In this document: one piece after another, positions 1-64,000 of the stretch
Layout of the letters: the number at the start of each line of letters is the position of its first letter
How positions within the stretch are numbered: the first letter of the stretch is position 1
From: an uncultured Alphaproteobacteria bacterium
GTDB lineage: Bacteria > Pseudomonadota > Alphaproteobacteria > Methylaequorales > Methylaequoraceae
Length of the DNA: 64,000 nt
Direction: 5' to 3'
Assembly: GCA_902550225.1 (NCBI GenBank)
Contig: CACCYL010000003.1
Span: forward strand, 6,213-70,212
The notes under the pieces: model-generated
What the model saw: the letters and a program-made list of their open reading frames with translations, nothing else
Told to the model about the DNA's origin: nothing
Database searches by the model: none
Program-made: the position numbers and the translations under genes

Positions 1-688
1 AATCTGAAATTATATCACCTGAAACTGGCATTTTAATTCTTGATTTAATTTTTGATATAATTTTCCTTTTGGTTTCTGCAGATTTAACTAAGTCATTCAA
101 ATTTTTTGCTTTTTTTCTTAGATTTTTTGCTTTTTCTTCAAGTTTTTTATTAGTTTTCATTTTCTTTTGAACTTTAGCTACTTCTTCAATTTTCTTTTCA
201 AGCATTAACAATTTTTTTTTTAAATTTTTTTTTTTATTTTTATAATTTTCTAATTCTAAAGCCAACTCATTGTCTATTGACTTTAAATTTTCTAAGTTTA
301 AAAAGTAATCATTAATTCCAGTTTTTACTTTTTTTAAAAAAAATTCTCTTATTATCTGCTTTGTAATTAATTCCTGCGATGAATTATCAAGATCCCTAAC
401 AATTCTTGTAAATTGATTGGTGTAAAACTTGTCTTGCAGTAAAAAAATTATTCTCCTACCCAACAAATCCTTATTTTTTATATATCTGTTAATAATTATT
501 TTTTTTTGAGTATTTCTATCTAAATCAATTTTTATTTTTTTTAATTCTTTATTGTTTATCAAAATTTCGTTGTGAATTTTTACAGTTTGTTTTTTTAAAT
601 TGTTTAATTTAACTTTCAAATCTCTGTTATTAGCCAATGAGTTCGATAAATTCAAAGATACTAAAATTATTATAAAAATCTGCATCAT
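1..688 (-). CDS. EnvC-like murein hydrolase activator / M23 (LytM) family protein, N-terminal part; 3' end lies beyond the window edge
   Basis: Not in the ORF track because it runs off the edge. Manual minus-strand translation from the ATG at 686-688 gives MMQIFIIILVSLNLSNSLANNRDLKVKLNNLKKQ..., a signal peptide followed by a long K/E/L-rich coiled coil, and ends ...IKMPVSGDIISD at position 1. This is the pattern seen just before LytM domains. The ATG overlaps the gpmI stop (ATGA). Confidence 0.55.
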   Translation of the reverse strand, partial: MMQIFIIILVSLNLSNSLANNRDLKVKLNNLKKQTVKIHNEILINNKELKKIKIDLDRNTQKKIIINRYIKNKDLLGRRIIFLLQDKFYTNQFTRIVRDLDNSSQELITKQIIREFFLKKVKTGINDYFLNLENLKSIDNELALELENYKNKKKNLKKKLLMLEKKIEEVAKVQKKMKTNKKLEEKAKNLRKKAKNLNDLVKSAETKRKIISKIKSRIKMPVSGDIISD

Positions 689-2190
689 TTAATAAGTGAT
701 TTTCCTTTCATTACAATTGGAATTTCAAGGCCAAGAAGTGTTAATACTGTTGGAGCAATATCTGCAAGCTTACCAGTTTTAATTGAATAATTAATTTTCT
801 CACAAATAGTAAAGGGAACCATGTTTAGTGAATGAGTTGTACATGCTATATTTTTTTTCTCATCGAACATACTTTCAGCATTACCATGATCTGAAGTCAG
901 AATAAGTGAATATCCGTTTTTTTTACATTGTTCAAAAATCTTTCCAATGCATTCATCCACGGCTTCGATTGCTTTCACAGTTGCTTCAATATTGCCTGTG
1001 TGTCCAACCATATCTGGATTTGCAAAATTTGTGATGATCAAATCGTATTTTTCCTTTTTTAAATTTTTTATAATATGATCTCTTACCTCAAAAGCAGACA
1101 TTTCTGGTTTGATATCGTAAGTCTTTACTCTCGGAGAGGGAATCAAAATTCTGTCCTCGCCAGTAAATTTTTCCTCAATTCCGCCATTTAGAAAATATGT
1201 AACGTGCGCATATTTTTCTGTTTCAGCTACTCTTAACTGTTTTAGTCCAAAACAAGACACAACTTCGCCTAACGTTTTTTTGATTTGAATTGATTCAAAA
1301 ATTGGTTTAATTTTTTTTTTCAATCGTTTTGAATATTCGACCATACTTATTGGATTAAAAAATTTTGGTCTTTTGTTTCTCTTAAAATAACTAAAATCGT
1401 CATCAAATATTGATGATAAAATTTCTCTTACTCTATCGGCTCTATAATTTGTAATGAAAAATCCATCTCCATCTTTGGCTCCGTTATAACCATTGAAATT
1501 AGTTGGTTCAAAAAACTCGTCAGTGATGTGCTTTTCGTAACTTTCACTTATTGCGGATAAATACCTCCTTTTTTTTAGGCCTGAACCTTCTATAATAGCT
1601 TTGTAAGCTTTCTCAATTCTTTCCCATCTGTTATCCCTGTCCATAGCAAAAAATCGACCAGAAATACTTGCAATTTTTATATTTTTTCTTTTACCTATTT
1701 TTTTAATTAATACCCGTAAATTTTCTTTGCCCCCAACTGGGGAGCTATCTCTTCCATCTAAAATACAATGAATGAAAATATTTGGTTTATTTTTATTAAG
1801 AATTTCTATTAGTTCAAAAAGATGATCTTGATGCCCATGAACCCCTCCTTTTGAAATCAGACCAACAATGTGAATCCTTTTGCACTTTTCTAAAATATTT
1901 GTTACTAAAGATTTATTTTTTATTTCACCATTGCTGAATGATTTTGAAATCCTCATTACATCTTGGAGAATGATTCTTCCAGCTCCAATATTTGTGTGCC
2001 CAACTTCAGAATTTCCAAATTGACCAGCAGGTAGCCCCACATCATTTTCCGAAGCATTTAATTTTAAGTATCCGTATTTTTTAGTTAAATAATCAAAATT
2101 TTTTTTTTTTGCAAGAAAAATAGCGTTATGGGAATTATTCTTTCCTAACCCCCAACCATCTAAGATACAAAGTAGTACTTTTTTTCTCAT
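685..2190 (-). CDS. gpmI: 2,3-bisphosphoglycerate-independent phosphoglycerate mutase
   Basis: 501 aa. N-terminal LCILDGWG, GNSEVGHTNIGAGR, and C-terminal NFANPDMVGHTG ... TSDHGN metal-site motifs typical of iPGM. Confidence 0.95.
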   Translation of the reverse strand: MRKKVLLCILDGWGLGKNNSHNAIFLAKKKNFDYLTKKYGYLKLNASENDVGLPAGQFGNSEVGHTNIGAGRIILQDVMRISKSFSNGEIKNKSLVTNILEKCKRIHIVGLISKGGVHGHQDHLFELIEILNKNKPNIFIHCILDGRDSSPVGGKENLRVLIKKIGKRKNIKIASISGRFFAMDRDNRWERIEKAYKAIIEGSGLKKRRYLSAISESYEKHITDEFFEPTNFNGYNGAKDGDGFFITNYRADRVREILSSIFDDDFSYFKRNKRPKFFNPISMVEYSKRLKKKIKPIFESIQIKKTLGEVVSCFGLKQLRVAETEKYAHVTYFLNGGIEEKFTGEDRILIPSPRVKTYDIKPEMSAFEVRDHIIKNLKKEKYDLIITNFANPDMVGHTGNIEATVKAIEAVDECIGKIFEQCKKNGYSLILTSDHGNAESMFDEKKNIACTTHSLNMVPFTICEKINYSIKTGKLADIAPTVLTLLGLEIPIVMKGKSLIK

Positions 2191-2197
2191 TTTATAA

Positions 2198-2650
2198 CTA
2201 TTTGTGATATCGAGAATTTTTTATAATTTCTAAACCTCTATATATTTGTTCGATTAACATGACTCTAATAAGAAGATGGGGCCATGTTTGATTACCAAAT
2301 GAGATTGTCAAAAATGAATCTTTAAAAAAACTGTCAAGCCCTTCGTCGCTTCCAATTATAAAGTTTAACTTCTTACAACCTGAATTTATTTTATTGTTTA
2401 AAAGATCTGCAAACTCTAAACTCGAGAAATTTTCTCCACTTTTATCTAAAACAAAAACATTTTTGTGATCTTGATTTTTTAAGAACTTAAGAATTTCTAG
2501 TTTCTCTAACTCTTTTTTTTTGTTATTTTCATAGGTTTTTAATTCTATTAAAACTGTCTTGAACTTAATTCTTTTTTGGTAATATTCAAAGATACTCTTG
2601 AATTTCTGATTCACTTTAAATTTTCCTAAAGATAGAATTTTAATTATCAT
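2198..2650 (-). CDS. rlmH: 23S rRNA (pseudouridine1915-N3)-methyltransferase RlmH (SPOUT)
   Basis: 150 aa. Conserved position downstream of rsfS. C-terminal SFGNQTWPHLLIRVMLIEQIYR matches the RlmH SPOUT knot region. Confidence 0.9.
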   Translation of the reverse strand: MIIKILSLGKFKVNQKFKSIFEYYQKRIKFKTVLIELKTYENNKKKELEKLEILKFLKNQDHKNVFVLDKSGENFSSLEFADLLNNKINSGCKKLNFIIGSDEGLDSFFKDSFLTISFGNQTWPHLLIRVMLIEQIYRGLEIIKNSRYHK

Positions 2651-2652
2651 AT

Positions 2653-3009
2653 TTATCCAAATCCAAATTTTTCATCTTCTAAATCATTGTTTTTCCAAAT
2701 TTTTTCAAGTGAATAATGTTCCCTTATTTCTGGTTTAAAAACATTCAAAATAATATCGCCAAAATCCACTATTAACCAATCTGTAGAATTAATACCTTCG
2801 GTTGAAAGAATGTGAGTTTTATTTAATTTTACAATGTTAGAAACAATAGAATTTATATGCCTTGAAGATGTTCCACTCACAATAATCATATAATCTCCTA
2901 AGGCACTTCTATTTTTTATATTTATAATTTGAATATCTTTTGCCTTAGCATCTTCAAGATCTTTGACGATTTTATTGAGGAGGATGTCAACTTTTGCATT
3001 TGATTTCAT
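2653..3009 (-). CDS. rsfS: Ribosome silencing factor RsfS (iojap)
   Basis: Iojap-like core GDYMIIVSGTSSRHINSI ... DWLIVDFGDIILNVF. I place the start at the internal MKSNAKV ATG (3007-3009), which forms an ATGA overlap with the nadD stop. The longer ORF-track version would overlap nadD by 64 nt. Confidence 0.9.
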   Translation of the reverse strand: MKSNAKVDILLNKIVKDLEDAKAKDIQIINIKNRSALGDYMIIVSGTSSRHINSIVSNIVKLNKTHILSTEGINSTDWLIVDFGDIILNVFKPEIREHYSLEKIWKNNDLEDEKFGFG

Positions 3010-3575
3010 TTTGACTTTCTGATAAACGAGGATGATAAATGATTTTTTAAACCACTTATAAAAGTCCAACTTGGAGGTAAGATTGATCTTGACTTTGCCA
3101 AAAGAATATTTTTAATTCTTGCCTTCCTAAAAAAAAATAATGCTTTACATTTTGTTATATTAAAAGAGTAAAATGGTCTATCAAAAATTGCAATGGGAAT
3201 ATTATAAAATATTTTTTTCCATTCCTTCCATTCGTGAAGATTTTGTAGATTGTCAGTTCCCATAAGCCAAATAAACTTTTTATTCTTAAATTTATTTTTT
3301 ATATATAAAATTGTATCGATTGCATATATATTTTTATCTTCTCTAATCTTTAATATTTTAATTCTTCTAAATTTTATAAATTTTTTTACCTGCTGAAATC
3401 TGTAGTTGTAACTATTACTTTTTTTTTTTAGGGGATTTTTGTATGTAACTATCCACCAGACTTCTTGCAAGTTTAATCTCATCATTGCGTATTGGCTTAT
3501 AAACCTGTGTCCATTATGAGGAGGATCGAAGGATCCACCCAGAATTCCAATCATTTTCCTAGAAGATTTGTTCAA
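3006..3575 (-). CDS. nadD: Nicotinate-nucleotide adenylyltransferase
   Basis: GILGGSFDPPHNGH (H/TxGH nucleotidyltransferase motif). Conserved proA-nadD-rsfS order. Confidence 0.9.
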   Translation of the reverse strand: MNKSSRKMIGILGGSFDPPHNGHRFISQYAMMRLNLQEVWWIVTYKNPLKKKSNSYNYRFQQVKKFIKFRRIKILKIREDKNIYAIDTILYIKNKFKNKKFIWLMGTDNLQNLHEWKEWKKIFYNIPIAIFDRPFYSFNITKCKALFFFRKARIKNILLAKSRSILPPSWTFISGLKNHLSSSFIRKSK

Positions 3576-3576
3576 A

Positions 3577-4845
3577 TTATGGTCTTACTTGTCCTTTCCC
3601 TCTCACTTTATATTTAAAACTCGTAAGTTGAGCAACTCCTACCGGTCCCCTTGCATGTACTTTGGAAGTTGAAATTCCAATTTCCGCTCCCATTCCAAAT
3701 TCGCCACCATCTGCAAATTGTGTCGAAGTATTGTGCATTACAATTCCGCTGTCCACATTATTTAAAAAAAATTCCGTAACTTCCTCATCATTAGAAATAA
3801 TAGCGTCTGTGTGCCCAGATCCATAATGATTTATATGATCAACTGCTTCTTCTACTCCCTTTTTAACGGTTTTTATAGACACAATTTTATCCAAATATTC
3901 TGTTTTCCAATCTTTTTTTTCTGCTTTAATTACTATTGAGTTGCCTTCTTTTACAAATTTATCTCCCCTTACTTCACAACCCGAGTTCGACAAAGATTTA
4001 ATCAATTCTGGTAAATGAGTTTTCACCACCTCTTCATCACAAAGAATAGTTTCAGTTGCTCCACAAATTCCGGGTCTTCTCATTTTTGCATTTAATGTAA
4101 CGTTTTTACTTATTTCCTTGTCAGCAGATTTGTGAATATAGGTATGACAAATTCCGTCCAGATGTTTAAATACGTGAACTCTACTTTCATCCGATACTCT
4201 TTCAATTAGGGATCTTCCTCCTCTTGGGATAATAACGTCAACATATTTATCCATTTTAATTAAAGCTCCCACCGCCAATCTATCTTTTGTGGGTATATTC
4301 TGCAAAGTTCCTTCGGGAAGTTGAAATTTTCTAAGCGATTGATTGATTATCTCTACTATCTTTGATGAAGAATGATAACTTTCACTTCCCCCTCTCAAAA
4401 TTAGTGGGTTTCCAGACTTTAAACACAAGCCTGCTGCATCTGCAGCAACGTTGGGTCTTGATTCATAAATTACGCCTATTACACCCAATGGAATTGATAC
4501 TTTTTGTATTTTTAGGCCGTTTGGTCTTTTCCATTCTCCTAAAATTTTTCCGATTGGATCATCCAATTCTGAAATTTCAACCAAGCCTTTGCAAATACCA
4601 TCAATTCTATTTGAATCTAACATCAATCTATCGAGAAGTGACGAATTTAATTTTTTTTTATTTTCTTCGATATCTTTCAGGTTGTGCTCAATGATTAGTT
4701 TTTTATTTTTTTTTATATTGTCAGCTGCATCTAACAAAACATCATTCTTTTTTTTAGAGGAAAGTAAAGAAATCTTTAAGGAAGCTTCTTTGGCCTTAAT
4801 TCCAATTTTTAAAACTTCTTCTTCAATTTGTTTTTGTTTATTCAT
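3577..4845 (-). CDS. proA: Gamma-glutamyl phosphate reductase
   Basis: 422 aa aldehyde dehydrogenase-type protein with VIGVIYESRPNV and GATETIL motifs. Directly follows proB. Confidence 0.95.
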   Translation of the reverse strand: MNKQKQIEEEVLKIGIKAKEASLKISLLSSKKKNDVLLDAADNIKKNKKLIIEHNLKDIEENKKKLNSSLLDRLMLDSNRIDGICKGLVEISELDDPIGKILGEWKRPNGLKIQKVSIPLGVIGVIYESRPNVAADAAGLCLKSGNPLILRGGSESYHSSSKIVEIINQSLRKFQLPEGTLQNIPTKDRLAVGALIKMDKYVDVIIPRGGRSLIERVSDESRVHVFKHLDGICHTYIHKSADKEISKNVTLNAKMRRPGICGATETILCDEEVVKTHLPELIKSLSNSGCEVRGDKFVKEGNSIVIKAEKKDWKTEYLDKIVSIKTVKKGVEEAVDHINHYGSGHTDAIISNDEEVTEFFLNNVDSGIVMHNTSTQFADGGEFGMGAEIGISTSKVHARGPVGVAQLTSFKYKVRGKGQVRP

Positions 4846-5952
4846 TTAAAGTTAAATAATCTCTGTGAACTATTTCATTTCTTCCATCATAACCCAATGA
4901 TTTTTTTATTTCAGATGTTTTTTTGCCTAATAATTTGGAAAGCTCTGAAGAATCATAATAAGAAACGCCTTTTCCAATTTTTTTTCCATTTTGATTTTTA
5001 ATATTTATTATATCACCTTTAAAAAATTTTCCAGATATTTTTTGAATACCACTTGGCAAAATACTTGCACCTTTTAAAATTGCGTTAACAGCTCCATTAT
5101 CAAGAAAAATATCTCCTTTCACCTTAATAGTTCCAGCTAGCCATTTTTTAAAACCTTTATCATTATTTACTTTTCTTTTAAAAATTGTTCCAGTCTCTTT
5201 TTTTAAATATTCGCTGATTGGGTTTTTTTTTGTTCCTTTACAAATTATTGTATCGCAGCCAGATTCAGTAGCTATTTCCGCAGCCTCTATCTTCGTAAAC
5301 ATTCCACCAGTACCATGGTAATTTGTTTCCGCGCTTGCCATTTTAAATATTTCCTCATTAATTTTCTCAACTTCTTTTATAAGACTTGCACGCTTATTTT
5401 TTTTTGGATTTACAGTGAATAATCCGTCAACGTCGCTAAGAAGTATGAGAACATTTGCATCTATTATCTGTGAAACTCTGGCAGCAAGTCTATCATTGTC
5501 ACCAAACTTTAATTCATCTACTGCTACAGAATCATTTTCATTAACAATAGGAATTACGTTGCATCTTAACAATTCAAAAATAGTTTCTCTTGAGTTCAAA
5601 CTTTTTTTTCTGTCCTCAGTGTCAGAATAAGTGAGAAGAATCTGTGCAACAGTCAACTTTTTCTTTTCAAATGTTTTTTTAAAATTATTCATAAGAATTG
5701 CTTGTCCACAAGCTGCGCACGCTTGCTTTTCGTGAATTCGAAGCTTTTTTTTTTCTATATTCAAATAAATCTTACCCAATGAAACTGAACCGGACGCAAC
5801 GATCAAAATATCAATATTTTTTTTTCTGAGTAATATTACATCTTCTGTAAACGTATCCAACCATTTTGAATTAAATTTATTGTTTGAAAATAGTAAGGAC
5901 GATCCGATTTTTATCACAATTCTTTTTGCATTTAAGATTGATAAATTATTCA

Positions 5953-5953
<1 letters not shown>
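4838..5953 (-). CDS. proB: Glutamate 5-kinase (with C-terminal PUA domain)
   Basis: KRIVIKIGSS ... FGDNDRLAA ... GTGGM amino-acid-kinase motifs. The likely start is MNNLSIL (ATG 5951-5953), which overlaps the obg stop (TAATG). The ORF track extends it 18 nt further. Confidence 0.93.
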
Positions 5954-6951
<998 letters not shown>

Positions 6952-6957
6952 TTAAGT

Positions 6958-7215
6958 TTATTTTTTTTGATCTACGCTTACGAAAGATTTGTTTCCAGAT
7001 TTTTTCTTGAAAGAAACCACTCCTTCTTTGATAGCAAATATAGTGTGGTCTTTTCCAATAGAAACATTTTCTCCAGGATGGTATTTTGTTCCTCGTTGCC
7101 TGATTATAATATTACCGGGCACAACAACTTCCCCTCCAAACTTTTTAACACCCAACCTTCGTCCAGCGCTATCTCTTCCGTTTCTTGTGCTACCACCTGC
7201 TTTTTTATGAGCCAT
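6958..7215 (-). CDS. rpmA: 50S ribosomal protein L27
   Basis: [32 protein letters not shown] is near-universal L27 sequence. Confidence 0.97.
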
Positions 7216-7606
7216 TTGATTCTCCTTTAGTAGGTTTAACTTTATCTTGAGATGAGCTTAAATTTTTCTCGGATGAAGTAGGTTTATTTGCTATTTTTAT
7301 ATCTTTGATTTTTAATAATGTGAGATCTTGCCGATGACCAATCTTCCTTCTATAATTGTGTCTTCTTTTTTTTTTAAAGACAATAATTTTTTTTTCTCTT
7401 ATCTGCTCGATTACTTGGCAGATAATTTGAATTCCATTGATTAGTGGTGATCCAATTACGGTTTGACCACTATCATCTTTCATAAAAATCACTTTATCAA
7501 AAGTAACGGAGTCATTTTTTTTAAGTTCGCTGATCTTAGGAAGTTTTAAAAAATCTCCAATTTTAGCTTTGTATTGCTTACCCCTATTTTCAAATATAGC
7601 TATCAT
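7205..7606 (-). CDS. rplU: 50S ribosomal protein L21 (with a low-complexity C-terminal extension)
   Basis: [13 protein letters not shown]...[18 protein letters not shown]21 core, immediately upstream of rpmA. About 30 extra S/K-rich residues at the C-terminus. Confidence 0.93.
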
Positions 7607-7740
7607 AACTTTATCTAATTCTCCAATTTTTACACTATACTTTATATTTGTTAAGAATTTTTTGTCAATTCATTACTTTAAGTAATTTTTGTTGTTAAAT
7701 TTATTTATTATGTTATTAAATTTACATATTGGTGATTCAT

Positions 7741-8916
7741 ATGAATGAAATAGTTATAACTACAGCTAAAAGGCTTCCCATTGGAAAATTCATGGGAAGT
7801 TTATCAAACTTTTCAGCCCCTCAGTTAGGAAGCTCGGTCATCGATTCAGTAATCTCGGAGTCAGGAATTTCAAAAGATCTCATAGATGAAATAATAATGG
7901 GACAAGTGTTAACTGGTGGGTCTGGACAGAACCCTGCAAGACAAGCATCCATGTTGTCTGACTTACCCGAAAAAGTAAGTGCTCTTACAGTAAACCAAGT
8001 CTGTGGATCTGGTCTGAGATCAGTTATGATAGCTTGCCAATCTATATTATCCGGTCAAAGTGAGATTGTGATTGCTGGAGGCCAAGAAAGCATGTCAAAT
8101 GCTCATCATACAATAAATATAAGAAATGGACTAAAAATGGGTGATGGTAAAATTAAAGATAGCATGATTGTTGACGGACTTTGGTGTGCTATGAATAATT
8201 ATCACATGGGAACTACTGCAGAAAATATTGCAGAGAAATTTAATATATCCAAAGAGGAACAGGATAAATTTGCAACAAACTCCCAAAACAAGGCTGAAAG
8301 TGCACAAAAAAATAATTTTTTTAAAAATGAAATAACTTCGATAACAATTTTAAAAAAAAAAGAAGAAATTTTATTTGAAACAGATGAATTTCCACGACAT
8401 GGAACTACTTTTGATAAATTAAGTTCTTTGAAACCTGTCTTTGACAAAAATGGCACTGTTACAGCAGGAAATGCATCTGGATTAAATGATGGAGCAGCAG
8501 CAGTGTTAGTTATGAAAAAAGAGAAAGCCAAAGAGTTAGGACTTAAACCGCTTGTAAGTATAGTATCATCTTCAACAATTGGAGTTGATCCTTCGATAAT
8601 GGGTATTGGCCCTGTTCCTGCTGTAAAAAAAGCTCTAGAAGAAGCTAAATGGACTGTTGAAGAACTTGACTTGATTGAGGCAAATGAAGCTTTTGCAGCC
8701 CAATCTTTAGCAGTTTCTAAAGAACTTGATTGGGATATGAATAAAGTTAATGTGAGTGGAGGAGCAATTGCACTAGGTCACCCAATAGGAGCATCAGGAA
8801 CTAGAATATTAGTCACTTTAATTCATGAACTAGGAAGACAAAATAAGAAAAAGGGAATTGCAACCTTGTGCATTGGCGGAGGTCAAGGAGTTGCAATGTG
8901 CGTTGAAAGAAAATAA
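7741..8916 (+). CDS. phaA: Acetyl-CoA C-acetyltransferase (thiolase II)
   Basis: VNQVCGSGLRS (active-site Cys), NEAFAAQ, GGAIALGHPIGASG and CIGGGQG thiolase signatures. Start taken at MNEIVIT (7741). Confidence 0.9.
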   Translation: MNEIVITTAKRLPIGKFMGSLSNFSAPQLGSSVIDSVISESGISKDLIDEIIMGQVLTGGSGQNPARQASMLSDLPEKVSALTVNQVCGSGLRSVMIACQSILSGQSEIVIAGGQESMSNAHHTINIRNGLKMGDGKIKDSMIVDGLWCAMNNYHMGTTAENIAEKFNISKEEQDKFATNSQNKAESAQKNNFFKNEITSITILKKKEEILFETDEFPRHGTTFDKLSSLKPVFDKNGTVTAGNASGLNDGAAAVLVMKKEKAKELGLKPLVSIVSSSTIGVDPSIMGIGPVPAVKKALEEAKWTVEELDLIEANEAFAAQSLAVSKELDWDMNKVNVSGGAIALGHPIGASGTRILVTLIHELGRQNKKKGIATLCIGGGQGVAMCVERK

Positions 8917-9638
8917 TGACAAAAATAGCAATTGTTACAGGAGGAACCAGAGGGATAGGTGCCTCAATTTCCAAAAAATTAAAGTCATCAAACTTTAAAG
9001 TCATTGCTAATTATACAAGTAATGACGATGCTGCGAAATCTTTTTCAAAAGAAAATAATATCGAAGTAATTAAGTGGGATGTTAGTAGTTATGAGGAATG
9101 CCAAAAATCCGTTAATAAAATCTATGAGGATAATAAGAATGTTGATATTCTTATAAATAATGCAGGAATTACCAGAGACGCGCCCCTTCATAAAATGAGT
9201 AGAGATAACTGGCAAAAAGTTATTGATGTTAACTTAAATTCAATCTTTAATATGACATCATTAGTAATTAATAAAATGAGAGAAAATAGCTTTGGAAGAA
9301 TAATTCATATTTCTTCTGTAAATGGACAAAAGGGGCAGTTTGGTCAAACCAATTATGCAGCAACAAAATCAGCCCTTATCGGTTTCTCAAAATCTTTAGC
9401 ACTTGAAAGTGCTAGTAAAGGTATCACTTCTAACGTAATCTGTCCTGGTTATATCAATACGGAAATGGTCGCGGCCATAAGAGAAGACATCTTAAAATCC
9501 ATTATCGAAACAATACCAAATAAGAGATTAGGTGAGGCCGATGAAGTAGCACAAATGGTAGGTTATCTTGTTTCAGATAAAGCCAGCTATGTAAATGGCT
9601 CTACCTTTTCAATAAATGGTGGCTTATGGATGGATTAA
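8916..9638 (+). CDS. phaB: Acetoacetyl-CoA reductase (SDR)
   Basis: TGGTRGIG, NNAGIT, YAATK SDR motifs. 240 aa. ATGA-coupled to the thiolase. Confidence 0.85.
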   Translation: MTKIAIVTGGTRGIGASISKKLKSSNFKVIANYTSNDDAAKSFSKENNIEVIKWDVSSYEECQKSVNKIYEDNKNVDILINNAGITRDAPLHKMSRDNWQKVIDVNLNSIFNMTSLVINKMRENSFGRIIHISSVNGQKGQFGQTNYAATKSALIGFSKSLALESASKGITSNVICPGYINTEMVAAIREDILKSIIETIPNKRLGEADEVAQMVGYLVSDKASYVNGSTFSINGGLWMD

Positions 9639-10399
9639 AAATTATCTTTCATTATCCTAATCTTTTTGAAATTTTCTGCATTTGAAATATTTTCAATTTT
9701 TATAGAATCTAAATACTCCTGGTTGTCAAATTTCATAAATGGATTTAGCTTTTTTTCTTCTCCCAGCGTCGCGGGAATTGTCGGTTTTGATTCCAACCTA
9801 TCTTTCTTAATATTTAATATTTTCTTTTTTAATAAGTTATCTCCTGGGTCGAGAAACTCTGCAAATCTTGCATTGGATTCCGTATACTCGTGTCCACAAA
9901 ATATTTTTGTACTATCAGGTAAAGAACGAATTTTCAAAATCGATTCTGTCATTTGTTTGTATGAACCTTCAAACAGTCTTCCACAACCTAGAGAAAAAAT
10001 TGTGTCTCCACAAAATAAAAAATTTTGATCCTTAAAATAAAAGCAAATATGCCCAATCGTATGGCCAGGCGTATCGATTACTTTAAATACGCTTTCACCC
10101 ATATTAAATTCCTCACTATTTTTAAGTTTTATGTCTATTCCTGGAATTCTATTTTGATCATCGTAACAACCAATAATTTTACAGTTATATATTTCTTTGA
10201 GTTCTTGATTTCCTCCAACATGATCTTGATGATGATGAGTATTTAAAATGAAGTTAAGATCCATTCCTCTATCTTGCAATACATTATCTATATCCTTTGC
10301 GACTGAAGGGTCGATACAGGCTGTAATATTAGTGTTCGTATCTACAATTATGTATGAGTAGTTATCTGACAATAACGGAATTTGAATTATTTCTATCAT
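9635..10399 (-). CDS. gloB: Hydroxyacylglutathione hydrolase (glyoxalase II)
   Basis: Metallo-beta-lactamase THHHQDHVGG, TPGHT and GHEYT motifs. 254 aa, with a C-terminal NPFMK region typical of GloB. Confidence 0.85.
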   Translation of the reverse strand: MIEIIQIPLLSDNYSYIIVDTNTNITACIDPSVAKDIDNVLQDRGMDLNFILNTHHHQDHVGGNQELKEIYNCKIIGCYDDQNRIPGIDIKLKNSEEFNMGESVFKVIDTPGHTIGHICFYFKDQNFLFCGDTIFSLGCGRLFEGSYKQMTESILKIRSLPDSTKIFCGHEYTESNARFAEFLDPGDNLLKKKILNIKKDRLESKPTIPATLGEEKKLNPFMKFDNQEYLDSIKIENISNAENFKKIRIMKDNF

Positions 10400-10411
10400 A
10401 TTTGATATCTA

Positions 10412-11023
10412 TCAATTTTTATTCTTTTTTGATACACAAAAAATTACTTGATACGCTAATAAATTTGAAAAGTAATTTTTCTTCATTTCAATTCCTTTTT
10501 CGCTAAGACACATAAATTTTTCTATTATTATATTATTGTTCTTACAAAATATTTGGAAATCCTTACATGAGCATAAATGTATATTAGGCGTATCAAACCA
10601 TTCATATGGAAGTATATCATTTTTTGGCATTTTTCCTTTAAACATTAAATCCTTCCGAACTTTCCAGTAACCAAAATTTGGGAATGAAATTATTGCTCGC
10701 CTTCCGATCCTTATTAAATTTTTTATAACTGTATCAGGAAAAATCATAGCTTGTATTGTTTGACTTAAAATTACCGTACTAAATGCATCATCAGGATAGT
10801 CATCTAAATCATAGTTAGCATCTCCTTGAATAACTGAAAGTCCTTTCTTTACACAATCATTCACTCCGGATTGACTTATCTCAATTCCTCTGCAGATAGC
10901 TTTTTTTGTTTTTAAAAGAAAATCTAAAAGATTCCCACTTCCACAACCCACGTCTAATATTTTTTCTTTATCATTTATCAACTTAGAAATTACGAATAGA
11001 TCTTTTCTTAAATTTTTTCTCAT
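10412..11023 (-). CDS. metW: Methionine biosynthesis protein MetW
   Basis: SAM-MTase fold (LDVGCGSG). About 200 aa and overlaps the metX stop, the classical metXW pair. Confidence 0.85.
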   Translation of the reverse strand: MRKNLRKDLFVISKLINDKEKILDVGCGSGNLLDFLLKTKKAICRGIEISQSGVNDCVKKGLSVIQGDANYDLDDYPDDAFSTVILSQTIQAMIFPDTVIKNLIRIGRRAIISFPNFGYWKVRKDLMFKGKMPKNDILPYEWFDTPNIHLCSCKDFQIFCKNNNIIIEKFMCLSEKGIEMKKNYFSNLLAYQVIFCVSKKNKN

Positions 11024-12141
11024 ATTTCGTGCTTTCCTATCTGTCCCTGTATAAAACCTTTGAGTGTTGCGTGAAACTCTGGTTCTTCTAAAAGAAATGC
11101 ATCGTGACCCTTGTCTGTTTTAATTTCAACAAAACTCACCATTGCATTTGAACTATTAAGAGATTTAATTATTGTTTTTGTTTCTGAAGTTGGAAATAAC
11201 CAATCAGATGTAAATGAAAAAAAGCAAAAATTTACATTTGCATTTTTAAAAACCTTTGAAAGTCCGCCTTTCTTAACTGATAGGTCAAAGTAGTCCATTG
11301 CTTTTGTAATATAAAGATAACTGTTAGCGTCAAATCTTTCTACAAATGAATTTCCCTGATGTTTTAAATAACTTTCAATTTGAAAATCTGTATCAAAATT
11401 AAAAGAAAAGAAATCACTATTTTGAAGATTTCTTCCAAATTTTCTTTGAAGCGCACGCTCTGATAAATAAGTTATATGAGCTATCATTCTTGCAACTGAC
11501 AGGCCACCTGTAGGCCCCTTTCTGGTCTTATAATAGTTTCCTTTGTTCCACAATGGATCAGCCATAATTGCTTGCCTTCCAATTTCGTGAAATGCAATGT
11601 TTTGTGCAGAGTGTCGATAAGAAGTCGCTATAGGAATTGCAACATTAACTTTGTTGCTGAACTTAGTTGCCCATTCTAAAGTTTGCATACCACCCATAGA
11701 ACCTCCGATTACAGCAAATAACTTTTTTATGCCGAGGGCTGAGACTAGTTTTTCTTGTACTTTAACCATATCTGAAATTGTAATTACAGGAAATTTTAAT
11801 CCGTAATTTGTTTTAGTTTGAGGATTAATTGATGAAGGACCTGTGCTTCCCATACACCCACCTAAAACATTACTGCATATTACAAAAAAAATGTTCGTAT
11901 CAATAACTTTACCTGGACCAATTAAAATATTCCACCAGCCTCTTTTTTTTGTAAGTGGATTAATATCTGAACAGAACTGATCACCAGATAAAGCATGGCA
12001 TACCAAAATTGCATTAGTCTTTTTTTTATTCAAAGTTCCGTAAGTTTTAAAAGCAACTTCACATGAATCTATATATTCTCCTGAATCAAGTTTAATTGGA
12101 TTTTTAATTTGTAATTTATCTATTGGAATTAAAGATTTCAT
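11020..12141 (-). CDS. metX: Homoserine O-acetyltransferase
   Basis: NAILVCHALSGD, GGSMGGMQ (nucleophile elbow) and GHDAFL motifs of MetX. Confidence 0.92.
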   Translation of the reverse strand: MKSLIPIDKLQIKNPIKLDSGEYIDSCEVAFKTYGTLNKKKTNAILVCHALSGDQFCSDINPLTKKRGWWNILIGPGKVIDTNIFFVICSNVLGGCMGSTGPSSINPQTKTNYGLKFPVITISDMVKVQEKLVSALGIKKLFAVIGGSMGGMQTLEWATKFSNKVNVAIPIATSYRHSAQNIAFHEIGRQAIMADPLWNKGNYYKTRKGPTGGLSVARMIAHITYLSERALQRKFGRNLQNSDFFSFNFDTDFQIESYLKHQGNSFVERFDANSYLYITKAMDYFDLSVKKGGLSKVFKNANVNFCFFSFTSDWLFPTSETKTIIKSLNSSNAMVSFVEIKTDKGHDAFLLEEPEFHATLKGFIQGQIGKHEI

Positions 12142-12231
12142 TTACTTTTATATTAATTTATTTGACTTAAAACGCATCATAACTATGTTGATTAAGTAGT
12201 CAAAATAATTTTATTTTGAAAGTAAAAGTTT

Positions 12232-13344
12232 ATGGTTAGTTTCAATCTTAAAGACATAGTAAAACCTTCTATAAATGAAATAGAAAAGTACATTCCCGGT
12301 GAATCATTATGTACAAACAGTAAAGAAAAAATATCCAAGCTTTCTTCAAATGAGTCGCCTTTTAAAATTCCAAGAAAAGTAATAAATAAAGTAAATAGTT
12401 TAGTTCTTTCTTCAAACCTTTATCCTGATGGTGATTGTAATCAATTAAAGAATCAATTAGTAAAAACTTTCAATTTAAATTTTAAAAATATAATTTGTGG
12501 AAACGGATCAGACGATGTCTTGTCTGTAATAGCGCAAACTTTCTCAAAAGAGGGCGGCGAGGTAATATGTAGTGAGTTTGGTTTTACCTACTATCCAATA
12601 ATTGCAAGAGCTTCTGGGTGCAAAGTTGTTATAGCTAAATCAGATAAACTTAAGATTTCATGTGATAATATTTTGAAAAGTATAACTAAGCTGACAAGAA
12701 TAATTTTTATAGCAAACCCAAACAACCCAACAGGAACAATAATTTTTAAAGAAGAACTGCTAAACTTTTTACAAAATGTACCTAAAAATATCATAGTGGT
12801 TTTAGATGGTGCATACTCTGAGTTTATTACAGATAGAAGGTATACTGATGGGATTGAGTTAATAAATAAATTTCCAAACATTGTTGTTACAAGAACCTTT
12901 TCAAAAATTTTTGCATTGGCTGGGCTTAGGTTGGGTTGGGCATATTCCAATGAAAAGATAATTGAGCTTTTGGAGAAGGTAAGAGGACCATTTAATGTAA
13001 ATACACTATCACAAAACGTAGGAACTCTTATATTGAAGGAAAAAGATTTTTTGAGAAAGTCAATAATTCACAATGATAAATGGAGAAAGATTCTTCCGAT
13101 TGAAATAAAAAAGATTGGTCTTGAGTCATATGAAAGTTTTGCAAATTTTGTTCTTATAAAAGTTAATGAAAAGAAATACTCAAAAGCAAAAATTTTAAGT
13201 TTTTTAAAAACAAAAAAAATCTTGGTTAGAGATTTAAGTAATTATGGAATGAAACATTTTTTTAGAGTTTCAATAGGTTCCACAAGTGATCTGAAAAAAT
13301 TCTTAAAAGAGCTAAGAAATTCAATCAATACAAAAAATGCATAA
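12232..13344 (+). CDS. hisC: Histidinol-phosphate / aromatic aminotransferase (class II)
   Basis: LSSNESP, NPNNPTG and TFSKIFALAGLRLGW (PLP lysine) motifs. Confidence 0.85.
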   Translation: MVSFNLKDIVKPSINEIEKYIPGESLCTNSKEKISKLSSNESPFKIPRKVINKVNSLVLSSNLYPDGDCNQLKNQLVKTFNLNFKNIICGNGSDDVLSVIAQTFSKEGGEVICSEFGFTYYPIIARASGCKVVIAKSDKLKISCDNILKSITKLTRIIFIANPNNPTGTIIFKEELLNFLQNVPKNIIVVLDGAYSEFITDRRYTDGIELINKFPNIVVTRTFSKIFALAGLRLGWAYSNEKIIELLEKVRGPFNVNTLSQNVGTLILKEKDFLRKSIIHNDKWRKILPIEIKKIGLESYESFANFVLIKVNEKKYSKAKILSFLKTKKILVRDLSNYGMKHFFRVSIGSTSDLKKFLKELRNSINTKNA

Positions 13345-14203
13345 AGAAATCACAATTATAGGCCCTGGACTAATTGGAGCTTCACTTGGACTCGCTTTAA
13401 AAAAAAAAAAAATATGTAAAACAATTATTGGGATTGATACATCTAAACAAAATCTTCGTAATGCATACACAATCAAAGCTATTGATGAAAAAAGAGAGAA
13501 AATAGATGAAAGAATTAAAGAAAGTTCTGTTATTTTTATTTGCACTCCAGTCAGTTTGATAAACAAAATTATATATGAATTGTCAGACTATACAGAAAAG
13601 AATCAAATTATCTCAGATGTCGGATCTGTGAAAAATATTTTTGAAAAAAAAACTCTGGAACTTAATGATAAACAATTTTCTTTGGTTCCTGGTCATCCAA
13701 TAGCTGGAACAGAATATTCTGGTGCCAAAAATGCTTTTGACAATCTCTTTCAGGACAAGTGGTGTATTTTAACCCCAATAAGTAATAATAAAAAATCATT
13801 GCGAATTATTAGTGAAATTTGGAAAAAAATAGGAATGAAAGTTGCGACAATGAAAGTGAATGAACATGATAAAATTATGTCCATTACTTCTCATTTGCCT
13901 CATTTAATAGCATTTACAATTGTGGGAACAGCTTTTAATCTTAATATAAAGAAAAAGAACGAATTAATAAATTTTGCTGCAGGAGGGTTTAAAGATTTCA
14001 CAAGAATAGGTTCGTCAGATCCGAAAATGTGGACTGATATTTTTCTGAAGAATAAAGAATTTTTAAAAGATACTCTTTCACTTTTTTTAAAAGATATAGA
14101 AAAAATAAAAAAACTAATAGAAGATGAAAAATATTCTCAAATATTTAGATTACTTAAAAGAACTAAAGAAATAAGAAAGATTATTATTAAAAAAAGAATA
14201 TGA
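13337..14203 (+). CDS. tyrC: Prephenate/arogenate dehydrogenase
   Basis: N-terminal Rossmann ITIIGPGLIGAS, GHPIAG, and SHLPHLIAF motifs of the TyrA family. 8-nt overlap with hisC. Confidence 0.8.
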   Translation: MHKEITIIGPGLIGASLGLALKKKKICKTIIGIDTSKQNLRNAYTIKAIDEKREKIDERIKESSVIFICTPVSLINKIIYELSDYTEKNQIISDVGSVKNIFEKKTLELNDKQFSLVPGHPIAGTEYSGAKNAFDNLFQDKWCILTPISNNKKSLRIISEIWKKIGMKVATMKVNEHDKIMSITSHLPHLIAFTIVGTAFNLNIKKKNELINFAAGGFKDFTRIGSSDPKMWTDIFLKNKEFLKDTLSLFLKDIEKIKKLIEDEKYSQIFRLLKRTKEIRKIIIKKRI

Positions 14204-14209
14204 AATTAT

Positions 14210-14899
14210 TTAGTGATAATAATAATTTTCAAGTTTTGTCATTACTTTATTTTTATTATCTTCTTTATTTATAAGAGGGAAGATCTTTACAATAATTTTA
14301 CCTTCTCTTTTATTAAACTTTTTATTAATCCAGTACTTACCAGAGTCAAGTTTGATTGGAAGAATTGGTAAATTGGCAAATTTATGAATGGCAAAAACAC
14401 CTGAATTTAATTTTATTCTCTCTCCAGGCTTTATTCTTGTTCCCTCTGGAAAAATGACAAAAATACAATTATTTTTTGAGATTAATTTTTTAACAGATTT
14501 TAGAAGAATCTTTAGTGAATCAAATGCTTTATCTCTTTTCACAAATATAAACCCAAGCTTTTTGAAATACTGAGAAAATATTGGAATTTTCTTTAATTCA
14601 TATTTAAGTATGAAAATTGAACCTGGAAAAAGAGAACCAAGAAAGAAAGTTTCCCATGCTGATTGATGGTTACTTGCTACAACAAAAGAACCAGATTTAG
14701 GAATATTTTCGCAACCTTTTATTTCATATTTTATTCCTAGAATTAATTTTGAGAGTTTTATTACAGATTTTGTCCAAAAAGTTGAGAGTATTACAACAAA
14801 TTTTCTTGTAAAGAAGCTGACAGGCGAGAAAATTAAGAAATAAAAAATTGTTCCAGTATAAAAAAAAATATAAAAGGTAAAGCTTCTTAAAAATCTCAT
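14210..14899 (-). CDS. plsC: 1-acyl-sn-glycerol-3-phosphate acyltransferase
   Basis: ASNHQSAWE (HX4-acidic box) and FPEGTR motifs. N-terminal TM anchor. Confidence 0.85.
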   Translation of the reverse strand: MRFLRSFTFYIFFYTGTIFYFLIFSPVSFFTRKFVVILSTFWTKSVIKLSKLILGIKYEIKGCENIPKSGSFVVASNHQSAWETFFLGSLFPGSIFILKYELKKIPIFSQYFKKLGFIFVKRDKAFDSLKILLKSVKKLISKNNCIFVIFPEGTRIKPGERIKLNSGVFAIHKFANLPILPIKLDSGKYWINKKFNKREGKIIVKIFPLINKEDNKNKVMTKLENYYYH

Positions 14900-15489
14900 A
14901 TTAAAGAAATTATAGTGTAAATGACTTTAAAATATTCAAGAAATATCAACTTAATGTGGAAAAAAAGGTTACTATCCATTTTAATTTTATCTTCTGCAGG
15001 GGAAAGAAAAATTTTTTTTTTTTCAACAATATTGTTAAATATTACATAACCTCTAGGAAGGTGGTAATACGAGCTTACCAAGATCAGATTTTCAATTTCT
15101 GTATTTTCAACTAACCAATTTTTTACTTCAAAAGCGTTCTCAAATGTGCTAGTAGCATTTTTATCATAAACCACACAACAGTTATGGTTGAATACTTGTC
15201 TTTCAATCTGTTGTTTTATTTCCAACTCGGACTCGTGAAATACACCCGAAATAAATAAAAAACTGCCATGGTTATTTTTGTACAGATCAATTCCTTTTTG
15301 AATTCTTCCTTTTCCACCTGTTAATACAATTATTGCTGAGTTATATTTACTTGATACTGAATCGGTAAAATAATATTTCTTCGGAAACGTATTAAAGATT
15401 AATATCAACCACCAAATCATAGTAATAATATTGATCGAAACTAAGAAAATTAAAATCTTTCTAAAATTTATCAAAAAATCTTTTCTCAA
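14896..15489 (-). CDS. DUF218 (YdcF/ElyC-like) envelope protein
   Basis: N-terminal TM helix, then IIVLTGGKGRIQKGIDLY ... FISGV, the DUF218 signature. Confidence 0.7.
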   Translation of the reverse strand: MRKDFLINFRKILIFLVSINIITMIWWLILIFNTFPKKYYFTDSVSSKYNSAIIVLTGGKGRIQKGIDLYKNNHGSFLFISGVFHESELEIKQQIERQVFNHNCCVVYDKNATSTFENAFEVKNWLVENTEIENLILVSSYYHLPRGYVIFNNIVEKKKIFLSPAEDKIKMDSNLFFHIKLIFLEYFKVIYTIISLI

Positions 15490-16360
15490 AAAAATAAAAC
15501 AAATAAGACATTAAAAAAAATAATAAAATAATTAAAAATGTCACAATAAATAGTATCAGTATAATGAACGTCGTTACATTTATTTCTATAAAAAATGAAG
15601 AATCAAAAAAATCAAAATTTACACCGAATAATTTCATTAACAGAGTACTTAATAGATAAACAAATATTGTACTAAGAATGGCACCTGGAACTATTTTTTT
15701 AATAATGCTCTGTGAAATATTTTTTGATAAATCAAAACTACTGGCTCCCATGATCTGCAACATCTCTAAAAACTTATAATTGCTGATTAGAGCAGCTTTG
15801 ACAATATTCATTACTAAAAAGGCAAACAGAGTAATTATTACAAGAAACATCATAAAAATTATAAGTTTAATTCTATTCACAAGAGATGAAATTTCAAAAA
15901 GCTGATCTTGATGAGAGTACTTTTCTATTAATCTATTTTCTGAAATACTTATCACAGACGCATATACTTCATCTAAAATAAATTTGTCATCTGTAACAAT
16001 TTGAAAAATGAATGGTAAGCTTAGTCCGGACATGTCGGAAAGATTTGTCAAGCCCAAACTCTCTTTAATAAGGTTACTTTCAATTACATAAAATTCAATC
16101 CTCTCCGACTTTGCTGAGAGGTAATTTGTAATTCTTTCTGTAACATCAAGTGGTATTTTTTTTTCATCAACCGAATTACTAATTATAAATGTAGTTTTTT
16201 TTGATTCTAACTCTAGCCAATTACTTGAAAACTTATAAAAATTAAAATAAACAGCTATATGTATTGTTATTAAACTTATAATAATGAATGATATACCGTG
16301 AAAAAATTTTTCTTCCTGTTTAAGAAGAGTCTTTTTTATAATTTCTTGAAAATATATCAT
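15461..16360 (-). CDS. ftsX: Cell division ABC transporter permease-like protein FtsX
   Basis: 299 aa. One TM, then a periplasmic domain, then three C-terminal TM helices. Directly downstream of the ftsE-like gene. Confidence 0.75.
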   Translation of the reverse strand: MIYFQEIIKKTLLKQEEKFFHGISFIIISLITIHIAVYFNFYKFSSNWLELESKKTTFIISNSVDEKKIPLDVTERITNYLSAKSERIEFYVIESNLIKESLGLTNLSDMSGLSLPFIFQIVTDDKFILDEVYASVISISENRLIEKYSHQDQLFEISSLVNRIKLIIFMMFLVIITLFAFLVMNIVKAALISNYKFLEMLQIMGASSFDLSKNISQSIIKKIVPGAILSTIFVYLLSTLLMKLFGVNFDFFDSSFFIEINVTTFIILILFIVTFLIILLFFLMSYLFYFFEKRFFDKF

Positions 16361-16366
16361 AAGCTT

Positions 16367-16999
16367 TCAATTCAATTCCAAGATTTTATGAGAACTTTTT
16401 ATATACAGGTCTTTACTTGAAGTAATTATAATAGTTGATCCTAATTTACTTAAAGACTCCAACAAGTAGAAAATCTTTCTTTTAGACACCTCATCTAAAA
16501 AAGTTTCAGGTTGGTCTGCAATTATAATGTTTGGATTATTAATCAGAGCTCTTGCAATTACTACTTTTTGTTTCTGACTATTTGATAAATTCATAATTTT
16601 TTCGTTTTTGATGTCATCCAAGTCTAACCACTCTGAAATCTCATTCATTCTCTGAGCAAAACTTGTTTTCAGGTTTTGAATTTGACTTGCAAGTTCAATG
16701 TTCTGGTAAACTGTAAAAAAGGGTATTAAATAATCGTTTTGAAGAATCACACCCATTTTTTTTCTATTTTCAATAATCTTTTTTTTTGACTCCTCTGTAA
16801 TTTTCTTTCCGTTTAAAAAAAGAGAACCTTTTGAAGGAAGTAACTTTAAATAAAATAATTTTAGTAGTAAAGATTTGCCCGTTGAATTCGACCCTTTTAT
16901 TACAAAAAAGTCTCCACGACAGATCTTGAGGTTAATATTTTCTATTTTCTTTTTTTTAGAAAAAATTGAGATATTATCTAATAAAAAAATTTCGTTCAT
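16367..16999 (-). CDS. ftsE: FtsE-like ABC ATPase subunit with degenerate catalytic motifs
   Basis: Walker A GSNSTGKS and a Q-loop are present. The signature reads LSNSQ, Walker B reads IIIADQPETFLD and the H-loop region reads IIITSSKD. See finding. Confidence 0.8.
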   Translation of the reverse strand: MNEIFLLDNISIFSKKKKIENINLKICRGDFFVIKGSNSTGKSLLLKLFYLKLLPSKGSLFLNGKKITEESKKKIIENRKKMGVILQNDYLIPFFTVYQNIELASQIQNLKTSFAQRMNEISEWLDLDDIKNEKIMNLSNSQKQKVVIARALINNPNIIIADQPETFLDEVSKRKIFYLLESLSKLGSTIIITSSKDLYIKSSHKILELN

Positions 17000-17001
17000 T
17001 A

Positions 17002-18231
17002 TTAATTGTCTGAAAGGATAATTTTCTTTTTTTTAATGAATATTTCTTTAGCTGGCTCTCTCAAATTATATTGTGATGCCATACAAGAACTATATGCTCC
17101 AGTCGAGCATATTACAACTAAATCGTCTGAGTTTAATCTATGAATTTTCATGTTTTTAATAAAAACATCGCTTGTTTCGCATATGGGTCCCACAATCTCG
17201 TAACTTTTCAAATTTGTTTGCTTCTTTTTTTTTACTGGAATAATTTTATGCTCTGCTCCATACAAAGCTGGTCTGATAAGGTTATCCATACCTGCATCTA
17301 TGATAACAAAATCTTTATTGTCGCCTGATTTTGTTCGAATTACTTTTGACAAGATTATTCCAGAAGAGCCCACCAAATATCTTCCTGGCTCAATTATTAT
17401 TTCTAAATCTAAATCTGAAAATAATTCATCTATTACTTGAGCATAAGATTTAATATCTAAAATTTTATTTTTATCGTTGTATTTTATACCGACACCCCCT
17501 CCTAGATCTAACGAAGACACTTCAAAACCTTCTCTTCTAAGTTTTAATATTTGCAATTTAATTTTTTTAAATGCTTTACTAAAAGGCTCTAGTAATACAA
17601 TTTGAGAACCAATGTGCATTGACAAACCTTTAATTTTAATAAATTTATTGCTTTTGAACTTTTTAAAAATCTCGAAGACTTTTTTATCTGATATACCAAA
17701 TTTATCTTCAGAGCGACCAGTTGATATTTTTTCATGGGTCTTTGCGTCCACATCAGGATTTATTCTTAAGCAAATATTTATTGTTCTATTTATTCTTTTG
17801 CATATGATTGCAATTTCTTCTAATTCTTCAATACTCTCAACATTGATCTGTTTAATATTTTTTTTTATGGCTATTTCAATTTCTTTACTGGTCTTTCCTA
17901 CACCGGAAAAAACAATTTTTTGATTACTAACCCCATTTTTTAAAGACTTTTGCAATTCGCCATTAGAAACAACATCTATCCCACATCCAAGATTTGATAA
18001 AATTTTAATAATGTTACTATTGAAATTTGCCTTTAAAGCATAACAAATTAGAGGTTTAACTTTTTTAAAAGCTTTTTGTAATTTTATAAAATTGTGTTCA
18101 ATTTGTGAAACTGAATAACAAAATAATGGTGTATCAAATTTTTCTCCCAAATTTTCTAATGAAATATCTTCCAAAAAAAGTTTATTTTTATTATAGGAAA
18201 GAAATTTGTTATATTCTGAAACTTTAATCAT
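17002..18231 (-). CDS. lysA: Diaminopimelate decarboxylase
   Basis: YALKAN (PLP lysine), DLGGGVGI, EPGR and CETSD motifs. Start set at MIKVSEY (18229-18231), which overlaps the small lipoprotein ORF stop (ATGATTAA). Confidence 0.93.
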   Translation of the reverse strand: MIKVSEYNKFLSYNKNKLFLEDISLENLGEKFDTPLFCYSVSQIEHNFIKLQKAFKKVKPLICYALKANFNSNIIKILSNLGCGIDVVSNGELQKSLKNGVSNQKIVFSGVGKTSKEIEIAIKKNIKQINVESIEELEEIAIICKRINRTINICLRINPDVDAKTHEKISTGRSEDKFGISDKKVFEIFKKFKSNKFIKIKGLSMHIGSQIVLLEPFSKAFKKIKLQILKLRREGFEVSSLDLGGGVGIKYNDKNKILDIKSYAQVIDELFSDLDLEIIIEPGRYLVGSSGIILSKVIRTKSGDNKDFVIIDAGMDNLIRPALYGAEHKIIPVKKKKQTNLKSYEIVGPICETSDVFIKNMKIHRLNSDDLVVICSTGAYSSCMASQYNLREPAKEIFIKKKKIILSDN

Positions 18232-18355
18232 TATTAGGATAGTCTCTTGGGTAATCACTTCCAGGGTATTTATCTAAACTGGATTTTTTACCACAAGACA
18301 TAAAGGATATTAAACAGAAAAAAATAATTAATTTAATAAAAGTTTTGTTCTGCAT
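18224..18355 (-). CDS. lptM: Small lipoprotein, LptM (YifL)-like, 43 aa
   Basis: Absent from the supplied ORF track (its shortest listed ORF is 60 aa). Manual translation: MQNKTFIKLIIFFCLISFMSCGKKSSLDKYPGSDYPRDYPNND. It has a lipobox (FMSC) followed by a GKK..L..P pattern. It sits between argH and lysA, where alphaproteobacteria commonly carry this micro-lipoprotein. TAATG overlap with the argH stop. Confidence 0.6.
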   Translation of the reverse strand: MQNKTFIKLIIFFCLISFMSCGKKSSLDKYPGSDYPRDYPNND

Positions 18356-19743
18356 TAGATTTTTTTTTTGGCTCTTTTAATTGCTTTTAAAACTTGGTTA
18401 ATATTCGTTCCACCATAAGAATTTTTACTAGATACAGAGTTTTCTAAAGATACATAGTTAAATATATCTTTGCTTATTTTGGGCTCCACAAGTTTAAATT
18501 CTTGCAACGTTAATTCACTCAATTCTTTTTTTTTCTTTTCCGCTATCAACACAATCTTACCTGTTATGTTGTGAGCTTCTCTAAAAGTGTAGTTTGTTTT
18601 TTTCACAATCCAATCAGCAAGATCTGTGGCAGTCATGTGACCTTTTTTTGAGAGATCATACATTTTAATCTTATTTATTGTTACTGAATCTATCATTTCA
18701 TTAACAATGTCTAGTAGTAAGTCAATAGTTCTGAAGGCGTCAAATAATGGTTCCTTATCTTCTTGAAGATCCTTACTGTAACCACTTGGAAGCCCTTTTT
18801 GTATAATAAGTAAATTTAATAGTGATGAATATATTCTGCCGCACTTTGATCTAACAAGTTCGGCTGCGTCTGGATTTTTTTTTTGTGGCATAATTGATGA
18901 CCCTGTACACAAGTTATCTGGAAATTTTAAAAATTCATAGGCACTTCCTGACCATATTATGAAGTCTTCTGATATCCTTGAAAAATGCATGCTTAAGATT
19001 GATAACAAACTTAAGAACTCTATCACAAAATCTCTATCGGAAACACTATCTAAAGAATTTTCAGTCGGTTTTTTAAAGCCTAAGTTTTTAGCAAGAGCTT
19101 TCCTATCAATTTCATAAAAGTTTGTCCCAGCTAATGCTCCAGATCCAAGAGGACACTCATTGATGTTTTCCAATAGCTGTTTTGCTCTTTTTTTGTCCCT
19201 CTCAAACATTTCAAAAAAAGATAATAGATAATGTGAATATAAAATGGGTTGGGCGTTTTGAGAATGTGTAAAACCTGGCATTATTACATTAAGGTTGGAT
19301 TCTGATTTTTTAATAATTGTTTTTTGAATTTTTTTTATCTTATCTATTACATTTTTTATTTTTTCTTTTGTCCATAACTTTACATCTGTGGCAACTTGAT
19401 CGTTTCTTGATTTTCCAGTATGAAGCTTTCCGGCCAACCTTCCTACTCTTTTTCTTAGTGCCATTTCAATATTCATATGGATATCTTCAAAATCATCGGA
19501 AAACTTAAATTTTTTTTTTTTTACTTCTTGCTGTATATCATCCAATGCAGCATTTATTTTTTTTAACTCATTCATACTTAGTATCTTTGCCTTAAATAAA
19601 GATTTAGCGTATTGTTTGTTAAGTTTTATATCCTGATGAGCCAAGTTATAATCAAAACTAATTGAATTATTTATTCTTTTTAAAATATCCGAAGAATCGT
19701 ACTCGAATCTTCCACCCCAAACCAAATTTGTCGTTTTTTTCAT
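18355..19743 (-). CDS. argH: Argininosuccinate lyase
   Basis: LWGGRF N-terminus, TGKSRNDQVATD, HSQNAQP, and GSSIMPQKKNPD fumarate-lyase signature. Confidence 0.95.
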   Translation of the reverse strand: MKKTTNLVWGGRFEYDSSDILKRINNSISFDYNLAHQDIKLNKQYAKSLFKAKILSMNELKKINAALDDIQQEVKKKKFKFSDDFEDIHMNIEMALRKRVGRLAGKLHTGKSRNDQVATDVKLWTKEKIKNVIDKIKKIQKTIIKKSESNLNVIMPGFTHSQNAQPILYSHYLLSFFEMFERDKKRAKQLLENINECPLGSGALAGTNFYEIDRKALAKNLGFKKPTENSLDSVSDRDFVIEFLSLLSILSMHFSRISEDFIIWSGSAYEFLKFPDNLCTGSSIMPQKKNPDAAELVRSKCGRIYSSLLNLLIIQKGLPSGYSKDLQEDKEPLFDAFRTIDLLLDIVNEMIDSVTINKIKMYDLSKKGHMTATDLADWIVKKTNYTFREAHNITGKIVLIAEKKKKELSELTLQEFKLVEPKISKDIFNYVSLENSVSSKNSYGGTNINQVLKAIKRAKKKI

Positions 19744-19761
19744 CTATGTTATAATGTTTAC

Positions 19762-20271
19762 ATGAAGTATTTTATTTTTATTATATCTTTAGTTATTTCA
19801 AATTTATCTTATTCATATGAGAACAATCAACTATTATTACACAATCCAGCTAAAAAAATTAATTTTTTTGATCTAGAAACCTTGGATGGTAAAAAGGTTG
19901 AAGTTGCTGATAAATTGGTTAAAAAAAAACTAATTTTAGTTAACTTTTGGGCTACTTGGTGTCCACCATGTATAAAAGAAATCCCGGATCTATTAAATTT
20001 AGAAAAAAAATTTGAAAGGGACATTGAAATTATTTTTGTATCAGTTGATGCTAATCCCACAAAAGTTATACCTAAATTCTTAAAAAAGAACGAGTTAGAA
20101 AATTTTCAAACTTACATTGATAAAAAGCTTAATTTAACTAAGGAACTAAAAGTTAAAGTAATGCCAACAACTTTAGTTATCACGGAGGGGCCATATGAAC
20201 TGTCAAGAGTAGAAGGTTACATTGATTGGTTAAACAAAGAACTTCTCACCGAACTCGAAAAAATATTATAA
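19762..20271 (+). CDS. TlpA/ResA-like periplasmic thiol:disulfide oxidoreductase
   Basis: Signal peptide plus LVNFWATWCPPCIKE thioredoxin-fold active site. Confidence 0.8.
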   Translation: MKYFIFIISLVISNLSYSYENNQLLLHNPAKKINFFDLETLDGKKVEVADKLVKKKLILVNFWATWCPPCIKEIPDLLNLEKKFERDIEIIFVSVDANPTKVIPKFLKKNELENFQTYIDKKLNLTKELKVKVMPTTLVITEGPYELSRVEGYIDWLNKELLTELEKIL

Positions 20272-21201
20272 TTTCTCCTCTAACTTTGGTAGAAGTTCAA
20301 AAAGATCACCAACTAGACCATAATCAGAAAAGTTAAAAATTGGAGCTTCCTCATCCTTGTTAATACAAGCTATAAACTTTGAATCTTTTATCCCAGCAAT
20401 ATGTTGGATTGCTCCAGAAATTCCAACAGCGATGTACAAATCTGGCGCAACTATTTTTCCTGTTTGACCAACTTGCCAATCATTCGGAACAAAACCAGCA
20501 TCAACAGCCGCTCTACTTGCGCCCATTGCAGCACCTAGTTTGTCTGCTATACCCTCTAATAGTCTAAAGTTTTCTCCATTTTGCATACCTCTTCCGCCTG
20601 AAATCACTATTTTAGCACTTGTTAATTCTGGGCGATCTGATTTAGATTTATCGTAACTTACAAAACTAACTGAATTATTTTTATCAAGATTTACTGTTAA
20701 ACTTTCGACATCAACACTAGAGTTTAAAGCACATGGTTCAAAACAAGTGGATCGAACAGTAATGATTTTTATCTGATCACTGGACTTTACTTTTGCAATA
20801 GCATTTCCTGCATAAATTGGCCTTTCAAAAGTATCGTCGCTAATAATTTTAGTAACATCAGAGATCTGTTGAACATCCATAAGAGCTGACAGCTTTGGAG
20901 ACATATTTTTTCCAAATGTGCTTGATGGTGAAAGTATGTGTGTGTAATCAGAACCTTCAGCAAACTTTTGAATAGCATTAGATAAATTTTCAGCTAATGG
21001 ATTTTTAAATAACTCATTATCTATCTTGTAAATTTTTTTAAGATGATCAGATTTTTTTAATTCATTGATTACTGAATCCAGACCTTGACCAAGAACTATT
21101 GCCTCAACTGAATCACTTATCTCTTTAGCAGCAGTTATGGTTGAAAAACTCGATTGTTTTACACTTTGATTATCATGTTCAATTATTACCAAAACTTTCA
21201 T
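20266..21201 (-). CDS. etfA: Electron transfer flavoprotein alpha subunit
   Basis: C-terminal FAD domain VISGGRG ... [24 protein letters not shown]. Confidence 0.93.
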
Positions 21202-21953
21202 AATACTTTTGCCTCATTTTTAAGTTTATTTACAAGTGCTTCCACGTCGTCAACCTTGATACCTGGTTTTCTCTCTGGGGGTTCATTTACTTCCAAAACT
21301 TGAAGTCTATCTTTAATATCGATACCAAAACTTCCAATTTCAAGCACATCAATTTTTTTTTGTTTAGCTTTCATAATATTAGGTAAAGATGCATATCTAG
21401 GTTCATTTAAACGTAAATCTGTAGTTACAACACAAGGAATATTTACTTTTACAGTTTCTAGTCCGCCATCAACCTCCCTTGTAACTTCGAGAGTGTTGTC
21501 ATCATTCTTTTTTAATTCTGAAGCAAAAGTTGCTTGGGGAAATTCTAACAATGTGGCTACGATCTGACCTGTTTGATTGCAATCATCGTCTATAGCTTGT
21601 TTACCTAATATTATGATATCTGGCTTCTCTCTGTCAGAAACGGCTTTAATTATTTTTCCTACAGTAAGAGGTTCTAGTTGTTCTTTTTCTGTTTTTACTA
21701 AAATACCTCTGTCACCACCCATTGCAAGTCCGGATCTAATCGTTTCTTGAGATTTGTCAGTTCCTATTGATAGTATAACTATTTCTTTAATTTCACTTTT
21801 CTCCTTCATTCTAACTGCTTCCTCTACTGCGATCTCATCAAAAGGATTCATTGACATCTTGACATTATCTGTTTCTACTCCTGATTTATCAGATTTTACT
21901 CTTATTCTGACATTGTAATCAATAACTCTTTTTACACAAACTAATGCTTTCAT
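21198..21953 (-). CDS. etfB: Electron transfer flavoprotein beta subunit
   Basis: MKALVCVKRVIDYNV..NPFDEIAVEEA..LGKQAIDDD, typical EtfB. ATGA overlap with etfA. Confidence 0.93.
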   Translation of the reverse strand: MKALVCVKRVIDYNVRIRVKSDKSGVETDNVKMSMNPFDEIAVEEAVRMKEKSEIKEIVILSIGTDKSQETIRSGLAMGGDRGILVKTEKEQLEPLTVGKIIKAVSDREKPDIIILGKQAIDDDCNQTGQIVATLLEFPQATFASELKKNDDNTLEVTREVDGGLETVKVNIPCVVTTDLRLNEPRYASLPNIMKAKQKKIDVLEIGSFGIDIKDRLQVLEVNEPPERKPGIKVDDVEALVNKLKNEAKVL

Positions 21954-21967
21954 AACCTTTTCCTTAA

Positions 21968-22516
21968 TTAATTTTTATTTGGAATCCAAAGTATATCACC
22001 ATCTTTTTTATTCTCAAACCTAGCAGCTACAAAAAGAAAATCGGAAAGCCTATTTATATATTTAATTATATCGGTACTTACTTTTTCTTTGTCATTTAGT
22101 TCTATAATTGATCTTTCTGCTCTTCTGACATTAGATCTTGATAAATGAAGAAATGACGAAAGTTGACTTCCTCCAGGGAGAATAAATGACTGTAATTTAT
22201 CTAATTCTTTATTCATTTGGTCGATTTTATTTTCAAGAAAATTAATTTTATCACTTGATATTGTGACATGTCTTTTTGAATTTTCAGGAAAACACAAATC
22301 TGCCCCAATATCAAAAAGATGATTTTGAATCTCAAGTAGTATTTTTTTTAAATTTTTACTGGATAAGAATACGCATATTCCTAGTGATGAGTTTGCCTCA
22401 TCAATGTCGCCGTATGCTTTTATTCTTATGTTACTCTTTTGAACCCTTGAACCATCGCCCAGACTTGTTAAACCTTTATCCCCTCCTCGAGTATAAATTT
22501 TATCAAGCTTAACCAA
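21968..22516 (-). CDS. pduO: ATP:cob(I)alamin adenosyltransferase, PduO type
   Basis: IYTRGGDKGLTSL N-terminus, LPGG and R..RRAER motifs of PduO/MMAB-type adenosyltransferases. Confidence 0.9.
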   Translation of the reverse strand: MVKLDKIYTRGGDKGLTSLGDGSRVQKSNIRIKAYGDIDEANSSLGICVFLSSKNLKKILLEIQNHLFDIGADLCFPENSKRHVTISSDKINFLENKIDQMNKELDKLQSFILPGGSQLSSFLHLSRSNVRRAERSIIELNDKEKVSTDIIKYINRLSDFLFVAARFENKKDGDILWIPNKN

Positions 22517-22524
22517 TTTGTCTC

Positions 22525-22716
22525 CTAAGATTTTAAGAAAAGGGCAACCGTTAGAATTGTAAGTGTCACAAATTGTATCGCTACTCTGTACCTCATGAAT
22601 AAATTGATCTTATTATTTTCTTCGTTAGATCTAGCTGTATGAAAGAGTCCAATCAAAAGTACAAGGAATGTGGTGATTAGACATATTACAATTATAAAGT
22701 TTAGGAAGGATTCCAT
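22525..22716 (-). CDS. Twin-transmembrane-helix small protein (HIG1 domain)
   Basis: 63 aa with two hydrophobic helices separated by a short polar loop. TAATG overlap with the upstream ACAD stop. Confidence 0.65.
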   Translation of the reverse strand: MESFLNFIIVICLITTFLVLLIGLFHTARSNEENNKINLFMRYRVAIQFVTLTILTVALFLKS

Positions 22717-24401
22717 TATCTGGCTAAAAGACCTTTTACAACAATTTGAGCCTGGATTTCTGCAGCCCCTTCAAAAATGTTGAGAATTCTTGAATCACAT
22801 AAAACTCTGCTAATAGGATACTCAAGAGCGTAACCGTTTCCACCATGAATTTGAAGAGCACTGTCAGCGTTGCTCCAAGCGACTCTCGCAGCAAGGAGTT
22901 TTGCCATACCTGCCTCAATATCACATCTGACATCATTATCTTTTTCTCTGGCGGAAAATAAAGTTATTTGTCGAGCAACGGTTGTCTCCATAGCCATCCA
23001 AGCTAACTTATTGAATATTCTGGGAAATTTAAGTATTTGTTTGCCGAATTGACTTCTATCTTTCGCATATTGCAAACCCAATTCAAGAGCGTTTTGTGCA
23101 ACGCCTACAGCTCTTGCGGCTGTTTGAATTCTAGCAGATTCAAAAGTTTCCATGAGTTGTTTAAATCCATTACCTTCTTGTTCACCTAAAAGATTTTTCT
23201 TGCTTACTTTTATGTCTTCAAGAGCTATCTCATATTCCTTCATTCCTCTATATCCTAAGACTTCAATTTCACTTCCTGACATTCCTTCCATAGGGAAAGG
23301 TTTTTCACAATTGCCTCTCGGTTTTTCCACCAAGAACATGCTTAGACCTTTATAGCCTTTCTGATTCATATCTGTTCTTGCAAGGACTGTCATCAAATCT
23401 GACCTTGCACCATGAGTTATCCAAGTTTTGTTTCCATTTATAATGTAATCGTCTCCTTGGGGCTGAGCTCTGGTTGAAAGACTGCCTAAATCTGATCCTG
23501 TGTTTGGTTCAGTAAAAACTGCGGTTGTCAAAATGTTGCCTGAAGCGATCTCGGGCAGATATTTTTTTTTCTGTTCTTCTGTACCGCCAAGTCTAATTAA
23601 TTCACCTGCAATTTCTGCTCGAGTACCTAAGGATCCAGCAGCCAAAAAACCTCTAGAGAGTTCTTCAGTTACAACACACATTGCGACTTTTCCCATTCCT
23701 AAACCACCATAATTTTCAGGAATTGCAATGCTAAACACTCCTAACTCGGCCATTTTTTTGAGAACATCATCTGGAATCAAAGCATCCTTTAAGTGCCATT
23801 CATTGGCATGAGGTAAGATTTCTTCCTCTGTAAATTTTTTGAACTGATCTTGAATCATATCAAGAGTCTCATCGTTGAGCCCCAGACTAGGGTGGATATC
23901 TTTATCAAGTGAATCAACAATTACCGTTTTAATTTTATCGGAAAGACCTATGTCTATTAAATCTTTGGCAGATTCGTCGTTCATGAATTCAAAATCGTTC
24001 TCATCTAGATGAAGGTCAGACGGCCTAACTATTTCTGATTGACTCATCATAATACCATTTCTCATTTGAGTTAGATATTCAGCAAAGGCGAACAGTGTTA
24101 TAGCAGCGTCAATCTCAGAGGATTTATTTTCGTCATTAAGACGAATAAACCAATTAAGTGTTTCTCTTAGTCCTATTCTATATGTGTCAAACCATGCAAA
24201 ACCATGTGTTTTAGATTGATTTAATTCTAATAACTGGTTATCGATTCTATTGTCTTTGGTTAAAGCTGACTTGAATGCTTCCCTTGATTTACTGGAAATT
24301 GTTTCAAGTTTATTCAGAATATTCTTTAATATATCAGTGTTAGACAGAAGATATTTTTTAAAACTAATTATTTCTGAATTTATGTTAACGGAACTATCCA
24401 T
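22716..24401 (-). CDS. mcd: Acyl-CoA dehydrogenase with about 170-aa N-terminal extension; probable (2S)-methylsuccinyl-CoA dehydrogenase
   Basis: 561 aa. The C-terminal roughly 380 aa are a canonical ACAD (FTEPNTGSDLGS, WITHG, QIHGGNGY). Size, extension, and position between ccr and etfBA fit Mcd of the ethylmalonyl-CoA pathway. Confidence 0.72.
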   Translation of the reverse strand: MDSSVNINSEIISFKKYLLSNTDILKNILNKLETISSKSREAFKSALTKDNRIDNQLLELNQSKTHGFAWFDTYRIGLRETLNWFIRLNDENKSSEIDAAITLFAFAEYLTQMRNGIMMSQSEIVRPSDLHLDENDFEFMNDESAKDLIDIGLSDKIKTVIVDSLDKDIHPSLGLNDETLDMIQDQFKKFTEEEILPHANEWHLKDALIPDDVLKKMAELGVFSIAIPENYGGLGMGKVAMCVVTEELSRGFLAAGSLGTRAEIAGELIRLGGTEEQKKKYLPEIASGNILTTAVFTEPNTGSDLGSLSTRAQPQGDDYIINGNKTWITHGARSDLMTVLARTDMNQKGYKGLSMFLVEKPRGNCEKPFPMEGMSGSEIEVLGYRGMKEYEIALEDIKVSKKNLLGEQEGNGFKQLMETFESARIQTAARAVGVAQNALELGLQYAKDRSQFGKQILKFPRIFNKLAWMAMETTVARQITLFSAREKDNDVRCDIEAGMAKLLAARVAWSNADSALQIHGGNGYALEYPISRVLCDSRILNIFEGAAEIQAQIVVKGLLAR

Positions 24402-24443
24402 AATCTATATATTTAATAATTATTTTTTCTTATTCAAGTTTAA

Positions 24444-25673
24444 TTATAATTCATTAAAGCTTTTCATTCCAGTCTTTTTTGCTTGAACTAAAGCTGCCAT
24501 ATTACCAGGAAGATGTTTATTGTTCATCATCTTCGTATGAGCCAACGGTATTTCGCTCCATTTAAAACACTCAGACATTAAGGGTTTTATTAACTTGTTA
24601 ATCATCATGTCATTTGCTTGTTTAGCTTGAAACAAGTTTGCAAAATGACTTCCTTGAATTCTTTTTTGTCTCATCCACACATAACGTGCATCCATTGTTA
24701 AGTTATACCCTGATGTTCCAGCACAAATCACAACCATTCCTCCAGTCTTTACCAAATAACAAGAAACCGGAAAAGTTGATTCTCCTGGATGTTCAAAAAC
24801 TATATCTACATCTTTTTTTCCAGTGATTTCCCAAATGTCTTTTCCTAAAACTCTACAATTTTTTATAAATTTAGAATATTCAGATTGATCTTTGACATCT
24901 GGAAGTTGTCCAAAACAATTATAATTTTTTCTGTTCAGCACTCCAGCTGCACCAAGGTCTTTAACAAATGGAATTTTTTCATCATCTGAAATGATACCTA
25001 TTGCATTTGCACCAACTGCCTTACATATCTGTACTGCCATGCTTCCAATCCCCCCAGAGGCTCCCCAAACTAAAACATTCATCCCGGGCTTTAACGCGTG
25101 AGGTGGGTGTCCAAAAAGCATTCTGAAAGAGGTTGCTAATGTTAAGGTGTAACAACCGCTTTCTTCCCATGACAGATGCTCAGGTTTGTTTAGTAGTTGT
25201 CTTGACTGAACTGTCGTAAATTGTGCAAAAGAACCGTCATTAGTTTCGTACCCCCATATCCTCTGAGACTTTGAATACATTGGTTCTCCTCCATTACATT
25301 CTTCGTCGTCCCCATCATCTCTATTACAATGAATAATGACCTCATCACCAACTTTCCATCTTTTCACATTATCACCAATTGCCCAAACAATGCCAGATGC
25401 ATCTGATCCTCCAATATGATATCCAGTATCTTTTCCGATTACTGATATTGGGATACCTTGAGATGCCCAAACATTGTTATAATTTATTCCAACTGCCATA
25501 ACCATTACGAGAACTTCGTCTTTGCCAGGTTTTTGAACTGGCATCTTCTCAATTTGCATGGCGACCTCTGGAAAACCTAATCGATCCTCTCTTATGACCC
25601 ATGCATACATTTCTTCAGGCACTTCTCCCAAACTTGGTATTTCACCAATCTCATAAATTTTCTTTGCAGTCAT
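24444..25673 (-). CDS. ccr: Crotonyl-CoA carboxylase/reductase
   Basis: N-terminus YEIGEIPSLGEVPEEMYAWVIREDRLG.P..AMQIE and VMAVGINYNNVWA, as I remember Ccr sequences. MDR fold with WGASGGIGS NADPH site. Confidence 0.85.
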   Translation of the reverse strand: MTAKKIYEIGEIPSLGEVPEEMYAWVIREDRLGFPEVAMQIEKMPVQKPGKDEVLVMVMAVGINYNNVWASQGIPISVIGKDTGYHIGGSDASGIVWAIGDNVKRWKVGDEVIIHCNRDDGDDEECNGGEPMYSKSQRIWGYETNDGSFAQFTTVQSRQLLNKPEHLSWEESGCYTLTLATSFRMLFGHPPHALKPGMNVLVWGASGGIGSMAVQICKAVGANAIGIISDDEKIPFVKDLGAAGVLNRKNYNCFGQLPDVKDQSEYSKFIKNCRVLGKDIWEITGKKDVDIVFEHPGESTFPVSCYLVKTGGMVVICAGTSGYNLTMDARYVWMRQKRIQGSHFANLFQAKQANDMMINKLIKPLMSECFKWSEIPLAHTKMMNNKHLPGNMAALVQAKKTGMKSFNEL

Positions 25674-25773
25674 AACGGTTCCTATGATATTCTTAGATGA
25701 TTTATACCACTAAAAATTAAAAAATAAATGAAATTTCTTGTTAGCTATTAAAAATAATATTATTTAAGGAAAA

Positions 25774-27753
25774 ATGAATAAAGTTAAAGATAAGCCCTGG
25801 ATGATAAGAACTTATGCTGGTCACTCATCAGCTGAAGCCTCTAACAGACTTTACAGAACAAATCTAAAAAAAGGGCAAACAGGTTTATCCGTTGCTTTCG
25901 ACCTACCCACACAAACTGGATATGATTCAGATCATATTCTTTCAAAAGGTGAGGTTGGTAAAGTAGGAGTACCAATCAGCCATATTGGAAATATGCAAAC
26001 TCTCTTTAACAAAATTCCCTTGGAAAAAATGAACACGTCAATGACTATTAATGCTCCAGCTCCTTGGTTGCTAGCTTTATATATTGCAACAGCTGAGAAA
26101 CAAGGAGTTGATAAAAGTCTTCTTGCTGGTACCACACAAAATGATATTACAAAAGAATATCTATCAAGAGGTACTTACATTTTTCCTCCTGAACCTAGTT
26201 TAAAATTAACCACTGATGTTATTAAATACACTACTTGTGAAATACCCAAATGGAACCCCATAAATATTTGTTCGTATCACCTTCAGGAAGCAGGAGCAAC
26301 ACCTGAGCAGGAACTATCTTTTGCTTTGGCTACTGCAATCGGAGTTCTAGAATATTTACATAATTCTGAAAAAATTAAGAAATCTCTTTTTGAAAAGATT
26401 GTTGGAAGAATAAGTTTTTTTGTTAACTCAGGAATGCGATTCGTTACTGAAACCGCTAAAATGGCGTCGTTCACTGAACTTTGGGATGAAATATGTTCCA
26501 AAAGGTTTAAGATTTCAGATCCAAAATACAGAAGGTTTAGGTATGGTATGCAAGTTAACTCGCTTGGCTTAACTGAATTACAACCAGAAAATAATGTTTA
26601 TAGAATTTTAATTCAAATGCTTCCGGTTGTTATTGCTAAAAATTCTAGAGCAAGAGCAGTTCAATTGCCAGCATGGAATGAAGCTCTTGGTCTTCCTAGA
26701 CCATGGGACCAACAATGGAGTCTTCGACTGCAGCAAATAATGGCGTATGAAACAGACATATTAGAATTTTCAGATATATTTGAGGGTTCAAAAGTATTGA
26801 AAGAAAAAATTAATCTTTTGAAAAAATCTGCTTACGATCAGTTGTCAAAAATAGATAAAATTGGAGGATTGATTCCAGCAATTGAAAATGGTTATCTGAA
26901 AAGTCAACTTGTTGAATCGCAAACGAATAGACAGAGGAATATAGAGCAGGGCGAACAAAAAGTTGTCGGTGTGAACTGTTTTTCAGAGGGAGAAAATTCA
27001 CCTTTAGTTGATGAAAAAGATGGCGGATTTATGAAAGTTAATGATGAAGCTGAGAAGACTCAAATTAATAATGTTAAAAATTGGAAAGAAAAAAGAAATA
27101 ATAAAAAAATAGTCTTGTGTCTTAAAAAATTGAAGGAAATTGCAACTCAGGGTGGAAATATTATGGAAGTTTCCATCGATTGTGCTCATCAAGGTGTAAC
27201 AACTGGAGAATGGTCAAATGTTATGAGAGAAGTCTTTGGAGAATACAGAGCTCCAACAGGAATAGTTTCGTCTCACATCTCAAAAACCAAATCGGACAAC
27301 TCAGATATACATAAAATCCAAAAAGAAATTAACAGAATAACTTCCAAACTTAAAAGACGCCCTAAAATGCTGGTCGGCAAACCTGGTTTAGATGGGCACT
27401 CTAATGGTGCTGAACAAATAGCCGTAAGAGCAAGAGATATCGGCTTGGAAGTAGTTTATGATGGAATAAGATCAACACCCGAACAACTCGTAGTTGCTGC
27501 AATAGAAGAAGGTGTCCACATAATTGGTTTATCAATACTCTCAGGATCACACGTTCATCTAGTAAGAATTATAATGAATCTTTTAAAAAAGAATAACTTT
27601 TCAAGAATACCTGTAATTGTTGGAGGAATCATTCCTCCCGCAGATGAGAGAAAATTAAAGTCTTTTGGAGTTAAAGAAGTTTTTACGCCAAAGGATTTTA
27701 AAATTGAAGAAATAATGCAACAAATAACTCAAATCATTAAAGAAGCGTATTGA
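25774..27753 (+). CDS. ecm: Ethylmalonyl-CoA mutase (adenosylcobalamin-dependent, fused barrel plus B12 domain)
   Basis: PWMIRTYAGHSSAEASN..GQTGLSVAFDLPTQTGYDSDH..GEVGKVGV (the RTYAGHS variant typical of Ecm/MeaA rather than the RQYAGFS of Mcm). C-terminal GLDGHSNGAEQI B12-binding DxHxxG motif. Confidence 0.85.
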   Translation: MNKVKDKPWMIRTYAGHSSAEASNRLYRTNLKKGQTGLSVAFDLPTQTGYDSDHILSKGEVGKVGVPISHIGNMQTLFNKIPLEKMNTSMTINAPAPWLLALYIATAEKQGVDKSLLAGTTQNDITKEYLSRGTYIFPPEPSLKLTTDVIKYTTCEIPKWNPINICSYHLQEAGATPEQELSFALATAIGVLEYLHNSEKIKKSLFEKIVGRISFFVNSGMRFVTETAKMASFTELWDEICSKRFKISDPKYRRFRYGMQVNSLGLTELQPENNVYRILIQMLPVVIAKNSRARAVQLPAWNEALGLPRPWDQQWSLRLQQIMAYETDILEFSDIFEGSKVLKEKINLLKKSAYDQLSKIDKIGGLIPAIENGYLKSQLVESQTNRQRNIEQGEQKVVGVNCFSEGENSPLVDEKDGGFMKVNDEAEKTQINNVKNWKEKRNNKKIVLCLKKLKEIATQGGNIMEVSIDCAHQGVTTGEWSNVMREVFGEYRAPTGIVSSHISKTKSDNSDIHKIQKEINRITSKLKRRPKMLVGKPGLDGHSNGAEQIAVRARDIGLEVVYDGIRSTPEQLVVAAIEEGVHIIGLSILSGSHVHLVRIIMNLLKKNNFSRIPVIVGGIIPPADERKLKSFGVKEVFTPKDFKIEEIMQQITQIIKEAY

Positions 27754-27916
27754 TGAGTAAAAAAAAACTTTAGATTTAGCAATTCATATACTTAGACAGA
27801 TCAACGATTATGATCTTTCAGAGCATCTTCCAATAAAGTTTAATGACAAAAATATTGGATGGGCGCACATCTCAACTATCAGTAGTATTCCAAATATTAA
27901 AATTCCATGTAAATAC

Positions 27917-28606
27917 GTGGACATTAGTAAAATTATTGAATTTACAAATAAGTACACTTCAAATAGAAGGGAATTTGAATATTGCCCCATTTTTGATTTT
28001 GAATCGTTGAAACCGAAGCTAAAGTTCGATCACAAACAAAAATTTTGCAATGGAAGAAAATTCATCATAGAAAGAAAATTTCTCTCAAAATTTGGATTCC
28101 CTGCATATGGAGTACACTGCAATGTTTGGAGCAAATTCAAAAACTCAACAATTATTCATCTCGCCAAAAGATCATGCAAGCTAAGAAAGTTCCCTGGTCT
28201 TTTTGATAATTTAATTGCTGGTGGTCAACCAATAGATTTATCTATAAAAGACAATTTATATAAAGAAGCGTTTGAAGAAGCTGGGTTAAGTGAAGAACAA
28301 TCTTCCCATGCAAAAAGAAGTAATACTGTCCATTATCAACACAATGAAAACACAAATTTCAATTCAGCAATTATATTTAACTATCATTTAGAAAAATCCG
28401 ATGACATGAAATTTTCCAATCAAGACGGCGAGGTAGAAAGTTTTTTATCGATTGAAATCGAAAAACTTCACAAGATTTTAGAAAAAAATTTTTTAAAACC
28501 AAATTGTGTAATTCCTTTAATAGATTTTTTTATATTAAAAGAAGGTGATTTTGTTCCAAAAAGCGTTATCGTTGAAATTAAAAGATTATTTAATACAAAT
28601 GAATGA
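27917..28606 (+). CDS. Nudix hydrolase (NUDT20/24 / YJR142W-like); 5' end unresolved
   Basis: Nudix box GGQPIDLSIKDNLYKEAFEEAGL. The reading frame is open from 27761, and the upstream residues look like the N-terminal domain of this family. There is no canonical start upstream of the GTG at 27917 unless an A9 tract is read with a -1 shift from the ATG at 27753. See finding. Confidence 0.7.
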   Translation: MDISKIIEFTNKYTSNRREFEYCPIFDFESLKPKLKFDHKQKFCNGRKFIIERKFLSKFGFPAYGVHCNVWSKFKNSTIIHLAKRSCKLRKFPGLFDNLIAGGQPIDLSIKDNLYKEAFEEAGLSEEQSSHAKRSNTVHYQHNENTNFNSAIIFNYHLEKSDDMKFSNQDGEVESFLSIEIEKLHKILEKNFLKPNCVIPLIDFFILKEGDFVPKSVIVEIKRLFNTNE

Positions 28607-29252
28607 AAACTTTAATGGACAAATTTTGCTACCAGAAGAAAATAAAGTCAAAAATGCAATTGTATTTCTGCACGGTTATGGCGCAAATTCAGAAGATCTG
28701 ATTAATATTGGTTTAGAATGGAAACAAGATCTACCGTCCACAGTTTTTATTTCTCCAAATGCTCCATTTAAATGTGAATGGGGAGAAAACGCATACCAAT
28801 GGTTTGACCTCACCTCTATTTCCCCTGAAAAAATTGGTGAAGGTTTAAAAAAAGCAGGTCCGCATCTAATAAATTTGATAGAGGATGTTAAAAAAGAATT
28901 TTCTTTGGTTGAATCTCAAATTGCTTTTTTCGGATTTTCTCAAGGAGCAATGATGGGCTTATATCATCTGTGTAAAAGGAAGCAAAGTTGTGCGGGATTG
29001 TTGGCTTACTCAGGGCTTCTATTCGAAGATAAAGATTTTGAAAACGAAGTTTCATCTAAATTCCCAATAAGAATTTTTCACGGTAAAGATGATGAAGTAA
29101 TACATTATGAAAATTCATTAAACTCTTATAACAAGCTAAAGAAAATGGGTTTTTCTGTTGATCATCATATTCAAGATAACCTTGGCCATGGCATTGACAA
29201 ATTTGGCTTAAAATTCGGAAATGATTTCTTGAAAAAAATTTTTAAAGTTTAA
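28599..29252 (+). CDS. Phospholipase/carboxylesterase family alpha/beta hydrolase
   Basis: VFLHGYGAN, GFSQGAMM nucleophile elbow, HG.DD..I and GHGI motifs. Start set at MNENFNG (28599), overlapping the Nudix stop. Confidence 0.8.
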   Translation: MNENFNGQILLPEENKVKNAIVFLHGYGANSEDLINIGLEWKQDLPSTVFISPNAPFKCEWGENAYQWFDLTSISPEKIGEGLKKAGPHLINLIEDVKKEFSLVESQIAFFGFSQGAMMGLYHLCKRKQSCAGLLAYSGLLFEDKDFENEVSSKFPIRIFHGKDDEVIHYENSLNSYNKLKKMGFSVDHHIQDNLGHGIDKFGLKFGNDFLKKIFKV

Positions 29253-29292
29253 AATTCGTTGTTTTATCCCAATATAACATTAAAGTAAAGTT

Positions 29293-29853
29293 ATGAATCT
29301 AGTACCTAATAAATGTCCTGCGCTTGTGCTTAATGCTGATTATCAGCCCTTGAGTTATTTTCCTCTATCTACTTGGTCGTGGAAAAACGCCCTCAAGGCA
29401 GTCTTCTTAGACAGGGTGAATGTGGTTTCAGAATACAATCAAGTCGTTAGGTCGCCCTCTACAACATTGAAACTTCCGAGTGTTGTTTCTCTTAAAGACT
29501 ATATTCCATTACCAGAAAAAGCAGCATTTACGAGATTCAACGTTTTTTTGAGAGATAAATTTTTATGTCAATATTGCTCGAAAAGTTTTAAAGTTGAAGA
29601 ACTTACCTTTGATCATGTTATACCAAAATCTAAAGGAGGAAAAACTACTTGGGACAATGTTGTTACATCTTGTAGGGTTTGTAATACTCTTAAGGGAAAC
29701 AAATCTTTAAAAAAAATTGGAGTTAAACTTAGATCTAATCCATACACTCCAAATAACTTTGAATTAAAAGAAATCGGAAGATTGTTCCCTCCTAATTTTC
29801 TTCATCAAAGTTGGAATGATTTTCTATATTGGGATTCCGAGCTTGAGCCTTAA
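29293..29853 (+). CDS. HNH endonuclease family protein
   Basis: CQYC...FDHVIPKSKGGKTTWDNVVTSCRVCNTLKGN HNH/zinc motif. Confidence 0.8.
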   Translation: MNLVPNKCPALVLNADYQPLSYFPLSTWSWKNALKAVFLDRVNVVSEYNQVVRSPSTTLKLPSVVSLKDYIPLPEKAAFTRFNVFLRDKFLCQYCSKSFKVEELTFDHVIPKSKGGKTTWDNVVTSCRVCNTLKGNKSLKKIGVKLRSNPYTPNNFELKEIGRLFPPNFLHQSWNDFLYWDSELEP

Positions 29854-30374
29854 ATTTTTTTTGAAAGCCTAATCGCTAACCTAGTCAAATTTTTTGTTAA
29901 ACTTTTAAAGAGATTTACACTCTGATCGTTTAGGTTAGATTGTTCAGCAAATGATCTGTGTTCATCTTCGTCAGCACAAAATTTTTTTATTTTTTTTAGC
30001 ATCTCCTTCTCCACACCAAGACTTTCCAAATATTTTATTTGTGTATTGTAATGATCAACGATCACTTCTTCTACTGCTTCTGTACAAGCGTGAACATATT
30101 TTTCTCCCAGAACTGATGTTACTGCCCCTAAAAAATATCCTCCGTGATGCCAAATTGGACTAAGAGCCGTTGGTCTAGTTCTTTTCTTTAACATTGTCTT
30201 ATCAAAATAATCAAAGTGCTCAAATTCTTCAGCAATCATTATTTCGAGCTTTTTCTTCAACTCTTTTTTTTTGCAAAATTTTATTTGCCCAGAATAAATT
30301 CGTTGAGCTCCATACTCTCCTGCATGGTTAACTCTAATAATCTCATCAATTTTTTTTTGAAGTTTAGTTTTCAT
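29850..30374 (-). CDS. coq7: Demethoxyubiquinone hydroxylase (Coq7 family di-iron)
   Basis: RVNHAGEYGAQRIY ... EEFEH ... EDEH di-iron carboxylate motifs. Confidence 0.9.
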   Translation of the reverse strand: MKTKLQKKIDEIIRVNHAGEYGAQRIYSGQIKFCKKKELKKKLEIMIAEEFEHFDYFDKTMLKKRTRPTALSPIWHHGGYFLGAVTSVLGEKYVHACTEAVEEVIVDHYNTQIKYLESLGVEKEMLKKIKKFCADEDEHRSFAEQSNLNDQSVNLFKSLTKNLTRLAIRLSKKI

Positions 30375-30400
30375 TTTTAAAATTTGTCAGTTCAGATTCT

Positions 30401-30886
30401 TTATATTCTAGATCCATATACTCTCCTTACAAAATATATATTGAATAATACCAGTGATAAAGAAATTATTGTATTAATATTCGCTAAGGAAAATCCCATT
30501 ACACTAAAAAGTATTTCATCACACTTTGTTAATGGAACAGAATCTAGATGCAATCTTAAATCTTCAATGCTTTCAAAATTTTCCACTGATGATGTACAAC
30601 CAGAACTATATTCTATTATTCCTCTCTCTACCAAACTATGAAAAAAAGCAATTAAGAAACTTATAAAAAAAAGAAAAAAAATTGAGTAAAAATGAATATT
30701 TTTATATTCCATAAAAAAAGAAATGATGCAGATAAAAAGTATAAAAAAATAAGGAATTCTCTGGTAAATACACAATTCACAAGGAGGGAAATTATAAAAA
30801 AATTCTAGTATGTATGCTCCAGAGATTATCATCAAAGATAGGGTAAAAACTAAAACGAAATAATATTTTTTTATAATTTCAACCAT
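30401..30886 (-). CDS. dsbB: Disulfide bond formation protein B family
   Basis: Four TM helices. PCELCIYQRIPYF first-loop Cys pair and a second periplasmic Cys pair (GC...C). Confidence 0.8.
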   Translation of the reverse strand: MVEIIKKYYFVLVFTLSLMIISGAYILEFFYNFPPCELCIYQRIPYFFILFICIISFFMEYKNIHFYSIFFLFFISFLIAFFHSLVERGIIEYSSGCTSSVENFESIEDLRLHLDSVPLTKCDEILFSVMGFSLANINTIISLSLVLFNIYFVRRVYGSRI

Positions 30887-30955
30887 ATAAATTTTAAAGA
30901 TAAGTATTTAAAACAAAGTGAATATTTTTTTCACATAATATGTTATTTAAAATTA

Positions 30956-31672
30956 ATGATTAAACATTTCAAAGAAAAATTCATTAAAAAAACCATAATT
31001 TATAAATTTTACAGATATTTTAAATATAAAATTAATTTTTTTCCTTCTTATGGTGCAACTGGAGAAGATGTTTTATTAAATAAAATATTTAAAAATAAAA
31101 TTGGTTTTTATGTAGACGTCGGTGCACTTCACCCAATTAACGGATCAAATACCTATCATCTTCATAAAAGAGGGTGGAAAGGTATTAACATTGATCTGAT
31201 GGAGGATAATATAAAACTATTCAAAATTTTTCGTCCAAACGACATTTCTTTAAGTGTTGCTATTTCATCAAAGTCTGGTTTGATAAATTCTTACATATTT
31301 GATAGTGGGTCCGGTCTTAATACATTAGATAGAAGTTGGGCTGAAAAATGGTCTAAAGTGATTAATAAAACATTTAAGACTGTCAAAATAAAAAAAGAAA
31401 AACTTACAAATCTTTTAAATAAATATAATTGCCCTAAAAATTTTGATCTTTTAAATATAGACGTTGAGAATCATGAAGTAGAGGTTTTAAGAGGATTAGA
31501 CTTTAAGATTTACAAACCAAAGATTATAACGATCGAAATACATACAAAAAAAACTAAAAATATATTTAAGTCAGATATTTATAAGTATTTGGAAAAAAAA
31601 AATTATGAGTTGATCTCACAATATTATCAAACATCTTTTTTTAAATTAAATAACTTTAATGTTATGGATTAA
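30956..31672 (+). CDS. FkbM-family methyltransferase
   Basis: YVDVGALHPINGSNT (SAM motif I-like), with the central and C-terminal pattern of the FkbM family. Confidence 0.7.
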   Translation: MIKHFKEKFIKKTIIYKFYRYFKYKINFFPSYGATGEDVLLNKIFKNKIGFYVDVGALHPINGSNTYHLHKRGWKGINIDLMEDNIKLFKIFRPNDISLSVAISSKSGLINSYIFDSGSGLNTLDRSWAEKWSKVINKTFKTVKIKKEKLTNLLNKYNCPKNFDLLNIDVENHEVEVLRGLDFKIYKPKIITIEIHTKKTKNIFKSDIYKYLEKKNYELISQYYQTSFFKLNNFNVMD

Positions 31673-32247
31673 TTTAACATATATAAAATAAAAATAATTA
31701 TTAAAATTATACTTATAAAATTAATATATTTTCCAATAATGTCTTTAGTAACATTACCATATTTAAATACAAAGTATGAAACCAAAAAAAATCTCAAGAA
31801 TCTTGATAATAAAGAGAAAATTATAAACTGAAATATATTTATTCCTATTATTCCAGATCCTAGACAAGTAATTTTGTATGGAAATGGTGAAAAACCTCCT
31901 ATAATAATTAAAATTATTCCTACTTCGTAAAATTGCTCATTAAATTGATTTAATTTAAAAATAAAAATTGGATAAATTTCTGTTAAAAGCGGAGAGATTT
32001 TATTCCAAATAAAAAATCCGATGTAATAAGCAAAAAGTCCTCCAAGAACTGAAAAAGCGGTCACATAAATGGAAATTTTTAGGTATTCATTTCTTTTAGC
32101 CAAGACATATGGTATCAAAAAAATATCAGTTGGAACTGGAAAAAAAATAGATTCTATAAACGATATTAAGTAAACATAAATTCTTGAATTTTTTTGTGAA
32201 AAAAAATTTATGCTTCTATCAAATATTTTCTCATATAAATTTCTCAT
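31669..32247 (-). CDS. YqaA-like (DedA-related) membrane protein
   Basis: ISFIESIFFPVPTDIFLIPY motif and 4-5 TM helices. Confidence 0.65.
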   Translation of the reverse strand: MRNLYEKIFDRSINFFSQKNSRIYVYLISFIESIFFPVPTDIFLIPYVLAKRNEYLKISIYVTAFSVLGGLFAYYIGFFIWNKISPLLTEIYPIFIFKLNQFNEQFYEVGIILIIIGGFSPFPYKITCLGSGIIGINIFQFIIFSLLSRFLRFFLVSYFVFKYGNVTKDIIGKYINFISIILIIIFILYMLN

Positions 32248-32637
32248 TTTTTTGTTTACTTAACTTGTTTCCTTCTAATAAATAGAAGAATTTTTGAATG
32301 AGTCAAAATGATATTTAAATTATGAGTTTATTTATAATAGTCTAGGTTGAATTCCTTTTTCTAATTTCTCAATAATTTTTTAGTTTTAACTTTAAAGCAA
32401 TCTCTGCATTAAAATCTATTAGTATCATCAAAAAAAGAAATTTTTAAATGTTTTTTTTTAAATTTTTTTATTAGAGTGTAAAATAAAAATTAGTTACAAA
32501 TGCAAAATTAAAGAAGCTATAAATATTAGGATGTTACAGAGAAATTTGATACGGTCGTTGAAAAAAAAATTGGATTCAAGAAGTCTGTATTCAAAATTTT
32601 ACTTAGAAAAATTCCATATTTTAAGTAAATAAAAATT

Positions 32638-33246
32638 ATGACATTGGAAATAATTGACAAAATACTTAACTTGTATCTGTCATTAGAGCATTTAGTGAAT
32701 TTACATTTTTATAAATTCTCTTTTGCTTTCGTTTTAGTTTCTATTTTTTGGGTATCTTTTATAGGTATTGTAACTCCAGTGATTTTAATTTCAACTCTAA
32801 CTTTTGGATATTTCGGTGCATTTATTTCTTTATTTACACTTATGATAAGTTCTTTAATAAATTTTTTCTTAGCCACTAAAGCAAAAAGTTTGATTTCAAA
32901 ACTTAAATATAAAAAACCATTAATTTCAGATAATCCTCTTATTCTTTATATTATATTTCGTTTTCTTCCAGGAGCACCCTATCTAATTAAGAATTTTTCA
33001 GTGGTTTTATTTAAGCTGAACTTAAAAAAGTTTTTTCTGGCAGTTATATTATCTGATACACCCCAAGTAATTATTTTTACTTTTTTTTTTAAAAGGTTAA
33101 TTGACTCGTCTAGTAATATTTTTATTAATAGAAATTACAATCAAGTGGTTGAACAAATGTATTTACCAATGTTATTAATTTTTGGTTTCTTTATATTTTT
33201 ATATTTTCTAAATAAGAAAATTGGGGCTAAATTTTTTGAAAAATGA
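32638..33246 (+). CDS. TVP38/TMEM64 (DedA superfamily) membrane protein
   Basis: Polytopic, with the RFLPGAPYLIKNF re-entrant loop motif. Confidence 0.6.
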   Translation: MTLEIIDKILNLYLSLEHLVNLHFYKFSFAFVLVSIFWVSFIGIVTPVILISTLTFGYFGAFISLFTLMISSLINFFLATKAKSLISKLKYKKPLISDNPLILYIIFRFLPGAPYLIKNFSVVLFKLNLKKFFLAVILSDTPQVIIFTFFFKRLIDSSSNIFINRNYNQVVEQMYLPMLLIFGFFIFLYFLNKKIGAKFFEK

Positions 33247-33306
33247 TAAATAATTTTTCAGTTAATTTATTTTTCATATGATATAAAGTTTTAAATAATT
33301 TTTTTA

Positions 33307-33393
33307 GCCCCTATGGCGGAATTGGTAGACGCGACGGATTCAAAATCCGTTGAACTTCGGTTCATGTCCGTTCGAGTCGGACTAGGGGTACCA
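33307..33393 (+). tRNA. tRNA-Leu (anticodon CAA), CCA encoded
   Basis: Hand-folded cloverleaf: acceptor GCCCCTA/TAGGGGT, D arm GCG-GAATTGGTAGA-CGC, anticodon stem ACGGA/TCCGT with loop TTCAAAA, long variable arm GAAC-TTCG-GTTC, T arm GTCCG-TTCGAGT-CGGAC, discriminator A, CCA. Confidence 0.93.
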
Positions 33394-33416
33394 TTTTTTT
33401 AAAAATAGAGATAATT

Positions 33417-34346
33417 TTAATTTATGAATGATTGTAGATTTTTTTTGGCATATAACATTTTAGGATAATAATGTTGTTCAAGATCCTCTAACAGCCAATC
33501 AACATTAATTGAATCCATTTTTGTAAATAATAAGTTAGGAATTCCATGTAACTTTAAGTCAGATTTATGAGGAATGTATTTGGGTAAACCGCCACTTGGA
33601 TCTAAAACAAACATTTCCAAGCCATATTTTCTCATATGAACTCTCATAGTATTTAAAGAATCGTTTAATCTAGCCAAACAATGAGGAGCATATTCAACAA
33701 TCCAATATCGCACAATATCGTTTTTAAGAAGAGATTGGGATCCACGAAGAATTTGCCCCTCAAAACCTTCAACATCAATTTTCACAACTTTTATTTTTTT
33801 ATCATTAATTTCTTTATCTAATGTGGACGTTTTTAAACTCTTCCAATCTAAATTTTCATTATCAGGTTTTTTAACACCATATGATGTTCCTGAATCATGT
33901 GAAGAAAAGTGAAAAAAAACTTCCTCACCACTGCTCTCTCCAAGAATAGTTTTTTTTAGTTTTATATTTCTAAAATTGTTAAGTTTTATATTTGCTCTCA
34001 ATTCCTCAGAGCTCTCTTTTCCAGGTTCAAAGGCAATGACTTTACCCTCAGACCCTACTAGTGAACTCATTAATAATGAATGCATTCCTATATTAGCACC
34101 AATGTCAACACATGTGTCTTTTGGACTTATTATACGTGTTAAGAAAAGACCAATATCGTTTTCATAAAAATGTCCGTTCTTTATCCACGAATAAATAGTT
34201 TTATGATTATTTTTTTCTGGATAAAAATTATATTTAAACTCTTTTTGATGCAATTTTTTCATCAAAATATTTCTTTCGTTTAAATAATAGCTATTGTAAC
34301 TAAATCTGAGAAGTTTTTGTTCTTTAAACATAACCAAAATTAGCAA
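33417..34346 (-). CDS. FkbM-family methyltransferase (island segment 1)
   Basis: CVDIGANIGMHS SAM motif, VIAFEP and KIDVEGFE FkbM motifs. Confidence 0.75.
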   Translation of the reverse strand: MLILVMFKEQKLLRFSYNSYYLNERNILMKKLHQKEFKYNFYPEKNNHKTIYSWIKNGHFYENDIGLFLTRIISPKDTCVDIGANIGMHSLLMSSLVGSEGKVIAFEPGKESSEELRANIKLNNFRNIKLKKTILGESSGEEVFFHFSSHDSGTSYGVKKPDNENLDWKSLKTSTLDKEINDKKIKVVKIDVEGFEGQILRGSQSLLKNDIVRYWIVEYAPHCLARLNDSLNTMRVHMRKYGLEMFVLDPSGGLPKYIPHKSDLKLHGIPNLLFTKMDSINVDWLLEDLEQHYYPKMLYAKKNLQSFIN

Positions 34347-34441
34347 TATTTATACCAATGGAATTAAAATAACTAGTTCAATTACATTGATAAATTTTTA
34401 AGGAAATGTAAGAGATAGAGCAATTAGTTTCCCAATTATAA

Positions 34442-34480
34442 AGTGATAATTCTAAAAAGTGTGATAGTAAAGTGTGATAG
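34442..34480 (+). repeat. Phased direct repeats: AGTGATAA (34442), GTGTGATAG (34459-34467) and GTGTGATAG (34472-34480), flanked by A-runs
   Basis: Read directly. The two exact 9-mers start 13 bp apart. Homologous blocks occur at 37537-37558 and 46416-46437. Confidence 0.85.
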
Positions 34481-34527
34481 AAAAAACTTTATTTATTTAA
34501 ATCAATGACTTACATCCAAACGCAACT

Positions 34528-34584
34528 GATTCAAAATCCCTTGAACTTCGGTTCATGTCCGTTCGAGTCGGACTAGGGGTACCA
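34528..34584 (+). repeat. Copy of the 3' 57 nt of tRNA-Leu(CAA), from anticodon loop to CCA; att-like remnant 1
   Basis: 56/57 identical to 33337-33393. The single difference is C at 34540 against G at 33349. Confidence 0.9.
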
Positions 34585-34588
34585 TCAT

Positions 34589-35743
34589 TTAAAAGTTTCT
34601 GAACCTTTTCGGATTTAGCATCAAAATACTTGACAAAATCATGCAAGAAATGGCCAAAAAAATTGAGCTCTTGTAGTTATTTTCTAAATCAATGAGCATA
34701 CCGGAAACATACGGGCCAATTATTTGACCAATACTAAATGCAGTGGTCATAATAGCGACAGAAATATTAACATTCCCAATGAATCTTTTTTTCCCTTCAA
34801 CTAAAATTAATGCAACGGATCCAGGAACGCCTAAACCATATAGTAAACAAGCAAGAAAAAAGTAACTAACATTGTTCAAAAGTAAAAATGCAACACCTAG
34901 AGTAACTGTCGAACAAGAAAACAATAATAGCAAATCTGTGCTAATTTTTCTAGATAACCAATTCCAAACTAAAACCGAAGGAATGGCAAATAATCCTACT
35001 ATTATCCATGACATATACTGATAAAAAGAAATTTCAAATGAATTTATAGCTATTGCACTTATAAATGTTCCGAAAATTATATAACCAATGCCAAAGAAAA
35101 AATATCCCAATGAAATTACGATAAAATTTATTTGCAGTTTACTTTTAACTGAATTTCTATCTTCGTTTTTATAATCTAATTTCTGAGGGATAAAAATAAT
35201 AATGCCCGTACATAGTAATGCTCCAATCAAACCTACAAAAATCCATTGGTGAGTCCATAGAAGATCTACGGTTGAAATTATCCATACAACTGATGTTCCA
35301 ATAACTATGCCCAAACCAATCCCAGAAAAGTGATAAAGTTGTAAGGTTTTGTTTAAAGATTCTTTAAAGAAATTAAACATCAATGATATTGTGTATACAA
35401 AACTTAGCGCACTTGAAATCCCACATAAAAATCTTAACGTACAAAAAATCCTTAAATCTGTGGTAAATCCCATTAAACAAATTGTAACCACAGAAATAAT
35501 TGAAGAAAAAATAATCATTTTTCTGAAATTATTATATTTCCAAATAATTGGGATTATTGATCCAATTAGATAACCAAAATAGTTAAATGAGGATATCATC
35601 CCCATATTTGTTGAATTAAGATATAATTCATTTTGCATATTGGGCAATATAGGTGTGTATATAAATCTTCCAAAACCGATAGCTATTAAGGTCGAAAAAA
35701 TACCTGCCATAATAACATTAAAATTTACCTTTGAAAATTTCAT
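34589..35743 (-). CDS. MFS transporter, YbfB/YjiJ (DUF1228) type
   Basis: 12 TM helices. N-terminal GFGRFIYTPILPNM motif typical of YbfB-like MFS proteins. Confidence 0.72.
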   Translation of the reverse strand: MKFSKVNFNVIMAGIFSTLIAIGFGRFIYTPILPNMQNELYLNSTNMGMISSFNYFGYLIGSIIPIIWKYNNFRKMIIFSSIISVVTICLMGFTTDLRIFCTLRFLCGISSALSFVYTISLMFNFFKESLNKTLQLYHFSGIGLGIVIGTSVVWIISTVDLLWTHQWIFVGLIGALLCTGIIIFIPQKLDYKNEDRNSVKSKLQINFIVISLGYFFFGIGYIIFGTFISAIAINSFEISFYQYMSWIIVGLFAIPSVLVWNWLSRKISTDLLLLFSCSTVTLGVAFLLLNNVSYFFLACLLYGLGVPGSVALILVEGKKRFIGNVNISVAIMTTAFSIGQIIGPYVSGMLIDLENNYKSSIFLAISCMILSSILMLNPKRFRNF

Positions 35744-35766
35744 CTGAGTATTAAATTAATATATAT

Positions 35767-36555
35767 ATGACTATAAATAAATATTGTTGGTTTTTTAGTT
35801 TTTCTATAAAATTATTTTCAGTATTTACTATAATATATCTTACCTTTTCATTTCCTATTAATGCTCATCACAAAATAGATAATCCAACAATAAAATTTTC
35901 CGAATCCCCAGAAATAAGAAATTTTTTTTTTGAATGGAGGGGGCATATAAATCTTGATAGAAAAAAAGAAAATCATGAAACGTATCATCAAGTATTAGAA
36001 TTCGTTAAAGGATGGAACAAACGCTATGAAACAGATTTTGAATTACATATTGCTGATTTAAAAAATAGTTCATTAGCAATTCCAAAAGTAAAATTTCAAA
36101 ATAAATACAATTTTATTAATAATAAAAATTTTCTATTCTCAACTTTTTTTTCATTTAATTTAGCCACTGAGAAAAATAGTTCGGATCAAATAGAATATAA
36201 ATTTCTATTTCAAAACAAATTTAAGTATTTTGTTTTTAATAATGGTTTTGGGTTTTATAAAAATATAAATGGAAAAAATTCAAAAAACACGGTTCTAAAA
36301 TATTTTCCATTAATTTACTTTAAAAAACCTATTATATCCGATATTCATTTGGCAATCGCAGGAAGTAGTGATTTCGGGAAAATTTCAAAGTTTAGTACAT
36401 ACACTAATCAAAAACATCAATACGGAGTTGGGATTAAAAAAACTTTTCAAAAAAATACTCCACGCGAAATTGATTTAACAATTGCATATTTAAAGGGTCT
36501 GAATTCAAAGTCATTTGATCAATCACTTATTTGGTATGTAAATAAATCATTCTAA
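35767..36555 (+). CDS. Hypothetical secreted protein, possible outer-membrane beta-barrel
   Basis: N-terminal signal/anchor, alternating aromatic/polar strands, C-terminal ...LIWYVNKSF ending in Phe (OMP-type terminus). Confidence 0.45.
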   Translation: MTINKYCWFFSFSIKLFSVFTIIYLTFSFPINAHHKIDNPTIKFSESPEIRNFFFEWRGHINLDRKKENHETYHQVLEFVKGWNKRYETDFELHIADLKNSSLAIPKVKFQNKYNFINNKNFLFSTFFSFNLATEKNSSDQIEYKFLFQNKFKYFVFNNGFGFYKNINGKNSKNTVLKYFPLIYFKKPIISDIHLAIAGSSDFGKISKFSTYTNQKHQYGVGIKKTFQKNTPREIDLTIAYLKGLNSKSFDQSLIWYVNKSF

Positions 36556-36747
36556 TTATTATTAAATTATTTATAACAGAGTTTGTGTCCATCGAGGTAA
36601 GATATATAGACTGCATCTCAATCAATTTTGCACTAGCGGTGTTGGAAATTAATTAAAATAGCATAAACAATTTAAAATTTTAAATTTTTTATCTCATAAT
36701 ATCTTCAAACTTCTTGTAAAATATTTTTTTATAGTAATACTAATATT

Positions 36748-37254
36748 ATGAATTTGATCTTTGTAATTATTATTCTGTTGTTTTCTTTTAATTTAAATGC
36801 ATCATGCAAGTTTAAAAATTCAACTTCAAATGATGAAGTTAAATACACTATTCAGAAATCTATAAATGTTGATGACATTGAAGGTCATGTGATTAGAATT
36901 TTCAAAACAGAAACCAATCATAAAAAATCAAAAAAAAATTGTGAAGGTCTTAGGATAGTCAAAACAGATTTTTATGGTATTAGTGATTACATTAACAAAA
37001 ACGGAAGGGTAACTGGCTATTCAATTGGAATTTACGACGATGGTAGCAAAATTTTCTCTCGAGTTGATGGTGTTGCTCAAACCCCAGAAGACGTTAGTAA
37101 AAATGGTCTTGTTAATACTTCAATTACAATAACGGGAGGAACTGGGATCTACAAAGGAGTAATTGGTTATGGTAAAGGACAAGTAGAATTTAATCCCGAA
37201 ACAGGCTACTCCGCCGGGAATACCGAAACATTTTACACAATCTCAGTAAAATAA
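36748..37254 (+). CDS. Hypothetical secreted protein with dirigent/AOC-barrel-like GGTGxYxG motif
   Basis: Signal peptide MNLIFVIIILLFSFNLNA. C-terminal ITITGGTGIYKGVIGYGKG motif. Confidence 0.5.
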   Translation: MNLIFVIIILLFSFNLNASCKFKNSTSNDEVKYTIQKSINVDDIEGHVIRIFKTETNHKKSKKNCEGLRIVKTDFYGISDYINKNGRVTGYSIGIYDDGSKIFSRVDGVAQTPEDVSKNGLVNTSITITGGTGIYKGVIGYGKGQVEFNPETGYSAGNTETFYTISVK

Positions 37255-37258
37255 AACC

Positions 37259-37332
37259 GATGGCTGAGGGGATTTGAACTCCTTACATCTAGTACTGCAA
37301 ACTAGCGCTCTAACAAACTGAGCTTCAGTTAG
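37259..37332 (-). tRNA. tRNA-Cys(GCA)-like sequence with mismatched acceptor stem (pseudo-tRNA or 5'-truncated att remnant)
   Basis: The reverse complement folds as D arm GCTC-AGTTTGTTA-GAGC, anticodon stem CTAGT/ACTAG with loop TTGCAGT, and T arm AGGAG-TTCAAAT-CCCCT (1 mismatch). The acceptor CTAACTG vs CAGCCAT pairs at only 4 of 7 positions. No CCA. Confidence 0.5.
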
Positions 37333-37536
37333 TATTTTGAATAAATGCTCTACATTCATAGGGATATTCTTGGAAAAAATATGAAGAAATAGATTTCCTA
37401 GTCCTTAATGACTACATCACGATAAAGGAAGGTAACAAAAGAACTGACAACTTAATTAAAGAGGAATATAGATGTGGTTTTTATTATATCTTTGGTGGTC
37501 ATTGCTATACCGAACAATCTAAATAATTTGAAAAAA

Positions 37537-37558
37537 GTGTGATAGTAAAATGTGATAG
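37537..37558 (+). repeat. Phased direct repeats GTGTGATAG (37537-37545) and aTGTGATAG (37550-37558)
   Basis: Same 13-bp phasing and A-run flanks as at 34459-34480. No clear tRNA-Leu fragment follows. Confidence 0.8.
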
Positions 37559-37617
37559 AAAAAATTAAAAATTTTATTTTGGGTAATTCTTATGTTATTC
37601 AAATTAATTTTTTGAAT

Positions 37618-38631
37618 TTATTGATTTAATCCTTTTCTATATTTTTCATCTTTTGAATTTAATAACTTTTGTATTTCTTTTTTTGAAATGGTGCATATTT
37701 TTTCAACATTTTTTTGCCTTATGATTATTTCATAAAAACATTGTAACTGTTCAAGTTTGTTTGTATCAAATGATTTTTTTATATAAATTCCCTCATTTTT
37801 TATAAACACTAATTCTTGCGAATCTTTCTGTTTCTTGTAATTTTCGAAAAATTGAGACAAAGAATCATACGTATTTGGTCGAGATCCCAAGAATACTGTT
37901 TGATCAGGAAAGAGATTCCACTTGTTATTTAAACACCAAAATAATTTATTATCAAAAACTAATTGCATTAATTTTAAGTCATTAATTAGATTATGATCTT
38001 TGGTTATTTTTTTTTTAAAATCTTTCTCTATTTTTATTGATTTTTTGGGAGTTGTTTTTAAAACTTGTAACAATTTAAAAAGATCTAAACTTATTTCATT
38101 TAAACTATCTCCTGAAATAATAATCCCATGGTTTTTGAGTAAAAAAATATTAATTTTTTTTTTTTCTTTTATCGTTTTATCAAAAATTTCTGTTGCTAAT
38201 TCTTTGCCTGGCATTTTGTAATCAATGCACAAGTAATTTTTAGTATAATTAATTCTTTCAGATAAATCTATTTCTGCGCTATTCCTTACTAAATATGAAA
38301 TTGCTTCAACGGCATGTAGATGAATTACAAATTTATGTTTTATTATACCATGCATTAAGGTCTCCATTGATGGTTTTAAATTTTTAAATTCATTATTCTT
38401 ATTTTCCAAGTTTCCTCCTTGATAAAAATTAGCATTTAATTTTTCTAGACTAACTTTTACAAAAATATTTTTGTGCAAAGCATCTTTTAAAGAAAGTCCC
38501 GAGGCTTTAATTAATAATTCATCGTTATGTTTATAAGATACATTACCGCCTATACCCTGAACTAAAAGTATATTTTTGCCTACTTTGTCACAAAATTGTG
38601 ACAATTTTTTTATTTGTTTACTTTGGTTCAT
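37618..38631 (-). CDS. Class II aldolase/adducin-domain protein
   Basis: QGIGGNVSYK and KPSMETLMH..VIHLHA motifs, resembling the N-terminal aldolase half of bifunctional aldolase/SDR proteins and the AraD/MtnB fold. Confidence 0.6.
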   Translation of the reverse strand: MNQSKQIKKLSQFCDKVGKNILLVQGIGGNVSYKHNDELLIKASGLSLKDALHKNIFVKVSLEKLNANFYQGGNLENKNNEFKNLKPSMETLMHGIIKHKFVIHLHAVEAISYLVRNSAEIDLSERINYTKNYLCIDYKMPGKELATEIFDKTIKEKKKINIFLLKNHGIIISGDSLNEISLDLFKLLQVLKTTPKKSIKIEKDFKKKITKDHNLINDLKLMQLVFDNKLFWCLNNKWNLFPDQTVFLGSRPNTYDSLSQFFENYKKQKDSQELVFIKNEGIYIKKSFDTNKLEQLQCFYEIIIRQKNVEKICTISKKEIQKLLNSKDEKYRKGLNQ

Positions 38632-39373
38632 TTTTCTTTAGTTTTGCTATGAGCAACCTCAAATCATTGAAATTTGAAAAGGAAAAGTCAGGAGAATTTT
38701 CGCCTTTACCTTTAACTGCCCCTTTGTGTATTTTTTGAAATGTTACAGCATTGATCGAATCTTTTGATCCTTTTATATCTGCTATTGGATCATCTCCAAT
38801 CATCCAAATTTTATCTCCTTTTGGTTGTAATTTTTCAAGTGCTAATTTAAATGATGAAAAATGAGGTTTATCAAAACCTGATTCTTCAGACGTGACAACA
38901 TAATCAAAAAACTTATCTAAATCAAAGTATACCATTTTTCTGAACTGTATTTGCGCTGTGAGGTCAGTAACAATAGCAAGGGGGATCTCGAGCAATCTTA
39001 AGTCTTCGAGTAATTCTTTAACACCTTTAAATAACAAAGCATTATTTAGAAATGTTCTCCAATAAGTTTGCTCAAACTCCAGAGTCATGAGAATCTGACT
39101 TCCAAGACCTAAAATTTCGAAAACTTTATTAATATACAAAAGTCTACTGTGCGACGATGCTGTCCCCTCCAAGTAAGATTTTACAATCTTCCTAGCCTCT
39201 ATAAATTTTTTATCAAATAATTTTGAACTAATGTTAAATTTTTCCATAAACTTTTTTTTAATAGCACTCATCGCTTTTTCATGGGCAGGTGAATAAGGAT
39301 ATAACGTGTTATCTGTGTCAAATAAAATTGCATCAGGAAGTTTTAAAATATTTATATTAGAATGTTTTTTCAT
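38618..39373 (-). CDS. HAD-superfamily hydrolase (phosphatase)
   Basis: DAILFDTDNTLY (DxDxT motif I), VTD (motif II) and IGDDPIADI (motif IV). Start set at MKKHSN (39371-39373), a TAATG overlap with the upstream gene. Confidence 0.75.
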   Translation of the reverse strand: MKKHSNINILKLPDAILFDTDNTLYPYSPAHEKAMSAIKKKFMEKFNISSKLFDKKFIEARKIVKSYLEGTASSHSRLLYINKVFEILGLGSQILMTLEFEQTYWRTFLNNALLFKGVKELLEDLRLLEIPLAIVTDLTAQIQFRKMVYFDLDKFFDYVVTSEESGFDKPHFSSFKLALEKLQPKGDKIWMIGDDPIADIKGSKDSINAVTFQKIHKGAVKGKGENSPDFSFSNFNDLRLLIAKLKKNEPK

Positions 39374-41391
39374 TATACCATTTTTTTTGTCAGTACCTGA
39401 TCTATATGAACCAAAGTAATAAGCTGAATTAAACCTTGCACCCCCCCTTCCCATTTAGGTTTAAAGTCAAGAAACTGAATTGTTTTTGGGCAGACAAATT
39501 TAGCAGACAATTCTATATCTTTTTCAGATGGCTCTCCTTCTATTGTTAATATGAATTGATCAGAATCATTTAGTTCTTTCATTTCTACATTGAGTCCACA
39601 CAAACCAATTAAAGCTCTTGACAAAGATACCTCACTTAACCAATTTCGTGAAGTTATAACCAATTTGTATTTCAATTTTGAAAAATCTATCTTATCATTA
39701 AAGTTTGCGTTAACTGGATGAAGAGAAATTATCAAATCTGCTTTTTTTGCTTGAGGCTTTATATAAATCTCTGAGTCTTTTTCTCTTCTTTTTAGACTTA
39801 CCTTCACCTCATTCACAGTGTGTCCTCGTTTACTTGAATCACGCCTTATCTTCAAAAATTTTCTCATTTTTTCGTCCATTTCAATAAAGATTGAGAGATC
39901 ATAACATTTCCTTAATATTGGGAGGTAGAGTGCGTGAAGTCCACTTACTAAAATTATATCATTGCTCTTAATTTTTTCAGGTAAACTCATTCTACCTGTT
40001 TCATGATCGTATTTTTTTTTAAAAATATTTTTACCATTTATCAAATTTATTATGTCAAGAGTTAATTGCTGTAAATTATTTGCCAGTGGATTAAGATGAG
40101 TTAAAATTTTCCACATTGGTTTTTTCCTATCCCACAAATGATAATCATCTCCAGAAATTGAAGTTACAGAATTTTTACCAAATAACTTAATTATTAAACT
40201 AACTAAATTATCTTTTCCTGAACCAGAATCACCAGAAATTCCAAGTACGAAAGGTTTTCTACTTAATTTAAAAAAATCATTTTGGTAAAAAGAATATTTG
40301 CCTATTCTCATTAATATTACAATTCCGATTGTAATTAGTGCCGTATTCAACCAAGAATAAAGTAGATTGAAATAAATAAAATCTTGATTTCCAATTTTTA
40401 GTAAATTAATTACTAAAAAAAGAACAGAAAACATCACTGAAAGTGGAATTGAAAACTTATCGTCAGTAGACTGACTTTGATAAGAAACTAAAGATAAAAT
40501 AGTCCACACATACCATCCTGGAGGAGAAGGTGTTAAAATGGTTATAAGCAGAAAGGTTCCTCCCACAATATTCATGAATAAGATAAAATTAATACGATTT
40601 ACCTGCACAACTATGTAAAATACTAAAAAATATGCTAGAGGAAATATAAAAATTTGAGCTTGTTCTTTAAAATCTAAAGCAAGGCTATAAATATTGGAAA
40701 CCTCAGGATTTTTGTAAATCATAGAGATTCCTGAAGGTGTAAATATTACGAAGGGAAGTAATAATACAATAGACCCCAAAAAAATACCCTTTAAAAAATC
40801 ATGTAATCTATGTTTGTAAACAGAATTGTTTATTATAAAAATAAAAAAGAATGGTATGACCAGAATCATGCTTATTTTGATTGAAATACTTAAGATACAA
40901 AATATTCCAGAAGCAAAAAAATTTTTTAAATTTAAAGATTGTATTGCCAATAATATAAATAGCATTGGTATGATATCGTTGTATCCAAGAAGATATACAG
41001 ACGTAAATATAATTGGTGAAAACCAGTAAATAAATAAAATGAAATTTTTATTTTGTCCTGTTAATTTTTTAATTACTAATAAAAATAAGATATCTGCAGA
41101 TAATATTGCTGCATGATAGCCAATAATCATTGGTAGATCTAAAAGCTTTATTATGAATATGAAGGGTAAAAAAAATATCCACATCCCGTATCCATATGGA
41201 AAAGCTGCTATACTTCCATTATTTTCTAACCATGTTTGCCAAGGATCTAATGAAATTTGATTTATACTTAATTCTAAAAATGGAAGGTAAAAATCTTCAA
41301 TGAGTGATTGTTCAAAGTAAATTATTAAAAAAATTTTTAAAATAAGACCAATGAAAAAAAAAGGACTTTTGATTATATTATAATCAAGCAT
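39373..41391 (-). CDS. Fusion protein: GT-C-like polytopic membrane domain plus phosphoribulokinase/uridine-kinase-family P-loop kinase domain plus about 110-aa C-terminal domain
   Basis: The first ~380 aa are polytopic (about 10 hydrophobic segments) with an early loop DPWQTWLENNGSIAAFPYGYG. Then GISGDSGSGKDN (P-loop), GDDYHLWDR, LVSGLHALY, FLKIRRDSSKRGHT and YIKPQAKKADLII, a string of motifs colinear with PRK. Start set at MLDYN. Confidence 0.6.
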   Translation of the reverse strand: MLDYNIIKSPFFFIGLILKIFLIIYFEQSLIEDFYLPFLELSINQISLDPWQTWLENNGSIAAFPYGYGMWIFFLPFIFIIKLLDLPMIIGYHAAILSADILFLLVIKKLTGQNKNFILFIYWFSPIIFTSVYLLGYNDIIPMLFILLAIQSLNLKNFFASGIFCILSISIKISMILVIPFFFIFIINNSVYKHRLHDFLKGIFLGSIVLLLPFVIFTPSGISMIYKNPEVSNIYSLALDFKEQAQIFIFPLAYFLVFYIVVQVNRINFILFMNIVGGTFLLITILTPSPPGWYVWTILSLVSYQSQSTDDKFSIPLSVMFSVLFLVINLLKIGNQDFIYFNLLYSWLNTALITIGIVILMRIGKYSFYQNDFFKLSRKPFVLGISGDSGSGKDNLVSLIIKLFGKNSVTSISGDDYHLWDRKKPMWKILTHLNPLANNLQQLTLDIINLINGKNIFKKKYDHETGRMSLPEKIKSNDIILVSGLHALYLPILRKCYDLSIFIEMDEKMRKFLKIRRDSSKRGHTVNEVKVSLKRREKDSEIYIKPQAKKADLIISLHPVNANFNDKIDFSKLKYKLVITSRNWLSEVSLSRALIGLCGLNVEMKELNDSDQFILTIEGEPSEKDIELSAKFVCPKTIQFLDFKPKWEGGVQGLIQLITLVHIDQVLTKKMV

Positions 41392-41393
41392 TT

Positions 41394-41984
41394 TTAACAC
41401 TCCCACTTTTCTGGAAATTTCGTGCATACTGCATCAAGCTTGATATTCATTGCTTCTAATTTTTTTTTTATCGCTAATATTTTTGATTTGTCATTATGAG
41501 GGTGTAGTTCAGGAGAGGCTAAACAAATTTTAAAGTTTAATTTTTTTAGATTCAAGAATTCCTCCTCTGTTAAAACTAAATTGTTAAATACATCTAACCA
41601 AATCCAAGAAACCAAGTTGCTCACCTTTTCAGCAGTAATTATAGATTCATAATCAGAAACACGAACAGCAATTTTTTTTTCTCCCTCCTTTGACTTTTTA
41701 ATTATGAAAGGAAATGATTGATCCAAAAAAAAATAATCTTTTATATCATGTTTTAATAAGAGGAATTTTATTTTATCTTCAAGTCCTTCTTCTTTAACAT
41801 TTAAAATTAACAAATTATGGTTGTAAAATCTTATCCATTTGTCAAAATTTTCGCCATTTTCATAAGGTTCGTGATTTAAAATTAAGTTTCCATTATAGGT
41901 CCTTATATCAAGTTCTACACCATATTTAGTGTCTACCTTTTTTAATTCAGCGATACTATTACATCTATGAATTACTATTTTCAT
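41394..41984 (-). CDS. PLC-like/GDPD-like phosphodiesterase family protein (tentative)
   Basis: VIHRCNS...VELDIR...LILNHEP follows the HR...ExD...H(D/E) pattern of GDPD TIM barrels. Start set at MKIVIHR. Confidence 0.45.
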   Translation of the reverse strand: MKIVIHRCNSIAELKKVDTKYGVELDIRTYNGNLILNHEPYENGENFDKWIRFYNHNLLILNVKEEGLEDKIKFLLLKHDIKDYFFLDQSFPFIIKKSKEGEKKIAVRVSDYESIITAEKVSNLVSWIWLDVFNNLVLTEEEFLNLKKLNFKICLASPELHPHNDKSKILAIKKKLEAMNIKLDAVCTKFPEKWEC

Positions 41985-42675
41985 TACTATTTTTTTTAAG
42001 TTTGAAACTGTATTGTAAAGTTCTTTTAATAAATTTAGCTTTAGAAAAAAAACCAAAATTCCAGCTAGAAGATCCAAATTTTCTTTTTTTAAAATAAGTT
42101 GGAAACCTTATTATTTTTTGTTTTTTTATGTGAGCAAAGTAAAAAACATATAAATCTAATGAAAAATCCAAAGGAGGATTTGTAAACTTGTTATAAAAAT
42201 CTCTCGAAAACATTGTAGGCTGAGCGTTAATATCATTTAAGAGTTTTCTGAATAAAATTGTTTCTAAAACACTCATTCCAAATGTAAAAAAATTATCTTG
42301 AAATGAACGACCGTATCTCAATCCTTTTACAAATATATTTTGACCATTTTTTTCTATAATACTAATAGCTTTTAATATATCATTAGGATCAGTTTGCAAA
42401 TCAGCGTGAGTCCAACCAATATAATCTCCCTTGGTGTGTTTTAATCCAAAAAGTATTCCATATCCATAACCTTTATTTTTATCAATTTTAAGAATTTGAT
42501 AATTTTTTTTTTCTTTTAGTGATTTTTTAAGAGTTTTATATGTATGGTCTGTAGATCCATTGTCGACAAATAAGATTTCTATATTTTTTTTTGAAAGCAA
42601 ATGAACGCATGAATCAATAAGTGAGTTTATAGACTTTTCTTCATTAAAGCACGGAATCACAATTGAATATTTCAT
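41965..42675 (-). CDS. Family 2 glycosyltransferase, polyprenyl-phosphate sugar synthase type (GtrB/ArnC-like)
   Basis: YSIVIPCFNEE...VDNGSTD...HADLQ (DxD-equivalent) motifs. Short soluble GT2 next to gtrA. Confidence 0.82.
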   Translation of the reverse strand: MKYSIVIPCFNEEKSINSLIDSCVHLLSKKNIEILFVDNGSTDHTYKTLKKSLKEKKNYQILKIDKNKGYGYGILFGLKHTKGDYIGWTHADLQTDPNDILKAISIIEKNGQNIFVKGLRYGRSFQDNFFTFGMSVLETILFRKLLNDINAQPTMFSRDFYNKFTNPPLDFSLDLYVFYFAHIKKQKIIRFPTYFKKRKFGSSSWNFGFFSKAKFIKRTLQYSFKLKKNSNENSNS

Positions 42676-42678
42676 AAT

Positions 42679-43074
42679 CTAAGAATTTTTAAAAACATAG
42701 TACTTCATACCAAAAAAATTTAAAATAGCAGAGCAACCAGTAGAAATAAAGAATGATAGTATAAATGTTCTTTGAAAATTATTAAAATAATGATTTATCG
42801 AACTGTTAATTATAACATTCATACACATTGAAAAAAAATATAGAATGTAAAACCTAACAAAACTCTTTTTTACATTCTTTTTGTAACGGAAAGTAATTGT
42901 TTTATTAGCAAAATAAGAAAAAAGTGTTCCAGTGAAAAAACCTACGGCTTTTGCAAAATGAATATTAAAATAATTGAGGATGAATAAATAACTACAGTAA
43001 TCTAAAAAAACAGTAAAAAAGCCAATTGGTAAAAATAAAAAAATTTGTTTTTTAACTTTACTTGTTCTTTTCAT
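42679..43074 (-). CDS. GtrA-family membrane protein (putative polyprenyl-P-sugar flippase)
   Basis: About 130 aa with 4 TM helices and FLDYCSYLFIL...FSYFANKTITF motifs. Start set at MKRTSKV. Confidence 0.8.
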   Translation of the reverse strand: MKRTSKVKKQIFLFLPIGFFTVFLDYCSYLFILNYFNIHFAKAVGFFTGTLFSYFANKTITFRYKKNVKKSFVRFYILYFFSMCMNVIINSSINHYFNNFQRTFILSFFISTGCSAILNFFGMKYYVFKNS

Positions 43075-43081
43075 TTTGTTT

Positions 43082-44683
43082 TCAATTATAGAAATCATAG
43101 TCATTTGATATTTTGTACTCGTGACCTTTCCATTTATTAAAACAAGATTGCCAATATTCAAAAGTTTTAAGTTCATTTGGAGTTCCCCACGAAACATAAC
43201 TCTCAACCTCAAATAATCTACATTTTAAACCCATTTGTATAGCATCATTTAAACATGAATCTACATAGTATTCTCCATTTACTTTACCTTGCCTTTTTTT
43301 TAATGAACTTGACGATTTAATAAAATATTTCATTTTTTTAAATGTAAATGTACCTAAAACTATAGGATAATTTTCAAATTTATTTTTTTTTTTTACGAAA
43401 ACTTTATCTACCTTATCACCAATCATCTTAAGCCAACCAAACATTTTAGGCTGTTTCATTGCTTCAGGGTAGTTTCTTATACCCCAAACAATAATATCTG
43501 TATCTTTATCATTTAATAAACTTATATATTTTTCATTATTATAAATCAGTTTACTATCACATGATGTAATAGTTATGGGTGAATTAATCAGTTCAGGTTT
43601 TTTTTTTAGAAGATAATTGATACCTATATCAATAGTACATAATTGACCACCTGTGTAACCTGAAATTAAAGCTGTTTCTGAATTTTTAAAAATTTTATTA
43701 ACTTTTTCTTGGATTTTTTGAGAGCCTTTCATTGTATTTCTTATCAAAAATAAAGTTTTTTCAAATTCTGGCAAAGCCTTTGAAGCTTGTATCACCATTT
43801 CTTTACCTGACACTTTGATCAGTGGTTTAGGAGTTCTATACTTTTCTTTTAAAAATCTTTTGCCAATTCCTGCCATTGGTATTATCAGCTCACCCTTTGT
43901 CTTAATTTTTTTTCTTTTTTTTACTAAACTAGAGAATATCCTGGACCAATATATATATTCATGAAGATCCTCAGGTGTTCCCCATTGCATAAAATATTTG
44001 ATGGGATAAATCATAATTTTTTTCTTTTTAGAAATTAGATTTTTATAACTCAGACTCACATAATATTCACCGTTAGTAATCTGATTGGATTTTTTTTGTT
44101 CTTTAAAAGCATGGATCATAGAATTACTGTCAGAAAAATAATAAGTACCTGTAGATGCATATTCTTCAATTCGATTTAGGGTAAAGCTTTTTTTTTCTCT
44201 AATATCTAAAATTTTTCTTTTATTCTCTTTGATATATGCATAATAATTTTTTCCAAGTGAATGGGGGTGAAAACCCTTGTATGAGGGAATAGCTCCTTCA
44301 CAATCTTCGTTTCGTACGAATTTTTTAAAATCATTCCAATTCCAATAACACGTAAAATCACAATAATTCACAATAGTTTGAACTCCTTTTTTTATTTCTG
44401 TTTCAGCTTGCAAAACTGTGTGAACCGGTCCAAGTTTGTGAGGATTAATTCCAATAATTTTTCCGCTTGGACAAAATTTTTTAATAACATTTTCTACATT
44501 GAATTTTTTGTTTTTTAAATGATCTTTATTACAAATAAATAAAAAATTCTTTTCTCCAGGAAACATATCAATAATGTAGGATATAATTGGCCTTCCATTA
44601 ACGTCAATCAGAAACTTTGGAATTTGATACCCATAATTTTTAAATCTATTACCAAACCCAGACATTGGAATTATAATTTGCAT
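43082..44683 (-). CDS. Tandem-domain sugar-phosphate nucleotidyltransferase-like protein
   Basis: Two internal repeats, each opening with the NTP-transferase G-loop: IIIPMSGFGNRF...PKFLIDVNGRPII and LIIPMAGIGKRF...PKPLIKVSGKEMV. Both halves end in WGTPE/WGTPN. Confidence 0.6.
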   Translation of the reverse strand: MQIIIPMSGFGNRFKNYGYQIPKFLIDVNGRPIISYIIDMFPGEKNFLFICNKDHLKNKKFNVENVIKKFCPSGKIIGINPHKLGPVHTVLQAETEIKKGVQTIVNYCDFTCYWNWNDFKKFVRNEDCEGAIPSYKGFHPHSLGKNYYAYIKENKRKILDIREKKSFTLNRIEEYASTGTYYFSDSNSMIHAFKEQKKSNQITNGEYYVSLSYKNLISKKKKIMIYPIKYFMQWGTPEDLHEYIYWSRIFSSLVKKRKKIKTKGELIIPMAGIGKRFLKEKYRTPKPLIKVSGKEMVIQASKALPEFEKTLFLIRNTMKGSQKIQEKVNKIFKNSETALISGYTGGQLCTIDIGINYLLKKKPELINSPITITSCDSKLIYNNEKYISLLNDKDTDIIVWGIRNYPEAMKQPKMFGWLKMIGDKVDKVFVKKKNKFENYPIVLGTFTFKKMKYFIKSSSSLKKRQGKVNGEYYVDSCLNDAIQMGLKCRLFEVESYVSWGTPNELKTFEYWQSCFNKWKGHEYKISNDYDFYN

Positions 44684-44685
44684 GG

Positions 44686-46281
44686 TTATTCTTGACTTTT
44701 TTTGATTAAAATAAAAATACCCCTTTGGATCTTAGAAACTGAAAGTATTTGGTAACCTTCATTTTTAATTTCTAAGGATAAACAATTTAAATTACATTCT
44801 GAAAAATATTGGCCAAACAAAGCAATTAATAAATGACTATTTTTTTCTTTTGGCCACAAAAAAGCTGAACCATAATTATCTTTCGAATAATTAAAACTTC
44901 TTAATCTTAAACATCCATTTTTATTAAAAGATTCAGTTAAAGTATTATCAAATTTATCATAGGCATAAGCGTTATTACCATAAAAATGAAAAGCTTCAGC
45001 ACTAAATGTTTCACCTCCTTCGTACAAATTAATATCGCCTAAATTTAATTCTAAGATTTTTTCCTTTACTTTGTTATTTACATCTAATTGACGGTTAAAG
45101 TATTGTTTTTGAGCATTTATTTCTTTCGAAGAAAAAAAAATAATACCTACTAAAAATAATGGAAATATAATTTTACTTTTAACATTGAGTTTGTTTTTAA
45201 AACTAAAATAGCTTAAAAGAAAAATAAAGATACACATTCCAGATGAAATATGTCTCAAACCAACGGCTCCAGATTCAATTGAAAGATTAATAGTTATTAC
45301 CTTTACCAAAAAAATAGCACTTAGACCAAAAATCAATAAGCTGGGAAAATCTTTTTTTTTTTTTTTTGAAATTATTTGTGAAGAAAATTTTATGGAAAGA
45401 GAAATTAAATTTATAATCAGTAATGTTAGGAATATAATAAATATTGAAAATGATATATTTGAATATTCAAAAAATTTAAAAAAAAAATCTGAAAGATTTT
45501 CAAATTCACTTTTAAGATGAGAAGATGGTGCATTAAAAAATAAATTTTTTATCAAACCTTGAGTCTCACCAAGAGCGGAAATACAAAAAATAATAAAGCT
45601 AGAAATACAATAAAATATAAATTTCAATAAATATTCTTGTCGTTTATTTTGTAATTCAAAACAAATCAAAGTTACAATTCCAAACATACTAATAATAATT
45701 ATTGGTAAAATAGATAATTTTGTTGAAATTCCAGCACCATAAAAGATTGCCAACACTAAAAAATCTTTCAAAGAAATTAAATGAGGTTTATTAATTAATG
45801 AAAAAGTCTTGGTTAATATTACTACACATAAAGGAATTACAAATGAATCAGCACCATAACATGTTAAATAATACCAAAATGGAGGCCAAAAAATCAAAGC
45901 TGTCAAAGAGAGAAAAAATTTTATTTCTTCATTAAATTCTTTAGTCTTAGTATAAAAATAAAACAGTGAAAAAGAATAAGCCAATGCAACTACGTAGTAT
46001 GATACATTAAATATGGTTTGACTTGATAATATAGGATCATTAAAAAAAATTATAATAAATGAGAGCAAAAAAGTTGGGACTATCCCAGGATGATTTACAA
46101 CCGTTTTATCAAAACTCAAAAATTCTCGAAAAGATAAAGCTTTATAAAAGTAGTCTGCTTGTAAATCTGTTTGTCTAATAAAAAAAATAGAGAAATCAGA
46201 ATTTACAACATATGTAACGTAGGTTGTGAAAATAGTTATAAATAATAGAAGAATTTTATATTTTGAAAAAATTGGAAGCAT
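44686..46281 (-). CDS. Polytopic membrane protein, GT-C-like glycosyltransferase or polymerase (tentative)
   Basis: About 11-13 TM helices followed by a roughly 150-aa soluble C-terminal domain. First gene of the island operon. Confidence 0.45.
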   Translation of the reverse strand: MLPIFSKYKILLLFITIFTTYVTYVVNSDFSIFFIRQTDLQADYFYKALSFREFLSFDKTVVNHPGIVPTFLLSFIIIFFNDPILSSQTIFNVSYYVVALAYSFSLFYFYTKTKEFNEEIKFFLSLTALIFWPPFWYYLTCYGADSFVIPLCVVILTKTFSLINKPHLISLKDFLVLAIFYGAGISTKLSILPIIIISMFGIVTLICFELQNKRQEYLLKFIFYCISSFIIFCISALGETQGLIKNLFFNAPSSHLKSEFENLSDFFFKFFEYSNISFSIFIIFLTLLIINLISLSIKFSSQIISKKKKKDFPSLLIFGLSAIFLVKVITINLSIESGAVGLRHISSGMCIFIFLLSYFSFKNKLNVKSKIIFPLFLVGIIFFSSKEINAQKQYFNRQLDVNNKVKEKILELNLGDINLYEGGETFSAEAFHFYGNNAYAYDKFDNTLTESFNKNGCLRLRSFNYSKDNYGSAFLWPKEKNSHLLIALFGQYFSECNLNCLSLEIKNEGYQILSVSKIQRGIFILIKKSQE

Positions 46282-46415
46282 TTAAAACTCTTAAACTATC
46301 ATCTGATGTTAGAAACAGAAACTTTATCTAAAAAGCTGAAACAAAATTAGTTTAGCCTTAACAATTATGGGGCGCAAGAGGAATCTTAGTTGTTTATTAA
46401 AGATTTTAAAAAAAA

Positions 46416-46437
46416 GTGTGATAACTTAGTGTTATAG
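46416..46437 (+). repeat. Phased direct repeats GTGTGATAA (46416-46424) and GTGTTATAG (46429-46437)
   Basis: Same 13-bp phasing. The distance from the second repeat to the tRNA fragment is identical to the 34.4-kb unit. Confidence 0.8.
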
Positions 46438-46484
46438 TAAAATTTATCTGAATTTAAATCAACAACTTACTCACCAACTCAACT

Positions 46485-46541
46485 GATTCAAAATCCCTTG
46501 AACTTCGGTTCATGTCCGTTCGAGCCGGACTAGCGGTACGA
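46485..46541 (+). repeat. Copy of the 3' 57 nt of tRNA-Leu(CAA); att-like remnant 2
   Basis: 53/57 identical to 33337-33393, with differences at 46497, 46525, 46534 and 46540. It shares the C at the 33349-equivalent position with the 34.5-kb copy. Confidence 0.88.
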
Positions 46542-46562
46542 TTGTTTAAAAAACAAAAATAA

Positions 46563-47660
46563 TTATATGGAGTTTTTAGTTTTAAAAATATTTAAGACAT
46601 ATTTACCTATTTGAATAGATGATGTTAAGCCGGGTGATTCAATTCCAAATAAATTAATTATAAAAGAATCGTTATCAAGTTTTTTAGTAACAAATGAAAA
46701 GTCATTATTTGTATGTTTTGGTCTAATTCCACAATAGTTATAGTTTAAATTCCTATTTTTGACTTCAGGCCAGTACTTAGATATCGAATTTAAAAATTTT
46801 TTTTTTATATTTTTAGTTACATTAAAATCAATTTCCTCTACTTCAACTGTATCAGGACCGAAAATTGTAACACCATCAAGATTTATAGTTGAGTGGATTC
46901 CTAATCCGTTTTTTTCAGGTAGCGGATAAATTAATTTTTTGAAAGGTGATTTTCCTGATAAAGACAAATAATTTCCTTTTACATATCTAATTACAGGTAT
47001 GTCATCAACATTAATACCATCAATTTTTTTGGCTATAAGATGGCTGTACAACCCTGTAGAGTTAATTATAGATTTTGTTTTTACTTCCTTGTTTTTATCT
47101 TTTTTTAAGAAAAAAGAAATATGATTAGTTTTATTAACACTATGAGAAAACTCCGAATTAAAACTTACTACCCCACCATTATTTTCAATATCGGTTACAA
47201 AATTAAGCATTAAATCGTGAATGTCAATTATACCCGTTGTTCTTGAGAGCAAACCTATTTCGCCAACTAACTCGGGTTCAAGCTCTTTAAGATGCCTTTG
47301 CGAAAGTTTTTCCAAAATTAAGCCATTTCTTTCAGCATTTAGAATTATTTGATTAAGTTTTTTTTCTTCCTTTTTGCTAGTTGCAACAATTATCTTACCA
47401 CAATTTGAAAATTCAATACCTCTTTCTTTTGCATATGAATACAAGCTAACATTTCCGGCTGCACAAAACTTATTTTTAAAACTATAATGGGGATAATAAA
47501 TTCCAGCGTGAATTACACCACTATTTCTAGAACTATTTTCTTGACCAAATGAACTATTCTTTTCAACTACTAGAACTTTTTTACCTGATAAAGTAAGTTC
47601 CCTTGCAATTGATAATCCAACGACACCACCACCAATGACTGTAACTTCAAAATCAACCAC
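46563..47660 (-). CDS. FAD-dependent oxidoreductase, L-2-hydroxyglutarate oxidase (LhgO/YgaF)-like
   Basis: VTVIGGGVVGLSIARE..VLVVEK..SSRNSGVIHAGIYY N-terminus. C-terminal ESPGLTSS. Confidence 0.72.
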   Translation of the reverse strand: MVDFEVTVIGGGVVGLSIARELTLSGKKVLVVEKNSSFGQENSSRNSGVIHAGIYYPHYSFKNKFCAAGNVSLYSYAKERGIEFSNCGKIIVATSKKEEKKLNQIILNAERNGLILEKLSQRHLKELEPELVGEIGLLSRTTGIIDIHDLMLNFVTDIENNGGVVSFNSEFSHSVNKTNHISFFLKKDKNKEVKTKSIINSTGLYSHLIAKKIDGINVDDIPVIRYVKGNYLSLSGKSPFKKLIYPLPEKNGLGIHSTINLDGVTIFGPDTVEVEEIDFNVTKNIKKKFLNSISKYWPEVKNRNLNYNYCGIRPKHTNNDFSFVTKKLDNDSFIINLFGIESPGLTSSIQIGKYVLNIFKTKNSI

Positions 47661-47763
47661 TCATCAAACTTTACATATAATTAGTAAGATTCAAAGATAA
47701 ATTATAATTATATGTGAGGATTATAAATTTCATAAACCTATATTACAGAAATGATGATGTAAC

Positions 47764-47819
47764 TAATTCAAATTCCGTTAAAATCACGTTAATGTCAGTT
47801 TGAATTGGGCAAGGATTAC
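47764..47819 (+). repeat. Degenerate copy of the tRNA-Leu(CAA) 3' half; att-like remnant 3
   Basis: An ungapped hand alignment to 33336-33391 gives 39/56 matches, including ATTCAAA, TCCGTT, ATGTC and GTT blocks in register. Confidence 0.45.
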
Positions 47820-47875
47820 TGCAAAAAATTTTTCTCTTTTGTGAATTATATTTTTTTAATAGATTTAAACTTGAA

Positions 47876-48856
47876 ATGAAAAAAAATATTGCTGTTATAG
47901 GCGCAGGTTTAGCAGGAATAACTGTTGCCTCTTTGATGAAAGAAAATTTTGATGTAAAGGTTTTTGAAAAATCTAAAAATGTAGGTGGAAGAATGTCAAC
48001 CCGAAGAGAGACTCCATTTAATTTTGATCACGGAGCCCAATTCTTTAAAATAGACACAGGTGATTTTAAAAATTTTCTTTTAGATTTATTTACTCAGAAA
48101 ATAATAGAGCCGTGGAACTTTAGACTTGCATATTTTGAAGGTAAATATTTAAACAAAATTAAGTTGATCGAAGATGGAGATAAATTTTTTGTCGGCGTAC
48201 CAAATATGGACTCTATTGTTAAACATCTGTCTAAAAACTGTAACGTAATTTTAAGTACAAAAATTGAAAGAATAGTTAGGAAAAATTATAAATGGAATCT
48301 TTATGACCAAAATAAAAAATCATGTGGCTTATATGATTGGGTAATATTGAGCATTCCAGCTCAGCAATCATTGGAGTTAATTTCAAATAAAATTTCTTTT
48401 TATTCTTCAATTGAAAAGATAAAAATGAAAGGCTGTTTTTCTTTGATGGTCGGAATGAACAAACCACTTAATTTAGACTATGATGCAGCACTAGTCGAAA
48501 ACGAAGATATAGCTTGGTTCGCTATAAATAATTCTAAACCCGGTAGAATCAATAAACATTGTTTAATAATTAACTCTTCTTATGAATATGCTTCTAAAAA
48601 TATGAATACCTCTAAAGAAAAAGTTTTAAAACATTTATTATGTAAGTCTAGTAAGTTTCTAAATTATGATTTATCGAAATCAAATATAATCAAAATTCAT
48701 CAATGGAAATATGTTGAAGCTGAATGTTCTCCTATAGAAAATTTTTTTATTGATCACAAAGCGAAAATTGCAGTTTGTGGTGATTGGTTTATTAATAGTA
48801 GAGTTGAGGGCGCATTTATTAGCGCTAATGAACTTTCTAAAGAAATTAGAAAATAA
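47876..48856 (+). CDS. NAD(P)/FAD-dependent oxidoreductase (COG3380 / renalase-like)
   Basis: IAVIGAGLAGITVA...VFEKSKNVGGRMSTRR...FDHGAQFF motifs. Confidence 0.65.
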   Translation: MKKNIAVIGAGLAGITVASLMKENFDVKVFEKSKNVGGRMSTRRETPFNFDHGAQFFKIDTGDFKNFLLDLFTQKIIEPWNFRLAYFEGKYLNKIKLIEDGDKFFVGVPNMDSIVKHLSKNCNVILSTKIERIVRKNYKWNLYDQNKKSCGLYDWVILSIPAQQSLELISNKISFYSSIEKIKMKGCFSLMVGMNKPLNLDYDAALVENEDIAWFAINNSKPGRINKHCLIINSSYEYASKNMNTSKEKVLKHLLCKSSKFLNYDLSKSNIIKIHQWKYVEAECSPIENFFIDHKAKIAVCGDWFINSRVEGAFISANELSKEIRK

Positions 48857-49207
48857 TTTTCTAATTTAAGCATTCAGAAAAGAATAAATAAATATTTAGA
48901 ACCAAAACTTTTAATTTAAAAAATGAGTCTATTTCAAGCTACAATAACTTAATTTAATTAATTTGAAGACATAATATTTCCACTTGATTTTTCAGATGAT
49001 AAGATTAGCATTTAAAAATTATTCTTGAAGATTAAAAAACTAATTAAAATAATTGCCTATTGATTTAACCTTAGTTTAAAATTTATGGATGAATTTGATT
49101 TAATAAAAAAAATATTTTGGTCTCTACTAATTTTAATTTGTTTACTTTTTATTTTGGTAAATATCTTTTTTGTTTTTTAAAGAACTTAGTTATAATGAGT
49201 TCCCTTT

Positions 49208-51697
49208 CTATTCATTTCTTAATAATGAATAAATATTTAAATTAAAATACCTTCTGTTTGATACTAATAAGGTCAATACTAATACTTTCAAAGATATTCC
49301 AGATATTAGAAAAGGAATTTTAAAAGAAAAATACCATTCAATATTAAAAAAAACTGTTATTAGGATATAGGTAAGTATGAAAGCAAAAAATAATGAAAAG
49401 AACATAATTGGTACAAAAATTATTAGAGACTCAAATAGTAGTAATTTGATAATACCAATTCGTTCGTAACCTAAGATTCTAAAGACTAGATTTTGATAAA
49501 CTTTTAAATTCCCCATTACACTTATTGCATTCGAAACTACAACAAGGCCGATCGCAACAACAAAACCTGACATAAAAATACTAATAATAAACATCTTATC
49601 TAAAAAATTCTTAGTTTTATTTATATAATCGGATAATTTGATATAAGTAATATTTGGTAATTTATTTAATAGTTCATTAAGATTTACTAGTTCTCGATTT
49701 TCAAACTTAATGGTAGACATGAATTCATGAGGAATGTTAGATGCATATTTAGGATTAAATAGAATTGCAAAATTAATATTCAAATCCTTATAATTTACTG
49801 TTCTAAAGTTCGTAATAACTCCAGAAACTGAATTTCCGTAAATATTAAATCTAATTGAATCTCCAATTTTTAAATTCAAGTCTTTTGCAACCTTAAAATC
49901 TAAGGAAAGTTTCAATTTTTTTGTTTCGTCAAAATTCCACCATTCACCCTCTATAACTTGATTATTAGAGGGAGGAACTTTAAACCACGATATTCTTCTT
50001 TCACCATTAACAAACCAATAGCTTTCATTTTTTTTATTAACAAATTCTTTGGGAGGTATATTATTTATCGCTTCAATCCTTGCAGCAATAATTGGAACAA
50101 TTTGTTGCTTTGCTTGATTATCAATCTCATAAATTTGTTTTGAGAATAAATTTTTCTCATCTTTTTGTATTCCTAAAAAAAAATAATCAGGAGCGTCTCT
50201 AGGTATAGAACTATGAATTTCTCTGTTAATATTAGAAGATAAAATCCCTAAAAATAATAAAGTAGTTACACCTACTCCCATAGTCATAATTATCATTGAA
50301 TTTAGACTTTGATAATGATCTAGATTTTTAATTCCTATTTTAAAAGAAATATTTTGTATATTTTTAATTTTATTCAAAATTAAAATATAAAATTTGGACA
50401 GATAGTAATAAAAACAAGTTATAATAAAAAAGAAAAAAAAGAAAAAGGCTGTTTGAAGGGGTTTTACATTTATAATACAAAATGTAGAAATAAAAATTAG
50501 TAAATATATAACCATTTCTGATATTGATTTTCTGTTATAATTAAAGCTCAAGTTTGAATTACTATTTCTAAATAAATTTCTAACTTTTATTTGGTTAATA
50601 GTGTCTAAAGCTGGTTTAGCAAAGATGAGAAAAATTACTGCACTAAAGAATTGAATAACTAAAAATTCGTATATTTTGAATTCAACTTTAAGTTCAATTT
50701 TTAGTAAATTTGAAAGAATATTATCAAAAAATGTAATTAAAAATAAGCCTAAAATATAAGTAATTAAAGAACAAAAAAAAAGAATCGTAAGCATTTGAAG
50801 ATAGTATAAAACCTTTATATTTTTAGAGCTCAACCCTAATGATTTGTAAATTGCAATCTTCATCTGATTATGACTAAGAAATGAAAGTAGTGAGTTCTTT
50901 AGGCCTATACCAGAGATCAGAATAGCTGATGCTGAAACAATGGTTAAAAAATAGATAAAATTCTCTATAGTCTTTTTTAGATTCTGACTTATATCTTTCG
51001 GGAGTTTTATAGAAATATCTTTATCTTTGGTTAAATACTGAGGTATCTCTTGTTTAGAATTTTTATTCAACATTTTGTATTTATAATTTATAAAACTTCC
51101 GAGATTATTTATTTTAAAATTTTCAAATCCAGATTTATTTATCAGAGCTTGATCTCCAAAGAGAAAATAACTTCCTATTTCTGGAAGGCTATCAATTACA
51201 CCAATAACTTCGTATTCAAAATTTTGTATTCTAATTTTATCACCCAGTTTAAGATCAAGATTATTTTTTGTTGTTTTGTCAATTAGAATACCGTCTGACC
51301 GATTCTTTAAAATTTGTAGTGAATTACGGGGCTCAACCTTGACTTCTCCAACCAGTGGATAAAAATTATCAATCACTTTAATTCTTGTGGCCTTACTTTC
51401 TTTTTTATTAGTTTTTATAATAGATGTGAATTCAATAACCTCTGTTATTAAAAATTTTTTTTTTAAATTTTCCAATAAATCTGAATTTAAAACTTTATTT
51501 TTTGTTGATATTTCAAAATCACCACCAAGAAGAATCTTTGAATTATTTTTTATTTCATTTACAATACTATTTTTGAAAATTGTAACTGTTGAAAAAATTA
51601 ATAAACTTACAAAAATTGTGAAAAAAACCCTAGTAATTTTGGATTTATTTTTAGTTAACTCTTTAATATAAATTAAAAAATATTTTTTGTAGGTCAT
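49208..51697 (-). CDS. ybbP: ABC transporter permease, FtsX-like duplicated (YbbP type)
   Basis: 829 aa with two FtsX-type 4-TM modules separated by soluble domains. Follows ybbA, and tesA lies divergent. Confidence 0.8.
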   Translation of the reverse strand: MTYKKYFLIYIKELTKNKSKITRVFFTIFVSLLIFSTVTIFKNSIVNEIKNNSKILLGGDFEISTKNKVLNSDLLENLKKKFLITEVIEFTSIIKTNKKESKATRIKVIDNFYPLVGEVKVEPRNSLQILKNRSDGILIDKTTKNNLDLKLGDKIRIQNFEYEVIGVIDSLPEIGSYFLFGDQALINKSGFENFKINNLGSFINYKYKMLNKNSKQEIPQYLTKDKDISIKLPKDISQNLKKTIENFIYFLTIVSASAILISGIGLKNSLLSFLSHNQMKIAIYKSLGLSSKNIKVLYYLQMLTILFFCSLITYILGLFLITFFDNILSNLLKIELKVEFKIYEFLVIQFFSAVIFLIFAKPALDTINQIKVRNLFRNSNSNLSFNYNRKSISEMVIYLLIFISTFCIINVKPLQTAFFFFFFFIITCFYYYLSKFYILILNKIKNIQNISFKIGIKNLDHYQSLNSMIIMTMGVGVTTLLFLGILSSNINREIHSSIPRDAPDYFFLGIQKDEKNLFSKQIYEIDNQAKQQIVPIIAARIEAINNIPPKEFVNKKNESYWFVNGERRISWFKVPPSNNQVIEGEWWNFDETKKLKLSLDFKVAKDLNLKIGDSIRFNIYGNSVSGVITNFRTVNYKDLNINFAILFNPKYASNIPHEFMSTIKFENRELVNLNELLNKLPNITYIKLSDYINKTKNFLDKMFIISIFMSGFVVAIGLVVVSNAISVMGNLKVYQNLVFRILGYERIGIIKLLLFESLIIFVPIMFFSLFFAFILTYILITVFFNIEWYFSFKIPFLISGISLKVLVLTLLVSNRRYFNLNIYSLLRNE

Positions 51698-51699
51698 AT

Positions 51700-52368
51700 T
51701 TAAAGCTTTATCTGGCCATCCATCAACTTCATTATTCTGTCACACTTTCGCGCAAGATTCATGTTATGAGTTACTAGAATTAAGCAAATTTTTTTTTTTC
51801 TCGAATATTCTAAAAGTAAATTAGAAACCAGTTCCGTATTCTTACTATCTAAATTTCCCGTAGGCTCATCAGCTAACACAATTTCTGGATCAAATGAAAT
51901 TGCTCTTGCAATAGCCACCCTCTGTTGTTCACCTCCAGATAGTTCTGAGGGAAGGTTATTTTTACGATTCACCAAACCGAAATCTTCAAGAATTGAGATA
52001 GCTTTTTCTTTTTCATTGTTAATTTTATTAATTTGCATCGGAAACATAACATTCTCGAGAGCGGTATAATTAGGTATTAAAAAAAATTGTTGAAATATCA
52101 GTCCAATTTTTTTTTTTCTTATTTCAGTCCTTCTTTTTTCATTAATTTTAGATAAATCTTCTTTATCGAAAATAATTGAACCATTAGTTGGAGTTTCTAA
52201 ACCAGACATAAGCATTAAAAGACTAGTTTTTCCAGATCCACTCTCACCAATAATAGCTACTCTTTCGTTTTTTTTAATTTCAAAATTTATATTTTTTAAA
52301 ATTTTGATATTATTTCCATTTAACAAATAATTAAGATTTATGTTTTTAAGTTTATACAGAGCGTTCAT
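51700..52368 (-). CDS. ybbA: ABC transporter ATP-binding protein (YbbA type)
   Basis: Canonical GESGSGKTS, LSGGEQQRVAIARA, VLADEPTGNLD and VTHN motifs. Confidence 0.88.
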   Translation of the reverse strand: MNALYKLKNINLNYLLNGNNIKILKNINFEIKKNERVAIIGESGSGKTSLLMLMSGLETPTNGSIIFDKEDLSKINEKRRTEIRKKKIGLIFQQFFLIPNYTALENVMFPMQINKINNEKEKAISILEDFGLVNRKNNLPSELSGGEQQRVAIARAISFDPEIVLADEPTGNLDSKNTELVSNLLLEYSRKKKICLILVTHNMNLARKCDRIMKLMDGQIKL

Positions 52369-52981
52369 ATTAAGTTTTCTATTATATCTTTTTATTGGTG
52401 TAAACTTTATATCAACGAAAGCATATTGTAACCTAAAAGTTGCATTATTTGGAGATAGCCTAATGTCTGGATACGGGTTAGATGAGGAATTTCACTTGTC
52501 TAACGTTTTAGAGAAGAACCTAAAAAAAAAAGGATTCGATGTTACAATTATAAATGCTAGTGTTTCTGGAGATACCACATCTGGTGGACTTAATAGATTG
52601 AGTTGGCTACTTGAAAATAAAAAACTTGATATTGTGATTTTGTGTTTAGGAGCTAATGATATGTTAAGAGGAATTAATACAGATTTAATAAAACAAAATT
52701 TAAATAGTATTCTAGAAATTTTGCACAAAAAAAACATTAAGATACTCCTCGCTGGTATGCTTTCACAAGAAACTTATGGAAATAAATATAAAACTAATTT
52801 TGATGAAATTTATCCTGAACTTGCAAGTAAACATAAAGTTGCTTTTCTTCCTTTTTTATTAGAAGGAGTGGCACTTAATCCAAATCTTAATTTAGACGAT
52901 GGGAAGCATCCAAATCCCAAAGGAGTCAAATTAATAAGTAAAAACCTTGAGAAACAATTAATTAATCTTCTTACAAATTAA
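52340..52981 (+). CDS. tesA: SGNH/GDSL arylesterase / acyl-CoA thioesterase I
   Basis: Signal peptide, FGDSLMSGYG (block I), GANDMLRG (block III) and DGKHPN (block V). Confidence 0.8.
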   Translation: MFLSLYRAFILSFLLYLFIGVNFISTKAYCNLKVALFGDSLMSGYGLDEEFHLSNVLEKNLKKKGFDVTIINASVSGDTTSGGLNRLSWLLENKKLDIVILCLGANDMLRGINTDLIKQNLNSILEILHKKNIKILLAGMLSQETYGNKYKTNFDEIYPELASKHKVAFLPFLLEGVALNPNLNLDDGKHPNPKGVKLISKNLEKQLINLLTN

Positions 52982-53081
52982 TTTTTTTTTATTATTGTTA
53001 TACAACATATTAAAAATTGTAAAGAAACTCTTAGTTTGTTAAAGTATAAAAACTTTTATATTATCTAGTAGGGGTGTTGCT

Positions 53082-53909
53082 TTGGAAATTAAAAAATTTA
53101 AATTAAACGACGGTACATATTTTAGATATAAAAAGATTGGTAAAGGTAAGCCAATCCTTCTTCTACATACTTTCAGGAATAGATTAGAATACTCTGATAA
53201 ACTTGCCGAATTACTTAAAAGTAAGAATACTGTATACTCAATTGATCTTCCTGGTTTTGGAGACTCACCGATAAACTCTAAAACAATTTATGATCTTAAT
53301 TTTTTTACAAATTCTATCACTGAATTTATAAAAAACTTAAAAATCAATAATCTTAGAATTGCCGGAGAGTCTATCGGTGCGGTTTTATCTGCAAGCGTTT
53401 CTACAAGACTTCCAAAACAAGTAAAAAAAATTTTTATGTTTAACCCATATGATTATGACTCATATTTTGGGGAAGGAATTCGAAGAGGTAATTTTTTTGC
53501 AAAATTTATTTTATTTAATATAAGTCTACCTCTTATTGGAAACATATTTTCAAGTCTCGAAAATAAGTTTATTCTTAAAAATGTTATGGGAGGTGGTTTC
53601 ATCAATCCAAGAAATCTCTCAGATGAATACTTAAACTTACTATGTACTTCTTTAAAAAAAAAGGATTACGTTTATCATTTCCGAAATGTTCTGCAAAAAT
53701 TTAAAGAAAATAATGAAATTAAAGAAATTTATAAAAAAACCAAAGTACCAGTCAAACTTGTATACGGAATTGATGATTGGGCAAATGAATCTGAAAGGCG
53801 TCAAACGCAAAGGCTTTTAAAGCTGGATAAATACCATATAATTGATAATTGTAAGCACTTCTCATTCTTAGAAAATTCAAAAGACGTTTTTAATATTTTG
53901 AATGCTTGA
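53082..53909 (+). CDS. Alpha/beta hydrolase fold protein
   Basis: LLLHTF, GESIGAV nucleophile elbow and a late C-terminal His (CKHF). TTG start preceded by AGGGGTG. Confidence 0.72.
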   Translation: MEIKKFKLNDGTYFRYKKIGKGKPILLLHTFRNRLEYSDKLAELLKSKNTVYSIDLPGFGDSPINSKTIYDLNFFTNSITEFIKNLKINNLRIAGESIGAVLSASVSTRLPKQVKKIFMFNPYDYDSYFGEGIRRGNFFAKFILFNISLPLIGNIFSSLENKFILKNVMGGGFINPRNLSDEYLNLLCTSLKKKDYVYHFRNVLQKFKENNEIKEIYKKTKVPVKLVYGIDDWANESERRQTQRLLKLDKYHIIDNCKHFSFLENSKDVFNILNA

Positions 53910-53966
53910 ATATTAAATTTTCGGTTTATAATAGAGTGAACAATTTAAAAACTTAAGGAGTGAATT

Positions 53967-54698
53967 ATGGAAAAAGTAGCTTTTATATCAGGTGCAAACA
54001 GAGGAATAGGATTTGAAACTGCAAAAAAGCTTGCAGAGAAAGGAATAAAAGTCATTTTAGGCTCAAGAGACCTAAATAAAGGAGAAGAAGCCTTAAAAAA
54101 ATTATCTTCTCAAGGACTAAATGCTGACTTAGTTCAATATGACGCATTTGATTCTGAATCTCCACAAAGGGTTTTTGATCATATCCAGAAAAATTACCAA
54201 AAACTTGATATATTAATAAATAATGCAGGTGTCCTCTTAACAGGAAACTTATTTGTTACTAATAGTTCTACTGTAAGTGAGAAAGATCTAAAAGATACAT
54301 TTCAAACAAATTTTTTTGGAGTTGTGACACTTACGCAAAAATTACTTCCATTAATTAAAAAATCAGATGCAGGGAGAATCGTAAATGTTTCGACAATTTT
54401 AAGTTCTTTAACCTTACATTCTGCAAAAGATTCTCCAATTTCTCCGGCCAAGGAACTTGCATACAATTCTTCAAAAACAGCCTTAAATGCTTTTACTATT
54501 CATCTAGCACTCGAACTGAAAGATACAAATATTAAAGTTAATTCTGGGCATCCTGGATGGGTAAAAACTGAACTAGGTGGGCCAAATGCTCCAATTGAAG
54601 TAGAAGATAGTTACAAAACATCTGTACATCTTGCTATTTTAAATGATGATGGACCTAGTGGAGGGCTATTTGATGAAGAAGACTCTTTACCATGGTGA
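53967..54698 (+). CDS. Short-chain dehydrogenase/reductase (carbonyl-reductase-like)
   Basis: SGANRGIGFE, NNAG and YNSSK motifs. AAGGAG RBS upstream. Confidence 0.85.
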   Translation: MEKVAFISGANRGIGFETAKKLAEKGIKVILGSRDLNKGEEALKKLSSQGLNADLVQYDAFDSESPQRVFDHIQKNYQKLDILINNAGVLLTGNLFVTNSSTVSEKDLKDTFQTNFFGVVTLTQKLLPLIKKSDAGRIVNVSTILSSLTLHSAKDSPISPAKELAYNSSKTALNAFTIHLALELKDTNIKVNSGHPGWVKTELGGPNAPIEVEDSYKTSVHLAILNDDGPSGGLFDEEDSLPW

Positions 54699-54735
54699 AA
54701 TTTTTAATTTTATAAATTTTATAACAAAAAATTTA

Positions 54736-55134
54736 ATGATAAATACTAAATTTATACTCTTAACTATTTTTTTTTTTTCGACATATCTACTTGATGTAAA
54801 AGCCAAAAATTATGATTCTATGCAATTCACCTGTGCAGACGAAATCGGACCCCTACTAGAATTTAAAATACCTGAACTACAAGTTGGAAAATTAAAAAAT
54901 TTAAAAATAAAAACTTTTGATAAAATTAAAAGAGGATCCTCAACTGTGTTTGAAGGTGTTATAAAAAAGGTTTCAAGTCCGATAGATAATTCTTATTTTT
55001 TTTATAAAGCCAATACAATCTTGAAAGAAAAAGACATCTTTGAAATTAGTTTTGAATTTTATCCACCGTCACATCTCTTAATTAAATATCTAAATTCTCA
55101 ATACTCTGATTTAGTGTGCTGGAATAATCAATAA
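54736..55134 (+). CDS. Hypothetical secreted protein
   Basis: Start set at MINTKFILLTIFFFSTYLLDVKA (signal peptide). Two Cys residues. No recognisable domain. Confidence 0.45.
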   Translation: MINTKFILLTIFFFSTYLLDVKAKNYDSMQFTCADEIGPLLEFKIPELQVGKLKNLKIKTFDKIKRGSSTVFEGVIKKVSSPIDNSYFFYKANTILKEKDIFEISFEFYPPSHLLIKYLNSQYSDLVCWNNQ

Positions 55135-55219
55135 ATCTAGATAGAATATAAGTTTTATTTCTTCAAAACTTTTTTTTGATTTTTTGATATGGTTAATATT
55201 AATCATTTAAAATGTAAAC

Positions 55220-56116
55220 TCAGCTTGGTGTTTGACCATTAAATTTTTTGAGTGCTTTAATTAAGTCGTCAATTCTTTTTTCTTTTATATATATACGAAA
55301 TTCTGATTTTTTGGTTGCAATCTCACTAACAGAACCATCTAGTAAAACATCAAATATTTTCCATGTATTATCTTTTAAATGCAATAAATAATCTATGCTT
55401 ATTTTTTCTTGTTTAATAATAAGATTACTTCTAACTAAAAAAAAATCTGACGAAATTTTTTCTTTTTTTTCATTGCTAAAACTTACATCTTGAATTTTTG
55501 AGAATCGATTTACATAATTTTTTGAAATATATTTTTTAAAAACCACGATTAATTCCTTCTTTTTCTCATTATCTTGATTTTTCCAAGCTGCTCCGATTAT
55601 CATTTTAAGCATTTTTTCAGCATCGTAAGTTCGATTGATTACTTTTAATACTTTTTTTAAATCAGAATTATTGTTTGAACTAATTTGTTTAAGTCCTTTA
55701 TGTAAAAGATTCACCGTCATCATTGGATCCTCAGAATCTTTGAATGAATCTTTTTTTTTTGTATTTAAGTTTAGTGATAGTTTTTCTTTATCTTTTTTAA
55801 TTTCTCTTTTTGCAATATTATCATTTTTGGTTTTCTTATTAAAAGCGTCTTTCACATTTGAATTTTGTACTTCTAGATCCTTATTCGAAAAAACTAAATC
55901 TTCTTTTTTTTTAAATTCAATAGGTTCTTTTTCTTCGAGCAAATTATTTTTAGTTTGTAGTTGAGATTTAGAGCTCGATTTTTCATAGTCGTTTTCGGAA
56001 TCACTAACAAAATTTAAGCTCGATTCTAGTAATATTACTACAATAATAGGTAACAACATTAATCCTAAAATATTGAAAACTTTATTCTTAGAATTTTTTT
56101 TTTTTTTGAAGTTCAT
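55220..56116 (-). CDS. MlaC/Ttg2D-like lipid-binding periplasmic protein with long K/E/S-rich N-terminal linker
   Basis: The C-terminal ~150 aa (MIIGAAWKN..FKKYISKNYVNRF..WKIFDVLLDGSVSEIATKKSEF) resemble the MlaC family. Residues ~35-135 are low complexity. Confidence 0.6.
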   Translation of the reverse strand: MNFKKKKNSKNKVFNILGLMLLPIIVVILLESSLNFVSDSENDYEKSSSKSQLQTKNNLLEEKEPIEFKKKEDLVFSNKDLEVQNSNVKDAFNKKTKNDNIAKREIKKDKEKLSLNLNTKKKDSFKDSEDPMMTVNLLHKGLKQISSNNNSDLKKVLKVINRTYDAEKMLKMIIGAAWKNQDNEKKKELIVVFKKYISKNYVNRFSKIQDVSFSNEKKEKISSDFFLVRSNLIIKQEKISIDYLLHLKDNTWKIFDVLLDGSVSEIATKKSEFRIYIKEKRIDDLIKALKKFNGQTPS

Positions 56117-56173
56117 ATCTTTATAATTTATAAGATAAAAATTGATAATTTATATCGCAATACTTTTTTTTAA

Positions 56174-56806
56174 ATGATTAAAAAGCACTTTGAAGAAGCT
56201 AAATTATGGCAAATTAAATATAGTCAAAAAGACTATAACCCAAAATTAATCTTTAATGATTCAAAATCTAAAAAAGATATTCTTTTTTCTCTTAGTTTCT
56301 TTTTGGTAATGATGACTATAGAGATTTTATTTAATCAACCTTTCAAAAAAAAAATAAAGCTATTACATAACAACATTTATAAAAAGATTTTTTCCAAAAG
56401 ATTTGAAAAGTTAGAACGAATTGAAGTTAATTCTTTTGCTTTTAGTTTTTTTTTAATTCTACAAAAATTATTTGAAGAAGAAGAAAGATTTAAATCTTAC
56501 TCTAATGATCTCATTAAACATTCTATTAATCACTGGTCATGTATTGAAAAAGTTGAGAAAGATTTCTTAACTCGGTATCACTTAGTAAATAACCTATGGA
56601 ATGAAAATAGTAAATTAGTTTTGTCTCGAACCTATGATTCTAGAATTGACTTAATTTTTCTCTTATATAAAAGTTTCGAATTAGGGATAAGTAATAAAAC
56701 TATAATAAAAAAAAATCTTTCGGTATTAATTTTTTCAGTTAGCAAAGCCCAAAAAGATTTTAGATATGATGTTTTGCAGGAAATAAAAAAAAAAAAAATT
56801 TTATGA
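56174..56806 (+). CDS. Hypothetical protein
   Basis: 210-aa ORF with one or two hydrophobic segments. No recognisable motif. Confidence 0.4.
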   Translation: MIKKHFEEAKLWQIKYSQKDYNPKLIFNDSKSKKDILFSLSFFLVMMTIEILFNQPFKKKIKLLHNNIYKKIFSKRFEKLERIEVNSFAFSFFLILQKLFEEEERFKSYSNDLIKHSINHWSCIEKVEKDFLTRYHLVNNLWNENSKLVLSRTYDSRIDLIFLLYKSFELGISNKTIIKKNLSVLIFSVSKAQKDFRYDVLQEIKKKKIL

Positions 56807-56976
56807 AATTTATTTTCACCCATCTATTCTTTCCAAAATGAAAAAATATTTTTTATAAATATTCTTATTTTAAATTCTATTTTTTGTGCATGAGAAAAAA
56901 TTTAATGAGAATTTTTATATAAATTAATCCTTCTTTTTTTGATAAATAGGTACTATATTCTTTTTAGGAGAATTGT

Positions 56977-57111
56977 ATGAACAATAAAAACGAATGTGGA
57001 TGTGGAAGATCACCCACAGGCTTTTGTATAGGTTGGCACAACCTTTCAGAAACTGATTATAAAGCCAAACTTGCTATATATGAAGAACGCCAAAAAAATA
57101 AAAAACAATAG
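56977..57111 (+). CDS. Small Cys-rich protein, 44 aa
   Basis: Absent from the supplied ORF track (its shortest listed ORF is 60 aa). TAGGAG RBS 6 nt upstream of the ATG. Translation MNNKNECGCGRSPTGFCIGWHNLSETDYKAKLAIYEERQKNKKQ has a CxC...C..H metal-knuckle-like pattern followed by a basic helix. Confidence 0.45.
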   Translation: MNNKNECGCGRSPTGFCIGWHNLSETDYKAKLAIYEERQKNKKQ

Positions 57112-57116
57112 TAAGA

Positions 57117-57857
57117 TTAAAACCTAAATTTTTTTAAATGCTTCCACAGCCTTTTCAAACCAGTAGGAGCATTAGTTTTTCTTCGTTTAGGCCACTTTCT
57201 GGTTGGATCAAATATAGTTTGATCCAAGCCAATATCTTCAACAGCGTATTTTTCTAAAATTACAGTGTAGTAACCGAGCTTTTTGTATGATACACCGATA
57301 TCCAGTTCATTCTTATATTTTTCATACCCTCCAATTAATTTGTAGTCTTTCATTCTTTTAACTCCAGGTCTAAATGAGAAGTATCCCCATTCCCAGCCTT
57401 CTTTACAATATACTTCTCTAAATTCAACTCCTCTGTGCTTTTTTAAAGGACCGTAACTAAAAATATCAAGCCTACTTGCACTTTTTTGACTTTCAAGCCA
57501 CACTTGGATAATCTTGGAATCATAGTCTAAAACCTTTAATGAATCTTGAATAAAATTTTTTCTCTTATAAACCCAATCATCCTCACAATGGAAAATATAA
57601 GGTGTCTTAATTAACTTATAAGCGTCAACAATCGATTTTATCTGACCCTTTTTCTTTTTATTGAAAAGAATGTTAAGCTTTTTACCCCATTTTTTGTTAA
57701 TTTTCTTGTATACGTCTTGATCTGCAGAATCTTCAGTTAAATAAAGTTCTTCTAATGGGAAGTTATTAAATTTAAAAAAACTTTCTAGAGTTTGATCCAA
57801 TAGATTTAGCCTTCCACAACTTGTAAGTAAAAAAGACATTTTGTCGTTCATAGTCAA
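57117..57857 (-). CDS. Putative GT-A-fold glycosyltransferase (tentative)
   Basis: N-terminal SFLLTSCGRLNLL...LTEDSAD and HCEDDW acidic motifs resemble GT-A DxD sites. Confidence 0.4.
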   Translation of the reverse strand: MTMNDKMSFLLTSCGRLNLLDQTLESFFKFNNFPLEELYLTEDSADQDVYKKINKKWGKKLNILFNKKKKGQIKSIVDAYKLIKTPYIFHCEDDWVYKRKNFIQDSLKVLDYDSKIIQVWLESQKSASRLDIFSYGPLKKHRGVEFREVYCKEGWEWGYFSFRPGVKRMKDYKLIGGYEKYKNELDIGVSYKKLGYYTVILEKYAVEDIGLDQTIFDPTRKWPKRRKTNAPTGLKRLWKHLKKFRF

Positions 57858-57907
57858 CTGAGCTTAAGAAGTTTGGTTTTTAAGTTAAAATAAATATTTT
57901 ATTATCT

Positions 57908-59353
57908 TCAAAAGGGAAGTTTTGTAGTTCCCATCAAAAATTTGTCAACATTATGAGCTACTTGTCTTCCTTCTTTTATTGCCCAAACAACTAAAGATTG
58001 TCCCCTTCTCATGTCTCCAGAAACAAAAACCTTTTTTATATTTGTTTTATAATCAATATCATTTGCTTCAACATTGCCTCTCTTATCAAGTTTAATTCCT
58101 GAATCTTTTACAAGTTTGTCTTTAATAGGATGAACAAAACCCATAGCTAATAAAACTAAATCAGCTTTCAGCTCAACTTCAGATTCTTTCCCTTGACTGT
58201 CTTTAATGACCATTTGTCCTTCCTCATTTTTTTTCCATTCAACTTTTTTCAAGGTCAAACTCTCTACATTCTTCTGACCATTAAACAGCTTTGTTGAAAC
58301 ACTCCAATTTCTATTTGCACCTTCTTCGTGTGATGATGAAGTTCTTAACTTTAGAGGCCAGTTTGGCCAGGTTAACATCTTGTTTTCTTTAGCTGGAGGT
58401 TTTTCTAAAATTTCAAGTTGGGTTACTGATTTTGCACCTTGACGATTTGATGTTCCAATACAGTCCGACCCAGTGTCTCCTCCACCAATAACAATGACGT
58501 TTTTGTTCTTAGCGGAGAACTCTGGTTCAATCTTAATTTTGTCTCCTTCACAAATTTTATTTTGACGAGTTAGAAAGTCCATTGCAAAGTGAATTCCTTT
58601 TAAATCTCTTCCAGGAATTTTCAAGTCTCTTGGTTGTTCAGAACCACAAGCCAAAACTATAGCATCAAAATCTTTGAGTAATCTATTCATAGATATATCC
58701 TCTCCTATTTTGACATTACATTCGAATGAAACTCCTTCAAGCTTCATCTGCTCAATTCTATTATCAATGAGATGTTTTTCCATTTTAAAATTAGGAATCC
58801 CATACCTTAGTAATCCGCCTATTCTGTCATTTTTTTCAAATAATTTAACGTCATGTCCAGCCCTTGCAAGCTGCTGTGAACAAGCAAGGCCAGCTGGGCC
58901 AGAACCAACAACTGCAATTTTTTTGTTAGTTTTTTTGTTATTAATCACTGGAAGTATCCACCCGTTTTCGTAAGCTTTATCAATGATGGATCTTTCAATA
59001 CTTTTAATTGTTACAGGACTGTCGTCTATGTTGAGTGTGCATGCTGCCTCACAAGGAGCGGGACATATTCTACTTGTAAATTCTGGAAAATTGTTAGTTG
59101 AATGAAGAACATCTAGTGCTACTTTCCAATCCTTTTCATAAACAAGATTATTCCATTCTGGAATAATGTTGTTAATTGGGCACGAGTCGTGGCAGTAAGG
59201 AATTCCGCAATCCATACAACGAGATGCTTGCTCGTTTAATGTTTTTTCAGGAAATGGAAGTACAAACTCATCAAAATTTCTTAAGCGAGATTTTGGCGCT
59301 ATCGATTTACTTTCAGCTCTATCGTGTTCTAGAAATCCTGTTACTTTTGCCAT
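57908..59353 (-). CDS. gltD: Glutamate synthase (NADPH) small subunit
   Basis: [12 protein letters not shown] and CPAPCEAAC Fe-S motifs, with [10 protein letters not shown] and [10 protein letters not shown] dinucleotide folds. Confidence 0.95.
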
Positions 59354-62300
59354 AGATTTACAACCTTGGAATCTGTTTCTTTGCCAATTCGTTCTAATAA
59401 AACATTTTCAAAATCTATAGGAAGGATCTTTACGAAATTCTGGAGTTCATTTTCAAAATTATCTAGTATTGATTCTGCAATTGATGAACCAGTATAATTA
59501 AGGTGTTTTTTTAACATTTCTTTTATCCTCAATTCATCATTAAATAGAAAATTATACTTGTCAAAAAGTTTTTCAGGTAAAATGTGTTTACTTTTCTTGA
59601 CGCCTAAGATGTTTACCATAGACATGTTACATTTATTTTTAAAATCCTTCTGTTTTTGATAGACATAGGCAATGCCACCGCTCATACCAGCACCAAAATT
59701 TACACCTGTATTTCCAAGAACCATAATCACACCACCTGTCATGTATTCACAGCAATGATCACCGGTACCCTCAACAACAGCTATCGCTCCAGAATTTCGA
59801 ACTGCAAACCTTTCACCAGCCATTCCTGAAAAATAACATTCACCCGAAATTGCTCCGTACAAAACTGTATTACCAACTATGATATTCTTTTCTGACTTAT
59901 AGGTTGAGTCTTTGAATGGTCTGATTATTATTTTTCCGCCAGAAAGACCCTTGCCCACGTAATCGTTTCCTTCGCCAGACAAGGATATTGTAATGCCTGA
60001 AGATAAAAAAGTTCCTAAGCTTTGTCCTGCAGTTCCTTCAAGATTAATAACTATTGAATCTTCTCTGAGTCCTTTGTGACCGAATTTTTTAGCAATGATA
60101 CCAGAGAGCATGGCTCCAAGACTTCTGTCGGTATTCTTCACTAATTTATTTATGGTAATGGTTGAAACCTTTTTTTCAATTACTGGGCTACTTTCTTCTA
60201 TAAGTTTTATGTCAAATACTTGATCTAGATCGTGATCCTGCTCTGATGAATTAAACACATCATCTCTATTCTCGAATTCTGGTTTGTATAAGATCTTGGA
60301 AAGATCAATATTCTTAGCTTTCCAATGCTCAATAGCTTTATTTTTAGTCATAAGCTCCGACCTGCCAATAAGATCCTCGAATTTTTCAATTCCTAATTCA
60401 GACATAATTTCTCTTACCTCTTCTGCAACGAGGAAAAAATAGTTTATGACATGCTCTGGCGTACCTTGAAATTTCTTCCTTAATGATTCATTTTGAGTTG
60501 CTATACCTACAGGACATGTATTTAAATGACATTTTCTCATCATTATACATCCCACTGAGACCAGAGGAGCAGTAGAAAATCCAAATTCGTCAGCGCCTAA
60601 CAATGCACCGACAACAACATCCCTGCCCGTTTTCAAACCGCCATCAACTTGAAGAGAAATTCTGTTTCTTAATTTATTCATTACAAGAGTCTGATGCGTT
60701 TCTGCCAAACCAAGTTCCCATGGTGTACCAGCGTTTTTAATTGATGTAAGAGGAGATGCACCAGTTCCTCCGTCATATCCAGCGATTGTTATGTGGTCAG
60801 CTTTACATTTAGTAACCCCAGCAGCAACGACTCCAACTCCAAATTCAGACACTAATTTTACACTAATTCTAGCTTGTTGATTAACATTTTTAAGGTCGTA
60901 AATTAACTGTGCCAAGTCCTCTATGGAATAGATGTCGTGGTGGGGAGGTGGAGAGATCAAACCAACACCAGGTGTTGAGTGTCTAACGCTTGCTATCTTA
61001 TCATCTACTTTATGACCTGGAAGTTGTCCACCTTCACCTGGCTTCGCTCCCTGGCTAATTTTTATCTGAATATCTTTAGCATTTACTAAATATTCTGTTG
61101 TAACTCCAAACCTTCCTGAAGCTACCTGTTTAATAGCACTTTTCATTGAATCACCATTTTTTAGTGTTATAAATCGTTCTGGTTCCTCGCCGCCCTCACC
61201 AGTATTAGATTTACCGCCAATTCTATTCATTGCTAATGCAAGGGTAGTGTGGGCTTCTCGTGAAATTGATCCATAAGACATTGCCCCTGTAGAAAATCTT
61301 TTAACAATCTCGGACGCAGGTTCAACATGTTTTAATGGTATTGGGCGGCGCTTCTCAAATTCAAACAGGCTTCTGATTGTGAACATAGATTTATTATGAT
61401 CATTAATTTTTTCAGAGAACTCTTTGAATGATTCTTTAGAATTTATTCTTACTGCTTTTTGAAGATTAGTAATGGTTTTTGGTGACCAAGCATGTTTTTC
61501 TCCTCTTATTCTAAAAGCATATTCACCTCCCACATCTAGGTTAGTGGTTTCTTTGTTTATTAAAGATGATTGTGAGTATCTGTTTATTGTCTCTTCTTTT
61601 ATTTGTCGAAGAGTCAAACCTCCAATTAAGGTGGCAGTACCTGGAAAATATTTATCGATCACGTCCTCTGAGATTCCAACAGCGTCGAAGATTTGAGCTC
61701 CACAATATGATTTGAGAGTAGATATTCCCATTTTTGACATTATTTTTTGAATCGCTTTACCAGATGCTTTTATAAAATTGTTCTCAGATACGTTGTAGTT
61801 TTTGTCCCCAACTAAGTTGTGTATCGTATCAAAAACTAAGTAAGGGTTAATAGCTTCAGCTCCATATCCAAATAAAACTGCGAAGTGATGAAGTTCTCGA
61901 GCTTCACCAGTTTCGATAACCAAACTTGTCTTCATTCGCAACCCTTCCTTTATTAAGTAATGATGAATCGCAGAAACGGCTAATAAAGACGGAATTGGAG
62001 CATTGACTTTGGAAACGTTTTTGTCAGAAAGAATTAAAATATTTGACCCATCTAGAATTTGTGATTTAGCCTCAAAACAGATTCTCTCAAGTGCATCTCT
62101 CAATTCAATTTCTTTGGTTGAGTTTTTAAATAGAATTTCTATGACAGAAGCTTTAAGTTTTCCTTTAGTGTTATTTTCAATATTCTTAATTTTAGAAATT
62201 TCTTTGTTGGTTAATATAGGTTGCTTTAACTCAAGTCTTGCATTTGTATTCTGCTCTGGTGAATCAAAAATATTTGGTTTTTCTCCAAGTGTCATATCAA

Positions 62301-63906
62301 GAGACATTACTAGTTCTTCTCTAATAGGGTCGATTGGGGGGTTAGTGACTTGTGCAAAACATTGTTTAAAGTAAGAAAAGAGAAGCTTTGGTTTGTCTGA
62401 AAGAAGTGATATTGGAGTATCTGTACCCATAGAACCTATTGGTTCGATACCAAGTTTTAGGATAGGCTCTATAAAGAAATTAATATCCTCCTTTGTATAA
62501 CCAAAACAAACTTGCATCTTTTTTAAAACATCTTCTTCTAAAAAAGTGATTTCATCTGCAGTTTCCAGATCATCAAGAAAAATCTGTGATTTATCTAGCG
62601 ACTTTCTATAGTCATATTTTGCTGATAGTTTTGATTTTATCTCTTCGTTATCAATAACTCTTTTTTCAATTAAATCTATTAGAAAGATCTTTCCAGGTTC
62701 GAGTCTCCACCTCTTTACAACTGTTTTAGGGTCAATATTCAATACACCCATTTCAGATGAAAGAAGGATCATACCATCGTCAGTTTGAACATATCTTGAC
62801 GGTCTTAACCCGTTTCTATCAAGAATGGCCCCTATTTTTTTCCCATTGGTAAAACACATGGCTGCCGGTCCATCCCACGGCTCTATGTAATTGGAATAAT
62901 ATTCGTAATAATCTTTCATTGAAGAATTCTGAATATTTTTTTCCCAGGCTTCTGGTATTAACAGCATCATTGCGTGTTCGATGCTATAGCCTCCCATCAT
63001 TAAAAATTCAAGAGCATTATCAAAGGCAGCAGAATCTGACAAACCATCAAAAATTAATGGATTCAAATTTTGAAACTCTTTTAAAAAAAATTCAGAATTT
63101 GAAACTGATGCTCTTGCGTTCATCCAATTTGCATTACCTCTCAATGTATTGATTTCACCATTGTGACACAAGAATCTGAAAGGTTGAGCTAACTCCCAAC
63201 TTGGGAATGTGTTGGTTGAAAACCTTTGATGAATAATAGCAAGTGAGGAAATAAACATTTCGTCTTTTAGGTCAAGATAGAAGTCTTTGAGACTGTCAGA
63301 CATAATCATCCCTTTGTAGACAATAACTCTACTTGATAATGAAGAGATGTAGAAATCAAATGATTTCAGTTCAATCTCTATTCTTCTCCTTGCAATAAAA
63401 AGTCTCTGTTCAAACTCATTAATTTTGCTAGCTTGAAATTTTTGCTTTATAAATATCTGAATGACTGACGGCTCATTACCTTTTATTGACTCACCAAGAA
63501 CTTCGTTATTTCTCGGGACTTCTCTGATAAAAAGATTTTCAAGCTTCAGTTTTGTAAGATACTTATCGATCACGTTGATGCAGTGTTGTTTTTCTTCTTG
63601 ATCTCGTGGTAAAAAAAACATGCCAATTGCATAATCATCTGGTCTAGGAAGAATTACATTTTTCTTTGATAGCTCGCCTTGAAAAAATTGATGAGGTATC
63701 TGAACCAAAATCCCTACACCATCTCCGGCTTTTGGGTCAGCGCTAACTGCACCTCGATGAGTAAGATTGCCTAAAACCTTTAAAGCATTTTCTACAATTT
63801 TTCTAGAGGGGATGTCATAAATATTAGCGACAAAACCAATCCCACAGGAATCTTTTTCATTTTTTGGGTCATAAAGACCTTTTTTTGATCTTTTAAACAT
63901 TCTCAT
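59341..63906 (-). CDS. gltB: Glutamate synthase (NADPH) large subunit
   Basis: 1521 aa. N-terminal DSCGIGF amidotransferase Cys1, FMN/Fe-S central domain ([13 protein letters not shown]), and C-terminal GXGG beta-helix repeats. Confidence 0.97.
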
Positions 63907-64000
63907 TATAATTAATCACGTCTACTGGTATTATTATAATATAGTTATTCAATCATTTATTAACATATTTTTTTCGTAAAAGATTTTACCCATTGTTTCT

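Follow-up and report, generated by a model that had tools for sequence, protein, structure and literature searches.

The ethylmalonyl-CoA (EMC) pathway of Methylobacterium (Methylorubrum) extorquens AM1 involves Ccr, Ecm/MeaA, Mcd, Mcl, Epi, Pcc, Mcm and MeaB. M. extorquens AM1 makes its own B12. Paracoccus denitrificans and Rhodobacter sphaeroides, which are versatile heterotrophs, use the pathway for C2 substrates, and ccr and ecm adjoin in R. sphaeroides too. Methylotrophs whose primary metabolism includes cobalamin-dependent mutases have been considered as possible strains for producing B12 (PMC9925536). The glyoxylate shunt is a hallmark of SAR11 (PMC10308909). A serine cycle and an EMC pathway have already been predicted for the order TMED127 ("Methylaequorales"), described as one family of 12 genera and read as obligate methylotrophs (Glass et al. 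2025, PMC12542740).

The cluster analysed here, in a window of 64,000 nucleotides (the whole stretch of DNA considered), is a genuine EMC pathway core, from an order for which the pathway had already been predicted and with a layout common among relatives. We interpret it as the EMC core of a streamlined marine TMED127 methylotroph, in which it would regenerate glyoxylate for the serine cycle (probability of about 0.85). TMED127 has the same enzymes as M. extorquens AM1, with the same expected role in methanol assimilation, and isocitrate lyase was not found. Unlike M. extorquens AM1, TMED127 genomes are about 1.5 Mb in size, with each gene in a single copy, only one acyl-CoA dehydrogenase (ACAD) was found in them, and B12 is apparently imported in most genera.

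Organisation of the locus

The features of the window are as follows.
7729–8916 (or from the ATG at 7741), + strand: phaA, acetyl-CoA C-acetyltransferase, EMC entry step (TIGR01930, 472 bits, cutoff 240)
8916–9638, + strand: phaB, acetoacetyl-CoA reductase, EMC entry step (TIGR01829, 340.5 bits, cutoff 302)
20266–21201, − strand: etfA, electron transfer flavoprotein (ETF) alpha subunit (PF01012 and PF00766)
21198–21953, − strand: etfB, ETF beta subunit, ACAD-partner type (PF01012)
21968–22516, − strand: PduO-type ATP:cob(I)alamin adenosyltransferase (TIGR00636, PF01923)
22525–22716, − strand: HIG1/twin-transmembrane-helix small protein, 63 aa (PF04588)
22716–24401, − strand: mcd, (2S)-methylsuccinyl-CoA dehydrogenase, 561 aa (full-length match to 6ES9)
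24444–25673, − strand: ccr, crotonyl-CoA carboxylase/reductase (TIGR01751 equivalog, 4GI2)
25674–25773, no strand: ccr-ecm divergent intergenic region, presumed promoters (exactly 100 bp)
25774–27753, + strand: ecm (meaA), ethylmalonyl-CoA mutase, 659 aa, with a fused B12-binding domain (PF01642 and PF02310)
27917–28606, + strand: weak-NUDIX ORF, after ecm (PF00293, 21.1 bits, exactly at the cutoff)
28545–29252, + strand: Abhydrolase_2 esterase, after ecm (PF02230, 127 bits)
29293–29853, + strand: HNH protein, after ecm (PF01844, 64 bits)

The earlier note had reported six ORFs, with ccr, mcd, pduO, etfB and etfA co-directional, ecm divergent from ccr across 100 bp, and phaA/phaB upstream as entry-step genes; coordinates, orientations and assignments were all confirmed. 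Its description of the genes as mostly overlapping holds for etfA/etfB (4 nt) and for the mcd stop and the next start (1 nt), but the other gaps are of 8, 14 and 42 nt. The note had also overlooked a seventh gene, encoding the 63-aa HIG1 protein, which lies within the 199 bp that seemed to separate pduO from mcd and whose ATG shares the sequence TAATG with the mcd stop. Given this overlap and gaps of no more than 42 nt, ccr-mcd-HIG1-pduO-etfB-etfA resemble a single operon, which would be co-transcribed, with ecm divergent. The 100-bp ccr-ecm region had no Rfam match, and its promoter-like matches were not above the shuffled expectation.

Eleven loci from other TMED127 genera showed exactly this gene order, and etfA was syntenic in 15/15 TMED127 loci. 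The three genes following ecm also kept their order in the 11 loci from other genera (L106–L116) and in several distant Alphaproteobacteria. The layout is thus not a streamlining novelty, since it recurs in many Alphaproteobacteria; it is an inherited arrangement, which places an EMC gene pair beside a HIG1-pduO-etfBA module that is generic among Alphaproteobacteria. In Paracoccaceae, two loci were sampled (L031 and L051, both short), and mcd-pduO-etfBA was beside ccr in neither.

The dehydrogenase and the HIG1-pduO-etfBA module

The identity of ccr is supported by a score above the TIGR01751 equivalog cutoff (547 bits, cutoff 378) and by a match of 611 bits to 4GI2, annotated as a crotonyl-CoA carboxylase/reductase. 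The 561-aa ACAD, proposed previously to be a methylsuccinyl-CoA dehydrogenase, matched 6ES9, the P. denitrificans enzyme (PMC5798300), with 629 bits over residues 28–559. As in that enzyme, there is an N-terminal extension (~170 residues), and alignment with 6ES9 showed that the residues described in PMC5798300 are all kept: the three arginines of the carboxylate site (Arg252, Arg376 and Arg421), Ala285, Phe287 and the catalytic Glu535. The assignment therefore stands. Mcd was the sole PF00441 ACAD in each of five TMED127 genomes, and its status as the only acyl-CoA dehydrogenase found is reported here for the first time. ETF-QO was present in all five TMED127 genomes checked, and, because no other acyl-CoA dehydrogenase was found, ETF and ETF-QO are apparently dedicated to a single reaction.

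EtfB matched human ETF beta (1EFV, 297 bits) and the ETF beta chain of 1EFP (283 bits), and an etfB query yielded a single match in the host genome. PduO was identified by TIGR00636 (190 bits, cutoff 108) and PF01923 (199 bits), and its best PDB matches were the corrinoid adenosyltransferases 2G2D and 6WGS (140 bits); its start codon is TTG, with AGGAGA 5 nt upstream. The HIG1 ORF scored above the cutoff for PF04588 (34 bits, cutoff 22.4) and slightly below it for NF033233 (42 bits, cutoff 49). HIG1 was found in 15/15 TMED127 loci and lay immediately upstream of pduO in 24 of 28 other alphaproteobacterial loci. The alphaproteobacterial HIG1-pduO-etfB-etfA module has mitochondrial counterparts (HIGD, MMAB and ETFB/ETFA), and the TMED127 genes have the same order and close spacing, an ETF of the ACAD-partner type (1EFV, 1EFP) and a PduO-type adenosyltransferase, a family including mitochondrial MMAB (2IDX). 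In larger genomes, however, the ETF presumably has many dehydrogenase clients, whereas in TMED127 it serves one ACAD only, and the module there is joined to ccr-mcd without intergenic space to spare.

The proposal that ETF is the acceptor for Mcd and that PduO supplies AdoCbl for Ecm is reasonable. By contrast, it is misleading to describe the cluster as having "its own" adenosyltransferase and ETF, because the module is generic and about equally frequent in genomes in which Ccr was not found: in a hand tabulation of alphaproteobacterial families, pduO lay <1 kb from etfB in ~21/38 families in which Ccr was not found and in ~27/38 Ccr-positive families. It could be argued, on these grounds, that pduO-etfBA are mere neighbours, a housekeeping module connected to the EMC pathway neither functionally nor by regulation, particularly as just 6 of 28 ccr loci have mcd directly adjoining it and Mcm, encoded at another site, needs PduO as well. 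However, ~20 of the 38 Ccr-positive families have ccr and pduO no more than roughly 10 kb apart, far above chance for genomes of 2–6 Mb, and the TMED127 genes are tightly packed (the TAATG overlap and gaps of 8–14 nt), keep their order in all the sampled loci of the other genera, and include the sole ACAD available for ETF to serve. We therefore consider an unconnected module unlikely.

Taxonomic position of the host and cobalamin supply

The host genome (63% complete) belongs to the order TMED127, not to SAR11/Pelagibacterales, and the host genus is probably GCA-2691245. The window Ccr is 98% identical to that of isolate AG-908-F15 and 92% identical to that of AG-911-L17, both o__TMED127 and g__GCA-2691245 (Table S3, PMC12542740). 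We counted 42 species and 14 genera in the order, in one family. The premise of a Pelagibacterales genome, raised conditionally in the earlier note, thus fails, and with it the suggestion that the cluster marks a distinct carbon-metabolism ecotype of SAR11.

The related explanation that the cluster provides B12-dependent assimilation of acetate and other C2 compounds (or 3-hydroxybutyrate) in a SAR11 ecotype in which it replaces the glyoxylate shunt is very improbable. TMED127 does resemble SAR11 in its small, AT-rich genome (G+C content 25–37%) and surface-ocean habitat, two close relatives carry the NCBI label "Pelagibacteraceae bacterium", phaA/phaB are nearby, isocitrate lyase and malate synthase were not found, and the EMC pathway of M. 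extorquens supports C2 growth (PMC2948502). However, the nearest relatives lie in the GTDB order TMED127, which refutes this explanation on taxonomy; the order is limited to 42 species in one family, and Ccr, above its cutoff in 34/42 genomes and found in 9/9 high-quality ones, is near-universal and no ecotype marker. Furthermore, a XoxF match (669 bits) is present in the host, and for an XoxF methylotroph of an order read as obligately methylotrophic (PMC12542740), serine-cycle glyoxylate is expected rather than the acetate/C2 assimilation previously proposed. TMED127 also differs from SAR11 in that the EMC pathway replaces the shunt (PMC10308909 for SAR11), and in having three B12-dependent enzymes (Ecm, Mcm and MetH).

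Neither the host genome nor its 15 relatives in the same genus yielded CbiC, and the host has a B12 riboswitch in front of a TonB-dependent receptor gene. In most TMED127 genera, corrin-ring synthesis is lacking and a B12 riboswitch stands ahead of a TonB-dependent receptor, an observation that is new here. These results fit the dependence on outside cobalamin anticipated previously.

The mutase and the predicted pathway

The window mutase scored 549 bits against the Mcm equivalog (cutoff 876) and was 37% identical to the host genome's own Mcm, which scored 1212 bits and has MeaB adjoining; PF01642 scores split into two classes. In the phylogeny, the 25 ccr-adjacent mutases, including that of the window, formed a single clade (branch length 3.53, SH-aLRT 100), labelled Ecm from the pairing of its members with ccr and from their automatically assigned names. 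Homologues of the window mutase are named meaA or (2R)-ethylmalonyl-CoA mutase, and 63 positions, several flanking catalytic residues, separate the Ecm and Mcm clades. Tyr14, Gln122, Arg132, Tyr168, His169 and the D540-x-H542-x-x-G545 motif are kept. Tyr14 and Arg132 correspond to Tyr89 and Arg207 of MCM, which are replaced in Icm-type mutases. The assignment to Ecm rather than Mcm/Icm is therefore upheld, and it is scarcely credible that the divergent mutase is a second Mcm or an isobutyryl-CoA-type mutase, with ccr a generic enoyl reductase and no EMC pathway operating: NCBIfam has no Ecm-specific model, so that the best named matches are methylmalonyl-CoA mutase families, and the nearest solved structures are methylmalonyl-CoA mutases (about 390–399 bits), but a canonical Mcm with MeaB is already present, and the subcutoff score, the 63 fixed differences of a fully supported grouping, the two retained residues, the Ccr score and the complete arginine set of Mcd all argue against it.

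The crotonase, epimerase, mesaconyl-CoA hydratase and malyl-CoA lyase steps lie outside the window, as stated previously. The search proposed for the remaining enzymes recovered an epimerase (166 bits, cutoff 115), Mcl1 (486 bits to 5UGR) and a PccB-type carboxyltransferase (678 bits) in the host genome. Mch and crotonase were not found in this 63% complete genome; nearly all relatives have an Mch-like gene (~350 aa) and a PhaJ-like gene (~155 aa), located some 46 and 58 kb downstream of ccr. The corresponding region lies beyond the start of the host contig, and we infer from these relatives that both steps are present. Serine-cycle genes, PccA and the reported lack of 2-oxoglutarate dehydrogenase are taken from PMC12542740.

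PhaA and PhaB would produce 3-hydroxybutyryl-CoA, which a PhaJ-type hydratase would convert to crotonyl-CoA, for carboxylation and reduction to ethylmalonyl-CoA by Ccr. After epimerisation, AdoCbl-dependent Ecm would yield methylsuccinyl-CoA, oxidised by Mcd to mesaconyl-CoA, from which Mch and Mcl1 would release glyoxylate and propionyl-CoA. Propionyl-CoA would be converted to succinyl-CoA by Pcc, the epimerase and Mcm, the second AdoCbl enzyme, with MeaB. Electrons would pass from Mcd through EtfAB and ETF-QO to the quinone pool, and PduO would adenosylate imported cobalamin for both mutases.

Isocitrate lyase was found in none of the nine high-quality TMED127 genomes, and malate synthase in one of 42, the most contaminated, so the glyoxylate shunt, the alternative raised previously, was not recovered in the order, whereas the other EMC genes were. 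The EMC pathway is therefore the sole recognisable route by which this XoxF methanol oxidiser could replenish the glyoxylate of its serine cycle. An additional role related to C2 compounds or PHB may exist in TMED127, since the M. extorquens pathway serves C2 growth too (PMC2948502); the main role is likely to be glyoxylate regeneration during methanol assimilation, not acetate assimilation.

Affiliation of the genome and methylotrophy

An earlier note on this DNA had read the ethylmalonyl-CoA (EMC) genes of the window as the possible mark of a B12-dependent ecotype within Pelagibacterales (SAR11). This premise fails. The crotonyl-CoA carboxylase/reductase (Ccr) had only four species representatives among its relatives at 89–98% identity, the next being at ≤ 69%. 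Two of these four, AG-908-F15 and AG-911-L17, are classified as o__TMED127; f__TMED127; g__GCA-2691245 (Table S3, PMC12542740), and a third, TMED13, is named as a TMED127 genus (PMC12542740). TMED127 is the "Methylaequorales". The order to which the genome belongs comprises 42 species in the search collection, in one family and 14 genera, a size that fits TMED127, described as one family with 12 genera (Glass et al. 2025, PMC12542740), and that is far too small for Pelagibacterales. AEGEAN-169/HIMB59, considered in view of the small size of the order, was dropped as the lineage, as TMED13 and the isolate names map to TMED127.

The genome encodes a XoxF-family PQQ methanol dehydrogenase (669 bits, cutoff 480). 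According to Glass et al. 2025 (PMC12542740), the members of TMED127 are streamlined and probably obligate methylotrophs; they form a widespread surface-ocean group and show the most active xoxF transcription in oligotrophic surface water (PMC12542740). The EMC pathway has already been predicted for TMED127 by Glass et al. 2025 (PMC12542740), and a literature search for SAR11 and the EMC pathway yielded no paper linking the two. The ecological framing was wrong, the genome being that of a TMED127 XoxF methylotroph. The result is useful chiefly as a correction, in that the window lends no support to a B12-dependent ecotype of SAR11. Two TMED127 MAGs (those of the sampled loci L010 and L011) are titled "Pelagibacteraceae bacterium" in NCBI records, and such labels can mislead interpretations that depend on taxonomy.

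Gene content and layout of the cluster

The cluster and its borders comprise the following features of the window:

19762-20271, converging on etfA: TlpA/ResA-like thiol-disulfide oxidoreductase
20266-21201, minus strand: etfA
21198-21953, minus strand: etfB
21968-22516, minus strand: pduO
22525-22716, minus strand: 63-aa HIG1/twin-transmembrane-helix protein
22716-24401, minus strand: mcd
24444-25673, minus strand: ccr
25774-27753, plus strand: ecm (meaA)
27917-29853: weak-NUDIX ORF, Abhydrolase_2 esterase and HNH-domain protein, following ecm

The gene-level annotation previously given for the cluster is real and correct: six ORFs lie exactly where they had been placed, the spacer between ccr and ecm is exactly 100 bp, and phaA and phaB are present. 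The description of the genes as mostly overlapping held for two junctions, but at the remaining ones the genes are separated by 8, 14 and 42 nt. The 199 bp that had seemed empty between pduO and mcd are occupied by the gene of the HIG1 protein, the ATG of which overlaps the mcd stop codon as TAATG. This ORF passed the domain test with PF04588 (HIG_1_N, Pfam; 34 bits, cutoff 22.4) and scored slightly below the cutoff with NF033233 (42 bits, cutoff 49). A regulatory element had first been suspected in this conserved spacer, and it was ruled out with the identification of the HIG1 ORF. The Rfam scan of positions 19500-30000 (E ≤ 1) detected no regulatory RNA, and that of the whole window gave two tRNA matches and nothing else. 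Promoter and terminator scans were uninformative, because the counts equalled the shuffled expectation.

The TlpA/ResA-like gene, which overlaps etfA by 6 nt, is a conserved cluster boundary in all the TMED127 loci examined. On the other side, the order NUDIX-esterase-HNH is kept in 11 loci of other TMED127 genera, and also in several distant Alphaproteobacteria, Kiloniella among them.

The earlier note had also described the cluster as bundling pathway enzymes with their cofactor and redox partners in a streamlined genome. The comparisons indicate that this bundling is not special but an inherited and widespread layout. The whole block, from tlpA and etfA-etfB-pduO-HIG1-mcd-ccr to the divergent ecm-NUDIX-like-esterase-HNH, recurs with unchanged gene order in these 11 TMED127 loci. 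Furthermore, of 76 ccr loci from other Alphaproteobacteria, about 18 have mcd, pduO and etfB within 8 kb, including those of Pelagibius, Sneathiella, Kiloniella and a Xanthobacteraceae MAG, so the layout extends beyond streamlined genomes. Among the 28 pduO-bearing ccr loci of other Alphaproteobacteria, a HIG1 ORF lies directly upstream of pduO in 24 and etfB follows pduO in 19, with mcd abutting the HIG1-pduO-etfBA module in only six. A survey of one genome per family in about 120 alphaproteobacterial families, tabulated by hand and giving approximate counts, placed pduO at most 1 kb from etfB in about 27 of the 38 Ccr-positive families and in about 21 of the 38 families in which Ccr was not found (genomes with both genes; the unpublished genome G072, with EtfB and no PduO, lies outside these counts). 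The ccr gene lay within roughly 10 kb of pduO in about 20 of the 38 Ccr-positive families. Since the adjacency counts are similar where Ccr was not found, HIG1-pduO-etfBA is a generic module, often but not necessarily linked to EMC genes. As a gene cluster the region is ordinary, a textbook EMC core in a layout common to many Alphaproteobacteria.

Enzyme identities and completeness of the pathway

Ccr scored 547 bits with the NCBIfam equivalog TIGR01751 (cutoff 378) and 611 bits to PDB 4GI2, annotated as a crotonyl-CoA carboxylase/reductase. A role for ccr in polyketide extender-unit supply was set aside on genome size and pathway context. The 561-aa acyl-CoA dehydrogenase (ACAD) aligned over residues 28–559 with PDB 6ES9 (629 bits), the (2S)-methylsuccinyl-CoA dehydrogenase of Paracoccus denitrificans, PdMCD (PMC5798300). 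The specificity determinants of PdMCD, Arg252, Arg376, Arg421, Ala285 and Phe287, and the catalytic Glu535 (PMC5798300) are all conserved in the window protein, and the alignment numbering agrees with that publication. The 6ES9 match and these residues bear out the proposed Mcd, with its N-terminal extension and three-arginine carboxylate site. PduO matched TIGR00636 at the equivalog level for the PduO N-terminal domain (190 bits, cutoff 108) and the corrinoid adenosyltransferase structures 2G2D and 6WGS (140 bits). Both EtfA and EtfB carry ETF Pfam domains, and the best matches of EtfB were human ETF beta (297 bits; a sequence identical to that of the 1T9G entry) and the 1EFP ETF beta chain (283 bits). 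FixAB and the other specialised ETF models all scored far below their cutoffs. By these sequence affinities, EtfAB is assigned to the ACAD-partner (group I) type of ETF.

The identity of the mutase had to be weighed against methylmalonyl-CoA mutase (Mcm), since the genome contains two acyl-CoA mutase paralogues. The copy on contig C1 of the same genome, adjoining MeaB, qualifies as a canonical Mcm with 1212 bits against a cutoff of 876, and the window mutase scored 549 bits on the same model, below the cutoff, with 37% identity to this Mcm. The window protein retains Tyr14, Gln122, Arg132, Tyr168 and His169, the equivalents of Tyr89, Gln197, Arg207, Tyr243 and His244 in the mutase 1REQ, together with the cobalamin motif D540-x-H542-x-x-G545. 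Tyr89 and Arg207 are marks of mutases with carboxylated substrates. PF01642 scores in 46 alphaproteobacterial genomes fell into two classes, one of 763–818 bits covering the full profile and one of about 371–458 bits starting at profile positions 34–43. By coordinate comparison, most class-two mutases directly adjoin ccr.

A quick IQ-TREE phylogeny built from 54 sequences united every one of the 25 ccr-adjacent mutases in a single clade (branch length 3.53, SH-aLRT 100), with the window protein inside it, and the C1 Mcm grouped with the Mcm-type sequences. This Ecm clade is defined by pairing with ccr and by annotation names, the tree containing no characterised Ecm. In our own alignment, from which the diagnostic residues were derived, 63 positions, several of them flanking catalytic residues, are essentially fixed differently between the two clades, and the window copy shares the Ecm-clade set. 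Homologues at 80–84% identity bear the source names "protein meaA" or "(2R)-ethylmalonyl-CoA mutase". The strongly supported clade and the diagnostic positions thus argue for the predicted Ecm, distinct from Mcm.

Elsewhere in the genome, which is 63% complete, we identified the epimerase (TIGR03081, 166 bits), Mcl1 (486 bits to 5UGR) and a PccB-type carboxyltransferase (678 bits), in addition to Mcm and MeaB. Mch and a PhaJ-type (crotonyl-CoA-forming) hydratase were not found in this partial genome. Nearly all relatives have a double-MaoC gene of ~350 aa and a MaoC gene of ~155 aa, which lie ~46 and ~58 kb downstream of ccr, respectively, on the same contig. The syntenic position falls beyond the start of contig C3, which bears the window, so the missing hydratases are best explained by the assembly rather than by gene loss. 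Ccr exceeded the cutoff in 34 of the 42 genomes of the order and was found in all nine of high quality.

Use of the glyoxylate shunt in place of the EMC pathway would have spoken against this assignment. Neither isocitrate lyase nor malate synthase was found in the genome; isocitrate lyase was detected in none of the nine high-quality genomes of the order, and malate synthase in one of the 42, the most contaminated. Together with the EMC genes recovered, this outcome speaks for the EMC reading.

Mcd was the only PF00441 ACAD in all five TMED127 genomes checked, four of which are ≥ 93% complete. All five contain ETF-QO (domain score 166 bits), and an EtfB query gave a single match in the genome of the window. 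Since Mcd is the sole ACAD found, a generic relay from Mcd through EtfAB and ETF-QO to quinone is apparently kept for one reaction, as judged from gene content. TMED127 genomes would thus offer a minimal natural case of ETF and ETF-QO serving one enzyme.

Cobalamin supply in TMED127

Three loci of the same genome that lie on other contigs bear on cobalamin:

C8:62282-65387: cobalamin riboswitch (RF00174) immediately ahead of the genes for a 686-aa TonB-dependent receptor and a TonB-family protein
C2:126466-128893: cobT-cobS-cobC (lower-ligand activation and nucleotide-loop assembly)
C24:1-2348 and C23:2782-3267: split MetH (also in the relatives G020, G027 and G033)

With MetH present in split form, the genome has three B12-dependent enzymes (Ecm, Mcm and MetH). 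In its genus, MetH is encoded by two adjacent genes, of about 351 aa and about 880 aa, rather than as a single polypeptide.

The RF00174 riboswitch was detected in 31 of the 42 genomes of the order, including that of the window, and homologues of the receptor follow it in four other TMED127 genera. The receptor failed the BtuB test with TIGR01779 (76 bits, cutoff 600); as the match covers only the plug region and lies far below the cutoff, we do not call it BtuB, but its place behind RF00174 suggests that it may have a BtuB-like function. Corrin-ring synthesis requires CbiC, which was present in three of the 42 genomes and was not found in the genome of the window or its 15 same-genus relatives. 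Neither CobU nor BluB was found in five same-genus genomes, although the genome of the window retains cobT-cobS-cobC, which would need adenosylcobinamide-GDP as substrate. In one CbiC-positive genus, the riboswitch precedes cobW and cobN instead, with cobA upstream. Among the sampled loci, L093, L095, L097 and L098, from CbiC-negative genera, have the riboswitch with the TonB-dependent receptor and TonB, whereas L094 and L096 have the cobW-cobN operon. This looks like a split between B12 producers and auxotrophs within one order of streamlined methylotrophs.

We consider it somewhat more probable than the contrary (about 0.55) that most TMED127 methylotrophs are B12 auxotrophs, whose only route of methanol-carbon assimilation passes through two AdoCbl enzymes (Ecm and Mcm), with MetH also used, and which take up corrinoids by a riboswitch-controlled TonB-dependent receptor other than canonical BtuB, a few sister genera keeping an aerobic cobW-cobN-type synthesis operon behind the same riboswitch. 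The main text of PMC12542740 contains neither "B12" nor "cobalamin", and the apparent dependence of TMED127 central carbon assimilation on imported B12 is not mentioned there. If this reading is true, TMED127 would provide a natural contrast between producers and auxotrophs, and the consumption of methanol in the sea would be controlled by the supply of B12 and cobalt. Dependence on imported B12 would link methanol turnover in the ocean to the availability of the vitamin.

Follow-up and report, generated by a model that had tools for sequence, protein, structure and literature searches.

A tRNA-Leu(CAA)-anchored additive genomic island in a SAR11-like alphaproteobacterium, probably built by serial integration in the anticodon loop

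In four SAR11 islands, partial tRNA repeats mark inserted gene cassettes without canonical mobile elements (PMC11796062). Prochlorococcus carries tandem elements separated by partial tRNAs, together with remnants (10.1101/2020.12.28.424599), and an additive island in which tRNA-Lys end repeats recur is described in Ca. Methylopumilus (PMC10872708). Tyrosine-recombinase elements, including tycheposons and satellites, are found near tRNAs in Pelagibacter populations (PMC11876622), and pelagiphages integrate into tRNA-Leu and tRNA-Cys genes (10.1101/410191).

Here we describe about 14.5 kb beside tRNA-Leu(CAA) (33307–47821) in a 64-kb window, the whole stretch of DNA that was analysed. The region is probably a tRNA-anchored additive flexible genomic island of a SAR11-like alphaproteobacterium, built by serial integration in the anticodon loop.

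The tRNA gene, its 3'-half copies and the cargo modules

ARAGORN called a single tRNA in the window, tRNA-Leu(CAA), which is identical in L001 and L007 (L numbers denote the related loci and contigs compared). An ungapped search of both strands of the whole window with the last 57 nt of this gene returned three copies, all on the same strand, with identities falling with distance from the tRNA (56, 53 and 39 of 57); all other positions scored at most 29/57. The initial annotation had listed the same three copies, with copy 3 at 47764–47819, 1–2 nt off the position found here. In 20 shuffles of the window the best scores were 28–32 of 57, compared to 39/57 for copy 3, and the binomial tail times the number of positions was about 1e-6. 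Of the 18 differences between copy 3 and the tRNA, 12 are GC>AT, as neutral decay predicts in a genome of 29% GC. Copy 3 sits immediately 5' of the conserved flank gene. The window contains no copy of the 5' half of the tRNA. The features are as follows.

33307–33393, + strand: intact tRNA-Leu(CAA), attL-type site (ARAGORN)
33394–33416, + strand: conserved right (P'-like) arm of the FkbM module, TTTTTTTAAAAATAGAGATAATT (junction table)
33417–34346, − strand: FkbM-family methyltransferase, sole cargo gene (Pfam PF05050, 9e-17)
34347–34527, + strand: left (P-type) arm of the FkbM module (motif search, alignments)
34528–34584, + strand: tRNA 3'-half copy 1, attR-type junction of the FkbM module (56/57)
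34585–37373: 'trio' module (Pfam; 97–98% identical in L003)
34589–35743, − strand: MFS_4 transporter of the trio (Pfam)
35767–36555, + strand: ORF of no assigned family, trio
36748–37254, + strand: ORF of no assigned family, trio
37264–37328, − strand: pseudo-tRNA with anticodon GCA (Cys type) and truncated acceptor stem, within the trio module (Rfam)
37374–37617, + strand: remnant with an orphan arm, without tRNA fragment, between trio and operon
37618–46281, − strand: eight-gene surface-glycan operon (Pfam and NCBIfam)
46282–46484, + strand: operon-module left arm; its repeats, AAGTGTGATAA (46414) and TAGTGTTATAG (46427), are degenerate
46485–46541, + strand: tRNA 3'-half copy 2 (53/57)
46542–47764: DAO module, comprising right arm (46542–46562), oxidoreductase and decayed left arm (47661–47764)
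46563–47660, − strand: FAD oxidoreductase, DAO (Pfam PF01266, 3e-53)
47765–47821, + strand: tRNA 3'-half copy 3, read as the ancestral displaced 3' half (39/57)
47876–48856, + strand: conserved flank gene, NAD_binding_8 / amine-oxidase-like (Pfam)

The FkbM module spans 33394–34584 (1191 nt). The true start of its gene is likely 34331, giving 304 aa as in the protein cluster P0001, which is 99% identical and has 309 members, mostly on contigs of about 1.2 kb. The pseudo-tRNA of the trio scored 39.2 bits with Rfam RF00005 (gathering score 29) and was not called by ARAGORN; L003 has it as well, with a mutated anticodon. The L003 trio is closed by an arm of its own (CATTGATACAA twice) and a 57/57 tRNA fragment, and colinearity with the window stops at 37374. 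In the window the remnant follows, with a fourth arm, an orphan (37535–37558), made of repeats at 37535–37545 and 37548–37558 (AAGTGTGATAG/AAATGTGATAG), which marks a lost junction between trio and operon. The operon encodes a class II aldolase, a HAD phosphatase, a PRK-like kinase, an unknown protein, a GT2, a GtrA-like and a nucleotidyltransferase-like protein and an unknown protein of 531 aa; it is absent from L007, L105, L111 and L112, which have other content at that slot. Homologues of DAO show graded identities, typical of vertical descent, and in every syntenic locus (L007, L105, L111, L112) the flank gene bounds the island on the right.

Pfam agreed with the gene content first proposed (FkbM, MFS_4, operon, DAO), except that the "12 kb" segment, treated there as one, is composite, as the orphan arm at 37535 splits the trio from the operon. 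The island holds at least four cargo modules and probably five: FkbM (1.19 kb), the MFS trio, the orphan-arm stub, the eight-gene glycan operon and DAO. Most of the cargo genes serve transport or the modification of the cell surface or envelope, as is typical of flexible gene pools at strain level. As noted before for the segments, no recombinase, transposase or phage gene was detected by Pfam among ORFs of at least 110 aa in the 64-kb window outside 59341–63906.

Arms and junctions

A motif resembling TTTTTTTAAAAATAGAGATAATT follows the CCA end not only in the FkbM module, but also before the DAO module (46542–46562), in L001 and in L008; positions 3474–3555 of L001 are 89% identical to 46482–46564 of the window. 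The left arm of the FkbM module contains tandem repeats of 13-nt period, AAGTGTGATAG at 34457 and 34470, and a proximal block, CAATGACTTACATCCAAACGCAACT. A motif search gave 6 sites where 1.1 were expected, and five of the six lie in the island, all on the + strand. The proximal block, of the form ...ACTTAC..C.AAC.CAACT, is found 5' of the fragments of the FkbM and operon modules and of modules in L103, L104, L105 and L111, and the 13-nt-period repeat occurs as GTGTGATAG, GTTTGATAG, GTTTGATAC, CATTGATAC and GTGTGAGA. Judged by sequence comparison, a left arm bearing tandem repeats of 13 nt accompanies the fragments and is conserved on unrelated cargo, in line with the earlier proposal that the incoming units were related and brought their own att arm. 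The colinear 126-nt unit on which that proposal drew (34459–34584 and 46416–46541) is indeed gapless, with 104/126 identical positions, and 50/69 match when the tRNA part is left out. The substitution that both copies were said to share is real (G>C relative to the live tRNA, at 34540 and 46497); however, the site is polymorphic, with G, T or A found in related loci, and hence no clean marker.

The junctions also bear on the point of exchange. Three nucleotides upstream of GATTC, a T in place of the G of the tRNA always goes with the left arm, as predicted for an attR. At +13 the base (G, C, T or A) differs even between orthologues of copy 2 and does not follow either side cleanly, so that the crossover point cannot be mapped; the crossover in the anticodon loop suggested by the initial annotation is therefore no more than plausible. 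The repeat is present once or twice among the junctions (L103, L112), and parallel changes in both repeats could thus be due to slippage. At some junctions the distal arm is missing (L112 at 9915, L104, L106) and at others the fragment (position 37535 of the window; a FemAB–FkbM fusion in L105), which means that rearrangement other than site-specific also occurs.

Exchange and relative age of the modules

The related loci compared were fetched parts of L001, L003, L007, L105, L111 and L112, the last two being single-cell genomes, and other contigs. L111 and L112 share the DAO module and right flank with the window (46463/46486–57600) at 90–91% identity. In L112 the homology begins precisely at the left end of copy 2, and in L111 about 22 nt upstream, with similarity there limited to the proximal arm block; farther left, the window, L111 and L112 carry three unrelated modules of 8–9 kb. 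The orthologues of copy 2 match the tRNA at 50/57 in both L111 and L112, and decayed copies 3 occur at the same position in L007 (38/57), L111 (43/57) and L112 (39/57).

The tRNA, FkbM gene and fragment together are 96% identical to L007 over 1284 nt, and the alignment stops at the last base of the fragment, while the flanks of L007 are only 72–75% identical to the window. Compared to L003, the FkbM module is 98.9% identical. These alignments indicate that the FkbM module moved horizontally, and recently. The unit, with unchanged ends, was found beside at least five different neighbours, and in most metagenomes its contigs, of about 1.2 kb, hold nothing else. A variant of FkbM (86–88%) with its fragment lies in a polysaccharide island near guaA, where there is no tRNA (L008, L104, L106–L110). 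The same junctions were seen in independent assemblies, namely SAGs, Tara short-read contigs and one long-read contig. Related contigs (L007, L105, L111, L112) differ by whole units bounded by fragments, the pattern of presence and absence that had been put forward as a test, and on this comparison the modules are exchanged between lineages as discrete units and are still being reshuffled.

The farther a module lies from the tRNA, the older it is, as read from these identities. Copy 3 is kept in relatives with 72–91% flank identity, copy 2 with DAO only in relatives of about 90%, and the FkbM module is 96–99% identical across unrelated backgrounds. This bears out the view of serial insertions at one tRNA with the newest nearest to it.

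Assembly of the island and alternative explanations

In the assembly that we favour, attP-bearing elements would have integrated one after another at tRNA-Leu(CAA). Each attP would consist of a left arm, a tRNA copy reaching from anticodon stem to CCA, and a short T-rich right arm. Every insertion would restore the tRNA by means of the 3' half that the element brought along, and would shift the older 3' half, with all that lay behind it, farther from the gene; the most recent module would have supplied the 3' 57 nt of the live tRNA. The chemistry would probably be that of a tyrosine recombinase; in the core, 7-nt inverted repeats (CAACTGA and TCCGTTG) flank the 7-nt anticodon loop TTCAAAA. For the original insertions, an integrase acting in trans from a rare tycheposon-like or phage element seems somewhat more likely, and RecA recombination on the 57–87 nt repeats has a real part in later shuffling.

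Homologous recombination by RecA might account for present gain, loss, replacement and duplication of modules, whatever made the fragments; the tRNA (87 nt) and its copies of 57–66 nt would then serve as portable homology anchors, and the locus would behave as a replacement-type flexible island. Exchange tracts that stop within or at the edge of repeats are also predicted by this explanation, and the arm-less junctions, the modules fused without a fragment, the fragment near guaA without a tRNA, the +13 polymorphism segregating with neither side and the lack of a recombinase in the parts searched are all consistent with it. However, it leaves unexplained the origin of the fragments, the roughly 70–130 nt of non-tRNA arm conserved on unrelated cargo, and the strict same-strand, tRNA-distal age gradient. 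Moreover, for efficient exchange by RecA, 57 nt is a short stretch. We regard it as a serious contender that falls slightly short of an even chance.

Less likely, and in our view doubtful, is an active integron-like system in which non-autonomous, att-only cassettes are still being cut out and reinserted by a tyrosine recombinase that is specific for tRNA-Leu(CAA) and encoded elsewhere, be it on the chromosome, on a rare tycheposon or satellite, or by an infecting pelagiphage. FkbM would then be a 1191-nt circle of one gene and an attP of about 260 nt. Its identical ends in at least four contexts and recent horizontal transfer would fit, as would the arms kept on unrelated cargo with repeats changing in parallel, and tyrosine-recombinase elements do occur near tRNAs in Pelagibacter (PMC11876622). 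L102 and L100 start with the arm-type junction AACGCAACT|GATTC...CCA|TTTTTTTAAAAA expected of an excised circle or a tandem copy, and L101 has a 41-nt terminal direct repeat, its length minus this overlap being 1191 nt, exactly one unit. Nevertheless, such signatures in L100–L102 would be expected just as much of an integrated module if the assembly graph broke at its flanking repeats. L100 is no circle, since SNPs distinguish its two ends, and slippage can explain the repeat changes. Neither recombinase nor free attP was found: Pfam hits and scans of the fetched parts of L001, L003, L007, L105, L111 and L112 (non-exhaustive) contained no recombinase, two exact core patterns of a free attP had no match in 2.9 million IMG/VR contigs, an arm-pattern search of IMG/VR gave chance matches only, and arm plus fragment had no blastn match in 50,697 phage records. 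The initial annotation's recombinase moving cassettes in trans is a candidate only, as RecA recombination on the 57–87 nt repeats is compatible with these observations too.

Remnants of pelagiphage prophages (HTVC019P-type podoviruses, integrators in tRNA-Leu and tRNA-Cys) whose phage genes were since deleted are very improbable. Such phages do enter SAR11 tRNA-Leu and tRNA-Cys genes (10.1101/410191), and a pseudo-tRNA-Cys(GCA) lies within the trio; however, the island has no phage-family gene, the tRNA-Leu(CAA) core, arm and pseudo-tRNA region are absent from the phage records and IMG/VR contigs searched, where blastn of the tRNA against the phage records found generic phage tRNA-Leu genes only, and the modules are cargo units of 1.2–9 kb with defined ends, unlike eroded 40-kb genomes. 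Chance similarity or an assembly artefact, for which nothing more than the low complexity of AT-rich DNA speaks, is refuted by matches of 39–57/57 against a shuffle maximum of 32 and by junctions recurring across the independent assemblies.

The suggestion that cassette accretion of this kind would be unusual for a streamlined genome was overstated. The serially built, tRNA-anchored island favoured here is of a kind already described in SAR11, Prochlorococcus and Ca. Methylopumilus.

The tRNA-Leu(CAA) gene, its 3'-half copies and the putative att site

ARAGORN called a single tRNA in the window, the tRNA-Leu(CAA) at 33307-33393. An ungapped scan of both window strands with the last 57 nt of this gene revealed three further copies on the same strand:

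34528-34584, copy 1, 56/57 identical
46485-46541, copy 2, 53/57 identical
47765-47821, copy 3, 39/57 identical

All remaining window positions scored at most 29/57, and the maxima of 20 shuffled windows were 28-32 matches; for a 39/57 match the corrected binomial expectation is about 1e-6. The tRNA and three 3'-half copies proposed in the initial annotation were therefore confirmed by ARAGORN, the ungapped scan and the shuffles, with only the coordinates of copy 3 shifted by 1-2 nt. In copy 3, 12 of the 18 substitutions changed GC to AT and the GC content fell from 49% to 33%, which looks like neutral decay in a genome of 29% GC. The repeats are 57-66 nt long and run from the anticodon stem onward; no copy of the tRNA 5' half was found in the window. 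Copies 1 and 2 belong to a common 126-nt unit, described before as colinear and free of indels. This was borne out, with 104/126 positions identical and 50/69 matching in the non-tRNA portion.

This non-tRNA portion forms a left arm upstream of the fragments. Its core-proximal block, ...(C)AATGACTTACA.CCAAACGCAACT/GATTC, loosely resembles the D-arm and anticodon-stem side of a tRNA, and its distal part consists of tandem direct repeats with a 13-nt period:

34457 and 34470, plus strand, AAGTGTGATAG repeats of the FkbM left arm
46414 and 46427, plus strand, degenerate repeat pair of the operon left arm

Allowing at most one mismatch, AAGTGTGATAG occurred at six sites against 1.1 expected; five of the six lay inside the island, all on the plus strand. 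A fourth, orphan arm was found at 37520-37567 between the MFS trio and the glycan operon, with repeats at 37535 and 37548 (AAGTGTGATAG TA AAATGTGATAG), two of the island sites just counted, and without a downstream tRNA fragment. It is 97% identical to the FkbM arm over 33 nt, and its presence implies that a trio-operon junction was deleted or eroded. The segment of about 12 kb that had been read as one segment was correct in its content, but since the orphan arm lies between trio and operon it comprises at least two units.

On the other side, a T-rich right arm, TT(T/G)TTTAAAAA.A.A.ATAATT, follows straight after CCA. It is common to the FkbM and DAO modules and is also present in the first modules of the related contigs L001 and L008. 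We define the att sequence here as CAACTGATTCAAAATCCGTTGAAC with ...ACTTAC..C.AAC.CAACT upstream. The core, CAACTGA-TTCAAAA-TCCGTTG, consists of 7-nt inverted repeats flanking the 7-nt anticodon loop, a layout that would suit a tyrosine-recombinase core site; tyrosine integrases that target tRNA genes were reportedly described by Williams in 2002. At position -3, T (ACTGA) always accompanies the left arm, the behaviour expected of attR, while the tRNA has G (ACGGA). Position +13 can be G, C, T or A and varies even among the orthologous copy 2 of the window and the SAG contigs L111 and L112. By analogy only, crossover is likely to occur in the anticodon loop. A placement 3' of the C at 34540 was dropped, as further junctions showed a polymorphic site with no clean linkage on either side.

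The arm repeats vary in parallel between loci, with two copies each of GTGTGATAG (window and the metagenome contig L003), GTTTGATAG (L100 and L101) and GTTTGATAC (the long-read contig L007). These parallel changes hint at a cognate binding protein. As proof of such a protein they are weakened by the variation of repeat copy number from 1 to 2 (L103, L112), because of which slippage could homogenise the copies. A sigma-70-like site (ATCACA-18-TAGAAT, 34449-34478, minus strand) overlaps the arm repeats and faces the FkbM gene, so that the FkbM arm may double as a cassette promoter or operator. This reading was not retained: promoter-like sites were not enriched compared to shuffles, and for two of the arms there is no gene that a promoter could serve.

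Within the island, the gene content described initially agrees with the domain assignments. The FkbM module measures 1191 nt, contains one methyltransferase gene, lies between the tRNA and copy 1, and is flanked by an arm on either side. Adjacent operon ORFs overlap if each is read from its first start codon, 41394-42077 and 41965-42675 by 113 nt, and 42679-43212 and 43082-44683 by 131 nt; their upstream TTG starts are probably over-extended. The trio module contains one further tRNA-like feature just past the stop of a 168-aa ORF:

37264-37328, minus strand, nearly full-length pseudo-tRNA with anticodon GCA (Cys type), Rfam 39.2 bits (gathering score 29)

This pseudo-tRNA was not called by ARAGORN, its counterpart in L003 has the anticodon mutated to GTA, and its region gave no blastn match among 50,697 phage records. 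An element that targeted tRNA-Cys may have left it behind.

Upstream of the tRNA we found VTT/DedA, FkbM, DsbB and COQ7 genes and no integrase. The stretch 30000-33306 has an atypical GC content of 23.6%, is variable between relatives, and carries a second FkbM-family methyltransferase (30956-31672), DsbB and two VTT/DedA genes; no tRNA fragments mark it. Among the relatives, L001 has AsnB and GT2 on this side, and L007 has sugar-nucleotide genes. The only nuclease-type match in the Pfam scan of the window was an HNH endonuclease gene (PF01844, 1e-17; 29293-29853, plus strand), 3.5 kb upstream of the tRNA.

Exchange of modules between related loci

Syntenic loci were reached via homologues of the FkbM and DAO proteins. 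A genome-collection scan anchored on the upstream DedA/VTT gene yielded one 5.5-kb SAG contig (L001), the side left of the tRNA being poorly conserved. Exact-protein look-up returned one 1.3-kb contig only for the DedA/VTT gene and no record for the flank gene at 47876-48856. The island is bordered by the tRNA 3' end at one side and by this conserved flank gene, starting at 47876 and syntenic in L007, L105, L111 and L112, at the other. Three fragments were found in the window and two to three in the examined parts of L003, L007, L105, L111 and L112. When these five loci were aligned, modules were present or absent as units bounded by the fragments, as serial insertion had been predicted to leave them; cassette content differs between the window, L111 and L112, and L007 and L105 differ again.

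L111 and L112 align to the window from 46463/46486 to past 57600 with 90-91% identity, a region that takes in copy 2, DAO, copy 3 and the flank genes. In L112 homology starts exactly at the left edge of copy 2, in L111 about 22 nt upstream, the similarity there being limited to the proximal arm block. Left of copy 2, each locus has a module unrelated to those of the other two:

Modules left of copy 2 in three orthologous loci
Window: aldolase/HAD/PRK/GT2/GtrA operon
L111: AsnB/GT2/methyltransferases/desaturase, 8.2 kb
L112: HisF/H-like, nucleotidyltransferase, PPDK-like, APS kinase, sulfotransferase, 9.2 kb

In L007, a 372-kb contig, the flanks are 72-75% identical to the window, while the tRNA, FkbM module and fragment are 96% identical over 1284 nt, the alignment ending on the last base of the fragment. 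Trio, operon and DAO are absent from L007; 2.9 kb of other sequence takes their place, and a decayed fragment (38/57) lies directly upstream of the shared flank gene. L105, whose flanks are 83% identical to the window, runs from a 54/57 fragment through a FemAB-like gene, FkbM (92.5%) and an arm to a decayed 39/57 fragment, which is followed by glycan genes (8 kb) and the flank. In L003 the trio is preceded by the FkbM arm and a fragment, and followed by a fragment, the FkbM module, another fragment and a STAS/cNMP-binding gene. FkbM is found there at a second position as well, and the trio is closed by an arm of its own (CATTGATACAA twice) and a 57/57 fragment. L003 could be chimeric at the 57-nt repeats, each junction nonetheless being present in the sample. 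At 90% identity the FkbM protein cluster has 309 members, and most listed members sit on contigs of 1.0-1.4 kb, about one module long, as would be expected if its flanks vary widely. The identities of DAO homologues fall off gradually (91, 86, 83, 78, 74 ... %), consistent with older, largely vertical inheritance.

The modules are discrete and bounded by tRNA-derived direct repeats, and their order follows their age; exchange proceeds unit by unit, and a recent move between divergent genomes is documented for at least one module. Taken together, the comparisons yield a chronology. Copy 3 is ancestral: every syntenic relative that extends to it has it, L105 excepted, in which no copy beside the flank gene reached the scan threshold. 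DAO and copy 2 are intermediate, as they are shared only with relatives of about 90% identity. The tRNA-proximal modules are recent and lineage-specific, and FkbM was transferred horizontally in recent time. At this locus the succession can be read and dated with unusual clarity, from a displaced tRNA half of ancestral origin through an intermediate module inherited vertically to a recent tRNA-proximal single-gene module.

Several observations were made on the cargo of related arrays. In L111 a PycTM-domain protein (Pycsar-type defence effector family; 19602-20150, minus strand) is encoded in the tRNA-proximal part, so defence genes are also carried in such arrays. L001 carries a D12-class N6-adenine DNA methyltransferase as its first module behind the tRNA. 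L003 has an insertion of about 240 nt at 2215-2460 compared to the window (between 36681 and 36657), between trio genes 2 and 3, in which a further tRNA-like T-arm/acceptor piece can be made out by eye on the minus strand.

Candidate agents of integration

We infer that the array grew as elements integrated site-specifically and in succession at the anticodon stem-loop, with the tRNA 3' half replaced, and the old half displaced, by the attP of each newcomer. The agent was sought in non-overlapping ORFs of at least 110 aa across the 64 kb outside 59341-63906. In this Pfam scan no integrase, resolvase, transposase or phage families (including Phage_integrase, Resolvase and Recombinase) were detected, which upholds over this range the initial view that the segments contain no recognisable recombinase, transposase or phage gene. 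Pfam families of a replication or regulation module (primase/helicase, xis, regulator) were absent from the island, and no recombinase was listed in the examined parts of L007, L105, L111 and L112. Searches for a free attP gave 0 matches of the exact core patterns in IMG/VR. The 91 arm-pattern matches there were all attributed to chance, none of them extending, and arm plus fragment had no blastn match among 50,697 phage records (INPHARED), where the tRNA itself matched generic phage tRNA-Leu genes only.

An integrase acting in trans is a plausible agent. In Pelagibacter, tyrosine-recombinase elements, including tycheposons and satellites, occur near tRNAs (PMC11876622), and pelagiphages integrate into tRNA-Leu and tRNA-Cys genes (10.1101/410191). 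The tract ends expected of an integrase would equally result from RecA-mediated exchange between the 57-87 nt repeats, and RecA exchange accounts better for arm-less junctions and fused modules. It is also the better account of a fragment with an FkbM variant in a polysaccharide island whose examined parts contain no tRNA (L008, L104, L106-L110). That the modules are remnants of a prophage or pelagiphage is unlikely, as Pfam showed no phage families and neither INPHARED nor IMG/VR contained att-type matches.

The FkbM variant itself is 86-88% identical to the module (e.g. L106, reverse-complement 897-953); ahead of it lie a tRNA-Leu fragment of 49-51/57 and, from the arm, just the proximal ~35 nt. 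Its setting is a polysaccharide-biosynthesis island, next to guaA in both L008 and L104, and the examined parts contained no tRNA. Fragment and module appear to have been relocated by a route other than tRNA integration.

Extending the trans-acting integrase further, we tentatively raise the somewhat doubtful possibility that SAR11-type cells host a working cassette system analogous to integrons, in which minimal circles are captured and released by a recombinase that the cassettes do not encode. The host was tentatively assigned as Pelagibacterales-like from its 29% GC and because the related contigs come from marine metagenomes and SAGs. In such a system the circles would hold one to few genes, the FkbM cassette being 1191 nt, and all that they carry for mobility would be a compact attP of about 260 nt. 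This attP would comprise a left arm with tandem 13-nt putative protein-binding repeats, a mimic of tRNA-Leu(CAA) from anticodon stem to CCA, and a T-rich right arm that would also restore the 3' flank of the tRNA. The recombinase might come from an infecting phage or from some rare tycheposon or satellite.

The locus bears on the question of how SAR11 keeps a large flexible gene pool despite almost no mobile-element genes. If a trans-acting recombinase does work on att-only modules, the ocean's most abundant heterotroph would possess a functional analogue of the integron, and through such cassettes a genome with almost no mobile DNA could sample a large pool. If not, the locus shows short tRNA relics serving as recombination anchors. 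With the arm and core sequences as bait, long-read, vesicle and virus-particle datasets can be screened for the recombinase and for free circles.

Relation to known islands and cassette systems

The HTVC019P-type pelagiphages (10.1101/410191) share with this locus the host group and a target in the tRNA 3' part with a common core, but no phage record matches the tRNA-Leu(CAA) core and no phage genes are found here. Like chromosomal integrons, the locus is an ordered array of small, often single-gene cassettes, the newest at the insertion point, each with its own recombination site and without a recombinase. However, it is not an integron: intI, attI and Pc are absent beside the array; on sequence inspection, the sites are tRNA-derived direct repeats with arm direct repeats instead of attC hairpins; and a cassette may comprise an operon of several genes together with its own upstream region.

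CIMEs and accretion-mobilisation at ICE att sites are said to have been described in Streptococcus by Pavlovic in 2004, Bellanger in 2011 and Puymege in 2013. Streptococcus CIMEs are derivatives of Firmicutes ICEs, and their cis-mobilisation by an incoming ICE has been demonstrated. As in CIMEs, attL/attR-type flanks enclose units without recombination genes that accrete in tandem at one chromosomal att site; the FkbM module has att-type flanks and no recombination or transfer genes. Conceptually, the integrase-less att-flanked modules may be equated with CIMEs, whereas here neither a helper element nor a conjugation context was found.

In the tycheposons of Prochlorococcus, partial tRNAs alone stand between tandem elements, newer elements push older ones inward, and degenerate remnants persist (Hackl et al., 10.1101/2020.12.28.424599). 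The present locus is likewise tRNA-targeted, with scattered partial tRNAs, degenerate remnants and niche-adaptive cargo, and it lies at a tRNA, between the full and a partial tRNA. In contrast to tycheposons, no integrase, excisionase, primase or helicase module was found in the window or the examined parts of related loci, and the units consist of cargo and att. Without recombinase and replication module the locus is not itself a tycheposon.

The locus is an additive, tRNA-anchored flexible genomic island. Rodriguez-Valera, Martin-Cuadrado and Lopez-Perez reportedly described in 2016 additive flexible genomic islands at tRNA genes (fGI-2 being an example). As in those, the island starts at the tRNA 3' end, tRNA-end direct repeats separate the cassettes, cassettes vary by strain, mobility genes are few or absent, and the host is streamlined. 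The general architecture has already been described in three precedents, in SAR11 islands (PMC11796062), a Ca. Methylopumilus tRNA-Lys island (PMC10872708) and Prochlorococcus. The initial reconstruction was thus largely right in serial insertion and unit-wise exchange, but its claim that such a locus would be unusual for a streamlined genome did not stand. The SAR11 island literature consulted makes no mention of a conserved arm or of a tRNA-Leu(CAA) locus. Compared to additive islands, the repeat is long (57-66 nt) and is joined to a conserved non-tRNA arm with 13-nt tandem repeats, and a single-gene module of 1.19 kb was shown to transfer as a unit. New here are the long, defined att site with its arm, the documented recent transfer of a minimal module, and a dated series of three steps.

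Follow-up and report, generated by a model that had tools for sequence, protein, structure and literature searches.

Related glycosylation and sugar-activation systems

Gtr systems (GtrA/GtrB/GtrC) of Shigella, Salmonella and their serotype-converting phages combine a small GtrA protein, a GT2 enzyme that loads polyprenyl phosphate and a polytopic periplasmic transferase. All three elements recur in the locus analyzed here, which lies in a 64,000-nt window of alphaproteobacterial DNA. As in Gtr systems, a variable, type-specific polytopic gene accompanies the conserved part, and carriage by a temperate phage beside an O-acetyltransferase gene is observed. However, Gtr systems consist of three genes and use housekeeping UDP-glucose, whereas the present cassette adds five enzymes for a dedicated donor. 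Further, its GT2 protein has no membrane helices of its own, and its conserved membrane transferase is a kinase-fused GT-C protein.

Dedicated nucleotide-sugar synthesis, GT2 lipid loading and GT-C transfer are also combined in the Arn system (ArnC/ArnE-F/ArnT), which places L-Ara4N on lipid A, and in mycobacterial PpgS/Rv3632/Rv3779. PpgS and its small GtrA-like partner resemble the split P4/P3 pair of the cassette, and among solved structures ArnC lies closest to P4. Both systems differ entirely in sugar chemistry and lack phosphoribulokinase (PRK), HAD, aldolase-fold and PLC-like enzymes. In ADP- and GDP-heptose synthesis, a kinase (HldE/HddA) carries out the proximal phosphorylation, a HAD phosphatase (GmhB) removes the distal phosphate and a nucleotidyltransferase (HldE/HddC) adds the nucleotide. 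This kinase, phosphatase and nucleotidyltransferase series is a precedent for the step logic of the cassette, and domain 1 of the cassette protein P2 matches a nucleotidyltransferase of the 6-deoxy-manno-heptose pathway. The heptose kinases, however, belong to another family, and the cassette has, in addition, a PLC-like protein and another nucleotidyltransferase domain. As the proposed cassette substrate is a ketopentose, its proximal phosphate would not be anomeric.

The haloarchaeal non-carboxylating pentose bisphosphate pathway contains a ribulose-1,5-bisphosphate (RuBP) 5-phosphatase that is strictly specific for RuBP, yields ribulose-1-phosphate (Ru1P) and has an operon that also encodes a class II Ru1P aldolase (PMC9700705). 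The cassette likewise places a HAD gene of the same subfamily beside a class II aldolase-fold gene, and RuBP and Ru1P are its proposed intermediates. The haloarchaeal pathway is catabolic, obtains RuBP from nucleosides via R15P isomerase and ends in DHAP and glycolaldehyde. In the cassette, by contrast, RuBP would come from PRK, and the module is tied to nucleotidyltransferases and glycosyltransferases. Lastly, the CDP-6-D-fructose, CDP-glucitol and CDP-mannitol systems (C. jejuni HS5.18/HS5.17; S. pneumoniae Mnp1/Mnp2) activate a ketose via a primary, non-anomeric phosphate, the nucleotidyltransferase yielding CDP-6-D-fructose (PMC10918830). There, a reductase acts next and a polyol phosphate is delivered, whereas the cassette has no reductase.

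Operon organization

Positions 37618-46281 hold eight closely packed minus-strand ORFs (P1 to P8, Table 1) that fill the span bounded by two 33-nt repeat copies. All eight ORFs of the close-packed operon described in a first-pass annotation were present, and the GtrA, GT2, PRK, HAD and class II aldolase domains it listed were recovered by Pfam. Its view of the operon as one bounded island segment also stands, with real repeats on both sides. The 141-nt repeat shows 83% identity to 34454-34594 and 64% to 33263-33403, the latter containing a tRNA-Leu(CAA) gene. With start codons picked by homology (P3, 43074, its ORF being open back to 43212; P5, 41984; P6, 41391, Met13 of the ORF; P7, 39373), the P1/P2, P2/P3, P3/P4 and P5/P6 junctions are gaps of 2, 7, 3 and 2 nt. 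The P4/P5, P6/P7 and P7/P8 junctions are overlaps of 20, 1 and 14 nt, kept identically in a relative (L084) of 83% identity.

Table 1 Features of the operon and its flanking repeats (positions in the window).
Feature	Position	Strand	Description
tRNA-Leu(CAA)	33307..33393		
33-nt repeat block AAAAAGTGTGATAG... (AAAAAGTGTGATAGTAAAATGTGATAGAAAAAA)	37532..37564	.	Operon 3' side; 97% identical to the 34454-34486 copy
P8, class II aldolase/epimerase-fold protein	37618..38631	-	337 aa; PF00596, 2e-17
P7, HAD-IA phosphatase	38618..39373	-	251 aa; PF00702, 9e-21; NF053830, 2e-46
P6 C-terminal phosphoribulokinase-type kinase	39373..40272	-	PF00485, 4e-32
P6 N-terminal GT-C-fold membrane domain (predicted)	40273..41391	-	~12 helices; AlphaFold and Foldseek
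P5, small PLC/GDPD-like protein	41394..41984	-	196 aa; HR..ExD..H pattern
P4, GT2 polyprenyl-phosphate glycosyltransferase catalytic domain	41965..42675	-	236 aa; PF00535, 2e-28
P3, GtrA-family small membrane protein	42679..43074	-	~131 aa; PF04138, 2.5e-12
P2, tandem sugar-phosphate nucleotidyltransferase	43082..44683	-	533 aa; two NTP_transferase-type domains
P1, lineage-specific polytopic membrane protein	44686..46281	-	531 aa; ~10 hydrophobic segments and C-terminal soluble part
Degenerate 33-nt block copy GTGTGATAAC	46411..46443		First part of the 141-nt repeat
141-nt repeat	46411..46551	.	Operon 5' side; degenerate 33-nt block, then tRNA-Leu region remnant

Distribution, mobility and gene fusions

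Seven of the eight genes form a conserved core: tandem nucleotidyltransferase, GtrA, GT2, PLC/GDPD-like protein, GT-C::phosphoribulokinase, HAD phosphatase and class II aldolase-fold protein. A search of GTDB species representatives, with 156 relatives confirmed, places the core in at least 156 species across phyla. Of 83 loci in other taxa, most keep the order P2-P3-P4-P5-P6-P7-P8, which argues that the operon arrangement is not due to chance. The cassette is horizontally mobile. In Pseudomonas it adjoins wbpL/wbpM-type genes and on an Azospirillum plasmid wzm/wzt-type ABC transporter genes and gmd, both being O-antigen contexts. In a temperate phage it occupies a conversion slot, with a CI-type repressor on one side and an Acyl_transf_3 gene, then tail genes, on the other, and on an E. 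coli plasmid it is flanked by IS26 copies. E. coli carriage amounts to 2 of 5,426 complete genomes at blastn sensitivity. The core is widespread and mobile rather than a peculiarity of SAR11. The literature yielded no description of a cassette with such composition, in agreement with the first-pass annotation, and no characterized O-antigen or capsule pathway that absorbs the whole set; the mobile cassette is apparently undescribed so far.

In all 83 loci, kinase and GT-C domain form a single fused protein. P5 is found elsewhere fused to the tandem nucleotidyltransferase and in GT2::P5, P5::GT87::PRK and P5::GT61 arrangements, the last being viral. Roughly 17 giant-virus contigs carry PRK, HAD, aldolase-fold, PLC-like and tandem nucleotidyltransferase genes without GtrA, GT2 or GT-C, and GT61 or GT92 glycosyltransferases are encoded on all three of these contigs whose genes were inspected. 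HAD::aldolase fusions occur in glycan-building viral loci beside nucleotidyltransferases and glycosyltransferases.

The first gene behaves differently. P1 gave no match in Pfam or NCBIfam, and only 3 homologues were found among 5.8 billion proteins, a profile query included. Elsewhere its slot is filled by unrelated polytopic proteins of 540-650 aa that fall into at least 8 BLAST clusters. Its AlphaFold model (pLDDT 39.6) is unusable for fold assignment, and the GT-C-like fold suggested for it is putative. Judged by these comparisons, P1 lies outside the conserved core, and the conserved GT-C domain is that of P6, where it is joined to the kinase.

Putative donor-synthesis enzymes

The P6 kinase resembles PRK far more closely than uridine kinase, both in NCBIfam (192 vs 81 bits; the PRK07429 score lies under the 236 cut-off) and in the PDB (3e-37, to cyanobacterial PRK 6hzk, vs 4e-10). 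The Ru5P-binding residues of plant PRK have aligned counterparts in R434, Y473, H475, R529/D530 and R534, all of them invariant. Within the cassette, conservation is highest for P7 (53-66% identity). The haloarchaeal RuBP 5-phosphatase model (NF053830) is the best match for 24 of 24 P7 orthologues; P7 itself scores 158 bits, below the cut-off of 330. By this measure, its closest characterized relative is ribulose-1,5-bisphosphate 5-phosphatase.

Ketose-1-phosphates are substrates of class II aldolase-fold enzymes. In P8, the zinc triad and catalytic Glu (E90, H104, H106, H168) as well as the phosphate-site residues (G28-G29-N30-S32, S44-G45, S88) are invariant. Among solved structures, P8 is closest to 3m4r, FucA and MtnB, and its C-terminus is extended by some 150 conserved aa. 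The active sites of kinase and aldolase-fold protein are thus conserved, and the previously suggested pentulose-phosphate branch of PRK, HAD and class II aldolase-fold enzymes holds with its active sites intact.

P2 shows weak Pfam and NCBIfam matches (RmlA/GlmU-type NCBIfam, 1e-12), and both of its domains keep the motifs PM(S/A)GxGxRF..KPL and WGTP(E/N)D. Among solved structures, domain 2 is closest to 4evw and domain 1 to the heptose-pathway enzyme mentioned above. P5 had no match in Pfam or PDB sequence searches. Its residues H6, R7, E24, D26 and H38 are invariant; hhalign aligns its HR/ExD/HD motifs with E. coli UgpQ, weakly (E 0.002, probability 13%), and its orthologues are named PI-PLC/GDPD family by PGAP, the NCBI annotation pipeline. 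On the basis of the residue pattern, this alignment and the naming, we refer to P5 as PLC/GDPD-like.

Membrane module

The proposed lipid-carrier logic of GT2, GtrA and GT-C is upheld. P3 is assigned to GtrA by Pfam, with orthologues of 130-147 aa. P4, with zero transmembrane helices, has ArnC, DPMS and GtrB as its nearest solved structures and matches PgfS, ArnC and PpgS in NCBIfam. The N-terminal domain of P6 is predicted to adopt a GT-C fold nearest to enzymes using polyprenyl-P-sugar donors: its AlphaFold model (pLDDT 91.3) retrieves ALG6, GPI mannosyltransferase I (GPI-MT-I), PimE, ALG9 and PIG-U as best Foldseek matches (TM-scores 0.42-0.60), and a relative of this domain matches Pfam GT87 at 1e-9. 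Some Pseudomonas orthologues have Asn where GT-C enzymes usually carry a catalytic Asp in the first periplasmic loop (ORF residue D61).

Proposed function and alternatives

Gene order, domain identities, active-site conservation, GT-C fold, fusions, distribution and genomic contexts were established. We propose that the mobile cassette combines two linked modules for surface-glycan modification via a ketopentose donor, a reading we give somewhat better than even chances. Most likely, an activated five-carbon keto-sugar is made and then attached to a cell-surface polysaccharide, most likely O-antigen. We infer all substrates and products, the identity of sugar and acceptor, and which of the nucleotidyltransferase and PLC-like steps comes first.

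In module A, five cytoplasmic enzymes would convert ribulose-5-phosphate to a nucleotide-activated ketopentose. The PRK domain would phosphorylate C1, giving RuBP, and P7 would remove the 5-phosphate, giving Ru1P. P8 would then remodel Ru1P, preferably by 3- or 4-epimerization to xylulose-1-phosphate, and P2 and P5 would turn this product into the activated donor, possibly of xylulofuranose. Since the phosphate of Ru1P sits on C1 and not on the anomeric C2, the product of a plain nucleotidyltransferase would be no glycosyl donor for GT2; our guess is that the second domain of P2 and P5 fill this gap. In module B, the donor would be used in the manner of Gtr and Arn systems. The soluble P4, with P3, would load the sugar onto polyprenyl phosphate, the lipid-linked sugar would reach the periplasmic face, and there the kinase-fused GT-C domain would move it onto the glycan. 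The variable polytopic protein, here P1, probably fits the system to the local acceptor. We count in favor of this scheme the giant-virus loci, where the five soluble enzymes recur without membrane parts, which suggests a self-contained donor pathway. Counting against it, the PRK and HAD scores fall short of the curated NCBI cut-offs, the GT-C Asp varies in Pseudomonas, E. coli carriage is rare, and the single typeable E. coli host is O35 and not the xylulose-bearing O95 or O97.

The first-pass annotation had suggested a polyol-phosphate, teichoic-acid-like chemistry. A pentulose- or pentitol-phosphate unit would then be attached by a phosphodiester, with NDP-1-pentulose or NDP-pentitol as phospho-donor and P5 handling the phosphodiester. 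An NDP-1-linked ketose is indeed the natural product of Ru1P and NTP, as in CDP-6-fructose and CDP-ribitol, and P5 has a phosphodiesterase-type catalytic pattern. However, the conserved cassette has no reductase, and Pfam and NCBIfam assign none of the eight proteins to a phosphotransferase family such as LicD, TagF or CDP-alcohol phosphotransferase. Its conserved transferases are glycosyltransferases, namely a GT2 enzyme closest to ArnC/DPMS/GtrB and a GT-C enzyme, and viral P5 is fused to GT61 glycosyltransferases. We consider this suggestion unlikely, if the strongest of the alternatives.

P8 could also cleave Ru1P instead of epimerizing it. PRK, HAD and P8 would then supply glycolaldehyde or DHAP, and the activated unit would be a different one. 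The haloarchaeal operon joins a HAD RuBP phosphatase to a class II aldolase in exactly this way, and P8 resembles true aldolases, its best family matches including FucA and the aldolase N-domains of bifunctional enzymes of the RhaD type. Yet no cassette member would consume glycolaldehyde, and with DHAP abundant there would be little reason to make it by a dedicated route. FucA-type Ru1P aldolases lack the conserved extension of P8, and the viral HAD::aldolase fusions stand in glycan-building loci. We rate a true aldolase as improbable, second among the alternatives.

Harder still to credit is an arabinofuranose or ribofuranose (aldopentofuranose) donor on polyprenyl phosphate, made by a route other than the PRPP-based one to decaprenyl-P-arabinose. 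GT-C enzymes that use polyprenyl-P-pentofuranose are known from mycobacteria and Pseudomonas pilin glycosylation, and interconversion of ketose-1-P and aldose-1-P exists (MtnA, R15P isomerase), but it is the work of eIF2B-like enzymes rather than of the class II aldolase fold, and Pfam and NCBIfam detect no eIF2B-like protein in the cassette. Least likely, with a very small chance, are two unrelated adjoining units, an ordinary Gtr-type glucosylation set (for which GtrA, GT2 and GT-C alone would suffice) and a pentose-phosphate salvage set, given that the seven genes travel together in fixed order across phyla, plasmid and phage, that kinase and GT-C are joined in all 83 loci, and that GT2::P5 and P5::GT87::PRK fusions bridge both sets.

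Distribution and organization of the cassette

Full-length homologues of P6, the protein in which a GT-C-like membrane domain is fused to a phosphoribulokinase (PRK)-family kinase, share about 45% identity with the window protein and are encoded in Yersinia, Pseudomonas, Burkholderia, Vibrio, Erwinia and Polynucleobacter, with the Yersinia and Pseudomonas neighborhoods containing an identical gene set in identical order. When GTDB was scanned with each species represented by a single genome, 156 relatives were confirmed; the 80 loci retained span alpha-, beta- and gamma-proteobacteria, Geobacter, Myxococcales, Planctomycetia and Vicinamibacterales as well as Nitrospirota and one Bacteroidetes MAG. 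Using tblastn of the window proteins against 83 loci, P6 was found in all 83, the HAD phosphatase P7 in 80, the PLC/GDPD-like protein P5 in 79, the class II aldolase-fold protein P8 in 76, the GT2 protein P4 in 73, the tandem nucleotidyltransferase P2 in 71 and the GtrA protein P3 in 57, with contig ends accounting for many of the missing genes. The order P2-P3-P4-P5-P6-P7-P8 is nearly always kept at these loci, and P7 is the most conserved component (53-66% identity).

Within the window, the ORF listing agrees with the first-pass annotation in placing eight consecutive ORFs (P1 to P8 in transcription order) on the minus strand, and domain searches bear out most of the labels assigned there: GtrA (P3, PF04138, 2.5e-12, ORF residues 60-174), GT2 (P4, PF00535, 2e-28), PRK (P6, PF00485), HAD (P7, PF00702), class II aldolase (P8, PF00596, 2e-17) and the tandem nucleotidyltransferase (P2). 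With start codons picked by homology, four junctions along the operon are gaps (2, 7, 3 and 2 nt) and three are overlaps (20, 1 and 14 nt). Identical overlaps are seen in L084, an 83%-identical relative.

The repeats proposed to bound the operon are real. They consist of a 33-nt block starting AAAAAGTGTGATAG, the two outer copies of which run on into a 141-nt repeat, and a further copy of the longer repeat holds tRNA-Leu(CAA). The segment between the blocks at 37532-37564 and 46411 is filled exactly by the operon, as had been claimed. Three repeat-separated segments form an array beside this tRNA gene, the repeats including a remnant of the tRNA region, and the array looks like the result of serial insertion at a tRNA site. 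A Pfam scan of five island and five flanking window proteins detected no integrase. A tRNA-like fragment just outside the 3' repeat of the operon scores 39 bits in Rfam over model positions 5-66 and receives no ARAGORN call. A promoter and terminator scan of the AT-rich window DNA was uninformative (52 sites vs 62 expected).

Coordinates and content of the operon, its surrounding island and selected cassette copies
Feature	Sequence	Coordinates	Content
Eight-gene operon	Window	46281 down to 37618 (-)	P1 to P8
33-nt repeat block	Window	34454 (start); 37532-37564; 46411 (start)	Copy at 46411 degenerate
141-nt repeat copies	Window	33263-33403; 34454-34594; 46411-46551
tRNA-Leu(CAA)	Window	33307-33393	Within a 141-nt repeat copy
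Segment 1 of tRNA-Leu island	Window		FkbM/RfbT-like methyltransferase
Segment 2 of tRNA-Leu island	Window		MFS_4 transporter, two unknown secreted proteins
Segment 3 of tRNA-Leu island	Window	37564-46411	Eight-gene operon
tRNA-like fragment	Window	37264-37328 (-)
Split aldolase-fold gene (L084)	SAR11-like assembly GCA_902614205.1	11466-12486	Two pieces, 201 and 115 aa
Temperate-phage cassette (L093)	IMG/VR UViG 3300034110_001068, 71 kb	7235-14412	Seven genes
Azospirillum brasilense cassette (L119)	Plasmid NZ_CP032350.1	7664-16840	Rearranged, aldolase-fold gene first
E. coli cassette (L003)	Plasmid NZ_CP145712.1, 33 kb	4986-17325	Full eight-gene cassette between two IS26 copies
Pseudomonas cassette			Adjoins wbpL/wbpM-type genes

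The window has a GC content of about 28% and its nearest relatives were recovered from Tara samples of the surface ocean, which makes SAR11 ancestry plausible. In L084 the aldolase-fold gene is called in two pieces, while two sister contigs encode it intact (339 aa); the split reflects a frameshift or, alternatively, misassembly. In Pseudomonas piscis MC042 the cassette is present on two scaffolds with identical tblastn coordinates and identities, which reflects genuine duplication of the cassette or mere duplication of a scaffold.

Soluble enzymes of the cassette

The kinase domain of P6 matches cyanobacterial PRK in the PDB at 3e-37 vs only about 1e-9 to 1e-10 for uridine kinases, and in NCBIfam it reaches 192.3 bits for PRK (EC 2.7.1.19; NF005655, cut-off 236) vs 81 bits for uridine kinase. 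In plant PRK, the residues that hold the phosphate of ribulose-5-phosphate (Ru5P) or catalyze the reaction are Arg64, Tyr103, His105, Arg159/Asp160 and Arg164 in Chlamydomonas numbering (bioRxiv 10.1101/422709). In an alignment with 6hzk these positions are matched by R434, Y473, H475, R529/D530 and R534 of the kinase, all of which are invariant, as is the GDSGxGK motif. For the HAD protein, the best NCBIfam match in 24 of 24 orthologues is the haloarchaeal ribulose-1,5-bisphosphate (RuBP) 5-phosphatase NF053830, reaching 2.9e-54, with the window protein scoring 158 bits vs a cut-off of 330. This haloarchaeal phosphatase is strictly specific for RuBP, yields ribulose-1-phosphate (Ru1P) and has its gene in one operon with that of a class II Ru1P aldolase (PMC9700705). 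Both scores fall under the curated cut-offs; as judged from sequence, the PRK and HAD domains are close relatives of these families and not certified members.

P8 retains the hallmarks of the class II aldolase/epimerase/dehydratase superfamily, with the zinc triad H104, H106 and H168, the catalytic E90 and the phosphate loops G28-G29-N30-S32, S44-G45 and S88 invariant in 25 sequences. All of its NCBIfam matches lie far under their cut-offs, and it carries a conserved C-terminal extension of about 150 residues for which the aldolase halves of RhaD-type fusions are the only characterized counterparts. Taken by their homology, the soluble enzymes point to a putative conversion of Ru5P to RuBP and on to Ru1P. 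A methionine-salvage pair resembling MtnB and MtnC was considered and rejected, the HAD protein fitting RuBP phosphatase and not enolase-phosphatase, and MtnA and MtnK being absent.

P2 keeps the signature motifs in both of its nucleotidyltransferase domains. P5, a protein of 196 residues, found no match in Pfam, NCBIfam or PDB sequence and profile searches. Its H6, R7, E24, D26 and H38 are invariant across 22 sequences and fall on the HR/ExD/HD motifs of E. coli UgpQ in a weak hhalign alignment (E 0.002, probability 13%). In glycerophosphodiesterases these motifs comprise the catalytic His-Arg, a Glu-x-Asp metal site and a second His. The only independent support for the PLC/GDPD assignment comes from PGAP, which names P5 orthologues as PI-PLC/GDPD family members. 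The P5 family is large (1,428 representative clusters). Its members occur as fusions with GT2, GT87-PRK, GT61 or either end of the tandem nucleotidyltransferase, an arrangement that associates P5 with nucleotide activation and with transfer.

The soluble module in giant viruses and the cassette in a temperate phage

Look-ups of fusion proteins together with a P5-profile scan of viral contigs identified 23 viral loci, most of them labelled GVMAG and located on contigs of up to 407 kb. These and three metagenome loci from the look-ups (26 loci, L089-L114) were analyzed by tblastn. About 17 of the 26 encode P5 and P8 together with PRK and the tandem nucleotidyltransferase, accompanied in all but one by the HAD phosphatase, while most of the others are short contigs with P5 and a nucleotidyltransferase only. 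In the viral loci the HAD and aldolase-fold proteins are often fused, likewise P5 and the nucleotidyltransferase, and in some giant-virus contigs P5 is also fused to GT61 (L089, L091, L094-L114; IMG/VR and metagenome). No GtrA, GT2 or GT-C component was detected by tblastn in the roughly 17 module-bearing giant-virus contigs. Glycosyltransferases of the GT61 or GT92 type are encoded nearby in the three contigs examined at gene-table level. As giant viruses carry the soluble module alone, the five soluble enzymes appear to be a self-contained donor-synthesis pathway that could feed either cytoplasmic transferases or a lipid-carrier route.

In the temperate phage, the cassette is flanked by a CI-like repressor (HTH and Peptidase_S24) and an Acyl_transf_3 gene, beyond which come genes for Mu Gp48 and baseplate J; its position is a classic lysogenic-conversion slot. 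Isolated phages in INPHARED returned uridine-kinase-like partial matches only.

Membrane components and a variable polytopic slot

The AlphaFold model of the N-terminal domain of P6 (residues 13-385, pLDDT 91.3) was compared with the PDB using Foldseek. The top 10 matches are all GT-C proteins, with probabilities of 0.97-1.0 and TM-scores of 0.42-0.60, namely ALG6, GPI mannosyltransferase I, PimE (2 entries), ALG9 (2) and PIG-U (4). With the exception of the non-catalytic PIG-U, these proteins use polyprenyl-phosphate sugars. The conserved membrane transferase of the cassette is thus predicted from its modeled GT-C fold to be this kinase-fused domain. Pfam gives no match in the membrane half of the window P6; some orthologues show faint ALG3 matches and one relative matches GT87, the PimE family, at 1e-9. 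GT-C enzymes have a conserved acidic catalytic residue in the first periplasmic loop. The candidate for it in the P6 ORF, D61 (LDPW), is shared by about 90% of orthologues and replaced by Asn in some Pseudomonas, and D112 and N150-D151 are invariant.

The nearest solved structures to P4 are ArnC, DPMS and GtrB, and by sequence P4 is a GtrB-type GT2 and putative polyprenyl-phosphate-sugar synthase. It lacks the membrane helices of these proteins, which the separate GtrA protein P3 may supply, the Pfam name of the GtrA family being GtrA/DPMS transmembrane domain.

P1 has no family match in Pfam or NCBIfam, and even by profile query only three homologues were found among 5.8 billion proteins. Its AlphaFold model, built from a 4-sequence alignment, has a pLDDT of 39.6 and is unusable for a fold call. 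The P1 homologue of the closest SAR11-like relative sits apart from the cassette, four genes away. Other taxa usually encode, after P8 or between P7 and P8, a polytopic protein of 540-650 aa. These slot proteins fall into at least 8 mutually unrelated BLAST clusters plus singletons, match no Pfam family and yield just one weak pair when the clusters are compared by hhalign. The variable slot appears, by analogy, to follow the pattern of the type-specific gene in gtr operons.

A candidate pathway to activated pentulose

The teichoic-acid-like polyol-phosphate system suggested by the first-pass annotation lacks support in this analysis, which did not detect the reductase and the phosphotransferase or polymerase it requires. 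Neither a sugar-phosphate reductase nor a TagF-, LicD- or CDP-alcohol-type transferase was found in the eight window proteins or the conserved cassette. On its domain content the cassette is not a teichoic-type system and, since it has no reductase, a polyol product is unlikely.

We regard it as possible, if doubtful, that the five soluble enzymes are the missing pathway for activated xylulofuranose, common to bacteria, temperate phage and giant viruses. Along this route, Ru5P would be phosphorylated to RuBP by PRK and RuBP dephosphorylated to Ru1P by the HAD phosphatase. Ru1P is the natural substrate type of class II aldolase-fold enzymes, and P8 would epimerize it to xylulose-1-phosphate. 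An AraD-like retro-aldol/aldol epimerization at C4 would give the L-isomer, an MtnB-like enediolate epimerization at C3 the D-isomer. The C1 phosphate would then be activated by one nucleotidyltransferase domain. An anomeric leaving group is needed before GT2 can act, because the phosphate of a ketose-1-phosphate is not anomeric; it could most obviously be provided by the second nucleotidyltransferase domain and the PLC-like protein. Formation of cyclic phosphates is the characteristic reaction of PI-PLC-type enzymes. Speculatively, an NDP-1-pentulose might by analogy be cyclized by the PLC-like enzyme to the 1,2-cyclic phosphate, the phosphate would shift to the anomeric C2, and the true glycosyl donor would be made by the second nucleotidyltransferase domain.

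Xylulofuranose is a rare glycan residue, found for example in the Yersinia enterocolitica O:5,27 O-antigen, and cassette orthologues are present in Yersinia, some of the proteins carrying a Y. enterocolitica label. It is also part of the O-antigens of E. coli O95 and O97, whose clusters do not contain genes for "NDP-Xulf", a donor listed only as hypothetical (PMC7685785). In Y. enterocolitica O:10, L-Xulf branches decorate a D-rhamnan from an ABC-transporter pathway, with no xylulose biosynthesis genes reported in the O-antigen cluster (PMC11380512). Further occurrences are the Campylobacter jejuni RM1221 capsule and Devosia (PMC8707391) and, with undefined configuration, the capsid N-glycans of chloroviruses MT325 and TN603 (PMC9614988). 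The distribution of the module in Yersinia, E. coli and giant viruses overlaps suggestively with that of xylulofuranose-bearing organisms.

Genomic context and mobility

The Azospirillum cassette directly adjoins wzm/wzt-type ABC transporter genes, gmd and GDP-fucose synthase, with several glycosyltransferases and methyltransferases also among its neighbors, and is located inside an ABC-transporter-type O-polysaccharide cluster. By blastn, which would miss a diverged module, the cassette is present in only 2 of 5,426 complete E. coli genomes, the hosts of the plasmid copies being a human stool isolate and a bullfrog isolate. The chromosome of the human stool host carries an O35-type wzx/wzy O-antigen cluster, not O95 or O97. 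This neither supports nor refutes the xylulose proposal; the plasmid-borne cassette may modify any O-antigen. The contexts point to O-antigen and to mobility. The cassette is likely a serotype-conversion or phage-receptor-masking element: copies are borne by a plasmid, a phage and a tRNA-linked island, and the hosts include both SAR11-like marine bacteria and Yersinia, Pseudomonas and E. coli.

Relationship to known systems

Gtr systems draw on a housekeeping UDP-sugar and encode no dedicated donor-synthesis genes. The cassette resembles them in combining a GtrA-family protein with a GtrB-type GT2. However, the membrane helices at the C-terminus of GtrB are missing from P4, and five more enzymes are retained (PRK, HAD, aldolase-fold, PLC-like and tandem nucleotidyltransferase). 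A variable polytopic gene that may correspond to the Gtr type-specific transferase is usually present, though not in the phage copy. Because of its dedicated donor synthesis and different transferase, the cassette is not a strict Gtr family member; it would operate as a Gtr or Arn system coupled to a series of kinase, HAD phosphatase and nucleotidyltransferase in the style of the heptose pathway. No description of this gene combination turned up among 8 million full-text papers, and the cassette looks like it holds an undescribed sugar-activation pathway, one that would co-opt a Calvin-cycle-type kinase and the recently discovered RuBP phosphatase for glycan building. The cassette is a concrete, testable candidate for the activation of neutral ketoses such as xylulofuranose for glycans, and the sharing of its soluble module with giant-virus genomes links glycan chemistry across bacteria and viruses. 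In public records the fused GT-C and PRK protein goes under the name "uridine kinase", and several cassette members are entered as "hypothetical protein"; such names are likely to mislead automated pathway reconstruction.
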